Origin: Elusimicrobiota bacterium
GTDB taxonomy: Bacteria; Elusimicrobiota; Elusimicrobia; UBA1565; JACRDR01
DNA length: 62,505 nucleotides
Direction: 5' to 3'
NCBI GenBank assembly: GCA_041694815.1
Contig: JBGFSC010000030.1
Location: forward strand, 1 to 62,505
Each line of letters starts with the position of its first letter. The stretch's first letter is position 1. The notes under the pieces were generated by a model. It was not told the origin of the DNA. It saw only the letters and a list, made by a program, of their open reading frames with translations, and searched no databases. Below, in pieces: positions 1-62,505 of this stretch. The translations under genes and the position numbers were made by a program.

Positions 1-2
1 TC

Positions 3-395
3 GCGCCCGAGGCGAAGGCCCCGCCGCCGGAGCCCACCGCCGCCGAGCCGCGGGAGGCGGGTCCCGTTTCCGGGCCCGGCGCCCAGATCGGCGAAGGGGT
101 AATGGGCGTGCGGCCGCCGGTGCTGCTCAACCACGGCGAGCTGCAAAATCTGTTGCGCCGCTTCTACCCCGAGGCCGAGCGGAACCTGGGGCGCGAGGCC
201 GTGGTGATGCTCGAGCTCCATATCGACGAGTCCGGCCGGATCGCCGAGGTGTCGGTGGTCCGCTCGGGGGGCAAGGCCTTCGACCAGGCGGCCCTGCGCT
301 TGGCCGAGAAGCTCAAGTACTCGCCCGCCGAAAGCGGCGGGCGCCCCGTCGCGGTGCATCTCAAACAGGCCGTGCTTTTCAAGCTCGAGCGCTGA
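3..395 (+). CDS. tonB: Energy transducer TonB, C-terminal part (5' truncated by window edge)
   Basis: Open frame from base 3; Pro-rich linker, then YPEAER...VVMLELHIDESGRIAEVSVVRSGG..FDQAAL...YSPA, typical of TonB_C. Confidence 0.8.
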   Translation, partial: APEAKAPPPEPTAAEPREAGPVSGPGAQIGEGVMGVRPPVLLNHGELQNLLRRFYPEAERNLGREAVVMLELHIDESGRIAEVSVVRSGGKAFDQAALRLAEKLKYSPAESGGRPVAVHLKQAVLFKLER

Positions 396-416
396 GCTAA
401 ATATCGCCGCTTCCTA

Positions 417-444
417 TTGACAAATCAAGGGGCGGGGCTATACT
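417..444 (+). promoter_or_regulatory. Sigma70-type promoter of the 2077-aa gene
   Basis: TTGACA (417-422), 16-nt spacer, TATACT (439-444). Confidence 0.6.
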
Positions 445-480
445 CAAAAGCGCCCCTTTCCCGAGAGGGGCCGTGCCCTC

Positions 481-3400
481 ATGAACCCCTCGTTGCGCCG
501 TCGGATCCCGTTCCTGCTGGCCGCCGCCTGCGCCATAGCCCTCTGGCAGGGCGTGGAGGCCAAGAACCCTGGCAAAAAAAAGTCGCCTTGGCAGATTTAT
601 TTTACGGAACTCAAGAATTCTCCGGAGCTGGGGGTCTTGCAGCAGCTTAACATTAACCATTCCGATTTTATGGTCTCCCACGCCTTCGTGCAGGTGATGA
701 AAAAAACGAAGTTTTCCCCGGAGATCTTAAAGGCCATGCCCACCGAGGATCAGGTCCGGATCCTTAAAGGAGCAATCCGTCAGCATGCGGCCGTAGTTCT
801 GGAGCAATACAAACAAGGCCAATTAAAGGCCGAGTTGTTGGAACTGCAGTACCTCAAAGGCGCGTTAACCGAGCGGCAACAGATCCAGCTCTCCGCGGCG
901 AAGGATGCGGCTTTGGTCAAGATAAAGTTCGTAGACGAGTCCGACGTCATCGCGGCTTTAGACGGCTCTACTCATGAAATATGGCATGCGGACAAGGTCT
1001 CCGGCCCTGGTTTTGTCGGATGGAGCAATCTCGAAAGCGCGAAGTCGAAGCCCTCGGATTCGAAGCCTTCGGAGTCTAAGCCATCGTCCCAAAAGCCCAC
1101 CGCTCCGCCCCCTCCGGATCCGCCGCAGACCGCTATCGAGAAGGCTTTTTCCCGGCCGATGGGCTGGCTGCTGCGGCATCCGGTCCCCGGCTTGGAGTCA
1201 TTGGCCGTCCGTTGGCTCGGCGATTTTTCGAAAAAGAGCCCGACGATACAGAAGGCCGTGTTGGCGGTGTTATCCGCCAAGAATGAAATGCATTTATGGA
1301 TGAAGGCCCTGGAATGGTCCCCTGGATTTTCCGCCATGGCGGCCCAAAAAATTGGGGAACTGACCCGAAAGGGCGGCTTAAGTTCTAAGCATTGGGACAG
1401 GCTTGAGGAATTGATGGCAAGCGGACCGCCGCATGTCCGCGCCAATGCGATGCGCGCCAACCGCAGCCCCATCGGCGACAGCCGGTTCAAGTCTGCGTAT
1501 ATCCAGGCCTTATCCGATACTTCGCCCATCGTTCGACGAGAGGCCGCCCGCCAGCTGATTCATTACCGCGGAAGCTCGTATGCCGACGAGGCTCTCCGCA
1601 AGGCCCTCGAGGATCCCGACGCGATCGTGCGCGCCTACGCCATCTTGGTGAGTCGCAGCCCGGCTCCTTATCCAGAGGCATGGGTGCGCGATCTGCTGGA
1701 GTTTTGGAAGCATGCCGACGATGAATTCCACGGTTATGCGCTTAGATTTTTAGGCTCCGATAAAGAGCTTCCCGCCTTCGCGGTGGAGTTTTTGGCGCAG
1801 CGCTTCAAAGACCAAAAGGCCATTAAGCAGTGGCCCGAACTCCTCAAGGCGCTGGTGAGCCAGCGTTCGTTACCGGAACCTACGGCGCGTGAGATCCTTT
1901 CCTCCCTCCGGGCCCCCCACTTCGTAGACCCCGATATCGCCTTCTTCGTTTTGAGGCATCCGGACGGGCATCCGCACGCCTCGCCTTATCTGCGGCAGTC
2001 CGCGGTGAATTCTTTGGGTGAAAAGAGCCGGCTGTCCAGCGCGCAAATCGATATCCTCGCCGCGCTGCTCGATGATGCAGATCCGGGTGTCAGGCTCGGG
2101 GCGATGCAAGCGCTGATGCGCCGACCCCCCATCGGTCGTTTCGAATCCCATCCCCGTTTCAGCGCGCAGGCTCTCGAGCGGATCAAAAGGATGTTTACGG
2201 AGGGCAGCGGCGAGCTTCAGCTGGGTGCCCTGACGGTATTGAGCGCGCAAGGCCACCCCATCGCTCAGGAGGCGGAGGCCTCGCTGGTCGCGGGGCTGAG
2301 GCATTCCGATCCCTTGATACGGCGCGGCATAGCCCAGGCCTTTCTCAATCTGCCCGTCATCACCGATCCCCTGCTGGGTTATCTCTTCGAAGCGCTGCAG
2401 GACGCGGATGTCCAGGTGCGCGCTTTCGCCATCGCTGCCCTCACCCGTCCGGGGCCTTCCCCGGATAGGCAATGCCTGCTTCTCTCGCAGGTGCTAGACC
2501 ATGCCGACTCCCGGGTGCGCATGGCCGCCTCCAATTACCTGATGCGGCTTCCATCCATGCCCGAGCCCGTGCTCGCGGATCTCAAGTCCCGGCTGTCGCG
2601 GCAGACGGAGGTCGAAAAAAGGAAGCCGCTGCTGATATTGCTCGAGAAATGGCTGTCGGTGGGCGAACTCTTTTCGCTGCTGCGTCCGGAATATGCCTCC
2701 AAGATCGCGGAGTTGATCCCCGGCAATATGCGGACTATGGGGCAATTCAATAACTCACCCTTCGTTGATCTCCAGGTGATCGACGATGCTTTGAATTATC
2801 TGGCCGAGCTCAAGCGCTACCTCGAGCCGCACGAGTTTCAGGAGTTTGTTTCGTCCTTTGAGAATCTGAGCTCGATCCGCTCGAAGGTGCTGATAGCCCC
2901 CGGCCGATCGGTGCAGCTCGCCGACGGATATTACGAGCTTCCCTTCCCCGTGCCCGGCCTGAAGACCTCGCCGACGCCCAAACCGGCCTTGCTCGCGACC
3001 TTGCATCCGGGCAAGGCGGACAAGCATGGGAAAGAGCAGCTGCTCAAAACGGTCGAGGCCTTCGACGCCTTAATTGACAGCAATTTCCAGGCCCTGGGGC
3101 TTCTGGCGCGTAGCGCCGGGGCGTTGGATAAGATCACGGCGAAGGCCCTATTGGAACATGTCTCCCGCATGGTCGAGTCGTACAAGGTTCTAAACAGTCG
3201 CAGCGGCCAGGAAGCCGCGGAAAAATTCGAGCAGATGCGCGAGGAGCTGGGCTCCCTTTGGGCGGAGATTCCCGACCGCGCCGCGCTGCCATCGCCGATC
3301 GCGGCCCGCGTATCGGAACTCGAGCCCGACAAAAAAAGATTTCATGAAATTCGAAACTTACATACCCTCATCAACCTGCTCCACCAGAACAGTTTCAAGT

Positions 3401-6400
3401 CGCTGACCGCGATTGCCCAAGGCGCATCGGCGGACGGATCCCTTAGGGTCGGGCAGCGAAAATTTTCGTTCACCAACTTGAACGCCGATCCCCTCGTGGA
3501 GAAGGCTCGGTTGCTCAACCCCTTGCTCGGCCGGTTGGCGACGAGCGATGTGCCCTCCGGCAATACGATACTCAAGGACGATCAGATTTGGTACCACGCG
3601 CAGCTCGGCTGCCATTCCGTCGAGGTCTACGCGAAATTCGCGGAGCCGGATGACGGAGGGATGTTCCGGGTTCGCTACAGCGAAGGGGGCTCCGACAGCG
3701 GCAATCAACGCCGCCTGATCTACATCTCGGAGCTCCTTCGGCTGTTAGGCGTCCCCTCCGAGATCGAAGGCAAGCAATTCTTGAACTGCCTCTGGGACAA
3801 GGACCACGGTCTGCTCTCCAAGTCCCAAATCGAAGACGTGTTCCTACGGTTCCTCAAGGGCCTGGAGTATACGGGCAATCTGGATTTGACCTTGCAGGGC
3901 ATGAAAGAAAATGTGGCCCAGGAGATCGCCAAGGGGATGGCGGTCACCTTCATCGCGCAGGGGTCCATTCCATTTTACAACGACGGGCTCCAGAACGCCT
4001 ATAAGAAGTACCTGGAAGGGGAGCTAAGCCGCGCTGCCATCCGCGACGCCTTGAACCGCGAATTGTCACGCCTGGGCCTCGAGCCGATTTCAGAGTCCTT
4101 GCCGTTCGGCCAGCAGGTGATCGATAAAGGCTTCACGAAACCAGTCCAGATGGCCCTCGCCCGGGGCCAGTTGCGCTTAGACGCCTCCGGCGTCCCGCAA
4201 CCGAGCGAATACCGTCCCATCGAGGCTATGGCGGAGCAAATCCGCCGGGATCCGGCGGCCGCCATGCGCATGGCCGCGCTTTTGGCCGGCGCGCCGTTCG
4301 GCGGCTGGCATCGCGAGTCCATCGGCGGTATCGGAAGGCTCAAGGCGGAGCGGCTTCAATGGTTTTCGGAAGGCAAGGACGGGATCGTCGTCTACCTGCT
4401 GCGCGACCCTGCCACGCGCGCCCCCTCCTATGCGACGGCGCAGCGATGGGATGGCGCGCGTTCTCAGCCGCTGGATGAATCCTCCTTGGTCGAGGAATTA
4501 AGGCGTCGGGGCCTCGAGACCGAGGCAGGCGCGGCGCCAAGCCGCCTACAGCAGCAAAAATGGCAGCGCCTGCTCGCTGCCGAGCCCCCCGCTCCGGAGC
4601 CGGGCCTTCTCGCCCAGGGGTTGGCCGCTTCCGCCGGAGAAGGCAGTTTCGTCACGGCGCGCGCCGTTTTTCGAAAAGACCGGGACTTCGAGGCGGGCGG
4701 CATCCTCATCGCGCCGTTCACCACGCCGGATGATCTTGAGTTCATGCGCCAGTCCGTCGCGGTGCTGACGACGGGTGGAGGGCTGCTCAGCCATGCCGCG
4801 ATCACCACCCGAGAGCTGGGAATCCCGGCGACGATACTGCAGCAGGCGCGTTGGGGCAGCGAGGACGGGCGGCCGGTGCTGGAGATCGAGATCGAACGGC
4901 CGTCGGAGGCCTCGCGCTCGCCCGACGGGTTATGGCTGACGCGCAAGCTCGAAAAAAAGCGGCTGCGGGTTCGGGAAGGCGAACTCCTGCGCTTGGACGG
5001 CAGGCGCGGGATCGTCGAGCTGTTTCATCCCGAAGGCGAAGGGGCACCGGGATTTTCGAAAGCCTTGGGCAGCTTGCACGGCGTCCTCCGCGAGTTCGGC
5101 GCGGGCAGGGGGGATGCCGCGGCCCTTGTCGCCCTCCTGGGCCGCCTGCGGGGCCCTCCTCAGTTGGCGGCCGCCCGTTTCGTTTTAGAGGAGGCTTTAG
5201 GAAGTCGTTCGTTGCAACCGCGACGCGACGAGATACTCCAAGCCGTTCTGGGCGTGAGCCCGGCCTTGCGCGCGCAGCTCGCCTCCGACGCCTCGGCGAT
5301 GCTTGGCAACCGGCTGCGGCAGATCGATTTCGAGATGGGCTCGGACAGGGAACTCTCGGAGCAGGAATTGGCCAAGCTCAAGGAACAGCATCGGGAGCTC
5401 TCCGCCTTGGCGGCGGCGTTGCAGCTGGACCTTGCGCCTCTAGAGGGGTTTAAGGCGCGCCTGGAGCGCTCGCGGACCCTCTCGGAAATCGTAAAGAGAA
5501 ATTCCAGGCTGACCATGGCGCCGACCATACGCGTTTGGGCCCAGCAGGTCGAAAGCCTCCAGGCGACGGACTTGCCGAGGCTGCGCGCGCTGCTGCGCAA
5601 CGCCGTCGACCCCGAATTGGCGCAGGAAGCCGCCGCCATACGCCGTAAGGCCGAGGAATTAGCCCGGATAAAGAAGGAGCGCATCCTCAAGGACCAGCCC
5701 GCCGTCATCGCCTTGGACAAGCTCGACGACGACTTCACCGAGCTGGTAGGAGGCAAGTCGGCGAAACTCGGCGAGATCATGCAGGTGGTGCTACGGGAAG
5801 GAGGCTACGTCCCCGAGGGGGTGGCCTTGACGACGAACGCGTACCTGCGTTTCCTGCGCGAGCAGGGCATCGAGAAGGCGGTGCTCGAAGAGGCGCGGGA
5901 GCTCGACGATTTCCTCTCCGTGGAGGGAAGGTCCGAGAGCGAGCGGGCTGCCTTCGTCCGCGAGAAATCGGCGCGCATCCAGAACCTCATCCGCTCCGCA
6001 GGGCTAGAGGCGGCCGGCGGGCTCGGCAAGGAGATATTGGACAGCCTAAGGGACCGGCAGTTATTTGGGGTGCTGTTCGCCGTGCGTTCCTCGGCCGTTC
6101 AGGAGGATCGCCAGGAGGCGGCTTTCGCCGGCGCGGCGGAGACCTACCTGTACGTGGATTTCGAAGGCGTACTGGAGAAGGTCGTCGAGAATTGGGCCTC
6201 GTTCTGGCTGCCCCGCGGGATCCTCTACCGCTGGCAGCAGGGCATCCGTTCGGCGGACTTAAGGCCTGCCGTGACCATCCAGAAGATGGCTGACGTGGAC
6301 GCCGCCGGGGTGATGTTCACCGTCAACCCGGTCGACGGCAGGGACGACATCGTCATCAACGCGGCGTTCGGGCTGGGCGAAGGTATCGTCTCGGGCGTGG

Positions 6401-6714
6401 TCCAGGCGGATCAATATCTCGCCGACCGCGACGGCGAGGAGATCGAGCCGCCGGTGCTCGGCAATAAAAGCGTCAAGGTCGTGCGCAAGAACCCCGGTCC
6501 CGGCACCGAGATCGTCTCGATCCCTTCGAAGCAGCGTTTGCGCCGCACGCTTAGGCCCGAGCATATCCGCCGCCTCGCCTTGCTCGGCGCGGCCCTCGAG
6601 GAGCATTTCGGCTATCCGCTGGATATCGAGTTCGGCATCGAAGGCGACCGCGTCGTGATTTTGCAGGCCCGCCCGGTCACCGTTTCAGGAGTGCGAGGCT
6701 CCCCCGCCGGCTAA
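481..6714 (+). CDS. Giant protein: signal peptide, HEAT repeats, PEP-utilising phosphohistidine domain and PPDK/PEP-synthase ATP-grasp domain
   Basis: Hydrophobic N-terminus ending VEA; repeated D.D..VR..A motifs; TTGGGLLSHAAITTRELGIP; VGGKSAKLGE, FAVRSSAVQED..AAFAG, PLDIEFG, ILQARPVT. Confidence 0.85.
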   Translation: MNPSLRRRIPFLLAAACAIALWQGVEAKNPGKKKSPWQIYFTELKNSPELGVLQQLNINHSDFMVSHAFVQVMKKTKFSPEILKAMPTEDQVRILKGAIRQHAAVVLEQYKQGQLKAELLELQYLKGALTERQQIQLSAAKDAALVKIKFVDESDVIAALDGSTHEIWHADKVSGPGFVGWSNLESAKSKPSDSKPSESKPSSQKPTAPPPPDPPQTAIEKAFSRPMGWLLRHPVPGLESLAVRWLGDFSKKSPTIQKAVLAVLSAKNEMHLWMKALEWSPGFSAMAAQKIGELTRKGGLSSKHWDRLEELMASGPPHVRANAMRANRSPIGDSRFKSAYIQALSDTSPIVRREAARQLIHYRGSSYADEALRKALEDPDAIVRAYAILVSRSPAPYPEAWVRDLLEFWKHADDEFHGYALRFLGSDKELPAFAVEFLAQRFKDQKAIKQWPELLKALVSQRSLPEPTAREILSSLRAPHFVDPDIAFFVLRHPDGHPHASPYLRQSAVNSLGEKSRLSSAQIDILAALLDDADPGVRLGAMQALMRRPPIGRFESHPRFSAQALERIKRMFTEGSGELQLGALTVLSAQGHPIAQEAEASLVAGLRHSDPLIRRGIAQAFLNLPVITDPLLGYLFEALQDADVQVRAFAIAALTRPGPSPDRQCLLLSQVLDHADSRVRMAASNYLMRLPSMPEPVLADLKSRLSRQTEVEKRKPLLILLEKWLSVGELFSLLRPEYASKIAELIPGNMRTMGQFNNSPFVDLQVIDDALNYLAELKRYLEPHEFQEFVSSFENLSSIRSKVLIAPGRSVQLADGYYELPFPVPGLKTSPTPKPALLATLHPGKADKHGKEQLLKTVEAFDALIDSNFQALGLLARSAGALDKITAKALLEHVSRMVESYKVLNSRSGQEAAEKFEQMREELGSLWAEIPDRAALPSPIAARVSELEPDKKRFHEIRNLHTLINLLHQNSFKSLTAIAQGASADGSLRVGQRKFSFTNLNADPLVEKARLLNPLLGRLATSDVPSGNTILKDDQIWYHAQLGCHSVEVYAKFAEPDDGGMFRVRYSEGGSDSGNQRRLIYISELLRLLGVPSEIEGKQFLNCLWDKDHGLLSKSQIEDVFLRFLKGLEYTGNLDLTLQGMKENVAQEIAKGMAVTFIAQGSIPFYNDGLQNAYKKYLEGELSRAAIRDALNRELSRLGLEPISESLPFGQQVIDKGFTKPVQMALARGQLRLDASGVPQPSEYRPIEAMAEQIRRDPAAAMRMAALLAGAPFGGWHRESIGGIGRLKAERLQWFSEGKDGIVVYLLRDPATRAPSYATAQRWDGARSQPLDESSLVEELRRRGLETEAGAAPSRLQQQKWQRLLAAEPPAPEPGLLAQGLAASAGEGSFVTARAVFRKDRDFEAGGILIAPFTTPDDLEFMRQSVAVLTTGGGLLSHAAITTRELGIPATILQQARWGSEDGRPVLEIEIERPSEASRSPDGLWLTRKLEKKRLRVREGELLRLDGRRGIVELFHPEGEGAPGFSKALGSLHGVLREFGAGRGDAAALVALLGRLRGPPQLAAARFVLEEALGSRSLQPRRDEILQAVLGVSPALRAQLASDASAMLGNRLRQIDFEMGSDRELSEQELAKLKEQHRELSALAAALQLDLAPLEGFKARLERSRTLSEIVKRNSRLTMAPTIRVWAQQVESLQATDLPRLRALLRNAVDPELAQEAAAIRRKAEELARIKKERILKDQPAVIALDKLDDDFTELVGGKSAKLGEIMQVVLREGGYVPEGVALTTNAYLRFLREQGIEKAVLEEARELDDFLSVEGRSESERAAFVREKSARIQNLIRSAGLEAAGGLGKEILDSLRDRQLFGVLFAVRSSAVQEDRQEAAFAGAAETYLYVDFEGVLEKVVENWASFWLPRGILYRWQQGIRSADLRPAVTIQKMADVDAAGVMFTVNPVDGRDDIVINAAFGLGEGIVSGVVQADQYLADRDGEEIEPPVLGNKSVKVVRKNPGPGTEIVSIPSKQRLRRTLRPEHIRRLALLGAALEEHFGYPLDIEFGIEGDRVVILQARPVTVSGVRGSPAG

Positions 6715-6753
6715 GACATACCGTCCCCGCTTTGATATCATGCCGTAGCCCGC

Positions 6754-7824
6754 ATGGAAATCGGCATCGTCGGCCTTCCGAACGTCGGCAAGTCCACCCT
6801 GTTCAACGCCCTCACCTCCGGGCACGCGGCCAGCTCCAATTACCCCTTTACGACGATCGAACCCAACGTCGGCGTGGTCCTGGTGCCGGACGCGCGCCTG
6901 GAGCGCTTAAGCGAGCTCTTCAAGCCTAAGAAGACCACGCCGGCCTTCATCCGCTTCGTCGACATCGCCGGGCTCGTCAAGGGCGCGGCACAGGGCGAGG
7001 GGCTCGGCAATAAATTCCTTTCGCATATCCGGGAAGTGGACGCCATCATCCATCTCGTGCGCCTTTTCAAGGATCCCGATGTCGTGCACACGATGGGATC
7101 GGTGGACCCGCGGCGCGACATCGAGATCATCGAGACGGAGTTGATCTTGGCCGACCTGGCCTCCATCGAGAAGCAGGCCGAGAAGGTCTCGGGCAAGGCC
7201 CGCACCGGCGACAAGAACGCGATCGTCGCGATGGCGATGATCGACAAGCTAAAGGCGGCCCTCGGCGCGGGAAAGACGGCGAGAAGCCTCGGCCTTCCCG
7301 AAAAGGAGCTCAAGGATTACTTCCTGCTCACCGCCAAGCCGGTGCTCTACGTCGGCAACACCGACGAACGTCCGGACCCGGAACATCTGAAAGCCTTCGA
7401 GGCGGTGGCCAAGGAGCGCGGCTCCGAGTGCATCACGCTCTGCGGCAAGCTGGAGGCGGAAATCGTGCAGCTGCCGCCGGAGGAGCGCGCCCCCTTCCTC
7501 GAGGACCTGGGGATCCAACAGACGGGCTTAGGTAGCGTCATCCTCGCCGCCTACAAACTGCTGCGGCAGCAGAGCTACTTCACCGTGGGCGCCGACGAGG
7601 TGCGCGCCTGGACCATCACGCAGGGCATGAGGGCGCCGCAGGCCGCGGGCGTCATCCACAGCGATTTCGAGAAGGGCTTCATCAAGGCCGACGTCTATAG
7701 CTACGCCGATATCGACCGATACGGCTCCGAGCCCGCGCTTCGCGAGAAGGGCCTGATCCGTTCGGAGGGCAAGGAATATATCGTCAAGGATGGGGATGTC
7801 TGTTTCTTTAAGTTCAACGCCTGA
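6754..7824 (+). CDS. ychF: Ribosome-binding ATPase YchF
   Basis: GIVGLPNVGKST, NYPFTTIEPN, DIAGLVKGA..GEGLGNKFL, C-terminal GKEYIVKDGD. Confidence 0.97.
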   Translation: MEIGIVGLPNVGKSTLFNALTSGHAASSNYPFTTIEPNVGVVLVPDARLERLSELFKPKKTTPAFIRFVDIAGLVKGAAQGEGLGNKFLSHIREVDAIIHLVRLFKDPDVVHTMGSVDPRRDIEIIETELILADLASIEKQAEKVSGKARTGDKNAIVAMAMIDKLKAALGAGKTARSLGLPEKELKDYFLLTAKPVLYVGNTDERPDPEHLKAFEAVAKERGSECITLCGKLEAEIVQLPPEERAPFLEDLGIQQTGLGSVILAAYKLLRQQSYFTVGADEVRAWTITQGMRAPQAAGVIHSDFEKGFIKADVYSYADIDRYGSEPALREKGLIRSEGKEYIVKDGDVCFFKFNA

Positions 7825-8998
7825 GCCCGCGGCGATTTCGCCGCGCTGCCAGCATTTTGGGGAGTGCGGGGGCTGCCAGCTGCAAGACCGGCCCTACGAG
7901 GCCCAGCTGGCGCTCAAGACGGAGAAGGTGCGCGCCCTCTTGGAGCCTCTCGGCTGGAATCGGCCCCTGCGCGCGCACGCCTCGCCGCAGCTTTGGTATT
8001 ACCGCAACAAGATGGAATTCTCCTTCCAGGACGTCTTTCCCGCTCCGCCGCTCGGCGAGGACTACCTCCTGTTGGGGCTCAAGCGGCGCAAGCGCTGGGA
8101 CAAGGTGATGAACTTAAGCGAGTGCCACCTGCTCTCGCCGCAGGCGCCGGCCCTGCTCGAGGCGGTGCACGCCTGGGCCTTTCGGGAGAATCTCGAGCCT
8201 TACAACCTGCACCGCCACCGCGGCTTCCTACGCCATCTGGTTCTGCGCGAGGCCAAGAACACGCCCGATAAGATGGTCCTGCTCCTGAGCTCGGAAGGGA
8301 AGTTGCCCGAGGGCAGCTTCCTCGAGGCGGTATTGTCCCGTTATCCCGCGAGCTCCGTGCTGTGGGGGATGCATGCCGGCGCGGCCGACGTGGCCAGGTC
8401 GGACGGCGTGAAGGTCCTCAGCGGGCAAGACCATATCACCGAGGAGATCCTGGGCCGCCGTTTCCGCATATCGCCGTACTCGTTCTTTCAGACCAACAGC
8501 AACGGCGCCGCGGCGCTCTACTCGATCCTGCGGGAGTGGCTCGCTTCCATAGGACCCAAGAACGTGCTCGACCTCTATTGCGGCAGCGGCGCCATCGGGC
8601 TCTGCGTCGCCGATCTATGCGAACGGGTGATGGGAGTGGAATCGGTCCCCTCCGCCGTGGAAGACGCCCGATTTAACGCCTCATCCAATGGCATCGGCAA
8701 CGTCGAATTCCTGCTGGCCAAGGCGGAGGATCTGCTGCCGGGCCTGGCCGCGCAAAAAGCGGAAATCGACGCGGTCATCGTCGACCCGCCGAGATGCGGT
8801 CTGCACCCGGACGCCACGGCGGCGCTCAAGGAATTGGGCGCTCCCTGGATACTCTATGTCTCTTGCAACCCCAAGGCCTTGGCGGAGGATATCCGCCGCC
8901 TGGGAGGCTTCTATCGGCTCGAGCGGGTGGAGATCGTCGATCTTTTTCCGCATACGGAACATGTGGAAACCGTTGCATTATTGCGCAGTCAAACTTAA
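7790..8998 (+). CDS. rlmD: 23S rRNA m5U methyltransferase, RlmD/TrmA family (no TRAM domain)
   Basis: Fe-S motif CQHFGECGGC, YRNKMEF, FFQTN, DLYCGSG, DPPR, YVSCNP, DLFPHTEHVE; start uncertain. Confidence 0.88.
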   Translation: MGMSVSLSSTPEPAAISPRCQHFGECGGCQLQDRPYEAQLALKTEKVRALLEPLGWNRPLRAHASPQLWYYRNKMEFSFQDVFPAPPLGEDYLLLGLKRRKRWDKVMNLSECHLLSPQAPALLEAVHAWAFRENLEPYNLHRHRGFLRHLVLREAKNTPDKMVLLLSSEGKLPEGSFLEAVLSRYPASSVLWGMHAGAADVARSDGVKVLSGQDHITEEILGRRFRISPYSFFQTNSNGAAALYSILREWLASIGPKNVLDLYCGSGAIGLCVADLCERVMGVESVPSAVEDARFNASSNGIGNVEFLLAKAEDLLPGLAAQKAEIDAVIVDPPRCGLHPDATAALKELGAPWILYVSCNPKALAEDIRRLGGFYRLERVEIVDLFPHTEHVETVALLRSQT

Positions 8999-9018
8999 TT
9001 ACGTGTGTTAAATCCCGA

Positions 9019-9074
9019 ACTCGGCGCGCTTTGCGCGCCGAGTCACGCGCCCAAGGCGCGTAAAAGTTGTCGTT
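9019..9074. repeat. Palindromic repeat family A, half copy
   Basis: Hairpin actcggcgcgc-ttt-gcgcgccgagt followed by cacgcgcccaaggcgcgtaaaagttgtcgtt, matching the termini at 15033-15171, 48014-48229 and 62250. Confidence 0.85.
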
Positions 9075-9102
9075 CGTTCAGCGATGGGGAAAAGTAGCAG
9101 CG

Positions 9103-9142
9103 AGAAAGTCAAGAAAGTGTAGAAAGTGGATGCCTGGCACCG
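9103..9142. repeat. Three AGAAAGT units at 9-bp period, merging into a degenerate half copy of palindrome family B
   Basis: agaaagt at 9103, 9112 and 9121; gaaagtggatgcctggcaccg resembles gaaagtcaatccctggcacc near 62333-62352. Confidence 0.55.
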
Positions 9143-9185
9143 TTATGTCGTTCCAATTTTGTAAAATGTCCGTTCTTCCTTGCTT

Positions 9186-11360
9186 ATGCCCATCGAACTA
9201 GATCGCCTCAACGCCGAACAGCGCGCCGCCGTCGAGCATCAGGGAAGCCCGCTGCTCGTCGTCGCCGGCGCGGGCACCGGCAAGACCCGCGTCATCACCC
9301 ACCGGATCGCTCATCTCTTGGCCCAGGGGGTCCCGCCGACGCGCATACTCGCCGTGACCTTCACGAACAAGGCGGCCGAGGAGATGCGTCAGCGCGTCGA
9401 GGCGCTGGCGCCCGGCCAGGCCTCGGGTGTCTGGGTGCACACCTTCCACGCCTTTTGCGCGCGCCTCTTGCGGCAGCACGCCCCGGCCCTCGAGCTCACC
9501 CGGCACTTCACCGTCTACGACGCAGACGACCAGAAGCGCCTGGTGGCCGAGGCCATGACCGAGCTGGGCTTGGGCGAGCAGAAGAACAAGGCCGGGCTTT
9601 ACGTGAGCGTCATCTCGCGGGCCAAGGACGACCTGCTCGACGCCAAGTCCTACGCGATCTACGCCATGGCCGGCGCCGATCCCTTCCGCCAGACGGCGGC
9701 GAGGGTCTACGAACGCTACCAGGCCAAGCTGGATCAGGCCGGAGCCCTCGACTTTGGCGACCTGCTACTCAAATCCGCCGAACTGCTCAAGAGCAACCAG
9801 CAGGTGCGCGAATACTACCAGGAGCTATTCTTGCACCTTTTGGTGGACGAGTATCAGGATACCAACCACGCCCAATACATCTTGACCAAGACCTTGGCGG
9901 CCAAGCACCGCAATGTCTGCTGCGTGGGCGATCCCGACCAGAGCGTCTACTCGTGGCGCGGTGCCAACATCCGCAACATCCTGGAGTTCGAGCGCGATTT
10001 CCAGGACGCCCGGGTCGTCAAGCTCGAGCAGAATTACCGCTCCACCCCCAACATCCTGAGCGCGGCCGGTTGCGTCATCGCCAACAACCGCCAGCGCAAG
10101 CCCAAGGCCTTGTGGACCGAGAAGCCGAGCGGAGATCCCGTGGAGGTCCGCGAAGCGGCCAACGAGAATGAGGAGGCGCGCTGGGTGGTGCGCCGCATCG
10201 TCGAATGCGTGGATCGCGGCGCCTCGCTCGGCGATATCGCGGTGTTTTACCGCACCAACGCGCAGAGCCGGTCCTTCGAGGAGGCCCTGCGCATGGCGCG
10301 CCTGCCCTACCGAGTGGTCGGGGCCATGCGCTTCTACGAGCGCAAGGAGATCAAGGACGCGCTGGCCTACGCCCGCGTGGCGCTCAACGGTGCCGATTCG
10401 GTTAGCCTGGCGCGCGTCGTCAACGTGCCCCCGCGCGGCGTGGGCAAGACGAGCTTGGAGCAGCTGCAGCGCTGCGCGCAGGCCTTCGGGCTGACCTTGC
10501 TGGAAGCGATGGGCCGCGCGGCCACCACGGCGCAGCTGACTCCGGCCTGCCGGAAAGCCTGCCGGGAGCTGACGTTTCTCTCGGCTGAGCTGCGCAAGGA
10601 TTTGGAGTCCCTTCCTCCCGCCGCCGCGATGAGCCGCGTGTTGGAGCGCAGCGGTTATCGCGCCTGGCTGGAGACCGAGTCGGAGAGCGACCCCGAGGCC
10701 GTCGGCCGCCTGGCCAACCTGCAGGAGCTCCTCAACGCGATCAAGGAGTTCGAGGAAAAGAACCCCGAGGCGCGCCTGGAGCATTACCTCGAGGGCGTCG
10801 CCCTGCAAGGAGACGCCGATACCTATGAGTCGAGGCAGTCGGCCGTGACCCTAATGACGGTGCACCTGGCCAAGGGATTGGAATTCCCCGTCGTTTTCCT
10901 GACCGGTTTGGAGGAAGGGCTGTTCCCGATCGGCGCGGGCAACTCCTCTCCGGAGGATTTGGAGGAGGAACGCCGCCTCTGCTACGTGGGAATGACCCGC
11001 GCCCGGGAGCTTTTGATCCTCAGCTACGCGGCCAGCCGCAGGATGTTCGGGCAGCTGTACTCAAACCTGCCCTCCCGATTCATCCTGGAGGCGCGCCTCT
11101 TGGGCCCTACGGAAGGATTCTCGCCCGCGCCGCGCCCTTACCAGGAGCCCGGCGCGTCCCACCCGCCCGAGGGCGTGCCGGCAAGGATGGGCGCCGTCCT
11201 TACCGTGCGCGTCGGCATGAGGGTCTATCATCCCGATTTCGGCGCCGGACGGATCAAGGAGAAGTCCGGGCAGGGAGAGAGCTTGAAGGTGACGGTCGAC
11301 TTCGACAGCGGCAAGACGAAGAAGCTGTTGGTCCGCTACGCCCCGCTGGAACCCGCCTAG
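9186..11360 (+). CDS. pcrA: ATP-dependent DNA helicase PcrA/UvrD
   Basis: AGAGTGKT, TFTNKAA, VDEYQDTN, VGDPDQS, LEQNYRS, TVHLAKGLEF, EEERRLCYVGMTRA, C-terminal Tudor-like V.HP.FG. Confidence 0.95.
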   Translation: MPIELDRLNAEQRAAVEHQGSPLLVVAGAGTGKTRVITHRIAHLLAQGVPPTRILAVTFTNKAAEEMRQRVEALAPGQASGVWVHTFHAFCARLLRQHAPALELTRHFTVYDADDQKRLVAEAMTELGLGEQKNKAGLYVSVISRAKDDLLDAKSYAIYAMAGADPFRQTAARVYERYQAKLDQAGALDFGDLLLKSAELLKSNQQVREYYQELFLHLLVDEYQDTNHAQYILTKTLAAKHRNVCCVGDPDQSVYSWRGANIRNILEFERDFQDARVVKLEQNYRSTPNILSAAGCVIANNRQRKPKALWTEKPSGDPVEVREAANENEEARWVVRRIVECVDRGASLGDIAVFYRTNAQSRSFEEALRMARLPYRVVGAMRFYERKEIKDALAYARVALNGADSVSLARVVNVPPRGVGKTSLEQLQRCAQAFGLTLLEAMGRAATTAQLTPACRKACRELTFLSAELRKDLESLPPAAAMSRVLERSGYRAWLETESESDPEAVGRLANLQELLNAIKEFEEKNPEARLEHYLEGVALQGDADTYESRQSAVTLMTVHLAKGLEFPVVFLTGLEEGLFPIGAGNSSPEDLEEERRLCYVGMTRARELLILSYAASRRMFGQLYSNLPSRFILEARLLGPTEGFSPAPRPYQEPGASHPPEGVPARMGAVLTVRVGMRVYHPDFGAGRIKEKSGQGESLKVTVDFDSGKTKKLLVRYAPLEPA

Positions 11361-11366
11361 AACGCG

Positions 11367-11654
11367 ATGCCGATCGACGAGAAGGCCGTGCGCCACATTG
11401 CCCGTCTCGCCAGGATGGAGCTGCGAGCCGAGGAGCTCGAGGCTTACCGGAATCAGCTCGACAAGATATTGGAATCGATGGAGGAGCTGCGCGCCTTGGA
11501 CACCGACCGCGTGAGCGCCACCTCGCACGTGCTGGGGCTGACCGACGTGCTCCGGCCGGATCAGGCCCGTCTCTTCGAGAACCGGGAGGCCCTGCTCGAA
11601 GGGGCTCCGGAACGCGAAGGTCCATATTATAAGGTGCGCAAGGTCATCGAATGA
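11367..11654 (+). CDS. gatC: Asp/Glu-tRNA amidotransferase subunit C
   Basis: VRHIARLAR, size, position before gatA. Confidence 0.92.
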   Translation: MPIDEKAVRHIARLARMELRAEELEAYRNQLDKILESMEELRALDTDRVSATSHVLGLTDVLRPDQARLFENREALLEGAPEREGPYYKVRKVIE

Positions 11655-13111
11655 AGGACGGCTGGATCGATTGGGCGGCGGGCCGCATCGCGGAGGAGGT
11701 CAACGCGGGGCGGGTCAAGGCCGAGGAGGTCGTCCGGGCCTTCTTGTCCCGCATCCGCGAGGTGGACCCGCGCCTTCGCGCCTTCGTGACCGTGCTCGAG
11801 GCCGAGGCCTTGGAGCAGGCGCGCGCGGTGGATGCGCGCATTTCCGCCGGCAAGCCGGGAGGGCGGCTGGCCGGGGTCCCGGTCGCGATCAAGGACAACA
11901 TGCTGGTGCGGGGCGTGGAGACCACGTGCTCCTCCAAGATCCTGCGCGGGTATAAAGCCCCCTACGACGCGACGGTGGTCACACGCCTACGGCTGGAGGG
12001 AGCGGTGATCATCGGCAAGACCAATCTTGACGAGTTCGCCATGGGCAGCTCGACGGAGAATTCCGCTTTTTTTAAGACCAAGAATCCTTGGGACTTGGAG
12101 CGCGTGCCGGGCGGCTCCAGCGGGGGGTCGGCCGCCGCCGTGGCCGCCCGAATGGCTCCGCTCGCACTGGGATCGGACACCGGCGGCTCGATCCGCCAGC
12201 CCGCGGCATTTTGTGGCGTCGTCGGGGTCAAGCCGACCTACGGTCTGGTTTCCCGCTATGGTCTGGTGGCCTTCGCTTCCTCGCTCGACCAGATCGGGCC
12301 CTTCGCGGCAAACGTAGCCGACGCCGCCCTGGCCCTATCGGTGATCGAAGGGCATGACGCGGCCGATTCCACCTCCGCTCCGGTCGAGGGCCGCCGGTAC
12401 GCGCTCGAAGACTCCCTCGGGCTGGCGGGGCTGCGCATCGGCCTGCCGAAGGAATACTTCACCCAAGGCTTGGAAAGGGAGGTCGAGGCGAGCACTCGGG
12501 CCGCGGTGAAGGTGTTCGAATCCCTCGGGGCCTCGGTGCGCGAGGTCTCGCTGCCGCATACGCGCTACGCCGTCAGCACGTACTATATCCTGGCGCCCTC
12601 GGAGGCATCGGCCAATCTCGCCCGCTTCGACGGGATGCGTTACGGTTACTCCCGGCGCGAGGCGTCCAGCTTGGAGCAGGCGTACGCCTCGAGCCGCGGC
12701 GAGGGCTTCGGGCCCGAGGTCAAGCGCCGGATCATGCTGGGAACATACGCCTTGAGCTCCGGTTATTACGACGCCTACTACGGCAAGGCCCAGAGGGTGA
12801 GGACTTTGATCAAGAGAGACTTCGACGAGGTATTCGAATCGGTCGATCTCCTGCTGACGCCGACGGCGCCGACAACGGCTTTCCGCTTCGGTGAGAAATC
12901 GGCCGATCCGCTGCAGATGTACCTTTCGGACATCTTCACGATCCCCTGTAACATCGCGGGCTGCGCGGGGCTCTCGATGCCTTCGGGGCTCGATTCTCGG
13001 GGCCTTCCCATAGGGATACAACTGCTGGCTCGGCCATTCGAGGAGTCGAGGATGCTGCAGGCGGCGCGGGCCTTTGAGGCGGCCAGGCCCTTCCCGGCGC
13101 TCCCCGCATGA
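11651..13111 (+). CDS. gatA: Asp/Glu-tRNA amidotransferase subunit A
   Basis: Amidase signature GGSSGGSAA, GSDTGGSIRQP; EVKRRIMLGTY. Confidence 0.97.
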   Translation: MKDGWIDWAAGRIAEEVNAGRVKAEEVVRAFLSRIREVDPRLRAFVTVLEAEALEQARAVDARISAGKPGGRLAGVPVAIKDNMLVRGVETTCSSKILRGYKAPYDATVVTRLRLEGAVIIGKTNLDEFAMGSSTENSAFFKTKNPWDLERVPGGSSGGSAAAVAARMAPLALGSDTGGSIRQPAAFCGVVGVKPTYGLVSRYGLVAFASSLDQIGPFAANVADAALALSVIEGHDAADSTSAPVEGRRYALEDSLGLAGLRIGLPKEYFTQGLEREVEASTRAAVKVFESLGASVREVSLPHTRYAVSTYYILAPSEASANLARFDGMRYGYSRREASSLEQAYASSRGEGFGPEVKRRIMLGTYALSSGYYDAYYGKAQRVRTLIKRDFDEVFESVDLLLTPTAPTTAFRFGEKSADPLQMYLSDIFTIPCNIAGCAGLSMPSGLDSRGLPIGIQLLARPFEESRMLQAARAFEAARPFPALPA

Positions 13112-13536
13112 AGCCGAGCGGATTGACGGCGGAGTATTCCGCCGGAGGGGTAGTCACGGACCAGGGACGCCTGTTGACCGTGCAGGTGCGCAACCTCAAG
13201 GGAGAGGCGGTGTGGACCTTCCCCAAGGGGCACCTTGACTCGGGGGAGACGCCGCGGCAGGCGGCGCTGCGGGAGGTGCTAGAGGAGACCGGGTACCGCT
13301 GCGAGGTGCTGCGCCCGCTGACCCTCGTGCGCTACATGTTCCGGCGCGGGTCGCGCCTGGTGCGCAAGAAGGTCCGCTGGTATTGGATGCATCCCGTAGA
13401 AAGGCCCGGGACCCCGGACGCCGAGGAGGTGCTGCAGGTGCGCTGGATGCTGCCGCACGAGGCCGAAAAGAGGCTTAAGTATCCGGGCGACCACCGCCTA
13501 TTGGGGCTGGTGGCGCCACGTTTGAAGAATGACTGA
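13108..13536 (+). CDS. NUDIX hydrolase
   Basis: Nudix box PKGHLDSGETPRQAALREVLEETG; overlaps both neighbours. Confidence 0.9.
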   Translation: MKPSGLTAEYSAGGVVTDQGRLLTVQVRNLKGEAVWTFPKGHLDSGETPRQAALREVLEETGYRCEVLRPLTLVRYMFRRGSRLVRKKVRWYWMHPVERPGTPDAEEVLQVRWMLPHEAEKRLKYPGDHRLLGLVAPRLKND

Positions 13537-15013
13537 GGCCGTTTTGGAGAAGGAGTTCGAGCTGGTGGTGGGGCTGGAGGTGCATTGCCAATTGGCCACC
13601 GCCTCCAAGCTGTTCTGCGCCTGTCCGTCGGGCTCCTTCGGCCTGCCAGCCAACACCCATGTCTGCCCTGTCTGCACCGGGCAGCCGGGGACCCTGCCGG
13701 TGCTCAACGCCGCCGCGGTGGAACTGGGGTTCAAGGCGGCCTTGGGCTTGGGTTGTCGGCTCAACGAAACGTCGATATTCGCCCGGAAGAATTATTTTTA
13801 TCCCGATCTTCCCAAGGGATACCAGATTTCCCAATACGAGCAGCCGTTTTCGGAGCACGGCGCGCTCGAGATTCAGGGGCCGCCTCCCAAGCGCATCGGC
13901 ATCCACCGCATCCACCTGGAGGAGGATGCGGGCAAGCTGCTGCATTCCATCGGCGCCGAGGAATTGGGTTATTCGCTCGTCGATTTCAACCGCGCCGGGG
14001 TGCCTCTCATCGAGATCGTCTCCGCTCCGGACATCCGCAGCCCCGAGGAGGCCGCACAGTACCTCGTCGGGCTCAAGGCGGTGCTGCAATACCTCGGCGT
14101 GTCCAACTGCGACATGGAGAAGGGGGAGATGCGCTGCGACGCCAACGTCTCCGTCCGGCCCAGGGGGCAGGCGGTCTTCGGGACCCGGGCCGAGATCAAG
14201 AACTTGAACTCCTTTCGCGGCGTGCGCGACGCCATCGCCTACGAGTTCGCGCGGCAGTGCGAGCTTGTGCGCGAGGGCGGACGCGTCGCTCAAGAGACTC
14301 GGCTTTGGGACGCCGATTCCGGCCTCACCCGCCCGATGCGCTCCAAAGAGGAGGCGCACGACTACCGCTACTTTCCCGACCCGGATCTGGTGCCGCTCAG
14401 GGCTGAACCGGCGTTGGTCCGGCGGCTCAAGGAGACGCTGCCCGAATTGCCGGCCGAGCGCCGCAAGCGGTTCGTCCAGGAATATCAGCTTTCCGAGTAC
14501 GACGCCGGGGTGCTTACCTCCGACAAGCTGCTGGCCGATTATTTTGTCGGCGTCGTGGCGGCGTCCGGCTCGAACCGTTACGCGAAGGCCTCCGCCAATT
14601 GGATCCAGGGCGAACTGCTGGCGAAGCTTAACGCCACGGGGACCCCGTTCGCCAAGGCCCAGCAATGCATCCCGCCGGCGCATCTGGGCGAAATGGTGCG
14701 CCTTATCGGCGAAGGCACGCTTTCCTCGAAGCTGGCCAAGGATGTCTTCGCCAAGATGTGGGAGACTGGCCAAGCGCCCCAAAAACTGGTCTCTTCCCTG
14801 GGCCTGTCGCAGGTCACCGACGAGGGGCAGATCGCCGCGTGGGTGCTCGAGGCGATGGGGGAAAACCAAAAGGCGGTGGAGGACTTAAGGAACGGTAAGG
14901 AGCGAGCGATCGGCGCGATCGTCGGCTCCGTGATGAAGAAATCGAAGGGGAAGGCCAATCCCGATCTGGTCAACCGGTTGATCAAGGAGAAGCTCAACGA
15001 TGGCAAGCGTTAA
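13529..15013 (+). CDS. gatB: Asp/Glu-tRNA amidotransferase subunit B
   Basis: GLEVHCQL, RKNYFYPDLPKGYQISQ, HLEEDAGK, MRSKEEAHDYRYFPDPDL. Confidence 0.97.
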   Translation: MTEAVLEKEFELVVGLEVHCQLATASKLFCACPSGSFGLPANTHVCPVCTGQPGTLPVLNAAAVELGFKAALGLGCRLNETSIFARKNYFYPDLPKGYQISQYEQPFSEHGALEIQGPPPKRIGIHRIHLEEDAGKLLHSIGAEELGYSLVDFNRAGVPLIEIVSAPDIRSPEEAAQYLVGLKAVLQYLGVSNCDMEKGEMRCDANVSVRPRGQAVFGTRAEIKNLNSFRGVRDAIAYEFARQCELVREGGRVAQETRLWDADSGLTRPMRSKEEAHDYRYFPDPDLVPLRAEPALVRRLKETLPELPAERRKRFVQEYQLSEYDAGVLTSDKLLADYFVGVVAASGSNRYAKASANWIQGELLAKLNATGTPFAKAQQCIPPAHLGEMVRLIGEGTLSSKLAKDVFAKMWETGQAPQKLVSSLGLSQVTDEGQIAAWVLEAMGENQKAVEDLRNGKERAIGAIVGSVMKKSKGKANPDLVNRLIKEKLNDGKR

Positions 15014-18000
15014 TAGGATTTCGATAGGTAACAACGGCGGCTTTTACGCGCCTTGGGCGCGTGACTTCGTCGCGCTTTGCGCGACGAAGTTCGAGGTTTC
15101 TCGCGAGTATTCCGAGCTTGGCGCGCGTAGCGCGCCAAGCCACGCGCTCAAAGCGCGTAAAAACTGCCGTTTAAATCCATTTTTCGCGGCATTGATCGTC
15201 GCGGCATCGGCTGTTCCCGGCGGGGCGTACGACGAAATCCGATTCCTCGACCCGATCAAGATCGAAGTCCCGGGACGCCCCGTGGGCGTGGCCGCCTCCG
15301 TCGAGCGCTTCTTCGTTCTCGACGGCAAGAAAGGGCTGCTTCAGGTCTTGGATGCCGAGGGCCGGCTGCTGCGGCTGAGCAGCGGCCGGGATGAGGAGGC
15401 GCTCAGCGACCCCAAGGACCTGGCTCTGAGCCCCGACGGGCGCGTCTTCGTTGCCGATACGGGAAACTCGCGGATAAAGATATTCGACGCCGACGGCAAG
15501 CCCCTGGGCTTCTTTGGTAGCAAGGGTTCCAGGCCCGGCCAGCTCTCCTACCCCGAATCGGTGGCCGTTGGCGCCGATGGTCGGGTCTACGTGGCCGATA
15601 CCGGCAATCACCGCGTGCAGGTGTTCACACAGGATGGTATCTTCCTCTTCGGATTCGGCCAGAAGGGCAAGGAGCCGGGGGAGATGAAGGACCCGACCCG
15701 CATCGCCGTCGACGCCGGGGACTTCGTCTACGTGCTCGACTCCGGCAACGAGCGCCTGCTCAAGTTTGGCCCGGACACCCGACTGGCCAAGACCTTGCCG
15801 CTTTTGGGGCAGGACTTCGCCGTCGACGAGCACGGGTTCATTTATTCCCTTGATGCCTCCGCCGGCAAGGTGAAGGAGCAGGGCCCCGAGGGCGGCACGC
15901 TCGGCTCGCTGGGCAGCCGCGGGACGGGGAAGGGACAGTTCAAGGCCGCGGCGGCGCTGGCCTTGGCTCCGGACGGCACGATCCTGGTGCTGGACCCGGG
16001 CAACAAGCGCCTGCAGCCCGTGAGCTTGACCAATAAGCTCAAGGTGCGCTCCGTGGAGCCCAACCGGGCCTCCAAGCTGCTCGTTAGCGGCCCCGTCCGC
16101 TCATGGAATTACAAGGCTTCCGTACTTGCCGCCTCGGGCACCGAGTCGCTCTACGGCTGGTTGCCCGAGGAGGGCCAGTTCTTCGCGTTGGACGCCCAAG
16201 GCAAGCAGTGGCTTCGCTTCGGCGCCAAATCCGGCAAGGATCCCTCCTCCACGAAGGAATGCGGGGGCCTAGCCGCCAGCGAGCGGTACGGCCTCTACGT
16301 GGCCGACGCCAAGGGAGACAAGCTCCAGCACTTCTCCTCGTCCGGAACCTTCATCGAGAACGTCGCGGCCTCCACCGGCTTTTTCGACAGCAAGAAAAAG
16401 GAGGGCCGTGTCCGCTCCCCGCACGCCGTCGCCATCAACGAGAAGGGGACGGTATACGTGGCCGATACCGGCAACCGCCGCGTCGACGCCTTCAGCCCGG
16501 ACGGCAGCTTCGTCTTCGCGATCGGCCCGGAGCTAGGCACCTACGAGCTGCAGGAGCCCATCGGCCTCGCTTGGGACGGCGCGGGCTTCATCTATATCCT
16601 CGACCGCAAGCTCAAGAAGGTGTTCAAGTGCGAGCCCTCGGGGGGCTTCGTGACGGCCTGGGGCGAGGAGGGCTTGGGGGCGGGGCAGCTTAAGGACCCC
16701 GTATCGATCGCCTACGACGGTTTCGCCTACGTCTACGTGCTCGACCAGGAAGCTCGCCGCGTGTCGGTGTTCGGCAAGGACGGCGCATGGGTGACGGATT
16801 TCTTCGCCGGCGGCGAGGAGGAACGTAATCTCCAGCGCCCCACGGCCTTAGCGGTGCAGGGGGATAGGCTAATTATTTCCGACCCCGCGAAGGGCAAGGT
16901 GCTCTCCTTCCGCCTGCATCCCCATCTCGCCCCGCCCGTTTCGATCTCGAGCTCCGCCGTGGAGGGAGTCGTCGAGCTGCGCTGGAGGGCTCACGAGGAT
17001 CCTTGGATCGCCCACTACCGAATCAGCCGCGCGAGCGTAGCGTCGGGTCCCTTCGAGCCGGTCGGCGTCGCCGAGGGGAAATCCTTCAAGGATGACGGAG
17101 TGGAGGTCTATAAGACCTATTATTACCGCATCGCGGCGGAGTCGCGCACCAAGGATGTCGGACCGCCGTCGCTTCCCATCGCCGTGCTGGTGCCCGGAGC
17201 GTTCAATAGGGCTCCCGTGGAGATCGCCTCCGTCGAGATCGGCAATATGCTTCCCGCCAACTACAAGTACTACCTGGAGAACGCGGTGGGCAAGGCCATT
17301 ATCGTCAACAACGTGAACGTGCCCTTCCAGAACGTGAAATTGAGTTTCCGGCTCAAGGATTTCATGGATTTCGCCACCGAAACGGTGCTGCCCAAGCTCG
17401 ACGCCCAATCCAAGGCCGAAATCCCGCTGATGGCGACGCTCAATAACCATATCCTCGAGATCACCGAGGAGACCCCGATACAGGCCGAGGTTTCCTTGAC
17501 CTACTATGAGAGCGGGACGCCGCGGACGGTCTCCCTCGCCAAGCCCCTGCGGGTCTACTCGCGCAACGCGATCATTTGGGACAAGCCCGAGCGCATCAAT
17601 GCCTTCGTGACGATGAACGATACGCCGGTGCTTGAGTTCCAGAAAAAGGTGCGCCATGAGGCGGCCGCGCTGCCGGCGGGGGCCGAGGGGCTGGGCGAGC
17701 CGCTTGTAGACGCCTTGCGCATATGGAGCGCGTTGGGCGCCCTGGGGGTCCGCTTCCAGCAGAATCCCAGCAACCCGTTCGAGACGGTCTCGCAGGACCC
17801 GGCCTTTCCGGTGGATTACACGCAGTTCCCGCGGGAGACCCTCAAGCGCAAGGCGGGGCAATGCGATGATCTCGTGACGTTGCTGGCCTCGATGCTCGAG
17901 GGGGCCAATGTGCGCACGGCGGTGCTTGACTATCCCGGGCACATGGCCCTGATGTTCGACACGGGCGAGGCGGAGGCCTCCGCGGCCGGCCTTCCCGAGT

Positions 18001-18674
18001 CGGATATGGTCCAATACGAGGGCACTTGGTGGATCCCGTTGGAGGCCACGCTACTGGGCTCTAGCTTCTCGGACGCCCATCACCAGGCCTTGAGTGCCTA
18101 CCGCGAAATGGCGGCCGGGGGCCGCGCCAAGATCATTGACCTGAGGAAGGCAGCCGCCACCTTCGAGCCCGTTACGATGCCTCCAACCGACTGGAGCGCC
18201 GAGGTCCCTTCCGCGGAGCTCGTCGCCAAGGGGGTCGATCCCGAGGCTCGGCGCTACGCCAAGGAGCGCTATCAATTCATCAAGCGGCATTACGAGCAGC
18301 AGCTGCAGGCCGATTCGAAAAATTTCGAGGCCATGAACCACCTCGGCCTGCTCGAGGTGGAATCGGGCAACGCGAAGGGTGCCGACGCCTGGTTCGTGAA
18401 AGTATTGTCGTCCGATCCCAGCAACGCCGCCGCGTTGAACAATCAAGGCGGACTGGCCTTCCTGCGCGGGGAATGGGCGCAGGCGGAGGCTAAGTTCCAA
18501 AAGGCCGCCGCCGCGGACCCGGCGGACCCGGGCGTTTGGCTCAACCTCGCCAAGGTTGCCGCCAAGAAAGGCGCGCGGGCACAGGTCAAGGAATTCGGCG
18601 AGAAGGCCGTGGGGCTTGCCTCCGAGGCCGAGAAGGCGCGCTATAGGACGGCGGTCAAATCCCTGCTCCAGTGA
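15000..18674 (+). CDS. Exported NHL-repeat / FN3-like / transglutaminase-like / TPR protein
   Basis: Many YVADTGNxR NHL repeats; FN3-like YYYRIAA; GQCDD...PGH...WIPLE Cys-His-acid set; TPR-like C-terminus; AAGGAG before ATG 15000. Confidence 0.8.
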   Translation: MASVNRISIGNNGGFYAPWARDFVALCATKFEVSREYSELGARSAPSHALKARKNCRLNPFFAALIVAASAVPGGAYDEIRFLDPIKIEVPGRPVGVAASVERFFVLDGKKGLLQVLDAEGRLLRLSSGRDEEALSDPKDLALSPDGRVFVADTGNSRIKIFDADGKPLGFFGSKGSRPGQLSYPESVAVGADGRVYVADTGNHRVQVFTQDGIFLFGFGQKGKEPGEMKDPTRIAVDAGDFVYVLDSGNERLLKFGPDTRLAKTLPLLGQDFAVDEHGFIYSLDASAGKVKEQGPEGGTLGSLGSRGTGKGQFKAAAALALAPDGTILVLDPGNKRLQPVSLTNKLKVRSVEPNRASKLLVSGPVRSWNYKASVLAASGTESLYGWLPEEGQFFALDAQGKQWLRFGAKSGKDPSSTKECGGLAASERYGLYVADAKGDKLQHFSSSGTFIENVAASTGFFDSKKKEGRVRSPHAVAINEKGTVYVADTGNRRVDAFSPDGSFVFAIGPELGTYELQEPIGLAWDGAGFIYILDRKLKKVFKCEPSGGFVTAWGEEGLGAGQLKDPVSIAYDGFAYVYVLDQEARRVSVFGKDGAWVTDFFAGGEEERNLQRPTALAVQGDRLIISDPAKGKVLSFRLHPHLAPPVSISSSAVEGVVELRWRAHEDPWIAHYRISRASVASGPFEPVGVAEGKSFKDDGVEVYKTYYYRIAAESRTKDVGPPSLPIAVLVPGAFNRAPVEIASVEIGNMLPANYKYYLENAVGKAIIVNNVNVPFQNVKLSFRLKDFMDFATETVLPKLDAQSKAEIPLMATLNNHILEITEETPIQAEVSLTYYESGTPRTVSLAKPLRVYSRNAIIWDKPERINAFVTMNDTPVLEFQKKVRHEAAALPAGAEGLGEPLVDALRIWSALGALGVRFQQNPSNPFETVSQDPAFPVDYTQFPRETLKRKAGQCDDLVTLLASMLEGANVRTAVLDYPGHMALMFDTGEAEASAAGLPESDMVQYEGTWWIPLEATLLGSSFSDAHHQALSAYREMAAGGRAKIIDLRKAAATFEPVTMPPTDWSAEVPSAELVAKGVDPEARRYAKERYQFIKRHYEQQLQADSKNFEAMNHLGLLEVESGNAKGADAWFVKVLSSDPSNAAALNNQGGLAFLRGEWAQAEAKFQKAAAADPADPGVWLNLAKVAAKKGARAQVKEFGEKAVGLASEAEKARYRTAVKSLLQ
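15033..15171. repeat. Palindromic repeat family A, complete ~139-bp MITE/REPIN-like copy inside a CDS
   Basis: ~31-bp imperfect terminal inverted repeats (aacggcggcttttacgcgccttgggcgcgtg / cacgcgctcaaagcgcgtaaaaactgccgtt) enclosing two hairpins. Confidence 0.88.
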
Positions 18675-18685
18675 CCCAAGTCGCC

Positions 18686-18713
18686 TTGACGGCGCCGTCA
18701 TTTCTGTTAGACT
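18686..18713 (+). promoter_or_regulatory. Promoter with overlapping 14-bp palindrome
   Basis: TTGACG, 16 nt, TGnTAGACT; perfect palindrome TGACGGCGCCGTCA at 18687-18700. Confidence 0.45.
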
Positions 18714-18735
18714 ACTAGGGTTCTCCGGAGGTGCT

Positions 18736-19173
18736 ATGAGCCTGTCTTGGAAGCCGGTTTTGGTACTCTTGATGACCGTGGCCTCGGTTCATGCCGATAG
18801 CGGCGGGATCCGTAAGTGGTTCGAGAACTTTAAGCAGGGCCTCATGGGTTCTGCCGTCGAGTCCCAATATCAACGGCGCCGCGGCGTGGCCGCCGTCGCC
18901 GCCGTGAGGGGCGCGCGGCAGAATGTCGATGACAAGAATAAACCTTATTGGAAAGGCAGTGCCGGCTCCAAGCAGTCGGCGCAGCTCAAAAAAGAGCGCG
19001 CGGAGCTGGCCGCGGCGGTCGACCTGGCCCTGGCCGGCAAGACGGAGGAAGCGATGGCCGCTTTTGACGCTTTCGAGACCGCCCATCCCAAAAGCAGCCT
19101 GCTGCCCGATGTTCGCCAGGCGCGCGAGAAGCTAAAGGCTTTAGAAGAGGACGAGACGGCCAAGGTCGAATAA
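18736..19173 (+). CDS. Hypothetical exported helical protein
   Basis: GGAGG ribosome-binding site before ATG 18736; signal peptide MSLSWKPVLVLLMTVASVHA. Confidence 0.75.
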   Translation: MSLSWKPVLVLLMTVASVHADSGGIRKWFENFKQGLMGSAVESQYQRRRGVAAVAAVRGARQNVDDKNKPYWKGSAGSKQSAQLKKERAELAAAVDLALAGKTEEAMAAFDAFETAHPKSSLLPDVRQAREKLKALEEDETAKVE

Positions 19174-19184
19174 CCCGGAGCGCC

Positions 19185-19922
19185 GTGCCTTTCGACGTCC
19201 TTTTAGCGAAAGCCGACGGATTAAAACCAGAGAAGCTCTCGCCGGTTTTGGCGGTATTCGAGCGTATACCCGCCGTCGACGCCGCGCGCCGAGCGCGAGA
19301 ATGCTGGGGCATCGTGGCCGAGGGTCTCGAAGAGCCTTTAGCGCGTGACTTGGCGCTCAGGCTTCAGGACGCGGGGCTGCCGGGCTGGGCCGTGCCTCAT
19401 GACGCCGTGGCCGAGCTTCCCGAGCTCCGCGCGGCCTGTAAGCTGGAATGGGGACTCATGGAGGCCCGGCAGTTGAGGCTCATCGCGGCCTCCGCGTTCC
19501 CGGAGCCGAGGATTCTGCCCGCGGCCTCCGGCGAGGCGCCGCAACTTGGCAAGAAGGTCATTGAGATGGGGATACTCATGACCACCGGCATCCCGCTCAA
19601 GCTGGGGCCCAAGAAGGACAAGCCGGCGCCGCGCGTCGAGTCGGAGCTCGCCCTCTATCTAGACCTCTACCTGGCCGACCCGGCCGTACGCCTGAGGATC
19701 GACGCGCAAAACTTCGATTACTCCCATCTCAAAGAAAGAATGGGCTACAACGTGCTTGGGAATTTCAGGACGTTGCTGACGGACTTGGCGGCCTTGGCGC
19801 CGAAGGCCCTGCGCAGCCGCGGGACGCGGGTGTTATTGGAAGGGCGGCCGCTGCGCGAGATGGGATACCGCTCCATCGCCGACGCCGAGCGCGAGGCCCG
19901 CTGGTTGTTGACGATCGCTTAA
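19185..19922 (+). CDS. Hypothetical protein
   Basis: 245-aa ORF following the previous gene and ending at the terminator. Confidence 0.7.
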   Translation: MPFDVLLAKADGLKPEKLSPVLAVFERIPAVDAARRARECWGIVAEGLEEPLARDLALRLQDAGLPGWAVPHDAVAELPELRAACKLEWGLMEARQLRLIAASAFPEPRILPAASGEAPQLGKKVIEMGILMTTGIPLKLGPKKDKPAPRVESELALYLDLYLADPAVRLRIDAQNFDYSHLKERMGYNVLGNFRTLLTDLAALAPKALRSRGTRVLLEGRPLREMGYRSIADAEREARWLLTIA

Positions 19923-19925
19923 GCG

Positions 19926-19960
19926 AAAAAAAGAACCGCCTCGATGAGGCGGTTCTTTTT
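19926..19960. terminator. Bidirectional intrinsic terminator
   Basis: aaaaaaagaaccgcctc-gat-gaggcggttcttttt between convergent genes. Confidence 0.9.
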
Positions 19961-19974
19961 CAACGCGGATGCCT

Positions 19975-20592
19975 TTATTCGCGGCCGAAGATGGCCGAGA
20001 CCAGTGCTCCGATCCGGTCGATGACCCGGCCGATCATGCCGAACACGACGCCGCCGACCTTCGACCCTGCGGTTTCGCCCTTGAGGGCGGTCCACTGAGC
20101 CCAGGTCGTCCAGAAGGCATAGATGACGATGAAGTACGCGATGAAGCCGAAGATCGTCGTGGGGATGCCCATCGCCATGGAGAAGAGGATCGAGCCCATG
20201 AGCTGGATGACGATCTGCCCGACCCGGCCTCCGATCCGGCGGCCGAACATCGCCCAGTCGAACTCGGCGTTGCACGACTTTTCCGGGGCCTTTACGGCGG
20301 CGGCGGTCCGAGCCAAGCGTCCCATGACGGCGCTGGTAGTCAGGGCGGGCATGGCCTTTTTCCCGTCGCGAGAGGCGACCTCCGAGGCGACCTGGGAGCC
20401 GGCGCCTTCTAAGGCCTGTTGGACGGCGGCGGCCGACTGATGGGCGCCCTCAAGTCCCTGCCGGTCGGAGATGCCTTCTGCGATTTTGGCGGCGTTCTCC
20501 AGGTACCGGGTCCCTTGCGCGCCGGCGGACATCGGTCCGATGGCGGTGACAGTAAGGGCCGCGGCCAAGAGTTGGAGATAGGCTTTCTTCAT
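19975..20592 (-). CDS. Hypothetical protein with signal peptide and C-terminal membrane helices
   Basis: GAGG ribosome-binding site; MKKAYLQLLAAALTVTA...AGA; hydrophobic C-terminal segments. Confidence 0.8.
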   Translation of the reverse strand: MKKAYLQLLAAALTVTAIGPMSAGAQGTRYLENAAKIAEGISDRQGLEGAHQSAAAVQQALEGAGSQVASEVASRDGKKAMPALTTSAVMGRLARTAAAVKAPEKSCNAEFDWAMFGRRIGGRVGQIVIQLMGSILFSMAMGIPTTIFGFIAYFIVIYAFWTTWAQWTALKGETAGSKVGGVVFGMIGRVIDRIGALVSAIFGRE

Positions 20593-20630
20593 GAGATACC
20601 TCGCTTTCCGTGTTTCTTCGCGACGGGAAG

Positions 20631-20698
20631 ATTATATTTAGACGCCCCGATGAACAACCAGGGCCCAAGGGGCCTATTTTATCCCGCTCTTGGTCCTA
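20631..20698 (-). promoter_or_regulatory. Paired TAGGnCC boxes plus -10 element (locus A)
   Basis: Minus strand: TAGGACCAAGAG (from 20698), TAGGCCCCTTGGGCCCTG (from 20676), TATAAT (20636-20631). Confidence 0.6.
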
Positions 20699-22052
20699 GA
20701 TTCCTAACCAGCCTGCCGAGGGCCCAGACTCCGAGCGACGCGGCGAGTCCAGGATAGAACGGCGTAGGAAACGCGAGCGCCCAGGCCGCGGCGGAAAACA
20801 GCCAGCCGGCCAGCGCGCAACAGAAGGCGAAGGGGGCGCTGATTCGAAGACCATCGAAATAACTCGATACCGTGACGACCAGAAGCCCGGGTATCATGAC
20901 GCTTCCGACGACGAACCAAAGGCGGACGACCGATGGGATCGCCAAGGCCCCGGCGACGGCCAGGGCGCTGGAGGCGAGCAGGCCCCAGCGGATCCAGCGC
21001 TCCTGCGCTGCGGCCTGGGGCCTCAGCAACCGGCCCGCGGCGTCCTTGGCCAGAGAGATCGCCGAGAGGAAGCTGTTGGCGCTTAAGGCCGCCAGCGTCG
21101 AGGAGGCGACCCCGGCCAGAAATAATCCTCGGACCGCCGGCGGCAAGAGCAGCGAGGCCAGGGCCGGGTAGGCGGCCAGCGGCTCGCCGAGGTCGGGGAG
21201 GAGGGCTCGGGCATAAAGCCCCGCGGTCGTGGTCATGAAATCGAACAGAGCCCAGAAGGCGATGGCGACGGCGATGCCGCGCCTCGCGGTGGAGGCGTCC
21301 TTGGCGGCGCAGACGCGCTGGTGGAAGCCTGGATCGACGAAGGTCCAGACCGCGATGAAGAACCACGAGAGAAGATAGGCGGCGGAGCGCTCGCCCGTCG
21401 GGGTCAAATGGCTCGCGGGCAGGTGCAGGCTTAAGAAATCGATTCCGCCCGCATGCGCGAAGGCGAAGGGCAGGATAAGAAAGAATCCACCGAACATGAT
21501 CAGGAATTCGAGGCCGGCGCTCCATACCCCGGCGCGGAGTCCGCCCTTAAAAAGGAAGGCGATGGAGAGGGCGGTGACGACGATCGCGCAGAGGGGCATG
21601 GTCCAGCCGGTGACCCAGCGCGTCAGCAAGGAAAGCATCAGGATCTCGTCGGCTGGGCTCGCGAGGATGAAGACCAGAACGGCGGCCAAGACGGCGGTCG
21701 GGACGCCGTAGACGCGCTCGAGATGATCCGGCAGGGTCAGGCCCGGCTCTCGCCGTATGCGGGGGGCGAGGAAGCAGGCGTAGAGGGCGGCGAAAACGTA
21801 ATACGGGACGCCCTGGATCAGCCAATTCGAAAGCCCGTGCGTGAAGCTCGACTCCCCGATGCCGAGGGTCCCCCCGTAGAAGCTCGTCACCAGGGTGGCG
21901 ACGAAGGCCGGAAGGGCGAGGCTGCGCCCGGCGAGTATGTAGTCCTCGGCTCCCGGAAGCCGCCGCCCGGAGCCCCGAAAGCCCAGGAAAAGAACCATGC
22001 CCAAATAGGCGATCAAAACGGCGAAATCGGGCCAGGTGAGGTTTTGGATCAT
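20679..22052 (-). CDS. Sodium:solute symporter family transporter (possibly thiamine-related)
   Basis: EDYILAGRSL, many TM helices, DPGFHQRVCAAKD. Confidence 0.88.
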   Translation of the reverse strand: MIQNLTWPDFAVLIAYLGMVLFLGFRGSGRRLPGAEDYILAGRSLALPAFVATLVTSFYGGTLGIGESSFTHGLSNWLIQGVPYYVFAALYACFLAPRIRREPGLTLPDHLERVYGVPTAVLAAVLVFILASPADEILMLSLLTRWVTGWTMPLCAIVVTALSIAFLFKGGLRAGVWSAGLEFLIMFGGFFLILPFAFAHAGGIDFLSLHLPASHLTPTGERSAAYLLSWFFIAVWTFVDPGFHQRVCAAKDASTARRGIAVAIAFWALFDFMTTTAGLYARALLPDLGEPLAAYPALASLLLPPAVRGLFLAGVASSTLAALSANSFLSAISLAKDAAGRLLRPQAAAQERWIRWGLLASSALAVAGALAIPSVVRLWFVVGSVMIPGLLVVTVSSYFDGLRISAPFAFCCALAGWLFSAAAWALAFPTPFYPGLAASLGVWALGRLVRNLGPRAG

Positions 22053-22167
22053 TCAAGGACAAATCAAGCCGGTCCAGGATATATTAAATTATGTTTTAAA
22101 AACAAGAGTTATTTACCTGAACCTCTCTTTCGTCGCCGGGCGCTTTTTCATCGACTATCCTTAAGAC

Positions 22168-23133
22168 ATGAAGCTAAAGGCGCAGCTTTTGTCTGCGATA
22201 TTGGCGATCGGTTTCCCGGTTCGGGCCGATGAATTCGATTCCTCGGTTAAATCGGAGATCGCGAGAATCTGCAAGGAAGCGGCGCCTCTCGTCTATCGTT
22301 TTTGGATCCGTGAGCGCATGGCTGATGTCCCGATCCTTAGGGATTTCTTGCTGGATGCCTTTTCAGATACGGGATTTCCTCCACAGATAAAACGCGTCGT
22401 AAAAGAGGCGTTGGTCAAGAACGATGTGGTTGTCTTGCACCTTGACGAATCGACACGCAAGTCGTATGGCATCATTCCTGAAGCCCAGGCGGCGCATTTG
22501 CGAAGGACCCTGGCCGGCGACCTTCGGACCTTCGATGATGTGACGGTGTCCGTAAAGACATTGAACCAAGAGGCGAGCGAATCGACCATGGCCGTGCTTG
22601 CTCATCGCGCATTGGAGCATCGGCATACCCTTCTTGTCCAGCAGAGGCCGATAACGGCGGAGCAAAACGATTTTCTCGTGCTCATGCATGAGATGGCGCA
22701 TGTGCGGTTCGGCCGCATGCTGGAAAAGCATTTCGACCGCTTGCATCAGAGGCTGCCGGTGGGGCTCGCCCGGAAAGGCTCGGGTGAGACGAACGAAATA
22801 CATCAGCAACTCTATAATTTTCTTTCCGAGCGTTACGCGTATCAGATCGAATGCGAGGCCGCCTACAAGACCTTTCCTAAATACTATGACGCGGCTTATC
22901 GGCGGGATATTTGCGAGGATCGCGGGGAGTACAAAAACGCCATCTCTCGATTCGTGATCGACGCTTACCGCATCACCGACCCGCGCGTGTTGGCGCTGCG
23001 GGATATGTCGCTGCTGGATATTTTTATGGGGAAGAATCCCTCAGCGCAGAAACCACAGCCGCCCCGAATGAAGCCGGATGCGTACCCGGTTGGAAACGGC
23101 CTGATTGCCAAGCCCGCGGCTGCCGCGTTCTAG
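22168..23133 (+). CDS. Exported HEXXH zinc-metallopeptidase-like orphan
   Basis: Signal peptide ending VRA; LMHEMAH and downstream SERYAY; visibly lower GC than neighbours. Confidence 0.7.
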   Translation: MKLKAQLLSAILAIGFPVRADEFDSSVKSEIARICKEAAPLVYRFWIRERMADVPILRDFLLDAFSDTGFPPQIKRVVKEALVKNDVVVLHLDESTRKSYGIIPEAQAAHLRRTLAGDLRTFDDVTVSVKTLNQEASESTMAVLAHRALEHRHTLLVQQRPITAEQNDFLVLMHEMAHVRFGRMLEKHFDRLHQRLPVGLARKGSGETNEIHQQLYNFLSERYAYQIECEAAYKTFPKYYDAAYRRDICEDRGEYKNAISRFVIDAYRITDPRVLALRDMSLLDIFMGKNPSAQKPQPPRMKPDAYPVGNGLIAKPAAAAF

Positions 23134-23652
23134 GGGAAAACGTTTGAGAGGGTAACGCAATCCCGCGGCCGTGACGACGGCGGTTTTGCCGGCCGGCAGC
23201 AAAGAGACCCGCTGGCCGCGCCCGCAATTGAATGTATGCCTTCCTTTATGTAACAGGGACGCCTCGAGATCTCCCAACAAATGCAGGCGCATGCGGGAGG
23301 AGTACTTCTCCATGAGGGCGAGGTTGACGAGCAGATGATCCAGCTTCCCCCCGGCCGCCCCCGCGACCCAGGCCTCCAAGAAGCCGCGCCGGGACAAGAA
23401 ACGCAGTGCCTTTTCGAAATCGGAGGCATTTTCGTCGAAATCGCAGAGAAAGGTCGCGCGCTTTAAGGCGACTCGCCGCCGGGGCAGCGAGTCCATGTCG
23501 CCGATGATAAGCCGGGGCGTGAGGCCCAGCGCGGCGGCATGGCGCGAGCCCCCGTCGCAGCAGATGAGGAACCGGCCGCGGGCCATCGCGCGCACGCGCG
23601 AGGGGTTGGGTAGCTCGCCGTTGAGCAGGATCAGCGCGGAGCGGCGCGTCAC
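23041..23652 (-). CDS. thiN: Thiamine pyrophosphokinase
   Basis: CCDGGSRH, IIGDMDS, SDFEKAL, GGKLDH, GLRYPL, GLGN. Confidence 0.9.
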   Translation of the reverse strand: MTRRSALILLNGELPNPSRVRAMARGRFLICCDGGSRHAAALGLTPRLIIGDMDSLPRRRVALKRATFLCDFDENASDFEKALRFLSRRGFLEAWVAGAAGGKLDHLLVNLALMEKYSSRMRLHLLGDLEASLLHKGRHTFNCGRGQRVSLLPAGKTAVVTAAGLRYPLKRFPLERGSRGLGNQAVSNRVRIRLHSGRLWFLR

Positions 23653-24128
23653 CGGCGCAGGCGGCTTACGATCCGAGTGGTGGAATGGCCCTTCTTGAGG
23701 GGCACGAGCGCGACCCGGCCGGCATGTTCTTTGCCCGCCACCTGATCCGGCCTGTAATCGGCGCCCTTGACGAGCAATTCCGGCCGCAGCTCGGAGAGGA
23801 GCTTCTCGGGGGTATCTTCGGGAAACACCACGACCGCGTCGACGGCGGCGAGCGCCGCCAGCACGCGGCAGCGGTCGGCTGCCCTGTTGATCGGCCTCTC
23901 GGGACCCTTGCCCAGGCGCCGCGCGGAGTCGTCGGAATTAACCCCGACGACGAGCACGTCCCCCAGGGAGCGGGCCTTCTCGAGCAGCTGCACGTGTCCC
24001 GGGTGCAGCAGGTCGAAGACGCCGTTGGTAAACACCACCTTCGCCCGCGCGGCGGCCCAACGGCGCCTGAGCTCGAGCAGCTCCCCGCGCGAGACGATCT
24101 TGCGCCCCGTGTCGCCGTCGCAGCGCAT
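23649..24128 (-). CDS. rfaE2: D-glycero-beta-D-manno-heptose 1-phosphate adenylyltransferase
   Basis: VFTNGVFDLLHPGH, GVNSDDS..KGPERP, LVKGADY, HSTT; TGATG overlap with gmhA. Confidence 0.92.
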   Translation of the reverse strand: MRCDGDTGRKIVSRGELLELRRRWAAARAKVVFTNGVFDLLHPGHVQLLEKARSLGDVLVVGVNSDDSARRLGKGPERPINRAADRCRVLAALAAVDAVVVFPEDTPEKLLSELRPELLVKGADYRPDQVAGKEHAGRVALVPLKKGHSTTRIVSRLRR

Positions 24129-24736
24129 CAATGGGCCTTCGGGGCTCCGGGGAACATCGCGTCCTCGACGATGTCGCAGAGGATCTGGATCACCGTGATA
24201 TGCGCCTCTTGGATGCGGGCCACCGTCGCCGAGGGCACGCATAGGCATATATCCACCAAGCCCTTCATCTTCCCGCCCGACTGGCCGGTGAGCCCCAAGC
24301 GGGCGAGTCCGAGCTCCTTTGCCTTCTCGAGCGCCCGCAGGACATTGGGCGAATTGCCGCTCGTTGATATGGCCACCGCCACGTCGCCCGGTTTCGCGTG
24401 CGCCTCCAGCTGCCGCGCGAAGACCTGCTCGTAGCCGAAATCATTGGCGATCGAGGTGAGATCGGCCGTGTTGACCGTCAGGGCCACGGCGGGCAGTGGG
24501 GCGCGGTTGCGCCGCAGCCGGCCCACGAGCTCGTCGGCGAAGTTGGTGGCGTCGCAAGCCGAGCCGCCGTTGCCGAAGGTGATGATCTTATTGCCCCGGC
24601 GGTAGGCGTCGAGGAGCAGATCGGCGGCGCTCGTGATGACGTCGGCCTCGGCCTTCAGCGCCGCGATGGTCTTGGCGCTTTCCTCTAGCTGCCCGATGAT
24701 GTTCTGCCTAACGGGGCTTGCCGTTGCTTTGGGCAT
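24128..24736 (-). CDS. gmhA: Phosphoheptose isomerase
   Basis: GNGGSA, ANDFGYEQVFARQ, ISTSGNS, ARIQEAH. Confidence 0.93.
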   Translation of the reverse strand: MPKATASPVRQNIIGQLEESAKTIAALKAEADVITSAADLLLDAYRRGNKIITFGNGGSACDATNFADELVGRLRRNRAPLPAVALTVNTADLTSIANDFGYEQVFARQLEAHAKPGDVAVAISTSGNSPNVLRALEKAKELGLARLGLTGQSGGKMKGLVDICLCVPSATVARIQEAHITVIQILCDIVEDAMFPGAPKAH

Positions 24737-26093
24737 TATTGTTCTCCAGTAGCCGATCGGTGAGATGCGTGTCGAAGTCTCCGGATTTAAAATCGGCGTG
24801 GGCGAGCACCTTAAGGTGGAAGGGGATCGTCGTGCGGATCCCTTCCACGGCGAACTCCTGGAGCGCTCGCGAGCCGCGCTGGATCGCGCTCGCGCGATCC
24901 GCCCCGAAGACGATGAGCTTGGCCAGCAAGCTGTCGTAATAGCTGGGCACGGTGTAGCCGGCGTAGAGGTGGGTGTCGACGCGCACCCCGGGGCCACCGG
25001 GTAGGCTCAGGCGCTCGATGGTTCCCGGGCAGGGCGCGAATTGCCGCGCGGGGTCCTCCGCGTTGATGCGGTGCTCGATCGCGTGGGAGCTGATTCGAGC
25101 CGCGCGCGAGGAGTCGAAGCTCAGGGGCTCGCCCATGGCCAAGGATATCTGCTCGCGCACGAGGTCGAGCCCCGTGACCGTCTCGGTGACGGGATGCTCG
25201 ACCTGAAGGCGCGTGTTGACCTCGATGAAATAGAAGCGCCCATCGGTGTCGAGCAGGAACTCGACCGTGCCCACGTTGGAGTAGCCGGCCGCGCGGACTA
25301 AGCGCACGGCGGCTTCCATCATCTCCTCGCGGATCTTAGGCGTGACCGCGGGGGAAGGGGACTCCTCGATGAGCTTCTGGTGGCGGCGCTGCACCGTGCA
25401 ATCGCGCTCGGGAAGGGCCACGGCGTTTCCCCGGAGGTCGGCCGCGATCTGGATCTCCACGTGCCGGGGATGCTCGATGAGCTTCTCGATGTACACCGAT
25501 CCGTCGCCGAAGGCGGCCTTGGCCTCGGCCGCCGCCATCTTGATCTCGGAAACGAGGCCCGAGGGTTCGCGGACGAGGCGCAGGCCCTTGCCGCCTCCTC
25601 CGGCGGCCGCCTTGACCATGAGCGGAAACCCGATCGAGCGGGCCTGGGCCAGCACACCGTCGGCCGCCTCGTCGACGCAGCCCTTCGTGCCCGGCACCAC
25701 CGGGACCTTGGCGCGGATCGCCAGCTCCTTCGCCGCGGATTTATGGCCCAATTGCCGTATGGCCTCGGGGCTGGGGCCGATGAAGGTCAGTCCCTTTTCG
25801 CGGCAGGCGGCGGCGAACCCCGCATTCTCCGAGAGGAAGCCGTAGCCGGGATGCACGGCGTCGGCCCCGGAGGCCTTGGCCGCGGAAAGCAAGGCGCCTG
25901 CGTTCAGGTAGCTTTCGCGGGCCGGAGCCGGGCCGATGCAGAAGGCCTCCTCCGCCAGGGCGACGTGCATGGACTCGCGGTCGGCCTCCGAATAGACCGC
26001 CACCGAGCGCAGGCCCATCTCGCGGCAGGCGCGGATGACGCGCACGGCGATCTCGCCCCGGTTGGCGACGAGCACCTTGCGGAAGCCTTTCAC
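24708..26093 (-). CDS. accC: Biotin carboxylase
   Basis: ANRGEIA, HPGYGFLSEN, GGGGKG, ERDCTVQRRHQK, EVNTRLQVEH, YYDSLLAK. Confidence 0.95.
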   Translation of the reverse strand: MKGFRKVLVANRGEIAVRVIRACREMGLRSVAVYSEADRESMHVALAEEAFCIGPAPARESYLNAGALLSAAKASGADAVHPGYGFLSENAGFAAACREKGLTFIGPSPEAIRQLGHKSAAKELAIRAKVPVVPGTKGCVDEAADGVLAQARSIGFPLMVKAAAGGGGKGLRLVREPSGLVSEIKMAAAEAKAAFGDGSVYIEKLIEHPRHVEIQIAADLRGNAVALPERDCTVQRRHQKLIEESPSPAVTPKIREEMMEAAVRLVRAAGYSNVGTVEFLLDTDGRFYFIEVNTRLQVEHPVTETVTGLDLVREQISLAMGEPLSFDSSRAARISSHAIEHRINAEDPARQFAPCPGTIERLSLPGGPGVRVDTHLYAGYTVPSYYDSLLAKLIVFGADRASAIQRGSRALQEFAVEGIRTTIPFHLKVLAHADFKSGDFDTHLTDRLLENNNAQSNGKPR

Positions 26094-26506
26094 GGAGACT
26101 CCACGGCGCTCGGGGCCTGGCAGGCGCGCGGGCCGTAAATCGCTAGGGCGGCGGCGGCCAGCGCCGCGCAGGCCAGCCAGAGGCCCAGCCCCAAAAATCC
26201 GCCGCGTCGCCGGTCCTCTTGGGACGCGGACGGGGAGCGCCGCGATGCGTTGATGATGCCGAGAACGGCTGTCCTCGGAAGCAACGAGGGGCGAGCGGAG
26301 GCCGTGCCGCCGTTAGGTGCGGGGGCGAGCAGGAGCAGCGGCGAGCCGCACTGGTCGCAGAAGTTCTTGGCCGGTGAATTTTGCGCCTGGCAGCCGCCGC
26401 AGAGTTTGATCACGCGCCCGCCGCAAGCTGCGCATTTGGACGCGGAGGCATCCGCCTTCGCCGAGCATTGGGCGCATTGCACGCGCGCCGAGACGCCTTG
26501 GCTCAT
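26090..26506 (-). CDS. Double zinc-ribbon membrane protein
   Basis: Four CxxC pairs (CAQC, CAAC, CGGC, CDQC) and a C-terminal TM helix; ATGA overlap with upstream gene. Confidence 0.8.
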   Translation of the reverse strand: MSQGVSARVQCAQCSAKADASASKCAACGGRVIKLCGGCQAQNSPAKNFCDQCGSPLLLLAPAPNGGTASARPSLLPRTAVLGIINASRRSPSASQEDRRRGGFLGLGLWLACAALAAAALAIYGPRACQAPSAVESP

Positions 26507-26880
26507 GGGTGGATCAGGAAAAGGCCCTGCCCGTATTCGACGGCCTTGCCGTCGTCGACGAGTATCTTGACCAGCTTGCCCGCCGCCGGCGCGCGGACCT
26601 CGAGCGGCTCGTCGGCCGTCTCGACGATCCCGAGGAGCTCTCCTTGCGAGACGGCCTTGCCCTCCTCGGCCCGCCGCGGCGCGCCCTTGCTCGACCAGCG
26701 GAATATGCCCACCCCGGGGGCGGGGACGGGCAAGAGCGGGCTCGACGGAAAGGCGGGGCTGTTCGGCGGAGCCCCCTCGAGCCGGAACTCGACCCGTTGG
26801 GAGCCGTCCTGCCAGGCGAGCTCGAGCAAATCCGTGCCCCTTGCCCAGCCGATGATCTCCTGCATCGCCTTGGGATCCAT
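26503..26880 (-). CDS. Biotin carboxyl carrier protein (AccB)-like protein lacking the biotinylation lysine
   Basis: VPAPGVGIF, V..GELLGIVE, LVDDGKAVEYGQGLF resemble AccB; EAMKM is replaced by ETADE. Confidence 0.82.
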   Translation of the reverse strand: MDPKAMQEIIGWARGTDLLELAWQDGSQRVEFRLEGAPPNSPAFPSSPLLPVPAPGVGIFRWSSKGAPRRAEEGKAVSQGELLGIVETADEPLEVRAPAAGKLVKILVDDGKAVEYGQGLFLIHP

Positions 26881-27323
26881 CAGGGTATTCCTCCATTACG
26901 GCGCTTTCCCGCCGCAAACAGCGCGCGGGGATCGAAGGGAAGCGGCATCGACTGGGCGATGCCCAGCAAGGTCGAGCCGCCCCCCTGCGTGTCGACGATC
27001 AGAAGCTGGGCCCCCGGCGACGCGAACTCCAGCATCACCTGCCGGCAGGCACCGCAGGGATAGGCGGCGCGGCCCGCGACGGCCAGCGCCGCGAGGGACT
27101 TCTCGCCGCTGGTGACCGCCTTGAACACGGCCACGCGTTCGGCGCATAGGCTCAATCCGTAGGAGGCGTTCTCGACGTTGGCTCCGGTATAGACCCGGCC
27201 CGAGCCGGCGATCAAGGCCGCTCCTACTGCGTAGCGCGAATACGGGCAATAAGCCTTGCGCCTCGCCCGCTTGGCCTCTCGGGCGAGCCGCTTGAGCTTG
27301 GCTTCCGATACGGCCGAGGTCAT
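26880..27323 (-). CDS. cdd: Cytidine deaminase
   Basis: AYCPYS, GANVENASYGLSLCAERVA, PCGACRQ. Confidence 0.95.
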   Translation of the reverse strand: MTSAVSEAKLKRLAREAKRARRKAYCPYSRYAVGAALIAGSGRVYTGANVENASYGLSLCAERVAVFKAVTSGEKSLAALAVAGRAAYPCGACRQVMLEFASPGAQLLIVDTQGGGSTLLGIAQSMPLPFDPRALFAAGKRRNGGIP

Positions 27324-28408
27324 GAGAGGGCCTCCATCTCCGCCACGAAGCGGCGCTTGAGGGCGGCCCGCTCCAGCGGAGGCAGGAAGAGGTGGTCAAC
27401 CGAGCCCAGGGCAATCGCGCGCAGCTCCGCCAAGGTGAACCCCAGGCCCAGGGCGGTCTCGTACTCGTCGCTTAGGCTGATCCCGATGATCCCGCGGTCG
27501 TCCGTGTTGAGCGTGATCTTGACGCCGGCGCGGTAGAAGGCACGGACCGGGTGCGAGGGAAGGTCCGCGACGGTCTTGGTGCGCACGTTGGAGCTGATGC
27601 CGATCTCCAGCGGCACTCCCCGGCGAACGACTTCCTGCATCAGACGCGGGTCCTCGAGGAGATGGATGCCGTGGCCGATCCTCTGCACGTCGAGCGTCAG
27701 GGCCGCCTCGAGGTTCTTGGTGCCCACGGTCTCGCCGGCGTGGCAGGTGGTCGGGATGCCCAGGCGCCTCGCCCGCTCGTAGAAATCCGCGTATTCCATC
27801 GTCGGGAAGCGCGCCTCGTCTCCGGCCAGGTCCATGCCGACGACACTCGGTTCGGAAAGGCCGTTGTCGGGCTTAAAGAAGCGGGTCAAGGCCGAGAAGG
27901 CCTTGCGGTTCTCCTTGGGCCCGTGGGAGCGAAAGAGGCAGATAATGACGCCGCTGGTGACGCCGAAGTCCTTGAGGCCCCGGCGCAGCCCCTTGAGCAC
28001 CGCTTCGACCACCTCGTCGACGCCGAAGCCGCCCGAGACGTTGAGCATGGGGGCGAAGCGGACTTCAACATGCCTGATGTTCTCCGCGGCGCAGTCGGCG
28101 CAGAGCTCGTAGGCCACGCGCTCTAAGGCCGCGGCGTCGCGCAAGAGCGGGTAGAGCACGTAGAAGACGTCCAGGAACTCCTTGAGCGAGCGGCAGCTCG
28201 GCGCCACCTGGACGTAGCGCAGTAGGTCCTGCACGTTGTCGGCGGGAAGGCGAACCCTTCTTTCGCGCGCGAGCTCCAGGACGGTCTGGGGGCGCAGGGA
28301 GCCGTCGAGATGGCAGTGGATGTCGGTTTTGGGCAGGCGCCGGAGCCATTCGCGGATCCGGTCCTTTTCCCAGGGCCGCGGCGCGGCGGGTGCCTTAAGG
28401 CCTGACAT
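27320..28408 (-). CDS. add: Adenosine deaminase
   Basis: LPKTDIHCHLDGS, DLAGDE, HAGE, RIGHG, NTDD. Confidence 0.92.
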   Translation of the reverse strand: MSGLKAPAAPRPWEKDRIREWLRRLPKTDIHCHLDGSLRPQTVLELARERRVRLPADNVQDLLRYVQVAPSCRSLKEFLDVFYVLYPLLRDAAALERVAYELCADCAAENIRHVEVRFAPMLNVSGGFGVDEVVEAVLKGLRRGLKDFGVTSGVIICLFRSHGPKENRKAFSALTRFFKPDNGLSEPSVVGMDLAGDEARFPTMEYADFYERARRLGIPTTCHAGETVGTKNLEAALTLDVQRIGHGIHLLEDPRLMQEVVRRGVPLEIGISSNVRTKTVADLPSHPVRAFYRAGVKITLNTDDRGIIGISLSDEYETALGLGFTLAELRAIALGSVDHLFLPPLERAALKRRFVAEMEALS

Positions 28409-29270
28409 ATTTTCCGATGAGCAGCTCCAGCTTTTTGTACGTCTTCTTGTTCATCCTCTCGGGTTGCGTGAAGACGGCGCCCTCCAGCGCCGTGGCGCAG
28501 GGGCAATGGCGCGGCAGGCGCGATAGCTCCGGTACGACTTTGCCCAGCAGGGCCTGCGCGTTGGCCACGTTGGCCGAGAGATTGGCGACTACGGTCCTCG
28601 TGTCGACTTCCTCGCCGTCCTTCCAGCAATCGTAGTCCGTCACGAGGGCGACGGTGCTGTAGCAGATCTCCGCCTCCCGCGCCAGGCGGGCCTCTCCGAT
28701 GGCGGTCATCCCGATGATCGAATAGCCCATCTTCCGGTGCATCTCGGATTCCGCCTTGGTGGAGAAGGCCGGGCCCTCCATGCAGACGTAGATCCCCCCG
28801 TCATGGGACGTGATGCCGAGGCCGCGGGCGCCGGCATAGAGCAGCCGGCGCATCGGCTCGCAGAAGGGATGCGCGAAGGCGATATGCGCCACGATGCCGT
28901 CACCGAAGAAGGAGCTGCGGCGCCCCTTGGTCTCGTCGACCAATTGGTCGGGAAAGAGGAAGTGCCGGGGCGCGATCTCCTCGCGCAGCGAGCCGACGGC
29001 CCCGATCGATATGACGCGCTCCACGCCCAGGGATTTCAAGGCCCATAGGTTGGCGCGGGCGTTGAGCTCCGAGGGCAGCAGGACATGGCCCCGGCCGTGC
29101 CTGGGCAGGAAGGCGCAGCGCACGCCGGAAAGCGTGCCCAGGACTACGTCGTCGGAGGGAGGGCCGAAAGGAGTCTTGATCCGGACGGTCCGCAGATCAC
29201 GGAGCCCGTCCATCGCGTACAGCCCGCTGCCCCCGATGACCCCGATACTCGCTTTTTCTTTCACGCGCAT
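28395..29270 (-). CDS. mtnP: S-methyl-5'-thioadenosine phosphorylase
   Basis: [36 protein letters not shown]. Confidence 0.93.
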
Positions 29271-30526
29271 AGGGCTTCCGCGAGCACCTCGGGATAGATG
29301 GGGTGGCGTGCGCAGAGCCCGCGCACCTCGGCCCGTACCGCCTTGAGCCGCGCCTCCTCGGAGCGCCCCGCGAGCGCGTCGTCGATAAGGCTTGCGATCT
29401 CGTCCATCTCGGATTCCCCCATGCCGCGGGTCGTGACCGCGGGCGTGCCGATGCGCACGCCGCTGGCGATGAACGGCTTCTGGGGGTCGTAGGGGATCGC
29501 GTTCTTATTGACGGTGATGCCGGCCGCGTCCAGCGCCTCTTCGGCCTCCTTGCCGGTGACGTTCTTGGGACGAAGGTCGACCGAAAAGAGATGGCAGTCG
29601 GTGCCTCCCGAGACGATGCGGAACCCGCGGTCCTGCAACGCGCGCGCCAGCCGCCGCGCGTTGGAGACCACGCGCTCTTGGTAGCGCTTGAATTCGGGTC
29701 GGAGCGCCTCGCCCAGGCAGACCGCCTTGGCCGCGATCACGTGCATCAGGGGCCCTCCCTGGTTGCCCGGGAAGTTCATCTTGTCGAGGGCGGCCGCATG
29801 GGCGGCCTTGCAGAGCACCATCCCTCCGCGGGGCCCGCGCAGCGTCTTGTGCGTCGTCGTCGTGACGAGATCGGCCTGCGGGACCGGGGACGGGTAGACG
29901 CCCGCCGCGATCAATCCGGCGTAGTGCGCGATGTCGGCGCAGAAGAAGGCGCCGACCGAGTCGGCCATGGACTTAAAGCGCCTCCAATCGAAGACCCGTG
30001 AATAATTCGAGGCCCCGATGAAAAGCATCTTGGGCCTGTGTTCGGCCACCAGACGCTCCGCCTCCTCGTAGTCGATCGTCTCGTCGTCTCGGCGCACGTT
30101 GATCGGTATGATCCGGAAGAATTTTCCGGAGAAATTGAGCGGGTGCCCGTGCGACAGGTGCCCGCCATGGGCCAGGTTGAGACCCAGCACGGAATCACCT
30201 GGCTTTAGGACGGAAAGGTACATCGTGATGTTGGCTTGGGTGCCCGAGTGCGGCTGCACGTTGGCGTGCTCGGCGGCAAATAGTGCCTTGGCGCGTTCGA
30301 TCGCCAGTGTTTCGGCCACGTCGACGAACTCGCAGCCGCCGTAATAGCGCTTGCCGGGATAGCCCTCGGCGTACTTGTTGGTCAAAAGCGAGCCCTGCGC
30401 CTCGAGGACGGCTTCGGAGACGTAGTTCTCGGAGGCGATGAGCTCCAGGTTCTCCGATTGCCTGCGGCATTCGGCCGCGATGGCGCGGTAGAGCTCAGGA
30501 TCTTGGCTTCGCAGTCGATGGAGCAT
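29261..30526 (-). CDS. glyA: Serine hydroxymethyltransferase
   Basis: [35 protein letters not shown]. Confidence 0.98.
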
Positions 30527-30965
30527 GTTTGTCGATGAGCCGGCGCACCCCTTCCTCGATCAAGTCGCGGCATTGGGCGTAGACGCGCTCGCCCTGCCCG
30601 ATGGGATCGGCGATGTCCCGCGCGCCTAGGCCGGCCGCTTCCAGGAACAGCTCGGTCTTATCGCGCGTTTGGGGAAAATATTCCTTTAGCGCCTCGCGGT
30701 GGTTGCGGGCCATGGCGTAGATGCCGTCGGCCCACTCCAAGAGCTGCAAGGAAGGGGTCCGGGGGATGTAGCTGAAGTTCTCGATTCCCCGCTGCGCCAG
30801 TACCCGAGGGACCGGGGAGGGGATCTCGAATCCAGGGTCGGCGGCGATCCCGCAGGAGCGGGCCTCCCAACCGTTTAAGCCACGCTCCTCGACGGCCCGA
30901 TTGAACAGGAACTGGGCCATCACGCTGCGGCAGGTGTTGCCCGTGCACACGAACAGGGCCTTCAC
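30495..30965 (-). CDS. Low-molecular-weight protein phosphatase (YwlE-like arginine phosphatase)
   Basis: [11 protein letters not shown]-loop, DIADPIG; between tsaC and glyA as in Bacillus; GTGA overlap. Confidence 0.85.
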
Positions 30966-31588
30966 GCCGCCGCCTCGAGCAGCTCCTGCCGCCTTAGGGC
31001 GCCTTCGCGCAGGACGCGTGGCGCCGGCCCGGAGGCGTCGACGATGCTCGATTCCTTCCCGGGAACCGGGCCGGCATCGATGACCAGATCCACGAGATTC
31101 GCGAATTCCGCCGCGACCTGCTCGCCCGAGGCCAACGCCGGGCGGCCCGAAAGATTGGCGCTCGTCGTCGCCATCGGTCCCGCCTCGCGCAGCAGGGCGA
31201 GGGCCACCGGATGGTTCGGCACGCGAATGGCCAGGGTCGGGAATCCTTGGAAGCTCAACAGTCGTCCTTCTTTCGTGGGTCGCAAGACCAGGGTGAGCGG
31301 TCCGGGCCAGAACCGGCTCGCGAGAGCTCGGGCCTGGGGAGTCCACTCCACCCAGCGCCCTGCCTCGTCGGAGGAGTGTACTAAAATGGGCAGGGGTTTC
31401 ATAGCCTCGCGGCCCTTGATTTCGTAGATGCGCCGCATCGCGGCCTTGACTAGGCCCGTGCAGCCTATCCCGTAGACGGTGTCGGTGGGAAAAGCGATGA
31501 TTTTACGGGATTTCGCCGCGCTCGCCGCCTGCCGCAGCTGCTCTTGGCTCAGCGCGCCGGAGGGCCCCACGCGGATGACCTCACCCAC
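30962..31588 (-). CDS. tsaC: L-threonylcarbamoyladenylate synthase
   Basis: FPTDTVYG, IYEIKGR..KPL, FWPGPLT, TSANLSG. Confidence 0.93.
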   Translation of the reverse strand: MGEVIRVGPSGALSQEQLRQAASAAKSRKIIAFPTDTVYGIGCTGLVKAAMRRIYEIKGREAMKPLPILVHSSDEAGRWVEWTPQARALASRFWPGPLTLVLRPTKEGRLLSFQGFPTLAIRVPNHPVALALLREAGPMATTSANLSGRPALASGEQVAAEFANLVDLVIDAGPVPGKESSIVDASGPAPRVLREGALRRQELLEAAA

Positions 31589-32273
31589 CGGAATAACCCT
31601 GGGGTGCGACGACGACCACGATCTCGCCGAGTATCTTCTCCCTGCGGCCGAGAACTTCGCGGACCTGGGAGACGGGCCCCGTGATCCATTCCTCATGCCT
31701 CTTGCTGAGCTCGCGCGCGACGGCTAGCTCGATGTTCTCGCCGAACGCGGCCGAAACTTCATCCAGCAGATCGAGCGTCCGGAAGGGGGATTCGTAAAGC
31801 ACCGTCGTCCTCGCGCCCGCGGCGGCTTCCTGGAGCAGGCGCGCGCGCTTGCCGCCGGAGCGCGGCAGGAATCCGAGGAATAGCAGCGAGTCTCCGGGAA
31901 ACCCTGAGCCGGCCACGGCGGCGGCCACGGCGCTGGGGCCCGGCAGCGAGCAGACCGGAATCCGCCGGCGGCGCGCGGCGGCGACAAGCCTCACCCCGGG
32001 GTCCGAGAGCACCGGGGTGCCGCTGTCGGAGACCAGGGCGAGGGCCTCGCCTTGCTCTAAGCGCTCCAACGCCTTTTCGACGCCCCGCGCGTCATGCTCA
32101 TTGTAGCGCAGCGCCGGCACGCGGATGTCGAAATGGCTCAGGAGTATGCGCGTGCGCCGCGTGTCCTCGCAATAGACCGCGCGGACCTCGCGCAGCACGC
32201 GCAGGGCCCGCTGGGTGATGTCCTCGAGATTGCCCAGGGGCGTCGGGACGATATACAGGCAACCCGGGCTCAT
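31581..32273 (-). CDS. rsmI: 16S rRNA (cytidine1402-2'-O)-methyltransferase
   Basis: LYIVPTPLGNLEDIT, CEDTR, VSDSGTPVLSDPG, YESPFR, ARELSK. Confidence 0.95.
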   Translation of the reverse strand: MSPGCLYIVPTPLGNLEDITQRALRVLREVRAVYCEDTRRTRILLSHFDIRVPALRYNEHDARGVEKALERLEQGEALALVSDSGTPVLSDPGVRLVAAARRRRIPVCSLPGPSAVAAAVAGSGFPGDSLLFLGFLPRSGGKRARLLQEAAAGARTTVLYESPFRTLDLLDEVSAAFGENIELAVARELSKRHEEWITGPVSQVREVLGRREKILGEIVVVVAPQGYSGG

Positions 32274-32926
32274 GGGCCGTCCAGGTTGAGAAAGGCCTCG
32301 ACGACGGCGGGATCGAACTGGGTCCCGGCGCCCTTGCGGAGCTCCTCGCGGGCCACCTCGGGGCTTAAGGCCTTGCGGTAGGGGCGGTCGGAGAGCATCG
32401 CCTCCCAGGCGTTGATGACGGCGACGATGCGCGATCCCAATGGGATCTCGCCGCCCTTAAGACCCTCGGGGAATCCCTTGCCGTTGAACCATTCCTGGTG
32501 ATAGAGAACGATCTGCGCGACAGGCCCCATCTGCTTGGCGGAAGACAGGAGCTGATGGCCGATCGTCGAGTATTTCTTGATCTGGGCGTATTCCTCGGGG
32601 GTCAGCTTGCCCGGCTTGTTGAGCAAGGTCTGGTCGATGCCGATCTTGCCGACGCGGTGGAGCATCGCGGCGTATTCGACATGCTTGGCCGCGGCCTCCG
32701 ACATGCCCAAGGCGCGCGCGAGCTTAAGCGCCTGCTCGCGCGCCTTGGCGGAGCTGCCTTCATGGAGCGGGTCCTTGAGATCGGCGGCGCGGGCGAGAAT
32801 CTGCAGCATTTCCATATAAAAACCCTGCTGGCTCTCGAGCAGCTCCGCATGCTCGCGCCGCATGGAGAACAGACGCCAAACGGCGACGGCCAGGGCGGCC
32901 GACAGAATGCCGATGATGAAAATCAC
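32270..32926 (-). CDS. Membrane-anchored degenerate HD-GYP domain protein
   Basis: N-terminal TM; LNKPGKLTPEE, GLKGGEIPLGSRI, DRPYRKA, GTQFDP; metal ligands altered. Confidence 0.88.
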   Translation of the reverse strand: MIFIIGILSAALAVAVWRLFSMRREHAELLESQQGFYMEMLQILARAADLKDPLHEGSSAKAREQALKLARALGMSEAAAKHVEYAAMLHRVGKIGIDQTLLNKPGKLTPEEYAQIKKYSTIGHQLLSSAKQMGPVAQIVLYHQEWFNGKGFPEGLKGGEIPLGSRIVAVINAWEAMLSDRPYRKALSPEVAREELRKGAGTQFDPAVVEAFLNLDGP

Positions 32927-32967
32927 AGGCGTATTCTAGAATATTGCGGTAGCGCCGTGAGCGAGTA

Positions 32968-33032
32968 TAGGCCTTTCGGCCGACGCGCTAGGTCCTTTGG
33001 CTCAGGTGAACCCGCCGGCAGCGTTTTATACT
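32968..33032 (+). promoter_or_regulatory. Paired TAGGnCC boxes plus -10 element (locus B)
   Basis: TAGGCCTTTCGGCC (32968), TAGGTCCTTTGGCTC (32989), TATACT (33027-33032). Confidence 0.6.
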
Positions 33033-33041
33033 AAGAGGCCG

Positions 33042-34136
33042 ATGATAATCTCGATTTGGATCGCCTCGATCTTATTGCAGGCGGCATGGGCGGGGGGGCC
33101 CAACACTCTCCTAAAAGAGATCGACGTCTTCAAGCTCCCAACGTCCGGGCTTCGCAGGGTTTTCTACAGCCCAGACCCATCTCGAGTCTACACCGTCGGA
33201 GGAGAGGACGGTATCATTGGCTGGGATATCCGGACCGGCAAGCCCGGCGATTGTCATTCGAAGGGCTTTTACCCTTGGAGCGCGATCAGTCCGGACGGCT
33301 CGCGCGTTTTGGCTGCGCAAAAAGTAGGTTATGGTACTTTTCTCAGTTTTTTGAATCCCAGCAATGGACAAATCGTCGAGACCGGCTTTCGCCGGTATGT
33401 CAGGGCCAGCCACTGGAGCCGCGATAGCCGACGCCTTCTGGTATTGGATGGGTTCGGCGATATATGGATTTTCAACGCCGAAACGGGCGTGCACGAGAGG
33501 GTCTTGACCGTCGAGAGAGCCGTGCATGTATCCTGGAATGAAGACGAAACGAGGGTGCTGACGATCGAAGAAGACGGCCGCTACCGGTCCTGGAGCCTAG
33601 ACTATAAATGGCCGATGTGGCTCGGCCGCCGGCGAGAACTCGGTGTCCTAAAGTTTCAAGGAAAGGAACTCGGCTATGCGAATGTCAGCCCAGACGGCTC
33701 GAAAGCGGTGATCCGAGAATCGGATTATCAATTGCCGGAAATATGGGATTTGCGGAATATGGAAAGAGTCTCGCTCTTGGAAAAGGCGTGCCGAAGCCGA
33801 CTTGGATTTCATTTAACCGACTCTAAATTGCTCTGCATCGAGCATAACTCTCACATCGCCAGCCTTTTCGACTTGGGCAGCGGCAGGCGGATCGCTAGCT
33901 TCGAGTGCGCGGATGGAGAATCTATCGACGACGCGGCCTTAAGCCCCGATGGCAAAAGCGTGGCGATCGTTAGCGGGGGATCTGCCCGGTTCTTCGTCGA
34001 AGGGCCCGGTGGCAAGTGGTCTCCCCTGGTGCCTCCCGAGCGATTGCGTAAAGTCCGGCGCTTGCTCGATGGCCCAGCGTTGCTGCGGAACGTGGGGACG
34101 GCGCTGGAAACCGCCGAAGAGCGGTTTAGGCTTTAG
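33042..34136 (+). CDS. Exported WD40/beta-propeller protein
   Basis: Signal peptide ending AWA; repeated SPDG and WD motifs. Confidence 0.78.
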   Translation: MIISIWIASILLQAAWAGGPNTLLKEIDVFKLPTSGLRRVFYSPDPSRVYTVGGEDGIIGWDIRTGKPGDCHSKGFYPWSAISPDGSRVLAAQKVGYGTFLSFLNPSNGQIVETGFRRYVRASHWSRDSRRLLVLDGFGDIWIFNAETGVHERVLTVERAVHVSWNEDETRVLTIEEDGRYRSWSLDYKWPMWLGRRRELGVLKFQGKELGYANVSPDGSKAVIRESDYQLPEIWDLRNMERVSLLEKACRSRLGFHLTDSKLLCIEHNSHIASLFDLGSGRRIASFECADGESIDDAALSPDGKSVAIVSGGSARFFVEGPGGKWSPLVPPERLRKVRRLLDGPALLRNVGTALETAEERFRL

Positions 34137-34146
34137 TCGCGGCCGC

Positions 34147-34422
34147 TTAGGGCTGTATCCGACGTCCCGTAACGTATTTGTGAATGATGCTGGACACCAG
34201 CGTCTGGTAAGGAACCCCTTCTTCTGCGGCCCTGGCCTTGATCCGGTTTAGGTCCGAGCGGGAGATGCGGATGTTCATTCGCTGGTCTTTGCGGAGCGTA
34301 TTCCTGGCGATCTCCGCGTACGCCCTAAGTTCCGATTGCTTGGGTTTAACGAGCTCCCAGTCGCCGCTCTCGATGGCGTCCAAAATCTCTCGCTCCTCTT
34401 CGTCGAGCTTATATTTTTTCAT
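34147..34422 (-). CDS. Ribbon-helix-helix (CopG/BrnA-like) antitoxin
   Basis: RMNIRIS..DL..IK.RAAEEGVPYQTLVSSIIHKY; ATGA overlap with toxin. Confidence 0.88.
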   Translation of the reverse strand: MKKYKLDEEEREILDAIESGDWELVKPKQSELRAYAEIARNTLRKDQRMNIRISRSDLNRIKARAAEEGVPYQTLVSSIIHKYVTGRRIQP

Positions 34423-34697
34423 GAGGATCCTCCCGCCAGATAGCGCTTGGTCATTTTTCGGCTGGGAATAATCGTTTTCAAAAAAATGCGTTTCTCCTCT
34501 TCCACGCAAGGTACGATGTAAATATAGTTATTCACGGCAACGAGAAACTGCTTCTGATGGCTGAACTTGCCGCGGCCGGGCACGACGGCCACTACAGAGC
34601 CTTCCTCAATGTAAGACACTATCGCCTCGAATGATATTCCCCGTTCTTCGAGCAGCTTTCGGTTCTTCGCGTCGTCCCACTCGAAGGTCTTAGACAC
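34419..34697 (-). CDS. BrnT-family toxin
   Basis: FEWDDAKNRKLLEERGISFE, IFLKTIIPSRK. Confidence 0.85.
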   Translation of the reverse strand: MSKTFEWDDAKNRKLLEERGISFEAIVSYIEEGSVVAVVPGRGKFSHQKQFLVAVNNYIYIVPCVEEEKRIFLKTIIPSRKMTKRYLAGGSS

Positions 34698-34704
34698 TAT
34701 CTCC

Positions 34705-34733
34705 AGTATGGCAGGATGTGTGCCTAATGTCAA
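34705..34733 (-). promoter_or_regulatory. Sigma70 promoter of the BrnT-type TA operon
   Basis: Minus strand: TTGACA, 17 nt, CATACT, then 7 nt to GTG. Confidence 0.65.
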
Positions 34734-34748
34734 TACATAAAATAGGTC

Positions 34749-36263
34749 TTAGCCGCCGCGCAGAAAGCGGAGCGCGGCTTGCATGGAGGCCCGGCGGTAT
34801 CCATGCGCGTCGATGGCGGCGACACGGTGCTTAAGCAGCGACGCGTCCGAGGAACTGCGGATCAAGACGACGATCAGTTTTTTCGCAAATCGCCGTTGAA
34901 GCGTCTTGAGGGTCTGGGCCTGTCCCTCAAAGCGCATCGCCTCGAAGCAGAAGAAAATGACGATTTCGGCTTTCCCGGCCTCGCGCGCGACGCGGCGGGC
35001 TCTCGCCTCGTCGCCAAGAATGGGCGAGGCTAAGACGCGACGCCGTCCGGGCCAGCGTTTGGTCCATTGCAGCAGGTCCTTGGCGGGCCGCGCCGGCCCG
35101 CCCTCGAAGGTGAAGAGTTCTCGGACCTGGCGAAAATCGGGACAGATCAATGCCAGCCGGGAGTCCGGCCGCAGCTCCAAAGGAATCTTGACCGAACCGG
35201 GACGGATCTTTTCGACGGCGGCCTGCGCGACCTGAAGAGACAGGGCCTGCGCTCCTTTCGAGTCGGGCGCTGTCCAGGAGGCGCGCGCGTCGTCGCGTCG
35301 CTTGTCGAGCAGCGCCTGCACGCGGCGGCAGGCATGTTGGAAATCCGCCTTCGGTACCCGGCCCTCGGCCAAGGCCTGGGCCAGCAGCTCGACCGCCTCG
35401 CGCTGGGCCTCCCGCGCATGCGCGATCAGCAGTATGTCATGCCCGGCGGCGAGCGCCTCGATGGCCGCCTCCTGGATGGGCCAGCGTTCGGTGATGGCGC
35501 CCATGCAGAGATCATCCGAGATCACGACTCCGTCGAACCCAAGTCGACGGCGCAGCAGGGCGTGGGTGATTTTGCGGGAGAAAGTCGCCGGGACATCGTC
35601 TTTATCCAGCGAGGGAAAGCAGACATGGGAGCTCATCACGCAATCGACGCCGGCTTCGACCGCGTCGGCGAAGGGCGCCAAATGCCTGCGCGCGAAAAGG
35701 CCTCGGGGCAGCCGTATGGTCGGCAGGGTCTGATGCGCGTCCTTGGTGGCCGCGCCCTTGCCCGGGAAATGCTTGGCGCAGGCCGAGACGCCGTGATCCT
35801 GCATCCCGCGTATCATCGCCGACCCCAATCGGCCGACCAGCGCCGGGTCCTCGCCGAAGGAGCGGATGCCGACCCCGGGGTTGTATTTTGCGGTCAAGAC
35901 GTCGACGACCGGCGCCAGGTTGAGCCGTACGCCCATCGCCCTGAGCTCGAGCGCCATCTGCCGTCCGACCTGGTAGGCGAGGCCCGTGCTGCCGGCCTTG
36001 CCGAGGCAGGCATTGCCCGGGAAGGCGGTCACGCCTTGCGAGAAGCGCAGCACCCAGCCGCCCTCATGATCGATCGAGAAGAGCAGAGGGCGGCCGACGC
36101 GCTGCTGCAGTTCGGCGGTGAGGCGGCGCAGCTGCGCGGGGGATTCGATATTGCGCGCCAAGAGCAGCACGCCGCAGGCGCCGGTTTCTTTTAATAGGGA
36201 TACGGAGTCGCGAGTCGGCCGGGTCCCCTCGATGCCGAACATAAAGGGAAAGCCCGGGTTCAC
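34749..36263 (-). CDS. nagZ: Beta-N-acetylhexosaminidase, GH3
   Basis: IDHEGG, NLAPVVD, RSFGEDP, KHFPGKG....DAH, ISDDLCM. Confidence 0.88.
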   Translation of the reverse strand: MNPGFPFMFGIEGTRPTRDSVSLLKETGACGVLLLARNIESPAQLRRLTAELQQRVGRPLLFSIDHEGGWVLRFSQGVTAFPGNACLGKAGSTGLAYQVGRQMALELRAMGVRLNLAPVVDVLTAKYNPGVGIRSFGEDPALVGRLGSAMIRGMQDHGVSACAKHFPGKGAATKDAHQTLPTIRLPRGLFARRHLAPFADAVEAGVDCVMSSHVCFPSLDKDDVPATFSRKITHALLRRRLGFDGVVISDDLCMGAITERWPIQEAAIEALAAGHDILLIAHAREAQREAVELLAQALAEGRVPKADFQHACRRVQALLDKRRDDARASWTAPDSKGAQALSLQVAQAAVEKIRPGSVKIPLELRPDSRLALICPDFRQVRELFTFEGGPARPAKDLLQWTKRWPGRRRVLASPILGDEARARRVAREAGKAEIVIFFCFEAMRFEGQAQTLKTLQRRFAKKLIVVLIRSSSDASLLKHRVAAIDAHGYRRASMQAALRFLRGG

Positions 36264-36309
36264 GCCGGAATTATACTATACCAATCGGAGGGAACGGGTC
36301 AGGACGCGC

Positions 36310-37323
36310 TTAGCGGCGGCACTGCGACGGTCCCGAGAACGCGTCGGCGTCCGTGATCACTCCAGGCCCGCCGCCGTCGCTGACGGTCCATTCGCCTTCG
36401 GTGGTGTGCAGATTCCCGTAAAATTCGCCTTCGACGCTGCAGTAATAGCTCTGGGCGGCCTTAAATTCCTTCTCGGCCTCCACCAGGATCGCCCTCGCCC
36501 GGCCGATCGCTTCGGGTGCGGGACGGTCAGGCACCCAGGTCGGGTTATTAAAGAGCGCGGGATCATTGCTGTAATTGTAGTTCCAGAAGCCCGTTTCACC
36601 CAGCGCAGCGGATACGAGTTGGCCGCCCTTTTTTATATGATCCAGGGCTTTTCGCGAGTCGGCAACGGCCTTCGGGGAGTCTTTGCTGCATTTAGAGGCG
36701 ACTCTTTCCGCCCTTTGGATTTCTTTGTATTCGTAGTCGATGAGTCTTGATATATAGTCATATATAGAATTGGTCTCCGAATAACTTCCGCCTGTCCTGT
36801 TGGCCGCATAGAGTTTGTGCAGCGTCTCCGGTGGAGTATTCGGGTCTTCGAGGGCGTCCAAATAGGCGCGCGCGTCGGCGACGTCGTTTCTACTCCCGTC
36901 GATCCAATTGCCGGCCGAGGCCTGCATGACGGTGAGGCAGGCGTCCTTGCGCGTTGATTCGATGGAGGAGGAGACGCTAAAGGAAACGGTTGGGATCAAA
37001 ATGCCCATCATCAACGCGATCAGCGCGACCGCCTTGAGTTTCTTGAGCCAATCGGCTTTCGAGCAGGTTTGCGCGGTTCTAGGCGCTGGCGGCTGGAGCT
37101 TGGCCGGGCGCAGCGTACGCAGGTTCGCCGAGGCCGCGCTCAGCTTGTCGGAAATGGATCCGCCGCTCGCGGCCACCGATTCCGCTGCGCCGGCCTTGGA
37201 GGAGTCGACGCCATCGGTCAAGGCCGCAGCCTGGGTGTGTTGCGACTCGAGCGAGGCGTTATTTTCCGCGCGCAGAGCCGCAGGGATTGTGAGAAGAACC
37301 ACCAGAAGCATTATTTTTTTCAT
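36310..37323 (-). CDS. Orphan exported/membrane protein, tandem paralogue 3 (last in operon)
   Basis: GAGGAG ribosome-binding site; signal peptide; near-identical blocks with the two upstream genes. Confidence 0.85.
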   Translation of the reverse strand: MKKIMLLVVLLTIPAALRAENNASLESQHTQAAALTDGVDSSKAGAAESVAASGGSISDKLSAASANLRTLRPAKLQPPAPRTAQTCSKADWLKKLKAVALIALMMGILIPTVSFSVSSSIESTRKDACLTVMQASAGNWIDGSRNDVADARAYLDALEDPNTPPETLHKLYAANRTGGSYSETNSIYDYISRLIDYEYKEIQRAERVASKCSKDSPKAVADSRKALDHIKKGGQLVSAALGETGFWNYNYSNDPALFNNPTWVPDRPAPEAIGRARAILVEAEKEFKAAQSYYCSVEGEFYGNLHTTEGEWTVSDGGGPGVITDADAFSGPSQCRR

Positions 37324-37350
37324 TATCGTCTCCTCACTTGTCATCAGTTC

Positions 37351-38370
37351 TCATCGGCGGCATTCCGCGGGTCCAGTAAATGCGTCCGCGTCCGTGATCA
37401 CTCCAGGCCCACCGCCGTCGCTGACGGTCCATTCGCCTTCGGTGGTGTGCAGATTCCCGTAAAATTCGCCTTCGACGCTGCAGTAATAGCTCTGGGCGGC
37501 CTTAAATTCCTTCTCGGCCTCCACTAGGATCGCCCTCGCCCGGCCGATCGCTTCGGGCCCGGGATTGTCGGGCGTCCAGGTCGGATTTTTATAAATGGCG
37601 GGATCATTCCCGTAGTCGTACTTCCAGAATCCCGTTTCATCCAGCGCGGCATAGATGAGCTGGCCGCCCTTTTTTATATGGTCCAGGGCTTTTCGCGAGT
37701 CGGCGACCGCCTGCGGGGAGTCTTTGCTGCATTTAGAGGCGACTCTCTCCGCCCGCTGGATTTCTTCGTATTCGTGGGCGATGAGCCTCTCGATGTAGGG
37801 ATTTTGGGGGCTTGAATAGCTTCCGCCATTCCTGACGTTCGAATACAGTTTATGCAGCGTTTCCGGCGGGGTATTCGGGTCCTCGAGGGCGTCCAAATAG
37901 GCCCGCGCGTCGGCGACGTCTTTTCTGCTGCCGTCGATCCAGTTGCCGGTCATCGCCTGCATAACGGTAAGGCAAGCGTCCTTGCGTACTGACTCATTGT
38001 ATGAAGAGACGCCGGAAGAGACGGCCGGGATCAAAATGCCCAGGGTCAAGCCCAGCGTCAACGCGATCAGCGCGACCGCCTTGAGTTTCTTGAGCCAATC
38101 GGCTTTCGAGCAGGTTGGCGCGGTTCTAGGCGCTGGCGGGCGGGGCTTGGCCGGGCGCAGCGTACGCAGGCTCGCCGAGGCCGCGCTCAGCTTGTCGGAG
38201 ATGGATCCGCCGCTCGCGGCCACCGATTCCGCCGCGCCGGCCTTGGAGGCGTCGACGCCATCGGTCAGGGCCGCGGCCTGCGCGTGTTGCGTCTCCGGGC
38301 TGATATTGTTTTCGGCCCGCAACGCTAGCGGGAGGAAGAGCAGGGCGGATAAGAGCAGTGTCTTTTTCAT
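37351..38370 (-). CDS. Orphan exported/membrane protein, tandem paralogue 2
   Basis: AAGGAG ribosome-binding site; signal peptide, QHAQAAALTDGV, internal TM, conserved Cys. Confidence 0.85.
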   Translation of the reverse strand: MKKTLLLSALLFLPLALRAENNISPETQHAQAAALTDGVDASKAGAAESVAASGGSISDKLSAASASLRTLRPAKPRPPAPRTAPTCSKADWLKKLKAVALIALTLGLTLGILIPAVSSGVSSYNESVRKDACLTVMQAMTGNWIDGSRKDVADARAYLDALEDPNTPPETLHKLYSNVRNGGSYSSPQNPYIERLIAHEYEEIQRAERVASKCSKDSPQAVADSRKALDHIKKGGQLIYAALDETGFWKYDYGNDPAIYKNPTWTPDNPGPEAIGRARAILVEAEKEFKAAQSYYCSVEGEFYGNLHTTEGEWTVSDGGGPGVITDADAFTGPAECRR

Positions 38371-38389
38371 CGTTATTGACTCCTTGATT

Positions 38390-39463
38390 TTACGGGCATT
38401 TCGAGGGAGTCTCGGCTCCCCCTCCTAGCGCGTCGGGGTCCGTGATCACCTCGACACGTCCGGTATCCGGATTGTAGTTCGAGACGGTCCACTCGCCTTC
38501 GGTCGTATACAGGCCGCGGCGGAATTCGCCGTTGAGGCTGCAGGAATACTTTTGGGCGGCGGTTACCTCCAGCTGGGCCCTCTCGAGATGCGCCCTTGCC
38601 CGCGCGATGGCCTCGGGGGAAACGGGATCGGGGCGCCACGGTTTTTCCGGATGTGCCACGGGATCGGAGGAGTATTTCCAAAAATCCGTCTCGGCCAACG
38701 CGTCATGCAAGGCGGAGCCGGCGTTCTTGAGATGGTCTACGGCCTTTCGCGCGTCGGCGACCGCCTGCGGCGCGGTCTCGCTGCAGTTGGCGGCCGTTCT
38801 CTCGGCCCTTTCGACCCTCTTGTAGTCAGTGTGGTAGCGGCCTTCGCCGTAACGAAGCCCGCTATTGTTGTTGAGAATTTCTTCCGCGTAGTACGCCTTG
38901 ATATAAAGCCTATGAAGCTCTTCCGCGGAGCTTTCGGGATTCGCGAGCGCGTCCAAATAGTTGCGCGCGCTGTCGACATATCCTTGGCTCCGGCCGACAT
39001 TGCCGCCAATGGGACCCACCGCCTGCATGACGGTGAGGCAGGCATCCTTGCGTACCGATTCCTTGTAGGAAGAAACGCCGGAAGAGACGGCCGGAATCAA
39101 AATGCCCAGCATCAACGCGATCAGTGCGACCGCCTTGAGTTTCTTGAGCCAATCGGCTTTCGAGCAGGTTGGCGCGGTTCTAGGCGCTGGTGGGCGGGGC
39201 TTGGCCGGGCGCAGCGTACGCAGGCTCGCCGAGGCCGCGCTCAGCTTGTCGGAGATGGATCCGCCGCTCGCGGCCACCGATTCCGCCGTGCCGGCCTTGG
39301 AGGCGTCCACGCCATCGGTCAGGGCCGCGGCCTGCGCGTGTTGCGTCTCCGGGCTGGAGCCATCGTCGAGCGCGAAAGCGACGCGGGCGCCGAGAATAAA
39401 GAAGGCGGCAAGGGTCAGGGCAAATAAGGATTTTTTCAAAGATTTTTCATAATGAGTTTTCAT
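38390..39463 (-). CDS. Orphan exported/membrane protein, tandem paralogue 1
   Basis: N-terminal block nearly identical to paralogue 2; diverged C-terminal domain retains Cys and TTEGEWTVS. Confidence 0.85.
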   Translation of the reverse strand: MKTHYEKSLKKSLFALTLAAFFILGARVAFALDDGSSPETQHAQAAALTDGVDASKAGTAESVAASGGSISDKLSAASASLRTLRPAKPRPPAPRTAPTCSKADWLKKLKAVALIALMLGILIPAVSSGVSSYKESVRKDACLTVMQAVGPIGGNVGRSQGYVDSARNYLDALANPESSAEELHRLYIKAYYAEEILNNNSGLRYGEGRYHTDYKRVERAERTAANCSETAPQAVADARKAVDHLKNAGSALHDALAETDFWKYSSDPVAHPEKPWRPDPVSPEAIARARAHLERAQLEVTAAQKYSCSLNGEFRRGLYTTEGEWTVSNYNPDTGRVEVITDPDALGGGAETPSKCP

Positions 39464-40014
39464 CTGAGTTTTTTATCGATAAGGCCCCCGATCCAAGCGG
39501 CGATTCGAGGCGCCAGCGCCGCCAAAAGTAGCGGAGAGAGGGTCATTGCCAAAATAAGGCTGCCCGAGAGCCATATCGGTCCGGATGAGATCGGTTTGTA
39601 TTGAGGCAACAGCTCCGATGTTCCTAGCAGTGCTAGTCCAACGACGATCACTCCTAGAAGAAAAGAATACATTCGTCCCAGCTCCGAGCGCCAGAATTTC
39701 GCCGCTTTTTTGCCGTATGGGATAGGTTCCTCGACGACGATGGGTGAGGGGGCTTTTCTTGCCAGAGACCAAAGAACGGGAAATTTGATTCTTCCGGTTG
39801 TCCAACCTTTGACGGAGCCGATTTGCGATGGGCCTGGCCCTTGGACGAGCGCATCGGCGGCGGCCACTCCATCGGTGAGCGTCGCGGCGCTCGCATGCTG
39901 CGCCTCAAGGGAATTAGCGCCGAGCGCGGGAATGCCCGAGGAAACAAGCCATAGGATGGATAGGGCGGCGCCGGACAGTCGGTCGTTCGCCCTTATTTCG
40001 GGTCTTGCGCCCAT
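39460..40014 (-). CDS. Orphan protein with signal peptide and two C-terminal TM helices
   Basis: SLEAQHASAATLTDGV motif; overlaps both neighbours. Confidence 0.72.
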   Translation of the reverse strand: MGARPEIRANDRLSGAALSILWLVSSGIPALGANSLEAQHASAATLTDGVAAADALVQGPGPSQIGSVKGWTTGRIKFPVLWSLARKAPSPIVVEEPIPYGKKAAKFWRSELGRMYSFLLGVIVVGLALLGTSELLPQYKPISSGPIWLSGSLILAMTLSPLLLAALAPRIAAWIGGLIDKKLR

Positions 40015-40748
40015 AGCTTGACTGAATTAGCGAGATCGACGAGTTTTCCATGGTATTCGTCCGCGGTCTTGGCGTTCGCCGCCAATCGATCGGCTTCCTG
40101 CTCCAAGGCGGCCAAGAAGCGCTCCGCCTCCTCGATCACGAGAGGGCTTTTGTAGCGCGCCATCCGGGCCAAGCGGGCGCGCTCCTCATTCGCCGCGGCG
40201 TGAATTTCCTGGCGGATCTGCTCGACGGAAAGGGTCCGCATCGATTCGGATTCGGCGGTCATGGAGAGGACCTTCCAGGAGCTGTCAGCGACCGTCTTTC
40301 CGCGCTGCCATAGGTAGTTTTGATAATCGACCAGCGCCTGGTTGGGCAAGGCGGGAGTCTTCGGCTTCGCGTTAAGGTCCATGTAGAGTTTCGGGATCAA
40401 CAGTGCCAACGCGACAAAGATGGCCGGACCGTAGACCAACATGCCCACGGCGAAGCTGATCCAATAGCCGATGCCCAGCCCGCGGCGAATTTTGTCGTAA
40501 GTCTCGCCGTTGGATGTTTTTTTAGCCGGAGCCAGGACCGGGAGGGGAACCGGAGCAAAGACCATCGGGCTCAACTGTCCTTGGCCGAAAACCGGCTGGG
40601 GCAACGCGGAGGCGGAGGCCTTCGCTAGCACGCCGGTCGAAGCGGACGCCTTGCCCGACTGGTCGAAGAGAGGATCCGGAGGAAGGGCGCTCGATATGCT
40701 GGGGAGGAGTAAGGCAAACGTCAAAAGCATTGTATTTTTCATTGTCAT
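39993..40748 (-). CDS. Orphan protein with signal peptide, TM hairpin and helical C-terminus
   Basis: MTMKNTMLLTFALLL; ATGA overlap with upstream gene. Confidence 0.72.
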   Translation of the reverse strand: MTMKNTMLLTFALLLPSISSALPPDPLFDQSGKASASTGVLAKASASALPQPVFGQGQLSPMVFAPVPLPVLAPAKKTSNGETYDKIRRGLGIGYWISFAVGMLVYGPAIFVALALLIPKLYMDLNAKPKTPALPNQALVDYQNYLWQRGKTVADSSWKVLSMTAESESMRTLSVEQIRQEIHAAANEERARLARMARYKSPLVIEEAERFLAALEQEADRLAANAKTADEYHGKLVDLANSVKLWAQDPK

Positions 40749-41167
40749 TCCAAGTCCGCAAGGGCGCGCAGCGCGCGCATTTTGACCGACAACGCGTGAA
40801 CGAAGTGAAATTGCGGGTGAGAGTCGTCGCCGCAACCTTTCTCGATTTTCTGGATTTCCTTGTTCATTTGGGACAGGATACCCTTGACTTGCTTTGAAGA
40901 GGCGCCGGTATCGTTGGAAGCCTGATCGGCGATCTTCTTGAGCGTCTCATCGATTAGGCGGGAGGCCTCCTGGGTTGTAACGCTGATATCGGGCCGCTGC
41001 GCCGGATCGCCGGTAACGCTCTTTTCAAATATGGTTCTCAGGGCCGCTTCGGCTTGTCGCGCCTGCGCCTTGACCGCCATCTTGAGTGAGGGATCCCCAA
41101 TCGGATCGGTGGCGAATAGGTTCACGGGTGCCGCGAGCAGGACTGCGATCGACAGTGCTTTCAGCAT
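40745..41167 (-). CDS. Orphan exported helical protein, first gene of the operon
   Basis: AGGAG 7 nt before ATG 41167; MLKALSIAVLLAAPVNLFA. Confidence 0.72.
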   Translation of the reverse strand: MLKALSIAVLLAAPVNLFATDPIGDPSLKMAVKAQARQAEAALRTIFEKSVTGDPAQRPDISVTTQEASRLIDETLKKIADQASNDTGASSKQVKGILSQMNKEIQKIEKGCGDDSHPQFHFVHALSVKMRALRALADLE

Positions 41168-41207
41168 CAGAGTTCTCCTGAGCGCCATCATTGCGCTCGA
41201 CAGCATT

Positions 41208-41274
41208 AGGGTAACGGGACGAGGGAAGCGCGCGCAGGGTCGGAGGACCTATGCGGAAATAGTCTTTGGACCTA
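41208..41274 (-). promoter_or_regulatory. Paired TAGGnCC boxes plus -10 element (locus C)
   Basis: Minus strand: TAGGTCCAAAGACT (from 41274), TAGGTCCTCCGACCCTG (from 41251), TACCCT (41213-41208); another TAGGCC on + at 41283. Confidence 0.6.
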
Positions 41275-41385
41275 AGCCGAACTAGGCCTTTTGTTTTCTT
41301 GGACTGCGCGAATTGAAGCGCATCATGGTGAGCCGATCAACGGCGTGCTATACTAAGTCATGGAACTTTTTGAGGGTTCAATCGC

Positions 41386-41814
41386 ATGAAACGTATGGGC
41401 GAAATCCGGGCCAAGGTGCTTCTCGAAAACGAGAGGGACCTTATTTTATGGCGGGAGAAGAGGCTTCCCAAGAATAAGGTCCGCCGCCTGACGATCGAAG
41501 CAACCGCCGACACCGGGGCGGTGATGAATCTCCTGCCGCAGGAGATCGTCGAAGCCTTGGGCCTGGAAAAGAAGGGAAAAACGATCGTTACGCTCGCCGA
41601 CAACAAGAAAGTCGAGCTCGAAATTGCTGGGAACGTCGCGATGACGGTAGCCGGCCGGAAATGGGAGACCGATTGCCTGGTCGGCCCTCCGGGCTGCGCG
41701 CCGCTCATCGGCCAATTGGTCATGGAGCGGCTCGACCTGATAGCCGATCCCTTAAAACGGACCCTTACACCCAGGCCGGAATCACCTTACCTGCCGACCC
41801 TAAATCTCCTTTGA
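41386..41814 (+). CDS. Clan AA (retropepsin-like) aspartic protease
   Basis: ADTGA catalytic motif; PLIGQLVMERLDL..DP. Confidence 0.85.
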   Translation: MKRMGEIRAKVLLENERDLILWREKRLPKNKVRRLTIEATADTGAVMNLLPQEIVEALGLEKKGKTIVTLADNKKVELEIAGNVAMTVAGRKWETDCLVGPPGCAPLIGQLVMERLDLIADPLKRTLTPRPESPYLPTLNLL

Positions 41815-41827
41815 CGCATGGCTTAGA

Positions 41828-41867
41828 TTGGTATTGACAAATGGTAATTTCCACTATAAAATACCAA
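41828..41867 (+). promoter_or_regulatory. Promoter and inverted-repeat operator of the vapBC-type operon
   Basis: TTGACA (41834-41839), 17 nt, TAAAAT (41857-41862); TTGGTATT/AATACCAA inverted pair overlaps both boxes. Confidence 0.7.
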
Positions 41868-41869
41868 AT

Positions 41870-42136
41870 ATGGCCAAGAAACTCAGAATCGATAAGGCCG
41901 GCCGCCTGGTGATCCCCAAGGCGTACCGCGAGGCCCTGGGCCTCGACGCGGGATGCGGGCTGGTTGCCGAGCGATCCGGCGATCAGATCATACTACGCCC
42001 GTCGCATGAGGCGGCGACTTTCCGGAAGGAGAAGGGCTGCTGGGTATACCGGACCGGACGGCGCTTGGAGCCGTCGTTCGTCGACAACTGGATCGAGGCC
42101 GCGCGGGATGAGCGGATAAGCCAAGCCGTCCCGTGA
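41870..42136 (+). CDS. AbrB/MazE-family antitoxin
   Basis: IDKAGRLVIPKAYREALGL...IILRP. Confidence 0.88.
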   Translation: MAKKLRIDKAGRLVIPKAYREALGLDAGCGLVAERSGDQIILRPSHEAATFRKEKGCWVYRTGRRLEPSFVDNWIEAARDERISQAVP

Positions 42137-42558
42137 GCCAGTTCCTTGATACCTCCGTCATGGTCGCAGCCTTTCTGGGCGATCATCCCCATCATCAGGC
42201 GAGCCTGGAGTTATTCGCTTCCGCCGAAAAAAGCAAAACCTATTGCGCTGCCCATTCGCTTGCCGAGGTCTATGCCGCTCTGACGAGACTGCCGCTGAGG
42301 CCGCCCGTAGCCCCCGAACAGGCGCTCTTGTTCCTGCAGGACGCGCGCCGGCGCCTTCACGCGATCGCCTTAAGCGAAGCGGAATATTTTGAGGTTCTCG
42401 AGGAGGCGGCGCGCCAGGGCGTCGTCGGCGGGCGTCTTTACGACGCCCTGCTGCTTGCCTGCGCGGAGAAAGCCAAGGCGGAGCTCATTTATACCTGGAA
42501 CCTGGGTCATTTCCGCCAACTACGGCCCGACTTGGCGCGCAGAATTCGGATGCCTTAG
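42133..42558 (+). CDS. PIN-domain VapC-type toxin
   Basis: FLDTSV, LAEVY, LYDALL, IYTWN; GTGA overlap. Confidence 0.9.
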   Translation: MSQFLDTSVMVAAFLGDHPHHQASLELFASAEKSKTYCAAHSLAEVYAALTRLPLRPPVAPEQALLFLQDARRRLHAIALSEAEYFEVLEEAARQGVVGGRLYDALLLACAEKAKAELIYTWNLGHFRQLRPDLARRIRMP

Positions 42559-42677
42559 TTTCCCATGCGCCGATCCACCATCCGCTTCGAATCGACGTTT
42601 GCTTGATTGGACCCATCGATTAAGATAAACTACATTGCTAGGCTTGTTTTTACCCTAATAGCGTACTATCGATGCTC

Positions 42678-43232
42678 ATGAGCGACGTTGCAGCGCACCC
42701 TGACATTTCTCGCGTCTTGCTCGGCGAGGAGAAGATACGCGCCCGGATCCGGGAGCTGGGCCGGCAGATTTCCAAGGATTACGCGGGCAAAAAGCTGATC
42801 CTCGTGGGAATCCTCAAAGGGAGCGTGCTTTTTTTATCCGATCTCATGCGCTCCATCGATCTCTCGTGTTCGGTCGATTTCATCTGCCTTTCTTCCTATG
42901 ACGGCAAGGCCTCCACCGGCGTCGTGCGCCTTTTGCTCGACCTGCGCGAAAGCGCCGAGGGCAAGCATCTGCTTCTGGTCGAAGACATCGTGGATACCGG
43001 TTTAACGCTCAATTATTTGCTGGAAAACTTAAAGACCCGCCGCCCGGCCTCGCTGGAAATATGCGCCCTGCTCGACAAGCCCGAGAGCCGCAAGGCGCCC
43101 GTGAAGGCGAAATACATCGGCTTCGAGATCCCCAACGAGTTCGTCGTCGGCTACGGGCTCGATTATAACGAGCTCTACCGCAATCTGCCCTATATCGGAG
43201 TGCTCAAACCCTCGGCCGTGGAGAAGGAATGA
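42678..43232 (+). CDS. hpt: Hypoxanthine phosphoribosyltransferase
   Basis: LKGS..FLSDL, LVEDIVDTGLTL, FVVGYGLDY; alternative start 42672. Confidence 0.95.
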   Translation: MSDVAAHPDISRVLLGEEKIRARIRELGRQISKDYAGKKLILVGILKGSVLFLSDLMRSIDLSCSVDFICLSSYDGKASTGVVRLLLDLRESAEGKHLLLVEDIVDTGLTLNYLLENLKTRRPASLEICALLDKPESRKAPVKAKYIGFEIPNEFVVGYGLDYNELYRNLPYIGVLKPSAVEKE

Positions 43233-45040
43233 ACCCCCTGACAAAGAATCTCAAGCAGCTCATCCTCTGGGTCGCGGCCTTTTTCTTGCTGTTGGCCCTG
43301 TTCCAGAACCTCAAGCAGGCCGGCACCGAGCTCGAGCTGCCTTATTCGGGCTTCAAAGAGCGGCTCAGGGCCAATCAAGTCATGGAATTGACGGTGCGCC
43401 CCGACTTGATCCGCGGCCAGTACAAGGATGACAAGGGGGTCACCCAGCGCTTTAGGACCATTCCCCTGCAGGACCCCAACCTAGTATCCGAGTTGGAGGC
43501 GCATAAGGTGCGCCATTACCAAGGGGAGGCGGACCGCTCCTGGGTGACGGCCGTGCTCGTCAACATCGGCTGGGTCGTGCTCTTCTTCGGGCTCTGGTGG
43601 CTCTTCGTCGTGCGGCAGGTGCAGATGGGCGGAAAGCAGGCGCTTTCCTTCGGGCGCTCGCGCGCCAAGCTGCAGAACCTCAAGAAGCAGAAGGCGACCT
43701 TTGCCGACGTCGCCGGCTGCGACGAGGCCAAGGAGGAGTTGCAGGAGATCGTGGAGTTCCTTAAGGATCCCCAAAAGTTCCAGAAGCTGGGCGGCAAGAT
43801 CCCCAAGGGGGTCCTGCTCTACGGGCTGCCCGGCACCGGGAAGACCTTGATGGCGCGGGCCGTGGCCGGCGAGGCCGGCGTCCCCTTTTTCTCGTCCTCC
43901 GGCTCGGAATTCGTCGAGATGTTCGTCGGCGTGGGCGCGGCGCGCGTGCGAGACCTCTTCGAGCAGGCCAAGAAATCGGCCCCCGCCGTGGTCTTCATCG
44001 ACGAGCTCGACGCCGTGGGCCGGCACCGCTTCGCCGGCATCGGCGGCGGGCATGACGAGCGCGAGCAGACCTTGAACCAGATCCTCGTAGAGCTCGATGG
44101 CTTCGAGACGAAGGAGGGCGTTATCTTGGTCGGCGCCACCAACCGCCCGGACGTGCTCGACCCCGCCCTGCTCAGGCCGGGGCGCTTCGACCGGCACGTC
44201 AATATCCCCAGCCCCGACCTGCGCGGGCGCGAGGCCATCCTTAAGGTGCATTCCAAGCCCGTCAAGCTGGCCCCCGAGGTGGACCTTTCCGTCATCGCGC
44301 GGCGCACGCCGGGCTTCGTGGGCGCCGATCTCGCCAACCTCGTCAACGAGGCCGCGCTGCTGGCGGCTCGCAAGAACAAGGATGCCGTGCAGATGACCGA
44401 GCTCGAGGAAGCCATCGACCGGGTTATCGCGGGGCCCCAGCGCAAGAGCCGCATGATCTTAGACCGCGAGAAAAAGGTCATCGCCTACCACGAGTCGGGC
44501 CACACCTTGGTCGCCAAGCTGCTGCCCAACACCGACCCCGTTCACAAGGTGACCATCATCCCGCGCGGCCCGGCGCTCGGCTTCACGCTCCAGCTGCCGA
44601 CCGAGGACCGCTACCTCACCTCGCGCAGCGAGATATTCAACCGCCTCTGCGTGCTCCTGGGCGGGCGCTGCGCCGAGGAGCTCGTCTTCAATGAGGTCAC
44701 CACCGGAGCTGCCGACGATCTCTCCAAGGCCACGGCGTTCGCCCAGAAGATGGTGATGGAGTTCGGCATGAGCGACAAGCTCGGGCCGATCACCTTCCGC
44801 AAACCCGAGGAGGAGGTGTTTCTCGGCCGTGATATCGCGCGAGGGCCCGGGTATTCGGAGTCGACCGCGCAGATGATCGACGAGGAGGTCAAGCGCATCA
44901 TCCGCGAGTGCCAGGAGACCGCGCGCGCCCTTTTGGCCAAGAACAAGAAGCTGCTCGACACCTTGGCCGAGCGATTGGTGGAAAAAGAGATCGTCGATGC
45001 CGATGAGATCAACGCAATCTTCGCCGGCGCCGTCGCCTAG
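43229..45040 (+). CDS. ftsH: ATP-dependent zinc metalloprotease FtsH
   Basis: Two TM helices, [27 protein letters not shown]. Confidence 0.98.
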
Positions 45041-45050
45041 CGCCACGCGC

Positions 45051-45893
45051 GTGGACCGACCGCGGGTGATGGGAGTGCTCAACGTCACGCCCGACTCCTT
45101 CTATCCCGAAAGCCGCGCCTTCTGGGAGGGCCGCGACGCCTTAGACGAGACCGTCCGCCGCGGGCTCCGATTGGCCGCCGAGGGCGCCGATATTCTCGAC
45201 ATCGGCGGGCAGTCCACGCGCCCGGGGTCCGAGCCCGTCCCGGAAGAGGAGGAGTCGCGCCGCGTCGTCGCGGTGATCGAGCGCCTCGCCCCCGCCGTCC
45301 GCATCCCCATTTCCGTCGACACGAGCAAGGCCTCCGTCGCCAAGGCGGCGCGGGCCGCGGGCGCCTCCATCCTCAACGATGTCACCGCCCTGCGCGGCGA
45401 CCCCGCCATGGCCGAGGCGGCGCTGGAGTACCCCGAGATCATCCTCATGCACATGCAGGGCACGCCCAAGACCATGCAGCAGCGCCCCACGTACGGCGAT
45501 GTGGTCGCCGACGTGCTCTCTTTCTTCCAGGAACGTTTGGGCGCGCTGCGCCGCCTCGGAGTCTCCGAGGCGCGAGTCCTCCTGGATCCGGGCATCGGCT
45601 TCGGGAAGGATTTGGGCCACAACCTGGAGATTCTCCGGAGGCTCGAGGAGTTCCGCGTCCTGGGCCGTCCCTTGGTGATTGGGGCGTCCCGTAAATCCTT
45701 CATCGGCCGAATCCTGGCGGCCTCCGAGGGGACGGCGGACCCGTTGGGGCCCGAGGAGCGCCTGGAGGGCTCCCTGGCCGTGGCCTGCCGCGCGGCGGCC
45801 GCCGGGGCGAGCGTCGTGCGCGTCCACGACGTGCGCGCGACGCGGCGGGCGCTCGAGGTATGGGCGAAGTGTTCGGGGCCGCGCCATGGGTGA
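45051..45893 (+). CDS. folP: Dihydropteroate synthase
   Basis: MGVLNVTPDSF, STRPG, DPGIGFGK, SRKSF, VRVHDV; start uncertain. Confidence 0.95.
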   Translation: MDRPRVMGVLNVTPDSFYPESRAFWEGRDALDETVRRGLRLAAEGADILDIGGQSTRPGSEPVPEEEESRRVVAVIERLAPAVRIPISVDTSKASVAKAARAAGASILNDVTALRGDPAMAEAALEYPEIILMHMQGTPKTMQQRPTYGDVVADVLSFFQERLGALRRLGVSEARVLLDPGIGFGKDLGHNLEILRRLEEFRVLGRPLVIGASRKSFIGRILAASEGTADPLGPEERLEGSLAVACRAAAAGASVVRVHDVRATRRALEVWAKCSGPRHG

Positions 45894-47259
45894 GTTTTTT
45901 GGCACCGACGGGGTCCGAGGCATTCCCGGCCGCTATCCCTTGGTCCCGGACTTTATTCGGAGGCTGGGTTTCGTTTCCGCGAACCTCTTGCGCGAGGGCC
46001 GTAAGGCTCACGCCAACGGCTCCGCCCCGGTAATCTTGATGGGCCGCGACTCGCGGGCCTCGGGCGCCGCCCTGGGCCGCTCCTTGGCCCACGGCTTCGC
46101 GAAGGCCGGCTGCGTCACCCTCGATCTCGGCGTGCTGCCGACCCCGGCCCTGTCCTACCTCACGCCGCGCCGCGCCGCCCTTTGCGGCGTGATGATTTCC
46201 GCCAGCCACAATCCCGCCGAGTTTAACGGGATCAAGTTCTTCACCGCCGGGGGATTCAAGATGGGGCCCGAGCTCGAGGCGGAGATAGAGCGGCGGTTAG
46301 CCGGAGTTCCCGATCCTGGGGCGAGCGTTTCGACCGTCGCCGTCGGCGCGGAGGAGGGTGGCCAGCGCGAATACCTCGATTTCCTGCGCAGCAGCTTCCC
46401 GGCGACCAGCGATCTGTCCGGGCTGCGCATCGTCGTCGACTGCGCCAACGGCGCGGCATCCGCCGTGGCTCCCCGGCTCTTCGAAAGCCTCGGCGCCCGC
46501 GTTTTCCCGGTCGGCTGCCGCCCCAACGGCAAGAATATCAATTCCGGCTGCGGGGCCCTCGAAACCGGGGCGATGCGCCGCGAGGTGTGGCGAAGGCGCG
46601 CCCATTGCGGCGTCTCCCTCGACGGGGACGCGGACCGCGCCATCTTCTCGGACGAGACGGGCAGCCTTTGCGACGGGGACGTGCTGATCTCGATGGCCGC
46701 GCTCGACCTGCGGGAGCGGGGGCTTCTGCGCGGCAACAAGGTCGTGCTCACCGTGATGTCTAATTACGGGATGATCGAGTTTCTGTCCAGGCAAGGGATA
46801 TCCTCGACCCTGGTGCCGGTCGGAGACCGCAACGTGACCGAGGCCTTGGAGCGCGAGGGGCTCGTCCTCGGAGGAGAGGCCTCGGGCCATATCGTGTTCC
46901 GCCGTTTTTCCCCGACCGGCGACGGTCTGCTGACCGCGCTGCAGACCTTGGCCGTCATGGCCCGCGGCGGCCGGCCGATGAGCTTTTTCAGGAAGCGCTA
47001 CAAGACCTACCCGCAGCTGCTTAGCAACGTCCGCATCGACAGGCGCATCCCTATCGAGCAGCTCCCCGGTACGTGGAAGCTGATCCGGCGGGCCCAAAAG
47101 AGGCTGGAGGGGCGCGGGCGCGTCCTGGTCCGCTATTCGGGCACGGAGCCACTCATGCGCGTGTTGGTGGAAGGTCCGGACCGTGCCGCCTGCCGAAAGA
47201 TTTCCAGCGAGATCATCGAGACCTTCCAGAAAGAAAGCCGTGTGCCAGGAGAACATTGA
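45886..47259 (+). CDS. glmM: Phosphoglucosamine mutase
   Basis: FGTDGVRG, ISASHNP, DGDADR, RYSGTEP. Confidence 0.95.
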   Translation: MGEFFGTDGVRGIPGRYPLVPDFIRRLGFVSANLLREGRKAHANGSAPVILMGRDSRASGAALGRSLAHGFAKAGCVTLDLGVLPTPALSYLTPRRAALCGVMISASHNPAEFNGIKFFTAGGFKMGPELEAEIERRLAGVPDPGASVSTVAVGAEEGGQREYLDFLRSSFPATSDLSGLRIVVDCANGAASAVAPRLFESLGARVFPVGCRPNGKNINSGCGALETGAMRREVWRRRAHCGVSLDGDADRAIFSDETGSLCDGDVLISMAALDLRERGLLRGNKVVLTVMSNYGMIEFLSRQGISSTLVPVGDRNVTEALEREGLVLGGEASGHIVFRRFSPTGDGLLTALQTLAVMARGGRPMSFFRKRYKTYPQLLSNVRIDRRIPIEQLPGTWKLIRRAQKRLEGRGRVLVRYSGTEPLMRVLVEGPDRAACRKISSEIIETFQKESRVPGEH

Positions 47260-47988
47260 ATGCCCATCAAGCTAGGGGTGAACATCGACCACGTCGCGAC
47301 GCTGCGCCAGGCCCGCCGGGGCGTCGACCCCGACCCGGTCGCCGCCGCCAAGGTCTGCTCGACCTCGGGAGCGGACCTCATCGTCATGCATCTGCGCCAG
47401 GACCGCCGCCATGTCCAGGACGAGGACGTCTTCCGGCTGCGCAAGGAGGTTAAGACCTCGCTGCACTTGGAGATGTCGACCATCCCCGCGATCGTATCGG
47501 TCGCCCTCAAGGCGAAGCCGGACTCGGTGTGCATCGTCCCCGAGAGCCCCAAGGAAGTCACGACGCTGGGTGGGCTCAACCTCAAGGCGGGCTCCCAGGC
47601 CGCGCTCAAGAAGACCGTCGCCAAGCTCAAGGACGCCGGAATCGGGGTTAGCCTTTTCACCGACCCGGACGCCGTCAGCGTGCGCATCGCCAAGAATCTC
47701 GGCGCCGACGCCGTTGAATTGTGCACCCTGGCCTACGCCGCCGCCTTCGGGCAGCACAAGCAGAACGCCGAGCTTGAGAAGCTGCAGCTAGCGGCCTACC
47801 TGGCCGATGAGCTGGGCCTGCAGGTGCACGCGGGGCACGACCTGAACTACCACAACGTCGCCGACGTAGCGCGCATCCCGCACATGTCCTGCCTCAATAT
47901 CGGATTTGCGATCGTCTCGCGCGCGATGTTCACCGGCCTGCGCAGCGCGGTGGCGGAGATGAAGAAGGCGATCACCTCGGCGAGATAG
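47260..47988 (+). CDS. pdxJ: Pyridoxine 5'-phosphate synthase
   Basis: LGVNIDHVATLRQAR, HLRQDRRH, HAGH. Confidence 0.9.
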   Translation: MPIKLGVNIDHVATLRQARRGVDPDPVAAAKVCSTSGADLIVMHLRQDRRHVQDEDVFRLRKEVKTSLHLEMSTIPAIVSVALKAKPDSVCIVPESPKEVTTLGGLNLKAGSQAALKKTVAKLKDAGIGVSLFTDPDAVSVRIAKNLGADAVELCTLAYAAAFGQHKQNAELEKLQLAAYLADELGLQVHAGHDLNYHNVADVARIPHMSCLNIGFAIVSRAMFTGLRSAVAEMKKAITSAR

Positions 47989-48013
47989 GGTATGTTTCTT
48001 ATGCTGAACCCCG

Positions 48014-48229
48014 CACTTGCCGCGCTTCGCGCGGCAAGTGGCGCGCCCGAGGCGCGTAAAAGCCGCCGTTCAACCCAAGAGTGCGAACAACGGACGCGGC
48101 GCCGACCGGAGTGTCGGCGCCGGACTTCGTCGCGCTTCGCGCGACGAAGTTCGAGGTTTCTCGCGAGTATTCCGAGCTTGGCGCCGCAGGCGCCAAGCCA
48201 CGCGCCCGAGGCGCGTAAAAGCTGCCGTT
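48014..48229. repeat. Palindromic repeat family A, composite (half copy plus near-complete copy)
   Basis: 48123-48184 nearly identical to 15063-15124; terminus gcgcgtaaaagc(c/t)gccgtt ends at both 48070 and 48229. Confidence 0.88.
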
Positions 48230-48236
48230 TAATCCT

Positions 48237-50107
<1,871 letters not shown>

Positions 50108-50111
<4 letters not shown>

Positions 50112-50455
50112 TGCGGCCGGTGGGGATGGGACTCGACATCGTCGAGATCGAGCGCGTCGAGTCCCTGGCCAAGCGCAATCCCGCGTTCTTAAAGCGCGTC
50201 TTCTCCGCGGAGGAGCTGCGCTACTGCCGCGGCAAGAAGAGGCGCTGGCAGCATCTCGCGGTGCGCTTCGCGGCCAAGGAGGCCGTCTGGAAGGCGCTGG
50301 GCGAGGGGGGGCTGAGCCTGCGCGACATTTCCGTCAGCCGCGAAAACGACGGCCGGCCGAACGTCCTGCTGCGGGGGCGGCGCGCGGCGAATATCCAGAT
50401 TTCCCTGACGCACTGCGACCGCTACGCGGCCGCCGTGGCGCTGCGCCTGCCGTGA
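50108..50455 (+). CDS. acpS: Holo-ACP synthase
   Basis: GLDIVEIER, RFAAKEAVWKALG, ISLTH. Confidence 0.93.
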
Positions 50456-51345
50456 ACCGATCGCAGCTGCGCCGCTGGCTGCCGCCGCGCCCGGCCGATT
50501 CCCACAAGGGCCGTTTTGGCCATGTCCTCCTCGTCGCCGGCTCGCGCGGCATGAGCGGCGCGGCGGTCCTGGCGGGCCGCGCCGCACTGCGCTCGGGCGC
50601 GGGCCTCGTCACCATCGCGGCTCCCGAGAGCGAGCAGAGGCTCATCGCGGGGCAGCTGCCCGAGGCGTTGACCTTGCCCCTGCCGGCGGGCGCCGGCGCC
50701 TTGTCGGTCGGCTCCGCCGCCGAGCTCAAGCGGAGCGCGGGCGAACGCTCTTACGACGTGCTCGGCATCGGGCCCGGCTTGGGCACCCGCCCGGCGACGG
50801 CGCGCGCGGTGCTTGATATATTGCGCGGACTTCCGCTGCCGGCCGTCATCGACGCCGACGCCCTCAATATCCTGGCATTGGCGCCGGGAGGTGGCGCCCG
50901 CAAACTGCTCGGCGGCCGCAAGGCTCCCTGCATCCTCACGCCGCATCCCGGAGAGATGGCGCGCCTGGTACACTCCACGCCCGCCCACGTGCAGGCGGCG
51001 CGGCCGGAGTCCGCCAAGAGGCTTTCAAAGGCGTGGGGCTGCGTCTGCGTGCTCAAGGGACGCGGGACGGTGGTCGCCGCCGGGGAGCGCATCGCCGTCA
51101 ACACGACCGGCAATCCGGGCCTGGCCAAGGGGGGGACGGGCGACGTGCTGACGGGGCTGATCGCAGGCCTTTGGGCGCAGCATCTTGCCGCCGGCCGCAG
51201 GGACGGTGGGTTCGAATGCGCCGTGCTCGGCGCATGGCTTCACGGGACCGCTGCCGATGTCGCCGTCCGGCGCCGAACGGCCTGGGCCCTGAGCGCTTCC
51301 GACGTCGTCGACGCCTTCGGCGAAGCCTTCCGCCGCCTGTCGTGA
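50452..51345 (+). CDS. nnrD: ADP-dependent NAD(P)H-hydrate dehydratase
   Basis: HKGRFG, GPGLG, IDADAL, TPHPGEM, GGTGDVLTG. Confidence 0.93.
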   Translation: MNRSQLRRWLPPRPADSHKGRFGHVLLVAGSRGMSGAAVLAGRAALRSGAGLVTIAAPESEQRLIAGQLPEALTLPLPAGAGALSVGSAAELKRSAGERSYDVLGIGPGLGTRPATARAVLDILRGLPLPAVIDADALNILALAPGGGARKLLGGRKAPCILTPHPGEMARLVHSTPAHVQAARPESAKRLSKAWGCVCVLKGRGTVVAAGERIAVNTTGNPGLAKGGTGDVLTGLIAGLWAQHLAAGRRDGGFECAVLGAWLHGTAADVAVRRRTAWALSASDVVDAFGEAFRRLS

Positions 51346-51791
51346 CCCGCGTGCTCTCTGAGTCCCCCGAGCAGACCCGGAAGGTCGCTGCGCGCTTGGG
51401 CGCGGCGGCCGAGCCGGGCGATCTCGCGTGCCTTATCGGCCCCTTGGGAAGCGGCAAGACGACCTTCACGCAAGGATTTGCCCGCGGAGCCGGTTTTCGG
51501 GGTTCCGTCACCAGCCCGAGCTTCGGCCTGGCGCGCCGTTATCCCGCCAAGAAGGCGACGATCCATCACCTGGACTTATACCGCCTCTCGGGCAAGGACC
51601 TGCCCAACCTGGCCCTCGAGGAATACTTCGACGATCCCCGGGGGGTCTGCGTGGTCGAATGGCCGCAGGTGGCGGCGGGAGCGCTGCCCAAGGACCGGCT
51701 CGAGATCCGATTTTCCCATCGCCCGGACGGCCGCGCCCTGGACTTTCGCGCGAAAGGGCCTCGCTCCCGGAGATGGCTGGGCAGGCTATGA
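51342..51791 (+). CDS. tsaE: t6A biosynthesis ATPase TsaE
   Basis: GPLGSGKT, VTSPSF, HHLDLYRL, VEW. Confidence 0.93.
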   Translation: MTRVLSESPEQTRKVAARLGAAAEPGDLACLIGPLGSGKTTFTQGFARGAGFRGSVTSPSFGLARRYPAKKATIHHLDLYRLSGKDLPNLALEEYFDDPRGVCVVEWPQVAAGALPKDRLEIRFSHRPDGRALDFRAKGPRSRRWLGRL

Positions 51792-52402
51792 GAATCCTCG
51801 CCATGGATACGACCTCCGAGCGCCTGACCCTGGCGTTGGGCGACGGCAGCCGCGTCCATTTCCTCGCCGACCGCCCGGCCAAGGCGCAGGACGAGCGCTT
51901 GAACGCCGCCGTCGAGAAGCTGCTCGAGAAGGCGGGGATGGGCCTTGAGCAGGTCGATGCCTTCGCGGCGGCCAGCGGCCCCGGGCGCTTTACGGGAATC
52001 CGCGTGGGCCTTACGTTTATTGGAGTTTTGGGCAAAATGTTCGGCAAGCCCGCCCTGTCGATTTCCTGGCTGGAGGCGGCGGCCTTCCGCGCCGCCGAGA
52101 ACGGCGCGGCGGGGAAATTCGTGGTGGCGCTCAAGGGGCCGCGCGACGAGATATTCTTTCAAGCCTTCCGCGTCTCGGCCGCAGGGGTCACACCCGCCTC
52201 CCGGCCGGCGTTCGCGGATGAAAAAGGCTTTCGGCCCGCGCTGCACCGCCATTGCCGCGGGTCCAAGGCCGTGTTCGGCCCCGAGGCGCCCGGAGTCCTC
52301 GACGCCGCCCGGCTGCTGCCGCCGGCCCTCTCGCGCCTGGCGCGCGGGCAGCCCGGGGAATTCGCGCCGCTGTACTTGAAGCCGGCCCATTACGAGCGAT
52401 GA
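51788..52402 (+). CDS. tsaB: t6A biosynthesis protein TsaB
   Basis: ILAMDTT, GPGRFTGIRVG, PLYL. Confidence 0.9.
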   Translation: MRILAMDTTSERLTLALGDGSRVHFLADRPAKAQDERLNAAVEKLLEKAGMGLEQVDAFAAASGPGRFTGIRVGLTFIGVLGKMFGKPALSISWLEAAAFRAAENGAAGKFVVALKGPRDEIFFQAFRVSAAGVTPASRPAFADEKGFRPALHRHCRGSKAVFGPEAPGVLDAARLLPPALSRLARGQPGEFAPLYLKPAHYER

Positions 52403-52413
52403 CTCCAAGAAGA

Positions 52414-52682
52414 GTTCGGGTACTTTTACCACCATGAAGAGTCGGGGCCTGCCGGGCTCGGAGTCCACGCCTCTGTAACAGAGATGCCAAAGCTCCAAGT
52501 TCCCCCGGTAGCGGCACAGGCCTGTCGTCGATAGGGCCCATCGCCTCTGTAACGATGGTGCCAGTGATTGACTTTCGCCTAGGCGAAAGTCAGTCACTGG
52601 CACCGCGAGAACTATGAAGCGCTCTGCGCGCCTGATCCGACACATGCCCGTCACCCCTCCATGGTGGTAAAAATACCCAAAC
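52414..52682. mobile_element. MITE-like element (~269 bp) with ~26-bp terminal inverted repeats
   Basis: Left gttcgggtacttttaccaccatgaag; right (reverse complement) gtttgggtatttttaccaccatggag; no transposase; no clear target duplication. Confidence 0.6.
52557..52604. repeat. Palindrome family B, 48 bp
   Basis: ggtgccagtgattgactttcgcctaggcgaaagtcagtcactggcacc; one mismatch from a perfect palindrome. Confidence 0.9.
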
Positions 52683-52699
52683 GGAGAGAACGGTGAGCC

Positions 52700-53055
52700 T
52701 TGAATAATAGCTAAAGTGCAACTTTATTTATACATGTATAAGAAAATACGAGACTCTAATATGGCCGCCGGGCATTTTCGTGACTTTGGAAACGAAAAAT
52801 ATTGTTAGAATAAGCGGAATTCGATTCTTAGTCTCAACGTTGAGACTAAAAAACAAAATTATCTTAGAATTATCGTTATTTTTAGGCACACAGGCCACGG
52901 ACTTTTCTGTGGATAACTCAGCAAGATTTGATGGCTACAAGAAGCGAGACGACAACCTGCAGAAACTAAGTAGAGTCCCAATTCCCAGTGACCTTGCTAA
53001 AGTCTCGAAAATACAGACTTTAGCTGGACGGTGAATTTTTAGATAAGTCCTATAT
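52700..53055. promoter_or_regulatory. AT-rich intergenic region with three palindromes and a consensus DnaA box
   Basis: TAAAGT-gca-ACTTTA 52712-52726; TTATACATGTATAA 52728-52741; TTAGTCTCAACGTTGAGACTAA 52828-52849; TGTGGATAA 52908-52916. Confidence 0.5.
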
Positions 53056-53496
53056 ATGGCAAAAATTCGCATAGCGGAAGCGGCTGATCTCAATGCGCTC
53101 CTGGCGATTAATTCGGCCTGGCCCGGCCTTCCGCCGTGGACTCGCACGCATTTCGAGACGGAATTGTCTGAGAAGAAATCCTATTTCTGCGTATACGAAG
53201 ACGGCCAGAAAGTCGTAGGCTATGGAGGCGTTTGGAAGCTACCTCCGGAGGCTCAGGTAACCACTCTAGCTGTCCACCCTGGACGCTCGAGACAAGGCAT
53301 CGGTCGGAGACTGATGGAGCATCTGCATGAAGTCGCCCGCGCCGCTGGGTGCGTGTTGGTCGGATTGGAGGTTTCCTCCGAAAATAGTGCCGCATTGCGC
53401 CTCTACGAGGGTTTGGGCTATCGCATTGTCGGTCGTCGGCCGAATTACTATAATGACGGTTCCGGCGCCCTCCTCATGAGTCTCCGCCTGGCCTAA
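53056..53496 (+). CDS. rimI: Ribosomal protein alanine N-acetyltransferase RimI
   Basis: LAVHP..RQGIG, LEV..N..A..LY..LGY...GRR.NYY; follows tsaB. Confidence 0.88.
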   Translation: MAKIRIAEAADLNALLAINSAWPGLPPWTRTHFETELSEKKSYFCVYEDGQKVVGYGGVWKLPPEAQVTTLAVHPGRSRQGIGRRLMEHLHEVARAAGCVLVGLEVSSENSAALRLYEGLGYRIVGRRPNYYNDGSGALLMSLRLA

Positions 53497-55655
53497 TGCC
53501 ATTTATGCTCAAGACGATCGTTATTTCCGCGGCGTTCCTTTTTTGCGGCGCCTCCGCCCACGCGAGCGCGAACAAGAGATCGACGATGCATTACATGCGG
53601 GCGCTGCTGCTGGAGCATCAGGGCAATTTCGCGGAAGCCCTGCAGGAATTCAGGGCCGCCGTGGCGTCGGACCCCCAGTCGGGATACCTTGTCGAGCAGG
53701 CCGTCGGGCTGGCCTTACGGACGGGCCGCGCGGACGTTGCGCTGGAGCTGGCCCAGCACCTCGTGCGGATCGAACCCAAATCCGCGAGCGCTCGCTGCCT
53801 GTTGGGCCAAGTCTTTTGGGCGCGCGGCCAGATGAGCGAGGCCAAGGGGGCCTTCGAGGAGGCGCTCAAGCTCAACGAGCGTTTGCCGGAGGCCCTGCTC
53901 GCCTTGGGCAACCTGCTCAGCGCCAAATCGCCGGCTAAGGCGCGCGAATACCTCCAGCGCTACATTGCCGCCAATCCCGAGAACGCCGCCCAGGCGCATT
54001 ACCAGCTGGCGATCCTCGAGCAGCGCTTGGGCCGCGCGGAGGAGGCGATCGCGGCGCTCAAGGCCGCGGTGGCTGCCGCACCCGATAACTTCCAGGCGCG
54101 CTTAAGCCTGGCGCAGGCCTATGAAGCCAAGAAGGATACGGACTCTGCCCTCGCGGAGTACCTGGCGCTCGAGCAGCGGGACCCGCAGAACGCGGCCCTC
54201 TCCATCCATATCGGCGAGATCCATTTCATGCGGGGCGACGCCGCCAGCGCGCAGGTCCATTTCGAGCGGGCCAAGCGGGCGGTTCCCGGCAACCCGGCGG
54301 CCTGCCTCTGGCTGGCCATACTTGCCGAGCAGCGCGGGGACTTCGACTCCGCAGCTTCCCTGCTTCAGGAAAGCTCCGCGCTCAAGGACGACGCCGGCCT
54401 AAACCTCCGCTTGAGCTATTACCAGACCCAGGCCAACCGCGTCGGGGCCGCCGTCGAGACCCTGGAGCGGGCGCATCGAAAGTGGCCCGCCAACGAGGAG
54501 ATCAGCTATTTCCTGGCTTTGGGCTACGACGATTTGAAGGCACCGGAAAAAGCTGTCGAGCTGCTCACCGGTGTCCTGCGGGCTCGCCCTGAGTTCAGGG
54601 ACGCGCGCTTCCAATTGGGCGTCGTCTACGAGAAGATGAACCGGATCGAGGAGGTCGAGAAGACCTTCAAGGAGCTCATCGCCGCGCGGCCCAACGATGC
54701 GGCGGCGCTCAACTACCTGGGCTATTCACTCGCCGACCGGGGGCTGAAATTGGCGGAGGCCGAGGGATTCATCCGACGGGCGCTGGCTTTAGATCCCACC
54801 AACGGCGCCTACCACGATTCCTTGGGATGGGTCTATTTCAAGCAAGGGCTCTACCCGCAGGCCCAGGCCGAATTGCGCACCGCCCTCGGCCTGCTCGGGG
54901 AGGACGCGACGGTCTCCGAGCATTTGGGAGACGTCTACCAAGTCCTGGGAGACAGCGTGGCGGCCTGGTCGCAGTGGAAGAAGGCCGCGTGGACGGAGGA
55001 GGCGGAGCGGCTGCGAGAGAAGCTCGACGCGCTGGAGTCCCGGCTCAGCCCCCCGATGCTGGGGAACCTGTATTTGGACTTGGCGGGGTCCTCGATCTCC
55101 GGCCTGACGAGCTACTCGGGACCGTGCGAGATACAAGCCGACATCTTCAACCGCAGGCTCCGGTTTTCCGGGCTCCTGTCTTATAAGTCTCCCGCGGAGC
55201 TTCGCTTGGAGCTTATTGGCCCGCTGTTCACGCCGATTCTGCGAGCCCGCGTCGGGGCCGACGATTCCTTCGAAATGGATCCCGTGCACCTCGAAGGCAT
55301 TTCCCCCGAGCTGTTGGAAGAAACGGTGTCTCGGAGCCTGCGCTTGATGCGGGCTTACTTCGGGGGACGCATTTTCGAGGGGCGGCCCGCCGTGTTCCAC
55401 AAAGGTTGGCGGACGGAATGGGTGGCGGCGCCGCAAGGACAGTTTTTCTTCGACGGGAGGCGGCAGAGCCTGGGTAGTTTCCAGGAGGCGGCCTCGGGAC
55501 TTCGCCTGAGCCTCGACGATTTCCAGGCCCGGGGCGGCCGTAGGGTCCCGGAGACCCTACGGCTGGAGGGCAAGGGATTCTCGATCGAATTCCGCGTCCA
55601 GAATCCGGAACTGCGCTTCTCCGAGCCGAACGGCCGGAAGGCGGAGCGGCCATGA
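53496..55655 (+). CDS. Exported TPR protein with beta-rich C-terminal domain
   Basis: Signal peptide; TPR repeats including AALNYLGYSLAD and DSLGWVYFKQG; precedes ispE. Confidence 0.88.
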   Translation: MPFMLKTIVISAAFLFCGASAHASANKRSTMHYMRALLLEHQGNFAEALQEFRAAVASDPQSGYLVEQAVGLALRTGRADVALELAQHLVRIEPKSASARCLLGQVFWARGQMSEAKGAFEEALKLNERLPEALLALGNLLSAKSPAKAREYLQRYIAANPENAAQAHYQLAILEQRLGRAEEAIAALKAAVAAAPDNFQARLSLAQAYEAKKDTDSALAEYLALEQRDPQNAALSIHIGEIHFMRGDAASAQVHFERAKRAVPGNPAACLWLAILAEQRGDFDSAASLLQESSALKDDAGLNLRLSYYQTQANRVGAAVETLERAHRKWPANEEISYFLALGYDDLKAPEKAVELLTGVLRARPEFRDARFQLGVVYEKMNRIEEVEKTFKELIAARPNDAAALNYLGYSLADRGLKLAEAEGFIRRALALDPTNGAYHDSLGWVYFKQGLYPQAQAELRTALGLLGEDATVSEHLGDVYQVLGDSVAAWSQWKKAAWTEEAERLREKLDALESRLSPPMLGNLYLDLAGSSISGLTSYSGPCEIQADIFNRRLRFSGLLSYKSPAELRLELIGPLFTPILRARVGADDSFEMDPVHLEGISPELLEETVSRSLRLMRAYFGGRIFEGRPAVFHKGWRTEWVAAPQGQFFFDGRRQSLGSFQEAASGLRLSLDDFQARGGRRVPETLRLEGKGFSIEFRVQNPELRFSEPNGRKAERP

Positions 55656-56539
55656 AGGTCCAGTGCCCGGCCAAGATCAACCTCTTCCTGGAGGTCACGG
55701 GCAAAAAGCGCAACGGTTATCATACCTTGTCGACGGTGTTCGCCAAGATCAATCTTTTCGACACGCTCGATTTCCAGCCCGTCGATCACGGTGCCGTGGA
55801 GTTGCTTGTCGACAACCGGACCGTCGCCCCTCTAGGCGGCGGACGCGATAACCTCGTTTTCCGCGCCGCCGAGGCCTTCCGCAAAGAGTTCCGCGTCCGC
55901 CGTGGCGTGCGCATCGAACTGGAAAAGAAAATACCGATCGGCGCAGGCCTGGGAGGCGGCTCCTCCGACGCCGCGGGAACGCTGGTCGGTCTCTCTAGAT
56001 TCTTCGGCCTTCCCCAGGGGCGCTCCACCCGGGCCGCCCTGCACCGCCTCGCGACCGGTCTCGGAGCGGATGTAGCGTTCTTCCTGCGGCCCGAGCCCTT
56101 CGCCTTGGGTGAGGGGATTGGGGACCGCTTGGCGGCCGTGGAGGTGTCGCGGACGCTGCCGCCCATGGTGCTCGTCTACCCGCGGGTTCCGGTCTCCACG
56201 GCCGAGGTCTATCGCCGCCTGGAAATCGGGCCGAAATCCTCCGTCTTGACGAGGCTTTCTCAGCTTAGTAAACTCCAAAACAAGCTAGCCCTCGGTAGGC
56301 CCATTGCGGAATGGGCCGGTTTGCTTTTTAACCGTCTAGAAGACGCCGTTTTGGGATCCTGCGAGGAAGTCTTGCAGGCGAAAAAGGCCCTCCAGCGCCT
56401 AGGGGCCGAGGGCGCGCTGATGTCTGGATCGGGTTCCTCCGTCTTTGGTTTTTTCTCGGGTCCGCGTGAAGCGGAGAAGGCGGCCGCCAAACTTCGGGGA
56501 TATCCTTGGGAAGTATTCGAGACCTGCTGCATGGGTTAG
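55652..56539 (+). CDS. ispE: 4-diphosphocytidyl-2-C-methyl-D-erythritol kinase
   Basis: PAKINLFL, KKIPIGAGLGGGSSDAA, MSGSGS. Confidence 0.96.
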   Translation: MKVQCPAKINLFLEVTGKKRNGYHTLSTVFAKINLFDTLDFQPVDHGAVELLVDNRTVAPLGGGRDNLVFRAAEAFRKEFRVRRGVRIELEKKIPIGAGLGGGSSDAAGTLVGLSRFFGLPQGRSTRAALHRLATGLGADVAFFLRPEPFALGEGIGDRLAAVEVSRTLPPMVLVYPRVPVSTAEVYRRLEIGPKSSVLTRLSQLSKLQNKLALGRPIAEWAGLLFNRLEDAVLGSCEEVLQAKKALQRLGAEGALMSGSGSSVFGFFSGPREAEKAAAKLRGYPWEVFETCCMG

Positions 56540-56560
56540 CGGCGAGCTGCCGATTGTTTT

Positions 56561-56863
56561 ATGGAAATATCGGAAATTCGAGTTCATCTCCGGGGCGAGG
56601 AGAAGCTCAAGGCGTTCGTCACGATCACCATCGATTCATGTTTCGTCATCCGGAACATGAAGATCATCCAGGGGAACAAGGGCCTCATCCTCTGCATGCC
56701 TTCCCGGAAATTGGCCGACGGAAGCTACAAGGACATCGCCCACCCCATCACCATGGAGTTTCGCAAGTTCCTGGAGGACAAGATCATGGCCGCCTATCAG
56801 CAAGAGCTCAAGCGCTCGGGCGGCAAGATCCCCGTGGGCCGAAATTCGAGCGAAGAGGAATGA
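56561..56863 (+). CDS. spoVG: SpoVG-family nucleic-acid-binding protein
   Basis: LKAFVTITIDSCFVI, MPSRK..DG.YKDIAHPI. Confidence 0.95.
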   Translation: MEISEIRVHLRGEEKLKAFVTITIDSCFVIRNMKIIQGNKGLILCMPSRKLADGSYKDIAHPITMEFRKFLEDKIMAAYQQELKRSGGKIPVGRNSSEEE

Positions 56864-56866
56864 GAC

Positions 56867-56937
56867 TCCCGGGTGGTGTAATGGTAACACACCAGCCTTT
56901 GAAGCTGGGTTTCCTGGTTCGAGTCCAGGCCCGGGAA
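56867..56937 (+). tRNA. tRNA-Gln (anticodon TTG); CCA not encoded
   Basis: Acceptor stem tcccggg/cccggga; anticodon arm ccagc-CTTTGAA-gctgg; T arm cctgg-TTCGAGT-ccagg; U1-A72 pair fits GatCAB transamidation. Confidence 0.95.
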
Positions 56938-56945
56938 CACGACTC

Positions 56946-58343
56946 ATGAGCCGCCCCTCTTCCGCGAAGCCCCGTCCCAACTCGCTCGGCGTGCTGATCC
57001 TCGCCGCCGGCGAGGGGACCCGGATGGAATCCTCCCTACCCAAGGTACTGCATCCGGTTGGCGGACGACCGATGCTCTCCTACCCCCTGCGCGCCGCCCA
57101 AGCCCTCAAGCCACACGGTATCGGCATCGTCGTGGGTCATCAGGCGGAAACGGTGCAAAAGGCCGCCTTGGAGATGAATCCGTCCTCGACCCGTCCCATC
57201 GCATTCATCCGGCAGAAGCACCCCACCGGCTCGGGCGGCGCCGTCCTGGAGGCCGTCGGGTTCCTCAAGAAATTCCAGACCGCCATCGTGCTGTGCGGGG
57301 ACACCCCGCTGCTCGGCTTTGAGACCCTCTCGGCGCTGCTGCAATACCACCGCCAGCAGAAGGGGCAGGTGACCCTCCTCTCGGCGAGGCTCGCCAATCC
57401 CAAGGGCTACGGGCGGGTGGTGCGCAGCCCGACCGGGGACGTGCTCCGCATTGTCGAGGAGACGGAGGCCAGCCCCAAGGAGGCGGCCATCAGCGAGATC
57501 AACTCGGGCGCCTACTGCTTCGAGGCGGCGCTGCTGCTTAAGGCGCTCGAAGATCTTCGCCCCAACGGCCCGAAGAGGGAGCGCTATTTGACCGACGCCT
57601 TGGAGCTCATACGCAGGCAGGGCGGCCGCATCACGGCCTACTTGAGCTCGAATCCAGAGGAAGCCTTGGGCATCAACACTCGCATCCAGCTTTCCCAGGC
57701 CGAGAGGGTGCTTAATCGTCGCCACCTCGAGAGGCTGATGCTTTCCGGCGTCACCGTGATCGATCCGATGCACACCTACGTCGACGCCGACGTGGAGGTC
57801 GGCCGCGACAGCGTCTTGTTGCCGGGAACCCTGTTGCGCGGCAAGACCCGGGTCGGCAAGAACTGCGTGATCGGCCCTTTCTGCTTCATCGAGAATTCGG
57901 CCATTGAGGACGGCTGCCGAGTGAGGAGCTCGCACATCGCCGATTCCCGCATCCTCGAGGGCTCCGCGGTGGGGCCTTTTGCCCATATGCGCGGCGGGGC
58001 CGTCGTCGGACCCAAGGCCCGCATCGGCAATTTCTCAGAGCTCAAGAATTCGCGGGTGGGAGCCGGCTCGAAGGTCCCCCATTTAAGCTATATCGGCGAT
58101 ACCGAGATGGGACCGGAGGTCAATATCGGCGCCGGCACGATCACTTGCAATTACGATGGGGTGCGCAAGAACAAGACCCTCATCGGCGCCAAGGCCTTCG
58201 TCGGCTCCAACGTCAACCTTGTCGCCCCGGTGCGGGTGGGGCGTGGAGCCAAGATCGGCGCCGGTTCGACCATCACGGAGGACGTTCCCGACGGCGTTCT
58301 GGCGATCGCCCGGGCGAGACAGGAAAACAAGGTGAGAAAATGA
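56946..58343 (+). CDS. glmU: Bifunctional UDP-GlcNAc pyrophosphorylase / GlcN-1-P acetyltransferase
   Basis: ILAAGEGTRM...PKVLH, hexapeptide repeats, HLSYIGD, NIGAGTITCNYDG. Confidence 0.97.
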   Translation: MSRPSSAKPRPNSLGVLILAAGEGTRMESSLPKVLHPVGGRPMLSYPLRAAQALKPHGIGIVVGHQAETVQKAALEMNPSSTRPIAFIRQKHPTGSGGAVLEAVGFLKKFQTAIVLCGDTPLLGFETLSALLQYHRQQKGQVTLLSARLANPKGYGRVVRSPTGDVLRIVEETEASPKEAAISEINSGAYCFEAALLLKALEDLRPNGPKRERYLTDALELIRRQGGRITAYLSSNPEEALGINTRIQLSQAERVLNRRHLERLMLSGVTVIDPMHTYVDADVEVGRDSVLLPGTLLRGKTRVGKNCVIGPFCFIENSAIEDGCRVRSSHIADSRILEGSAVGPFAHMRGGAVVGPKARIGNFSELKNSRVGAGSKVPHLSYIGDTEMGPEVNIGAGTITCNYDGVRKNKTLIGAKAFVGSNVNLVAPVRVGRGAKIGAGSTITEDVPDGVLAIARARQENKVRK

Positions 58344-59359
58344 CGCCACGCGCGGCGGACGCATTGATGACCACCGGGCTCTCGACCTCGGCGAGGCAGC
58401 AGGCCTCCAGCGAGGGATCGAGGCTCTACCGGGGCATGAAGCTTTTCACCGGCAACGCCAACCGCCCCTTGGCGGAGGCCATCGCCAAATACACGAAGGC
58501 GCCCTTGGGAAAATGCCAGGTCGGGCGTTTCGCCGATGGCGAGATCAACGTGCACATATTGGAGAACGTGCGCGGCTGCGATTGCTACGTGATCCAGCCC
58601 ACGTGCCGGCCGGTCAACGAGAACATGATGGAGCTGCTCATCATGATCGACGCGCTCCGCCGAGCCTCCGCGGGGCGTATCAACGCCGTCATTCCCTATT
58701 TCGGATATGCCCGCGCGGACCGCAAGACGGAACCGCGGGTCCCCATCTCCTCGAAATTGATGGCGAACCTGATCACGGTCGCCGGGGCGCACCGGGTCAT
58801 CACCGTCGACCTGCACGCCGCGCAGATACAGGGCTTCTTCGACATTCCCGTCGACCATCTCTTCGCGGCTCCGGTCTTCCTGGATTATCTCCGGAAGAAG
58901 AAGTTGGCAAACCTGACGATCGTATCGCCGGACGTCGGCGGCGTCGAGCGCGCCCGCGCCTTCGCCAAGCGGCTCAATGCGACGCTGGTCATCATCGACA
59001 AGCGGCGCCCCAGGCCGAACGAGGCGTCCGTCTACCATGTGATCGGCGACGTCAAGGGCAAGAATTGCGTGATCCTAGACGACATGATCGATACGGGCGG
59101 CACTCTCACCAAGGTCGCCGCCGAGATAAAGAAAAAGGGGGCCCTTAAGGTGTACGCCGCGTGCGTGCACGGCGTCCTTTCGGGCCCCGCGTTGGACTTG
59201 GTGGCCAAGTCGGAGCTCGAGGAGATGCTGCTGACGGACTCGATCCCCTGCCCCTGGGCCTCGCCGGCCAAGGTGACGGTCCTTTCCATCGCGCCGCTCT
59301 TGGGCGAGGCCATTCGCCGCAACCATAACGGGGAATCCATCAGCGAACTCTTTGTGTAG
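58340..59359 (+). CDS. prs: Ribose-phosphate pyrophosphokinase
   Basis: FADGE, PYFGYARADRK, DLHA, VSPDVGG, DDMIDTGGT; alternative start 58436. Confidence 0.97.
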   Translation: MTPRAADALMTTGLSTSARQQASSEGSRLYRGMKLFTGNANRPLAEAIAKYTKAPLGKCQVGRFADGEINVHILENVRGCDCYVIQPTCRPVNENMMELLIMIDALRRASAGRINAVIPYFGYARADRKTEPRVPISSKLMANLITVAGAHRVITVDLHAAQIQGFFDIPVDHLFAAPVFLDYLRKKKLANLTIVSPDVGGVERARAFAKRLNATLVIIDKRRPRPNEASVYHVIGDVKGKNCVILDDMIDTGGTLTKVAAEIKKKGALKVYAACVHGVLSGPALDLVAKSELEEMLLTDSIPCPWASPAKVTVLSIAPLLGEAIRRNHNGESISELFV

Positions 59360-59375
59360 CATCTTGGGAGGAATC

Positions 59376-60098
59376 ATGGAATTACGCTTGCAGGCCAAAA
59401 TCCGCGAAAAGAAGAATTCGAAAAAGGAGCTTTCCGATTTCCGGAAGCAGAGGCTGATCCCGGCCGTGGTCTACGGCGGTAAGAAAGAGCCGCTCAAGGT
59501 GGTGGTGACCGAGCGCGAGCTGCTCAAGCTGACCAAGGCGGGCGGCGCCAACGCCATCATCCACCTGCAGCACCCCAAGGGGGAGGACACGGTGATCCTC
59601 AAGGAATTGCAGCGCCACGTCGTGACGCACCAGCCGCTGCACGCCGACTTCCAACGCATCTCGCTGCAGGAGAAGATCGAGGTCAAGGTCCCCCTGCACG
59701 TTGTCGGCGAGGCCCCCGGGGTCAAGCTCTCGGGCGGCGTGCTCGAGCATATCCTCCGCGAGCTCCGCATCCGCGCCCTGCCTACGGCGATCCCGCAGCA
59801 CATCGAGGTCGACGTCAGCCGCTTGCAGCTCAACGAGAACCTATTGGTCAAGGACCTGACGGTCGGCAAGGGCATCGAGGTGCTCGACGCCCCCGACCAC
59901 CTCGTCGTCAACGTCGTCGCACCCACGGCCGAGGAGGAGAAGCCGGCGGCGGAGGCCGTCGAGGGAGCGCCGGCCGAACCCGAGGTCATCGCCAAGGGCA
60001 AGAAGGAAGAGGAGGAGGGGGCTCCGGCCGGAGGCAAGGCGGCCGCCCCGGCCAAGGCTGCGGCGCCGGCCGGCAAGGAAAGCGGAAAGAAGGAGTAG
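59376..60098 (+). CDS. rplY: 50S ribosomal protein L25 (CTC type)
   Basis: IPAVVYG, HADF, GEAPGVK.GG; GGAGG ribosome-binding site. Confidence 0.95.
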   Translation: MELRLQAKIREKKNSKKELSDFRKQRLIPAVVYGGKKEPLKVVVTERELLKLTKAGGANAIIHLQHPKGEDTVILKELQRHVVTHQPLHADFQRISLQEKIEVKVPLHVVGEAPGVKLSGGVLEHILRELRIRALPTAIPQHIEVDVSRLQLNENLLVKDLTVGKGIEVLDAPDHLVVNVVAPTAEEEKPAAEAVEGAPAEPEVIAKGKKEEEEGAPAGGKAAAPAKAAAPAGKESGKKE

Positions 60099-60101
60099 GG
60101 G

Positions 60102-60674
60102 TTGCCCTTACGGTTGGTGGTGGGCCTGGGAAACCCGGGACCCGAGTACGCGGGCACCCGCCACAACGTCGGCTTCCGATTGCTCGACCGCCTCCGCGAG
60201 AGGGCCGGCTGGCGCGTGTTCAAGGGCTTCGGGGAATACTCCGAGAGCCAAGGCCCCGCCGGGAAGGTGTTTTGGGCGAAGCCGGCGGCCTACATGAACG
60301 AGTCGGGCAAGGCGTTGCGGGCTTTCGCGGATTATTTCAATATCCCTAGCTCCGAGATGCTCGTTTGCTTCGACGATTTCTCCCTTCCCTTGGGCAAGAT
60401 CCGGCTGCGCCCCGCCGGCTCGGCGGGCGGGCATAACGGGATGCAATCGGTGATCGATCACCTCGGCACCGAACGGATCGCGCGGCTTCGCGTCGGGATC
60501 GGCCCGCTGCCCCAGGGGGGGGATCCGGCCCGGTTCGTGCTCGACCCCTTCCGCGATGAGGAGAAGGAGGCTTTGGAGCGCGCGCTCGAGAGGGCCGCGG
60601 GCGCCGTTCTCGATTGCATCGAGGGAAGTTTGGAAGCGGCGATGAACAAGCACAATACGCAGGAAATCGCATGA
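60102..60674 (+). CDS. pth: Peptidyl-tRNA hydrolase
   Basis: VGLGNPG..Y..TRHNVGF, YMNESG, GGHNG, RLRVGIG. Confidence 0.96.
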   Translation: MPLRLVVGLGNPGPEYAGTRHNVGFRLLDRLRERAGWRVFKGFGEYSESQGPAGKVFWAKPAAYMNESGKALRAFADYFNIPSSEMLVCFDDFSLPLGKIRLRPAGSAGGHNGMQSVIDHLGTERIARLRVGIGPLPQGGDPARFVLDPFRDEEKEALERALERAAGAVLDCIEGSLEAAMNKHNTQEIA

Positions 60675-60892
60675 CCCCCGCCTTCAAGATATTCCTCGGC
60701 CTTGGTTTCTTCGCGCTGGGCCTGGGCTATCTCTACCGGCCGGACTTGATCGAGCGCATGAACGCCCTTATCCGCGAATACCTGCTCAACGACGCCCACA
60801 TCGCCTTGGAAAGGCGCAAGTGGGGCGCCTTTTTCCTGCTCCTTTCCTTCCTCTTCCTCTACATGGGATACTCGGCATGGCAGCGGTTTTGA
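60671..60892 (+). CDS. Small two-TM membrane protein
   Basis: ATGA overlap with pth; two hydrophobic segments. Confidence 0.7.
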   Translation: MTPAFKIFLGLGFFALGLGYLYRPDLIERMNALIREYLLNDAHIALERRKWGAFFLLLSFLFLYMGYSAWQRF

Positions 60893-62247
60893 CCGAGAAG
60901 CAATCCTCGCTGGAGTCGGTCGCGAGCGCCGCGCTTGAATGGGCGCGCGAACGGGCCCCCGCCTGCCAGGCGGAGATATTCCTAGTCCGCAGCCGGAGCC
61001 GGGGCGTGGAGCTGCGAGACGGGAGGCTCGAGACGTTGCAGGAGAATATCGAAGAGGGGATGGGGCTGCGCTTGTTCTCGGAGGGCCGAATGGGATTCAC
61101 CTACAGCGTCGGCCTCGATCTGGCCGCGCTCGAGGAGGGCCTCTCCCGCCTGCTGGAGCAGTTGCCCCACATTCCTCCGGACCCGCATCGCGTGCTGCCC
61201 CCGCCCGGGCCTTCGGGCCCTCCGGCGCCGGAAGGCGAGCTCCTAGACGAGTCTTTGTTCGAGCGGCCCATCGAGGCCGAGCTCGGCCGCTTGAAGAAGC
61301 TGGAGGCCGCGGTGCTGCGCTGCGACCCATTGGTCAAACGCGTCATCAGCGCGGGCTACGGGGAGAGCTTGGAAGAGATATGCGTGGTCAATAGCCTCGG
61401 CGTGCGGGCTTGCGAACGCGGCTCGCATTGCAGCGCCAGCGTATCGGCGGCCGCCGAGGGGCAGGGGGAGCTGCAGATTTCCTACGGCTCCGAATCCGGG
61501 CGGTTTTATCGGGAACTCGATTTCGAGCGCCTCGCCCGGGAGACGGCTTTCAGGGCTTCCTCGCTCATCGGCAGCCGGAAGCTGCCGACGGGCCGGCGTT
61601 CGGTGCTCTTCGACCCCTGGGTCGCGGGCGAAATGCTCGAGCTCATCGCGGGGCTTTTGTCGGCCGACGAGGTCCAACGGGGAAAATCATTGCTCAAGGG
61701 GCGTCTCGGTCAGCGCATCGCCAGCCCGCAGGTGACGCTCATCGACGATCCCCTCAAGCCCGGCGGGGTGGCCAGCTCGCGTTTCGACGCCGAGGGAGTG
61801 CCCACGCGGCGCAAGACCATGATCGACGGGGGCGTGCTCCGGGAATATTTCTACGACACGTATACGGCCCACAAGGACGGCGTGAGCTCCAACGGCTCGG
61901 CGGGAAGGGCCTCGTTTAAGGGCTTGCCGGGGCCCGGATCCTCCAATTTCCTGCTGGTCCCCGGGGCGATGAAGCGCGAAGCCCTGCTCGCAGACACACG
62001 CGACGGCATCCTCGTGCTCGACATCATGGGCATGCACACGGCCGACCCGGTCTCCGGGGAGTTCTCGGTCGGGGTATCCGGGATCGCGGTGCAGGACGGC
62101 GTCCTCGCGGGCGGCGTCCGTGGCGCCATGCTCTCGGGCAACGTGCTCGAACTGCTCGGCCGCGTCGACGCCGTGGCCGACGATCTGCGCTTTCACGGCA
62201 GCGTGGGCTCCCCTACCTTTCGCGTTGCGGATTTGACGGTGGCTTAA
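60877..62247 (+). CDS. pmbA: TldD/PmbA-family protein (PmbA type)
   Basis: GMGLR, DDP, FDAEGVP, SNGSA, SGEFS; no HExxxH. Confidence 0.88.
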   Translation: MAAVLTEKQSSLESVASAALEWARERAPACQAEIFLVRSRSRGVELRDGRLETLQENIEEGMGLRLFSEGRMGFTYSVGLDLAALEEGLSRLLEQLPHIPPDPHRVLPPPGPSGPPAPEGELLDESLFERPIEAELGRLKKLEAAVLRCDPLVKRVISAGYGESLEEICVVNSLGVRACERGSHCSASVSAAAEGQGELQISYGSESGRFYRELDFERLARETAFRASSLIGSRKLPTGRRSVLFDPWVAGEMLELIAGLLSADEVQRGKSLLKGRLGQRIASPQVTLIDDPLKPGGVASSRFDAEGVPTRRKTMIDGGVLREYFYDTYTAHKDGVSSNGSAGRASFKGLPGPGSSNFLLVPGAMKREALLADTRDGILVLDIMGMHTADPVSGEFSVGVSGIAVQDGVLAGGVRGAMLSGNVLELLGRVDAVADDLRFHGSVGSPTFRVADLTVA

Positions 62248-62249
62248 AT

Positions 62250-62410
62250 AACGGCAGCGTTTACGCGCCTTGGGCGCGTGACTCGTCGCGCTTGACGTTT
62301 TCACGGTGCCAGGGATTGACTTTCGCCTAGGCGAAAGTCAATCCCTGGCACCATCTTCGCGAGAATTCCCGCGCTCGGCGCGGTTGTTTGCGCCGAGCCA
62401 CGCGCTCAAG
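62250..62410. repeat. Palindromic repeat family A, degenerate copy interrupted by family B
   Basis: Begins aacggcagcgtttacgcgccttgggcgcgtgactcgtcgcgc; ends with hairpin gctcggcgc..gcgccgagc plus cacgcgctcaag. Confidence 0.82.
62305..62352. repeat. Palindrome family B, perfect 48-bp palindrome
   Basis: ggtgccagggattgactttcgcctaggcgaaagtcaatccctggcacc. Confidence 0.9.
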
Positions 62411-62492
62411 ACTTATATGATGAATGTCGGCAGCTTCTCTGCGATCCTCGCGGAAAGTAAAATGAGGAAACTAATTCGCAGAGGAGATTCAA

Positions 62493-62505
62493 ATGACTAC
62501 CGGGC
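62493..62505 (+). CDS. Start of a CDS truncated by the window edge (MTTG...)
   Basis: GAGGAG 6 nt before ATG; only four codons visible. Confidence 0.5.

Follow-up and report, generated by a model that had tools for sequence, protein, structure and literature searches.

Paired palindromic boxes at predicted exported-protein promoters of Elusimicrobiota and a candidate NarL/LuxR-type regulator encoded in a Tad-pilus cluster

Paired boxes at a fixed spacing, noticed in the initial annotation before three unlinked loci (A, B and C) of the window, the whole stretch of 62,505 nucleotides that we analysed, are a genuine signal that extends far beyond those loci: 89 such promoters were found in this Elusimicrobiota genome. 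In our judgment the paired palindromes are probably operators of the genome's sole NarL/LuxR response regulator, which would activate about 80–90 promoters, most of them for likely exported proteins. Sequence comparison indicates that the architecture recurs across most of the class Elusimicrobia, where one conserved switch protein likely reads it. To our knowledge, Elusimicrobiota are mostly uncultured and their free-living members have no known way of life; no described regulon for the phylum was found in the literature searched. The analysis supplies a motif and a candidate regulator, together with a set of orphan secreted proteins predicted to be co-regulated in each genome with the system. 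The question of lifestyle becomes a direct experiment, namely which signal turns the set on, and the motif can be used to annotate starts and promoters of otherwise invisible orphan genes.

The paired box and its place in the promoter

The boxes had been described as direct repeats of TAGGnCC, and all six strings lie at the positions and spacings given for them (locus A, 20698 and 20676, minus strand; locus B, 32968 and 32989, plus strand; locus C, 41274 and 41251, minus strand), at the reported 40, 38 and 38 bp from a TAnnnT hexamer. The direct-repeat reading was dropped for a palindrome: genome-wide, TAGG-N8-CCTA is the top of 60 gaps compared (n = 25), and the whole-genome matrix describes a degenerate 16-bp inverted repeat, TRGGHC-YWWR-GDCCYA. 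The elements of the three loci are as follows.

20683-20698, minus strand: locus A, distal half-box (-2.1 bits) with the left half alone, which overlaps the final codons of an SSF symporter gene
20660-20675, minus strand: locus A proximal box, palindrome of 11.1 bits, starting 39 bp before the -10
20631-20636, minus strand: locus A -10 hexamer, TATAAT
19975-20592, minus strand: locus A gene, 205 aa, signal-peptide-like orphan with a hydrophobic C-terminal half
32270-32926, minus strand: divergent HD-domain gene sharing the locus B boxes, with TATTCT at offset 40
32968-32983, plus strand: locus B distal box, 13.2 bits
32989-33004, plus strand: proximal box of locus B, 14.8 bits, its start 38 bp ahead of the -10
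33027-33032, plus strand: locus B -10 hexamer, TATACT
33042-34136, plus strand: locus B gene, encoding an exported WD40 beta-propeller and starting 9 bp beyond the -10
41283-41298, minus strand: locus C third and most distal box, right half only, 6.0 bits
41259-41274, minus strand: locus C middle box, 10.3 bits
41236-41251, minus strand: proximal box of locus C, 10.5 bits, its start 38 bp ahead of the -10
41208-41213, minus strand: locus C -10 hexamer, TACCCT
40745-41167, minus strand: locus C gene 1, 140 aa, signal-peptide-like, no Pfam match
39993-40748, minus strand: locus C gene 2, signal-peptide-like membrane protein, no Pfam match, start taken from an ATGA overlap with gene 1
39460-40014, minus strand: locus C gene 3, 184 aa, with an N-terminal QHxxAAxLTDGV segment common to genes 4-6
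36310-39463, minus strand: locus C genes 4-6 (38390-39463, 37351-38370 and 36310-37323), tandem orphan paralogues

Locus A is a weaker member of the regulon, with one full box and a half: its strings are present as quoted, but the actual proximal box lies 1 bp away from the string given for it and the distal element is only a half-site. The boxes of loci B and C score 10.3–14.8 bits with a matrix trained without this contig, and the divergent HD-domain gene at locus B is a possible second target. The initial description as orphans held for the protein of locus A and for the trio of paralogues at locus C. The former has no Pfam match and, among 3531 candidates scored, retrieved only itself; no usable Atlas match was obtained for a locus C protein, and the products of genes 4–6 are 59–83% identical to the last one. 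The locus B gene belongs to a WD40 family that is expanded in this genome.

On its own, the 7-mer TAGGNCC shows no enrichment across the window (19 observed, 22.1 expected); the signal lies in pairing and spacing. Genome-wide, pairs of TAGGnC at spacings of 21–25 bp number 7, 11, 14, 16 and 8, with mostly 0–5 at neighbouring spacings; across the whole genome, matrix-defined tandem boxes lie 23–24 bp apart, triples occur at 46–47 bp, and 89 of the 96 paired loci fall outside called genes. A pair of at least 8 bits was present in 60 of 997 upstream regions and in none in each of 10 shuffles, a comparison that is partly circular because the matrix was refined on the same upstream regions. The window has 20 first genes preceded by 50 bp or more, and of these only the four that flank loci B and C have pairs.

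The proximal box starts 38 bp before TAnnnT, with its centre at about -42.5, and covers -50 to -35. This offset, which played no part in matrix training, forms a peak in the distribution of TAnnnT (64 of 589 box-orientations at offset 38, mostly 2–13 elsewhere) with echoes at 60–62 and 84–85, and composite matches at offsets 37–40 number 98, as against 6–26 in eight other offset windows, bearing out the proposed fixed distance to the -10. Many boxed promoters have leaderless starts; conversely, among 267 leaderless genes a box of at least 9 bits lies at 37–40 in 20, compared with 0–4 at five control offsets. The reported lack of a good -35 also stands, in the sense that strong elements are absent: none of the 89 boxed promoters reaches 5/6 of TTGACA, compared with 32 of 239 box-less leaderless promoters, while the mean -35 match count does not differ between the two sets (p = 0.24). 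A predicted activator site adjoining a poor -35 at a fixed distance from a sigma70-type -10 is the layout of a class II activator-dependent sigma70 promoter, in line with the earlier suggestion of a dedicated activator.

Genes behind the boxes

The view that the boxes stand before a dispersed set of genes for exported proteins is borne out. Signal-peptide-like products are encoded by 45 of 72 boxed first genes and by 168 of 684 elsewhere (OR 5.1, p = 1.6e-10), gene calls and signal peptides having been made with simple scripts of 25% signal-peptide background rather than Prodigal or SignalP. The proportions are 20 of 29 in other genomes of the order and 12 of 18 in families f4 and f8. Nineteen of 80 first genes fail the signal-peptide test, some of them housekeeping genes on the divergent side. 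Later operon genes are signal-peptide-like in 26 of 73 cases versus 345 of 1396 (p = 0.052), an excess that is at best marginal and vanishes at a 150-bp gap.

The target secretome includes peptidases, a nuclease, a lytic transglycosylase, WD40 propellers and many orphans, some targets forming tandem arrays of paralogues, and it is lower in G+C (median 60% vs 64%). A bias towards orphans, as initially inferred, is not shown: 41 of 80 targets and 15 of 36 other secreted proteins are Pfam-negative (p = 0.42), and restricting the targets to signal-peptide-like ones (34 of 61) gives p = 0.21. Peptidases are likewise not enriched (10 of 80 vs 4 of 36 other secreted proteins). An LFDG-like tag after the signal peptide occurs in 2–5 of 59 targets (p 0.02–0.11 over six patterns) and is not a general feature; nor is the secA box pair, which is present only in this genome among 30 loci. 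No box of at least 7 bits lies in the DnaA-box cluster between dnaA and dnaN (C18:21291-21555), and a CtrA-like cell-cycle master regulator was rejected on this ground.

A candidate regulator in a Tad-pilus cluster

The initial annotation saw no regulator gene in the window, and the candidate reader indeed lies elsewhere in the genome (contig C27, 50865-51545). It is a single REC+GerE protein of 226 aa (PF00072, 1.6e-29; PF00196, 6e-19) with the NarL/LuxR-family layout and the genome's only PF00196 match; its best solved relatives are VraR, DevR and NarL. The phospho-acceptor pocket is intact, D13, D14, D59, S87 and K109 aligning with VraR. K186, K189 and N190 fall gap-free on DevR positions 179, 182 and 183, which are base-contacting residues and are likewise K, K and N in DevR (PMC4082495). 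The KTVKNH helix, which is also present in the unrelated solved HTH 7x1k, does not by itself determine the motif.

The surrounding cluster encodes Flp, TadE, RcpC, a secretin, an ATPase, two T2SSF proteins, a TPR protein, kinases, the regulator and TadE. The neighbouring kinases are a dCache-HAMP-HisKA protein and a REC-HisKA hybrid, and the module often comes with a lone REC protein and an OmpR-type protein. Synteny of kinases and regulator is seen in G064, G029, G110, G126 and G092; in the first four, the retrieved stretch also includes Tad genes. In this genome neither the regulator gene nor the Flp operon has a box upstream. The interval from the regulator to the downstream pseudopilin-like genes contains a strong pair, with no TAnnnT at 37–40 in that direction, and a composite promoter precedes the regulator gene in 1 of 80 relatives' loci, so that autoregulation is not general.

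At the promoter, a phosphorylated dimer of the regulator would occupy each palindrome, two or three dimers would bind cooperatively, and the proximal dimer would recruit RNA polymerase in place of the -35, as described for DevR. The dCache-HAMP and REC-hybrid kinases, which probably phosphorylate the regulator, would relay a surface or pilus-linked signal, and attachment to a surface or another cell would thus lead to deployment of a secretome with fast turnover.

The closest parallel is with DevR/DosR and OsdR, which are NarL-family REC+HTH regulators recognizing palindromes with G-G-N-C half-sites, tandem boxes being a hallmark. The 16-bp OsdR consensus of S. coelicolor (PMC5069765) scores 13.0 bits on our matrix. 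DevR of M. tuberculosis likewise has a primary box at -42.5 with a tandem partner, at 21 bp in the DevR example compared with 23–24 bp here (PMC3177182). The regulator studied here differs from both in its place in a Tad locus and in a different phylum, and in that its predicted targets are exported, no dormancy- or hypoxia-type families such as universal stress proteins being present among the 80 first genes scanned. A HisKA_3 kinase is the usual partner of a NarL-type regulator, and the DevS/DosT-type oxygen-sensing kinase cognate to DevR is of that class; unlike in the DevR system, no HisKA_3 kinase (PF07730) was found in this genome. Judged by these features, the system appears to work like DevR at the promoter and is not counted as a member of the DevR/DosR-OsdR regulon.

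In genomic setting it resembles PprA-PprB of P. aeruginosa, a NarL/LuxR regulator and kinase among tad genes, and the predicted output is similar to the surface and secreted products under PprB control (PMC3510237). PprB directly activates the flp-rcp-tad genes, with a 35-gene list (PMC3510237); here, by contrast, there is no box before the Flp operon and the promoters are about 80–90 and dispersed. The two kinases, often with the lone REC and OmpR-type proteins, also set the system apart from PprA-PprB.

The architecture was found in all 41 genomes of the order (747 matches, while a shifted offset gave 87 and the reversed pattern 5), as well as in three families beyond it, and close orthologs of the regulator are 62–91% identical across five families. 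Seven of the relatives' targets have a homologue in this genome, and all 7 match a gene that is boxed or lies behind a box. None of 16 f4/f8 targets has a homologue here, which marks them as lineage-specific. In a sample of 200 genomes, the motif is present in 76 of 84 with a close ortholog of the regulator and 6 of 116 without (3 of 8 from the same class, 3 of 108 from other classes), a co-occurrence that tracks phylogeny and that any gene restricted to the clade would fit.

Biological role, rival readings and insertion sequences

The initial annotation suggested possible host- or prey-contact effectors; the evidence for such a role is circumstantial and comes solely from the regulator's place in the Tad-pilus locus. 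The same regulator and boxes may instead serve general envelope remodelling, adhesion or protein scavenging rather than a contact-triggered attack, a reading that concerns purpose alone and that we hold almost as readily as we doubt it. It is favoured by PprB, which drives a biofilm programme from the tad locus of P. aeruginosa (PMC3510237), by retention of the system in 60 of 60 small-genome f4 members, and by the lack of enrichment of hydrolases over other secreted proteins. In activated sludge, Elusimicrobiota MAGs fell into the group lowest in extracellular proteins (PMC11495043), and the main genomic survey does not contain 'predat', 'pili' or 'Tad' (10.1101/765248). Against it, low G+C, lineage-specific targets and tandem paralogue arrays suggest conflict-driven turnover, and Tad systems mediate prey killing in Myxococcus (PMC8460266). 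A Tad machine accompanied by many exported hydrolases and orphans is shared with Kil/Tad predation in Myxococcus (PMC8460266) and Bdellovibrio, a likeness of gene content; the eLife Kil/Tad paper mentions neither 'response regulator' nor 'Elusimicrobi' (PMC8460266).

That the box is read by a different dimeric factor confined to the clade, either a divergent CRP/FNR-type protein or an unrecognised one, while the NarL protein merely shares its distribution, seems improbable to us. CRP/FNR class II sites are also typically 16-bp palindromes near -41.5, three CRP-family proteins are present in this genome, and the regulator gene has no autoregulatory box here. In family f7, moreover, G062 encodes, in a syntenic position, a regulator of 51% identity that keeps the KTVKN core, and G301 one of 52% identity, yet motif pairs are absent from both genomes; a relaxed motif gave 1, 0, 0 and 0 matches in the divergent-regulator genomes G062, G003, G031 and G144. 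However, the half-site matches that of OsdR and DevR, and sites in G092 read GGGACTAAAGTCCC-like. CRP proteins are as common in genomes that lack the motif, and the one from G064 shares only 25% identity with its nearest counterpart in this genome; on this spot check, a CRP-type reader is unlikely. The OmpR-type neighbour was rejected as reader, being found in none of 60 f4 and neither of two f8 genomes, families that both have the motif. The comparison of readers covered three candidates: CRP, the OmpR neighbour and GerE.

Activation by the NarL/LuxR-type regulator is also to be weighed against a factor that mainly represses or silences recently acquired secreted-protein genes. The lower G+C of the targets would fit such silencing, and repression is suggested at one site, a TPR-like lipoprotein gene of five f4 genomes whose TATAAT has a box on either side. 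Most boxes, however, lie upstream and abut the missing -35 at a sharply fixed distance; this is activator geometry, which a repressor does not need, and we regard a mainly repressive role as very unlikely.

A reading of the palindromes as REP-like repeats or insertion-sequence footprints without regulatory role, to which 15 of 96 paired loci adjoining IS ends and one IS end supplying the first two bases of a box might point, can be dismissed with scarcely any doubt, since 81 of 96 loci lie away from contig ends, different sites share no similarity in the sequence that separates and surrounds their boxes, target-site duplications indicate that the boxes pre-date the insertions, and, above all, the offset to TAnnnT and start codons is fixed.

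Two IS families of this genome do sit in fixed register at the edge of the distal box, in 9 of 9 and 7 of 7 cases, compared with 0 of 26 for a control IS. IS-A, whose transposase was not assembled, makes a 4-bp duplication and ends 7 bp from the box; it was not found in 100 other genomes of the order, and eight metagenome matches proved to be unrelated chance matches. More speculatively, and on balance doubtfully, a Tad-coupled phosphorelay may, across most of the class Elusimicrobia, throw one master switch and so deploy a large and quickly changing set of exported enzymes and orphan effectors on prey or host contact, in what would be contact-dependent predators or epibionts, while at least two IS families would have evolved to dock on the bound regulator, the upstream edge of the operator offering a promoter-sparing safe harbour. 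Docking in register at predicted operators would add a further kind of site to Xer, REP and att as known goals of targeted transposition. The ISAba32 subgroup of IS1202 targets XerCD sites with a short target duplication (10.1101/2022.12.17.520857), and its insertions likewise keep one orientation and lie a few bp from the site of a host protein; the target here is, unlike the xrs sites, a predicted transcription-factor operator array. Membership of the IS1202/ISAba32 type was rejected on the basis of this target and of the IS-B transposase, which is a DUF4372+DDE_Tnp_1 (IS4-like) protein; the 9-bp duplication of IS-B lies inside the box.

A paired palindrome at a fixed distance from the −10 hexamer

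The six box sequences quoted in the initial annotation for three loci of the window were found where it placed them, with the spacings and −10 offsets claimed.

19975–20592, minus strand: gene of locus A
33042–34136, plus strand: WD40 gene, locus B
36310–41167, minus strand: six-gene operon, locus C

The proposed pairing of TAGGnCC boxes is real, while the 7-mer alone occurs at chance in the window (19 seen, 22.1 expected). Across the whole genome (G000; 2.77 Mb, 54 contigs including the window as C24, 63% G+C), the spacing of TAGGnC pairs peaks at 21–25 bp and TAGG-N8-CCTA is the commonest among 60 gaps, which indicates that each box, described initially as one of two direct repeats, is instead a 16-bp palindrome. 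With C24 excluded from both seeding and refinement, a symmetric matrix has the consensus TRGGCC-YWWR-GGCCYA. In a partly circular test, pairs at ≥8 bits occurred in 60 of 997 upstream regions and in none of ten shuffles, and box-pair spacings in these regions peaked at 23–24, 46–47 and 7–8 bp. On this matrix the boxes of loci B and C score 10.3–14.8 bits, and locus C has a weak third box; locus A carries a single full box (11.1 bits, offset 39), its register shifted by 1 bp, and the distal element is a half-site. The genome contains 96 paired loci, 7 of them within called genes, where gene calls come from our own hexamer-model script and signal peptides from a hydrophobicity rule, both approximate.

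Measured from the box start, TAnnnT is most frequent at 38 bp, where 64 of 589 box-orientations have it; second and third boxes give echoes at 60–62 and 84–85 bp. Composite matches of box and −10 number 98 (89 distinct promoters) at offsets of 37–40 bp, compared with 6–26 in eight other offset windows, bearing out the fixed 38–40 bp distance first noticed at three loci. ATG or GTG peaks at 50–52 bp, and a start lies 5–9 bp past the −10 in 37 of 79 first genes, that is, genes directly behind a paired-box promoter; together with the TAnnnT offset, these positions place the proximal box at −50 to −35, centered at −42.5. When 267 leaderless genes were used as the anchor, 20 strong boxes fell at 37–40 bp, versus 0–4 at five control offsets. 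The lack of a good −35 was likewise upheld: none of the 89 boxed promoters reaches a 5/6 match to TTGACA, as 32 of the 239 leaderless promoters without a box do (p = 3e-5), although mean match counts do not differ between the two groups (p = 0.24). We regard the boxes as very probably activator sites.

Genes behind the boxes and their conservation

Signal-peptide-like products are encoded by 45 of 72 first genes at their called starts, compared with 168 of 684 elsewhere (p = 1.6e-10), and by 59 of 79 with corrected starts. The suggestion of exported orphans thus survives in its first half only, since Pfam-negative proteins make up 41 of the 80 first genes of ≥80 aa scanned (one more candidate was left out) and 15 of 36 box-less signal-peptide genes drawn at random from 133 available, which is not a significant difference. 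Ten targets are peptidases (S8 twice, S9, M28, M16, trypsin, zincin, M41 twice and a signal-peptide Lon), and the controls are equally rich (10/80 versus 4/36). Other targets include endonuclease I, an SLT transglycosylase, three FGE-sulfatase-like proteins, seven WD40 propellers, and TPR and HEAT proteins. The locus A protein and the locus C trio match only themselves, and target genes are lower in G+C than others (60 versus 64%). The genome has 35 WD40-like matches, and two tandem arrays of WD40-like genes are each headed by a boxed promoter (C38:140775–154414, 10 genes; C20:59083–70201, 6 genes with two others interspersed). Upstream of secA (C51:14095–14160), three DnaA-box-like 9-mers adjoin a very strong box pair, an arrangement not kept in 29 other genomes of the order. 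The window itself contains the following further features, of which the toxin–antitoxin pairs and protease gene fit variable islands, as expected.

34147–34733 and 41386–42558, adjoining loci B and C: BrnT/CopG-like and MazE/PIN toxin–antitoxin pairs, together with a gene for a retroviral-type aspartyl protease
22168–23133, plus strand: 321-aa signal-peptide-like ORF with a HEMAH metalloprotease-like motif; no Pfam match, paralogue or upstream box pair
481–6714: 2077-aa signal-peptide-like protein with HEAT repeats, PEP-utilising and PPDK_N domains

In a 200-genome sample of the phylum, searched with a strict pair pattern and its reversed control, the pattern was present in 11/11 genomes of the order to which G000 belongs and in 54/60, 9/11 and 2/2 genomes of families f4, f5 and f8. 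Elsewhere it was found in 3/8 other genomes of the class (3 matches versus 13 reversed) and in 3/108 from other classes; the short pair pattern also gave high counts when reversed in four large f2 genomes. Adding the −10 removed this noise, giving 747 matches in 41/41 order genomes against 5 reversed and 87 at a shifted offset. The downstream gene is signal-peptide-like in 20 of 29 cases in order genomes (4 had no ORF under the script rule), and in 12 of 18 in f4 and f8; inspection by eye gave 6 of 7 sites in G064. All seven order targets with a G000 homologue correspond to genes that are boxed or behind a box, and none of 16 f4 and f8 targets has a homologue in G000; the switch is old and its cargo turns over. 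The secretome regulon is real, nearly class-wide and of a known mechanistic kind, and apparently undescribed.

In f4, a gene for a 198–200-aa TPR-like lipoprotein is conserved (L321–L325) and has, in five genomes, TATAAT between two boxes, which is a repression-type layout. Non-secreted targets in relatives (L023:9902, L215, L025, L038, L046) include the regulator gene (L023) and, by Pfam, an ECF-type sigma factor (L215); others seem PilZ-like, judged by eye.

A candidate regulator within a Tad locus

The regulator gene, which the initial annotation did not see in the window, has a candidate elsewhere in G000, the genome's only GerE/LuxR HTH protein.

C27:50865–51545: 226-aa REC+HTH regulator, closest to VraR, DevR and NarL
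C27:44900–46024 (L133:8501–9625): 374-aa membrane protein without Pfam match

Its closest relatives are from Elusimicrobia MAGs wherever the record gives a taxon, placing G000 among them. Close orthologs (E ≤ 1e-85; one divided between two contigs) were found in all 84 genomes sampled from the order, f4, f5 and f8 and in no other genome of the sample; 76 of the 84 have the motif. The recognition helix SVKT[VI]KNHLN is present in 81/81 close orthologs, and K186, K189 and N190 map onto DevR 179, 182 and 183. The gene is part of a Tad locus running Flp, TadE, RcpC, secretin, ATPase, two T2SSF proteins, a TPR protein, a membrane protein, an OmpR-type regulator, a lone REC, a dCache-HAMP kinase, a REC-hybrid kinase, the regulator, and next pseudopilin-like genes and FtsH. 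Five genomes from three further families keep the kinase–regulator order, and in 4/5 the stretch examined also includes Tad genes; the OmpR-type neighbor was not found in f4 or f8. The 374-aa protein is conserved and, f7 apart, sits between Tad genes and kinases in every family checked; it is a candidate pilus–phosphorelay link. Many order genomes have two close regulator copies (G070, G086, G088, G140, G146, G172, G174, G178, G186, G190) and G000 has one; in G190 one copy lies inside the kinase cluster and the other stands alone.

Against this assignment, f7 genomes lack the motif and have a regulator that is 51–52% identical (SEKTVKNH) and, in G062, syntenic. HisKA_3 kinases are the customary partners of NarL, and none was found in G000; nor does a box precede the regulator gene or the Flp operon there. 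A strong box pair does separate the regulator from the pseudopilin-like genes that follow, with no TAnnnT at 37–40 bp in their direction, and direct control of tad genes is at most possible. On balance, the NarL-type protein probably reads the boxes. Motif, geometry, target class, conservation and the candidate regulator with its genomic context are direct observations; beyond them, the regulator would bind the boxes cooperatively and, once bound, activate transcription, fed by a phosphorelay and its trigger. A pilus- or contact-linked trigger is possible, at a little under even odds; a predatory purpose is less likely.

DevR/OsdR (PMC3177182, PMC5069765, PMC4082495) resembles this system in promoter behavior, whereas the kinase and target tests of DevR fail here; the genomic placement recalls PprB (PMC3510237). 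Further comparison drew on PMC8460266, PMC11495043, 10.1101/765248, 10.1101/2023.11.21.568195 and 10.1101/2022.12.17.520857. A literature search, with subscription papers mostly outside it, found nothing on the motif, an Elusimicrobiota regulon or IS targeting of operators.

Insertion sequences at the boxes

Fifteen of the 96 paired loci lie ≤500 bp from a contig end (p = 2.5e-4), 14 of them because the ends of two insertion sequences abut them.

C12_3, C15_5, C17_5, C33_3, C38_5, C3_3, C50_3, C5_5, C9_3 (contig ends; loci L240–L257): IS-A ends
C12_5, C17_3, C20_3, C27_3, C38_3, C45_3, and nested at C12_3: IS-B insertions in G000
L270:261–1430 (G088): complete IS-B copy

IS-A, known here from its inverted ends of roughly 25 bp with the interior unassembled, terminates 7 bp short of the start of a TRGGYC box, in constant orientation, at 9/9 ends of one type in G000; 7/9 ends pair with a partner through a 4-bp duplication, and C3_3 and C38_5 share a site with different genes beyond. 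IS-B is an IS4-like element (DUF4372+DDE_Tnp_1, 389 aa). At 7/7 G000 insertions, 6 of them paired by a 9-bp duplication, it duplicates positions 3–11 of whichever box is most distal, whose first two bases it restores. The register is identical in G217 (5/5 ends), G221, G088, G243 and G118 (2/2). No box adjoins the IS-B end in G267 or any of 26 ends of a third, control IS; motif-less G301 has 7 copies of a relative 54% identical to IS-B, and none of them has a box either.

The duplicated bases differ between insertions, the register to the box array is constant, and triple arrays are struck at their far edge, which suggests that a bound protein positions the elements. Alternatively, sequence preference combined with selection for intact promoters could produce the register. 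Docking of insertion sequences is an unusual feature of this secretome regulon. In f6, a family without the motif, IS4-like relatives (L291 in G100, L292 in G060) adjoin another shared repeat, made of direct repeats resembling TTTACA ~60 bp before TAnAAT, and possibly dock at the operator of another regulator.
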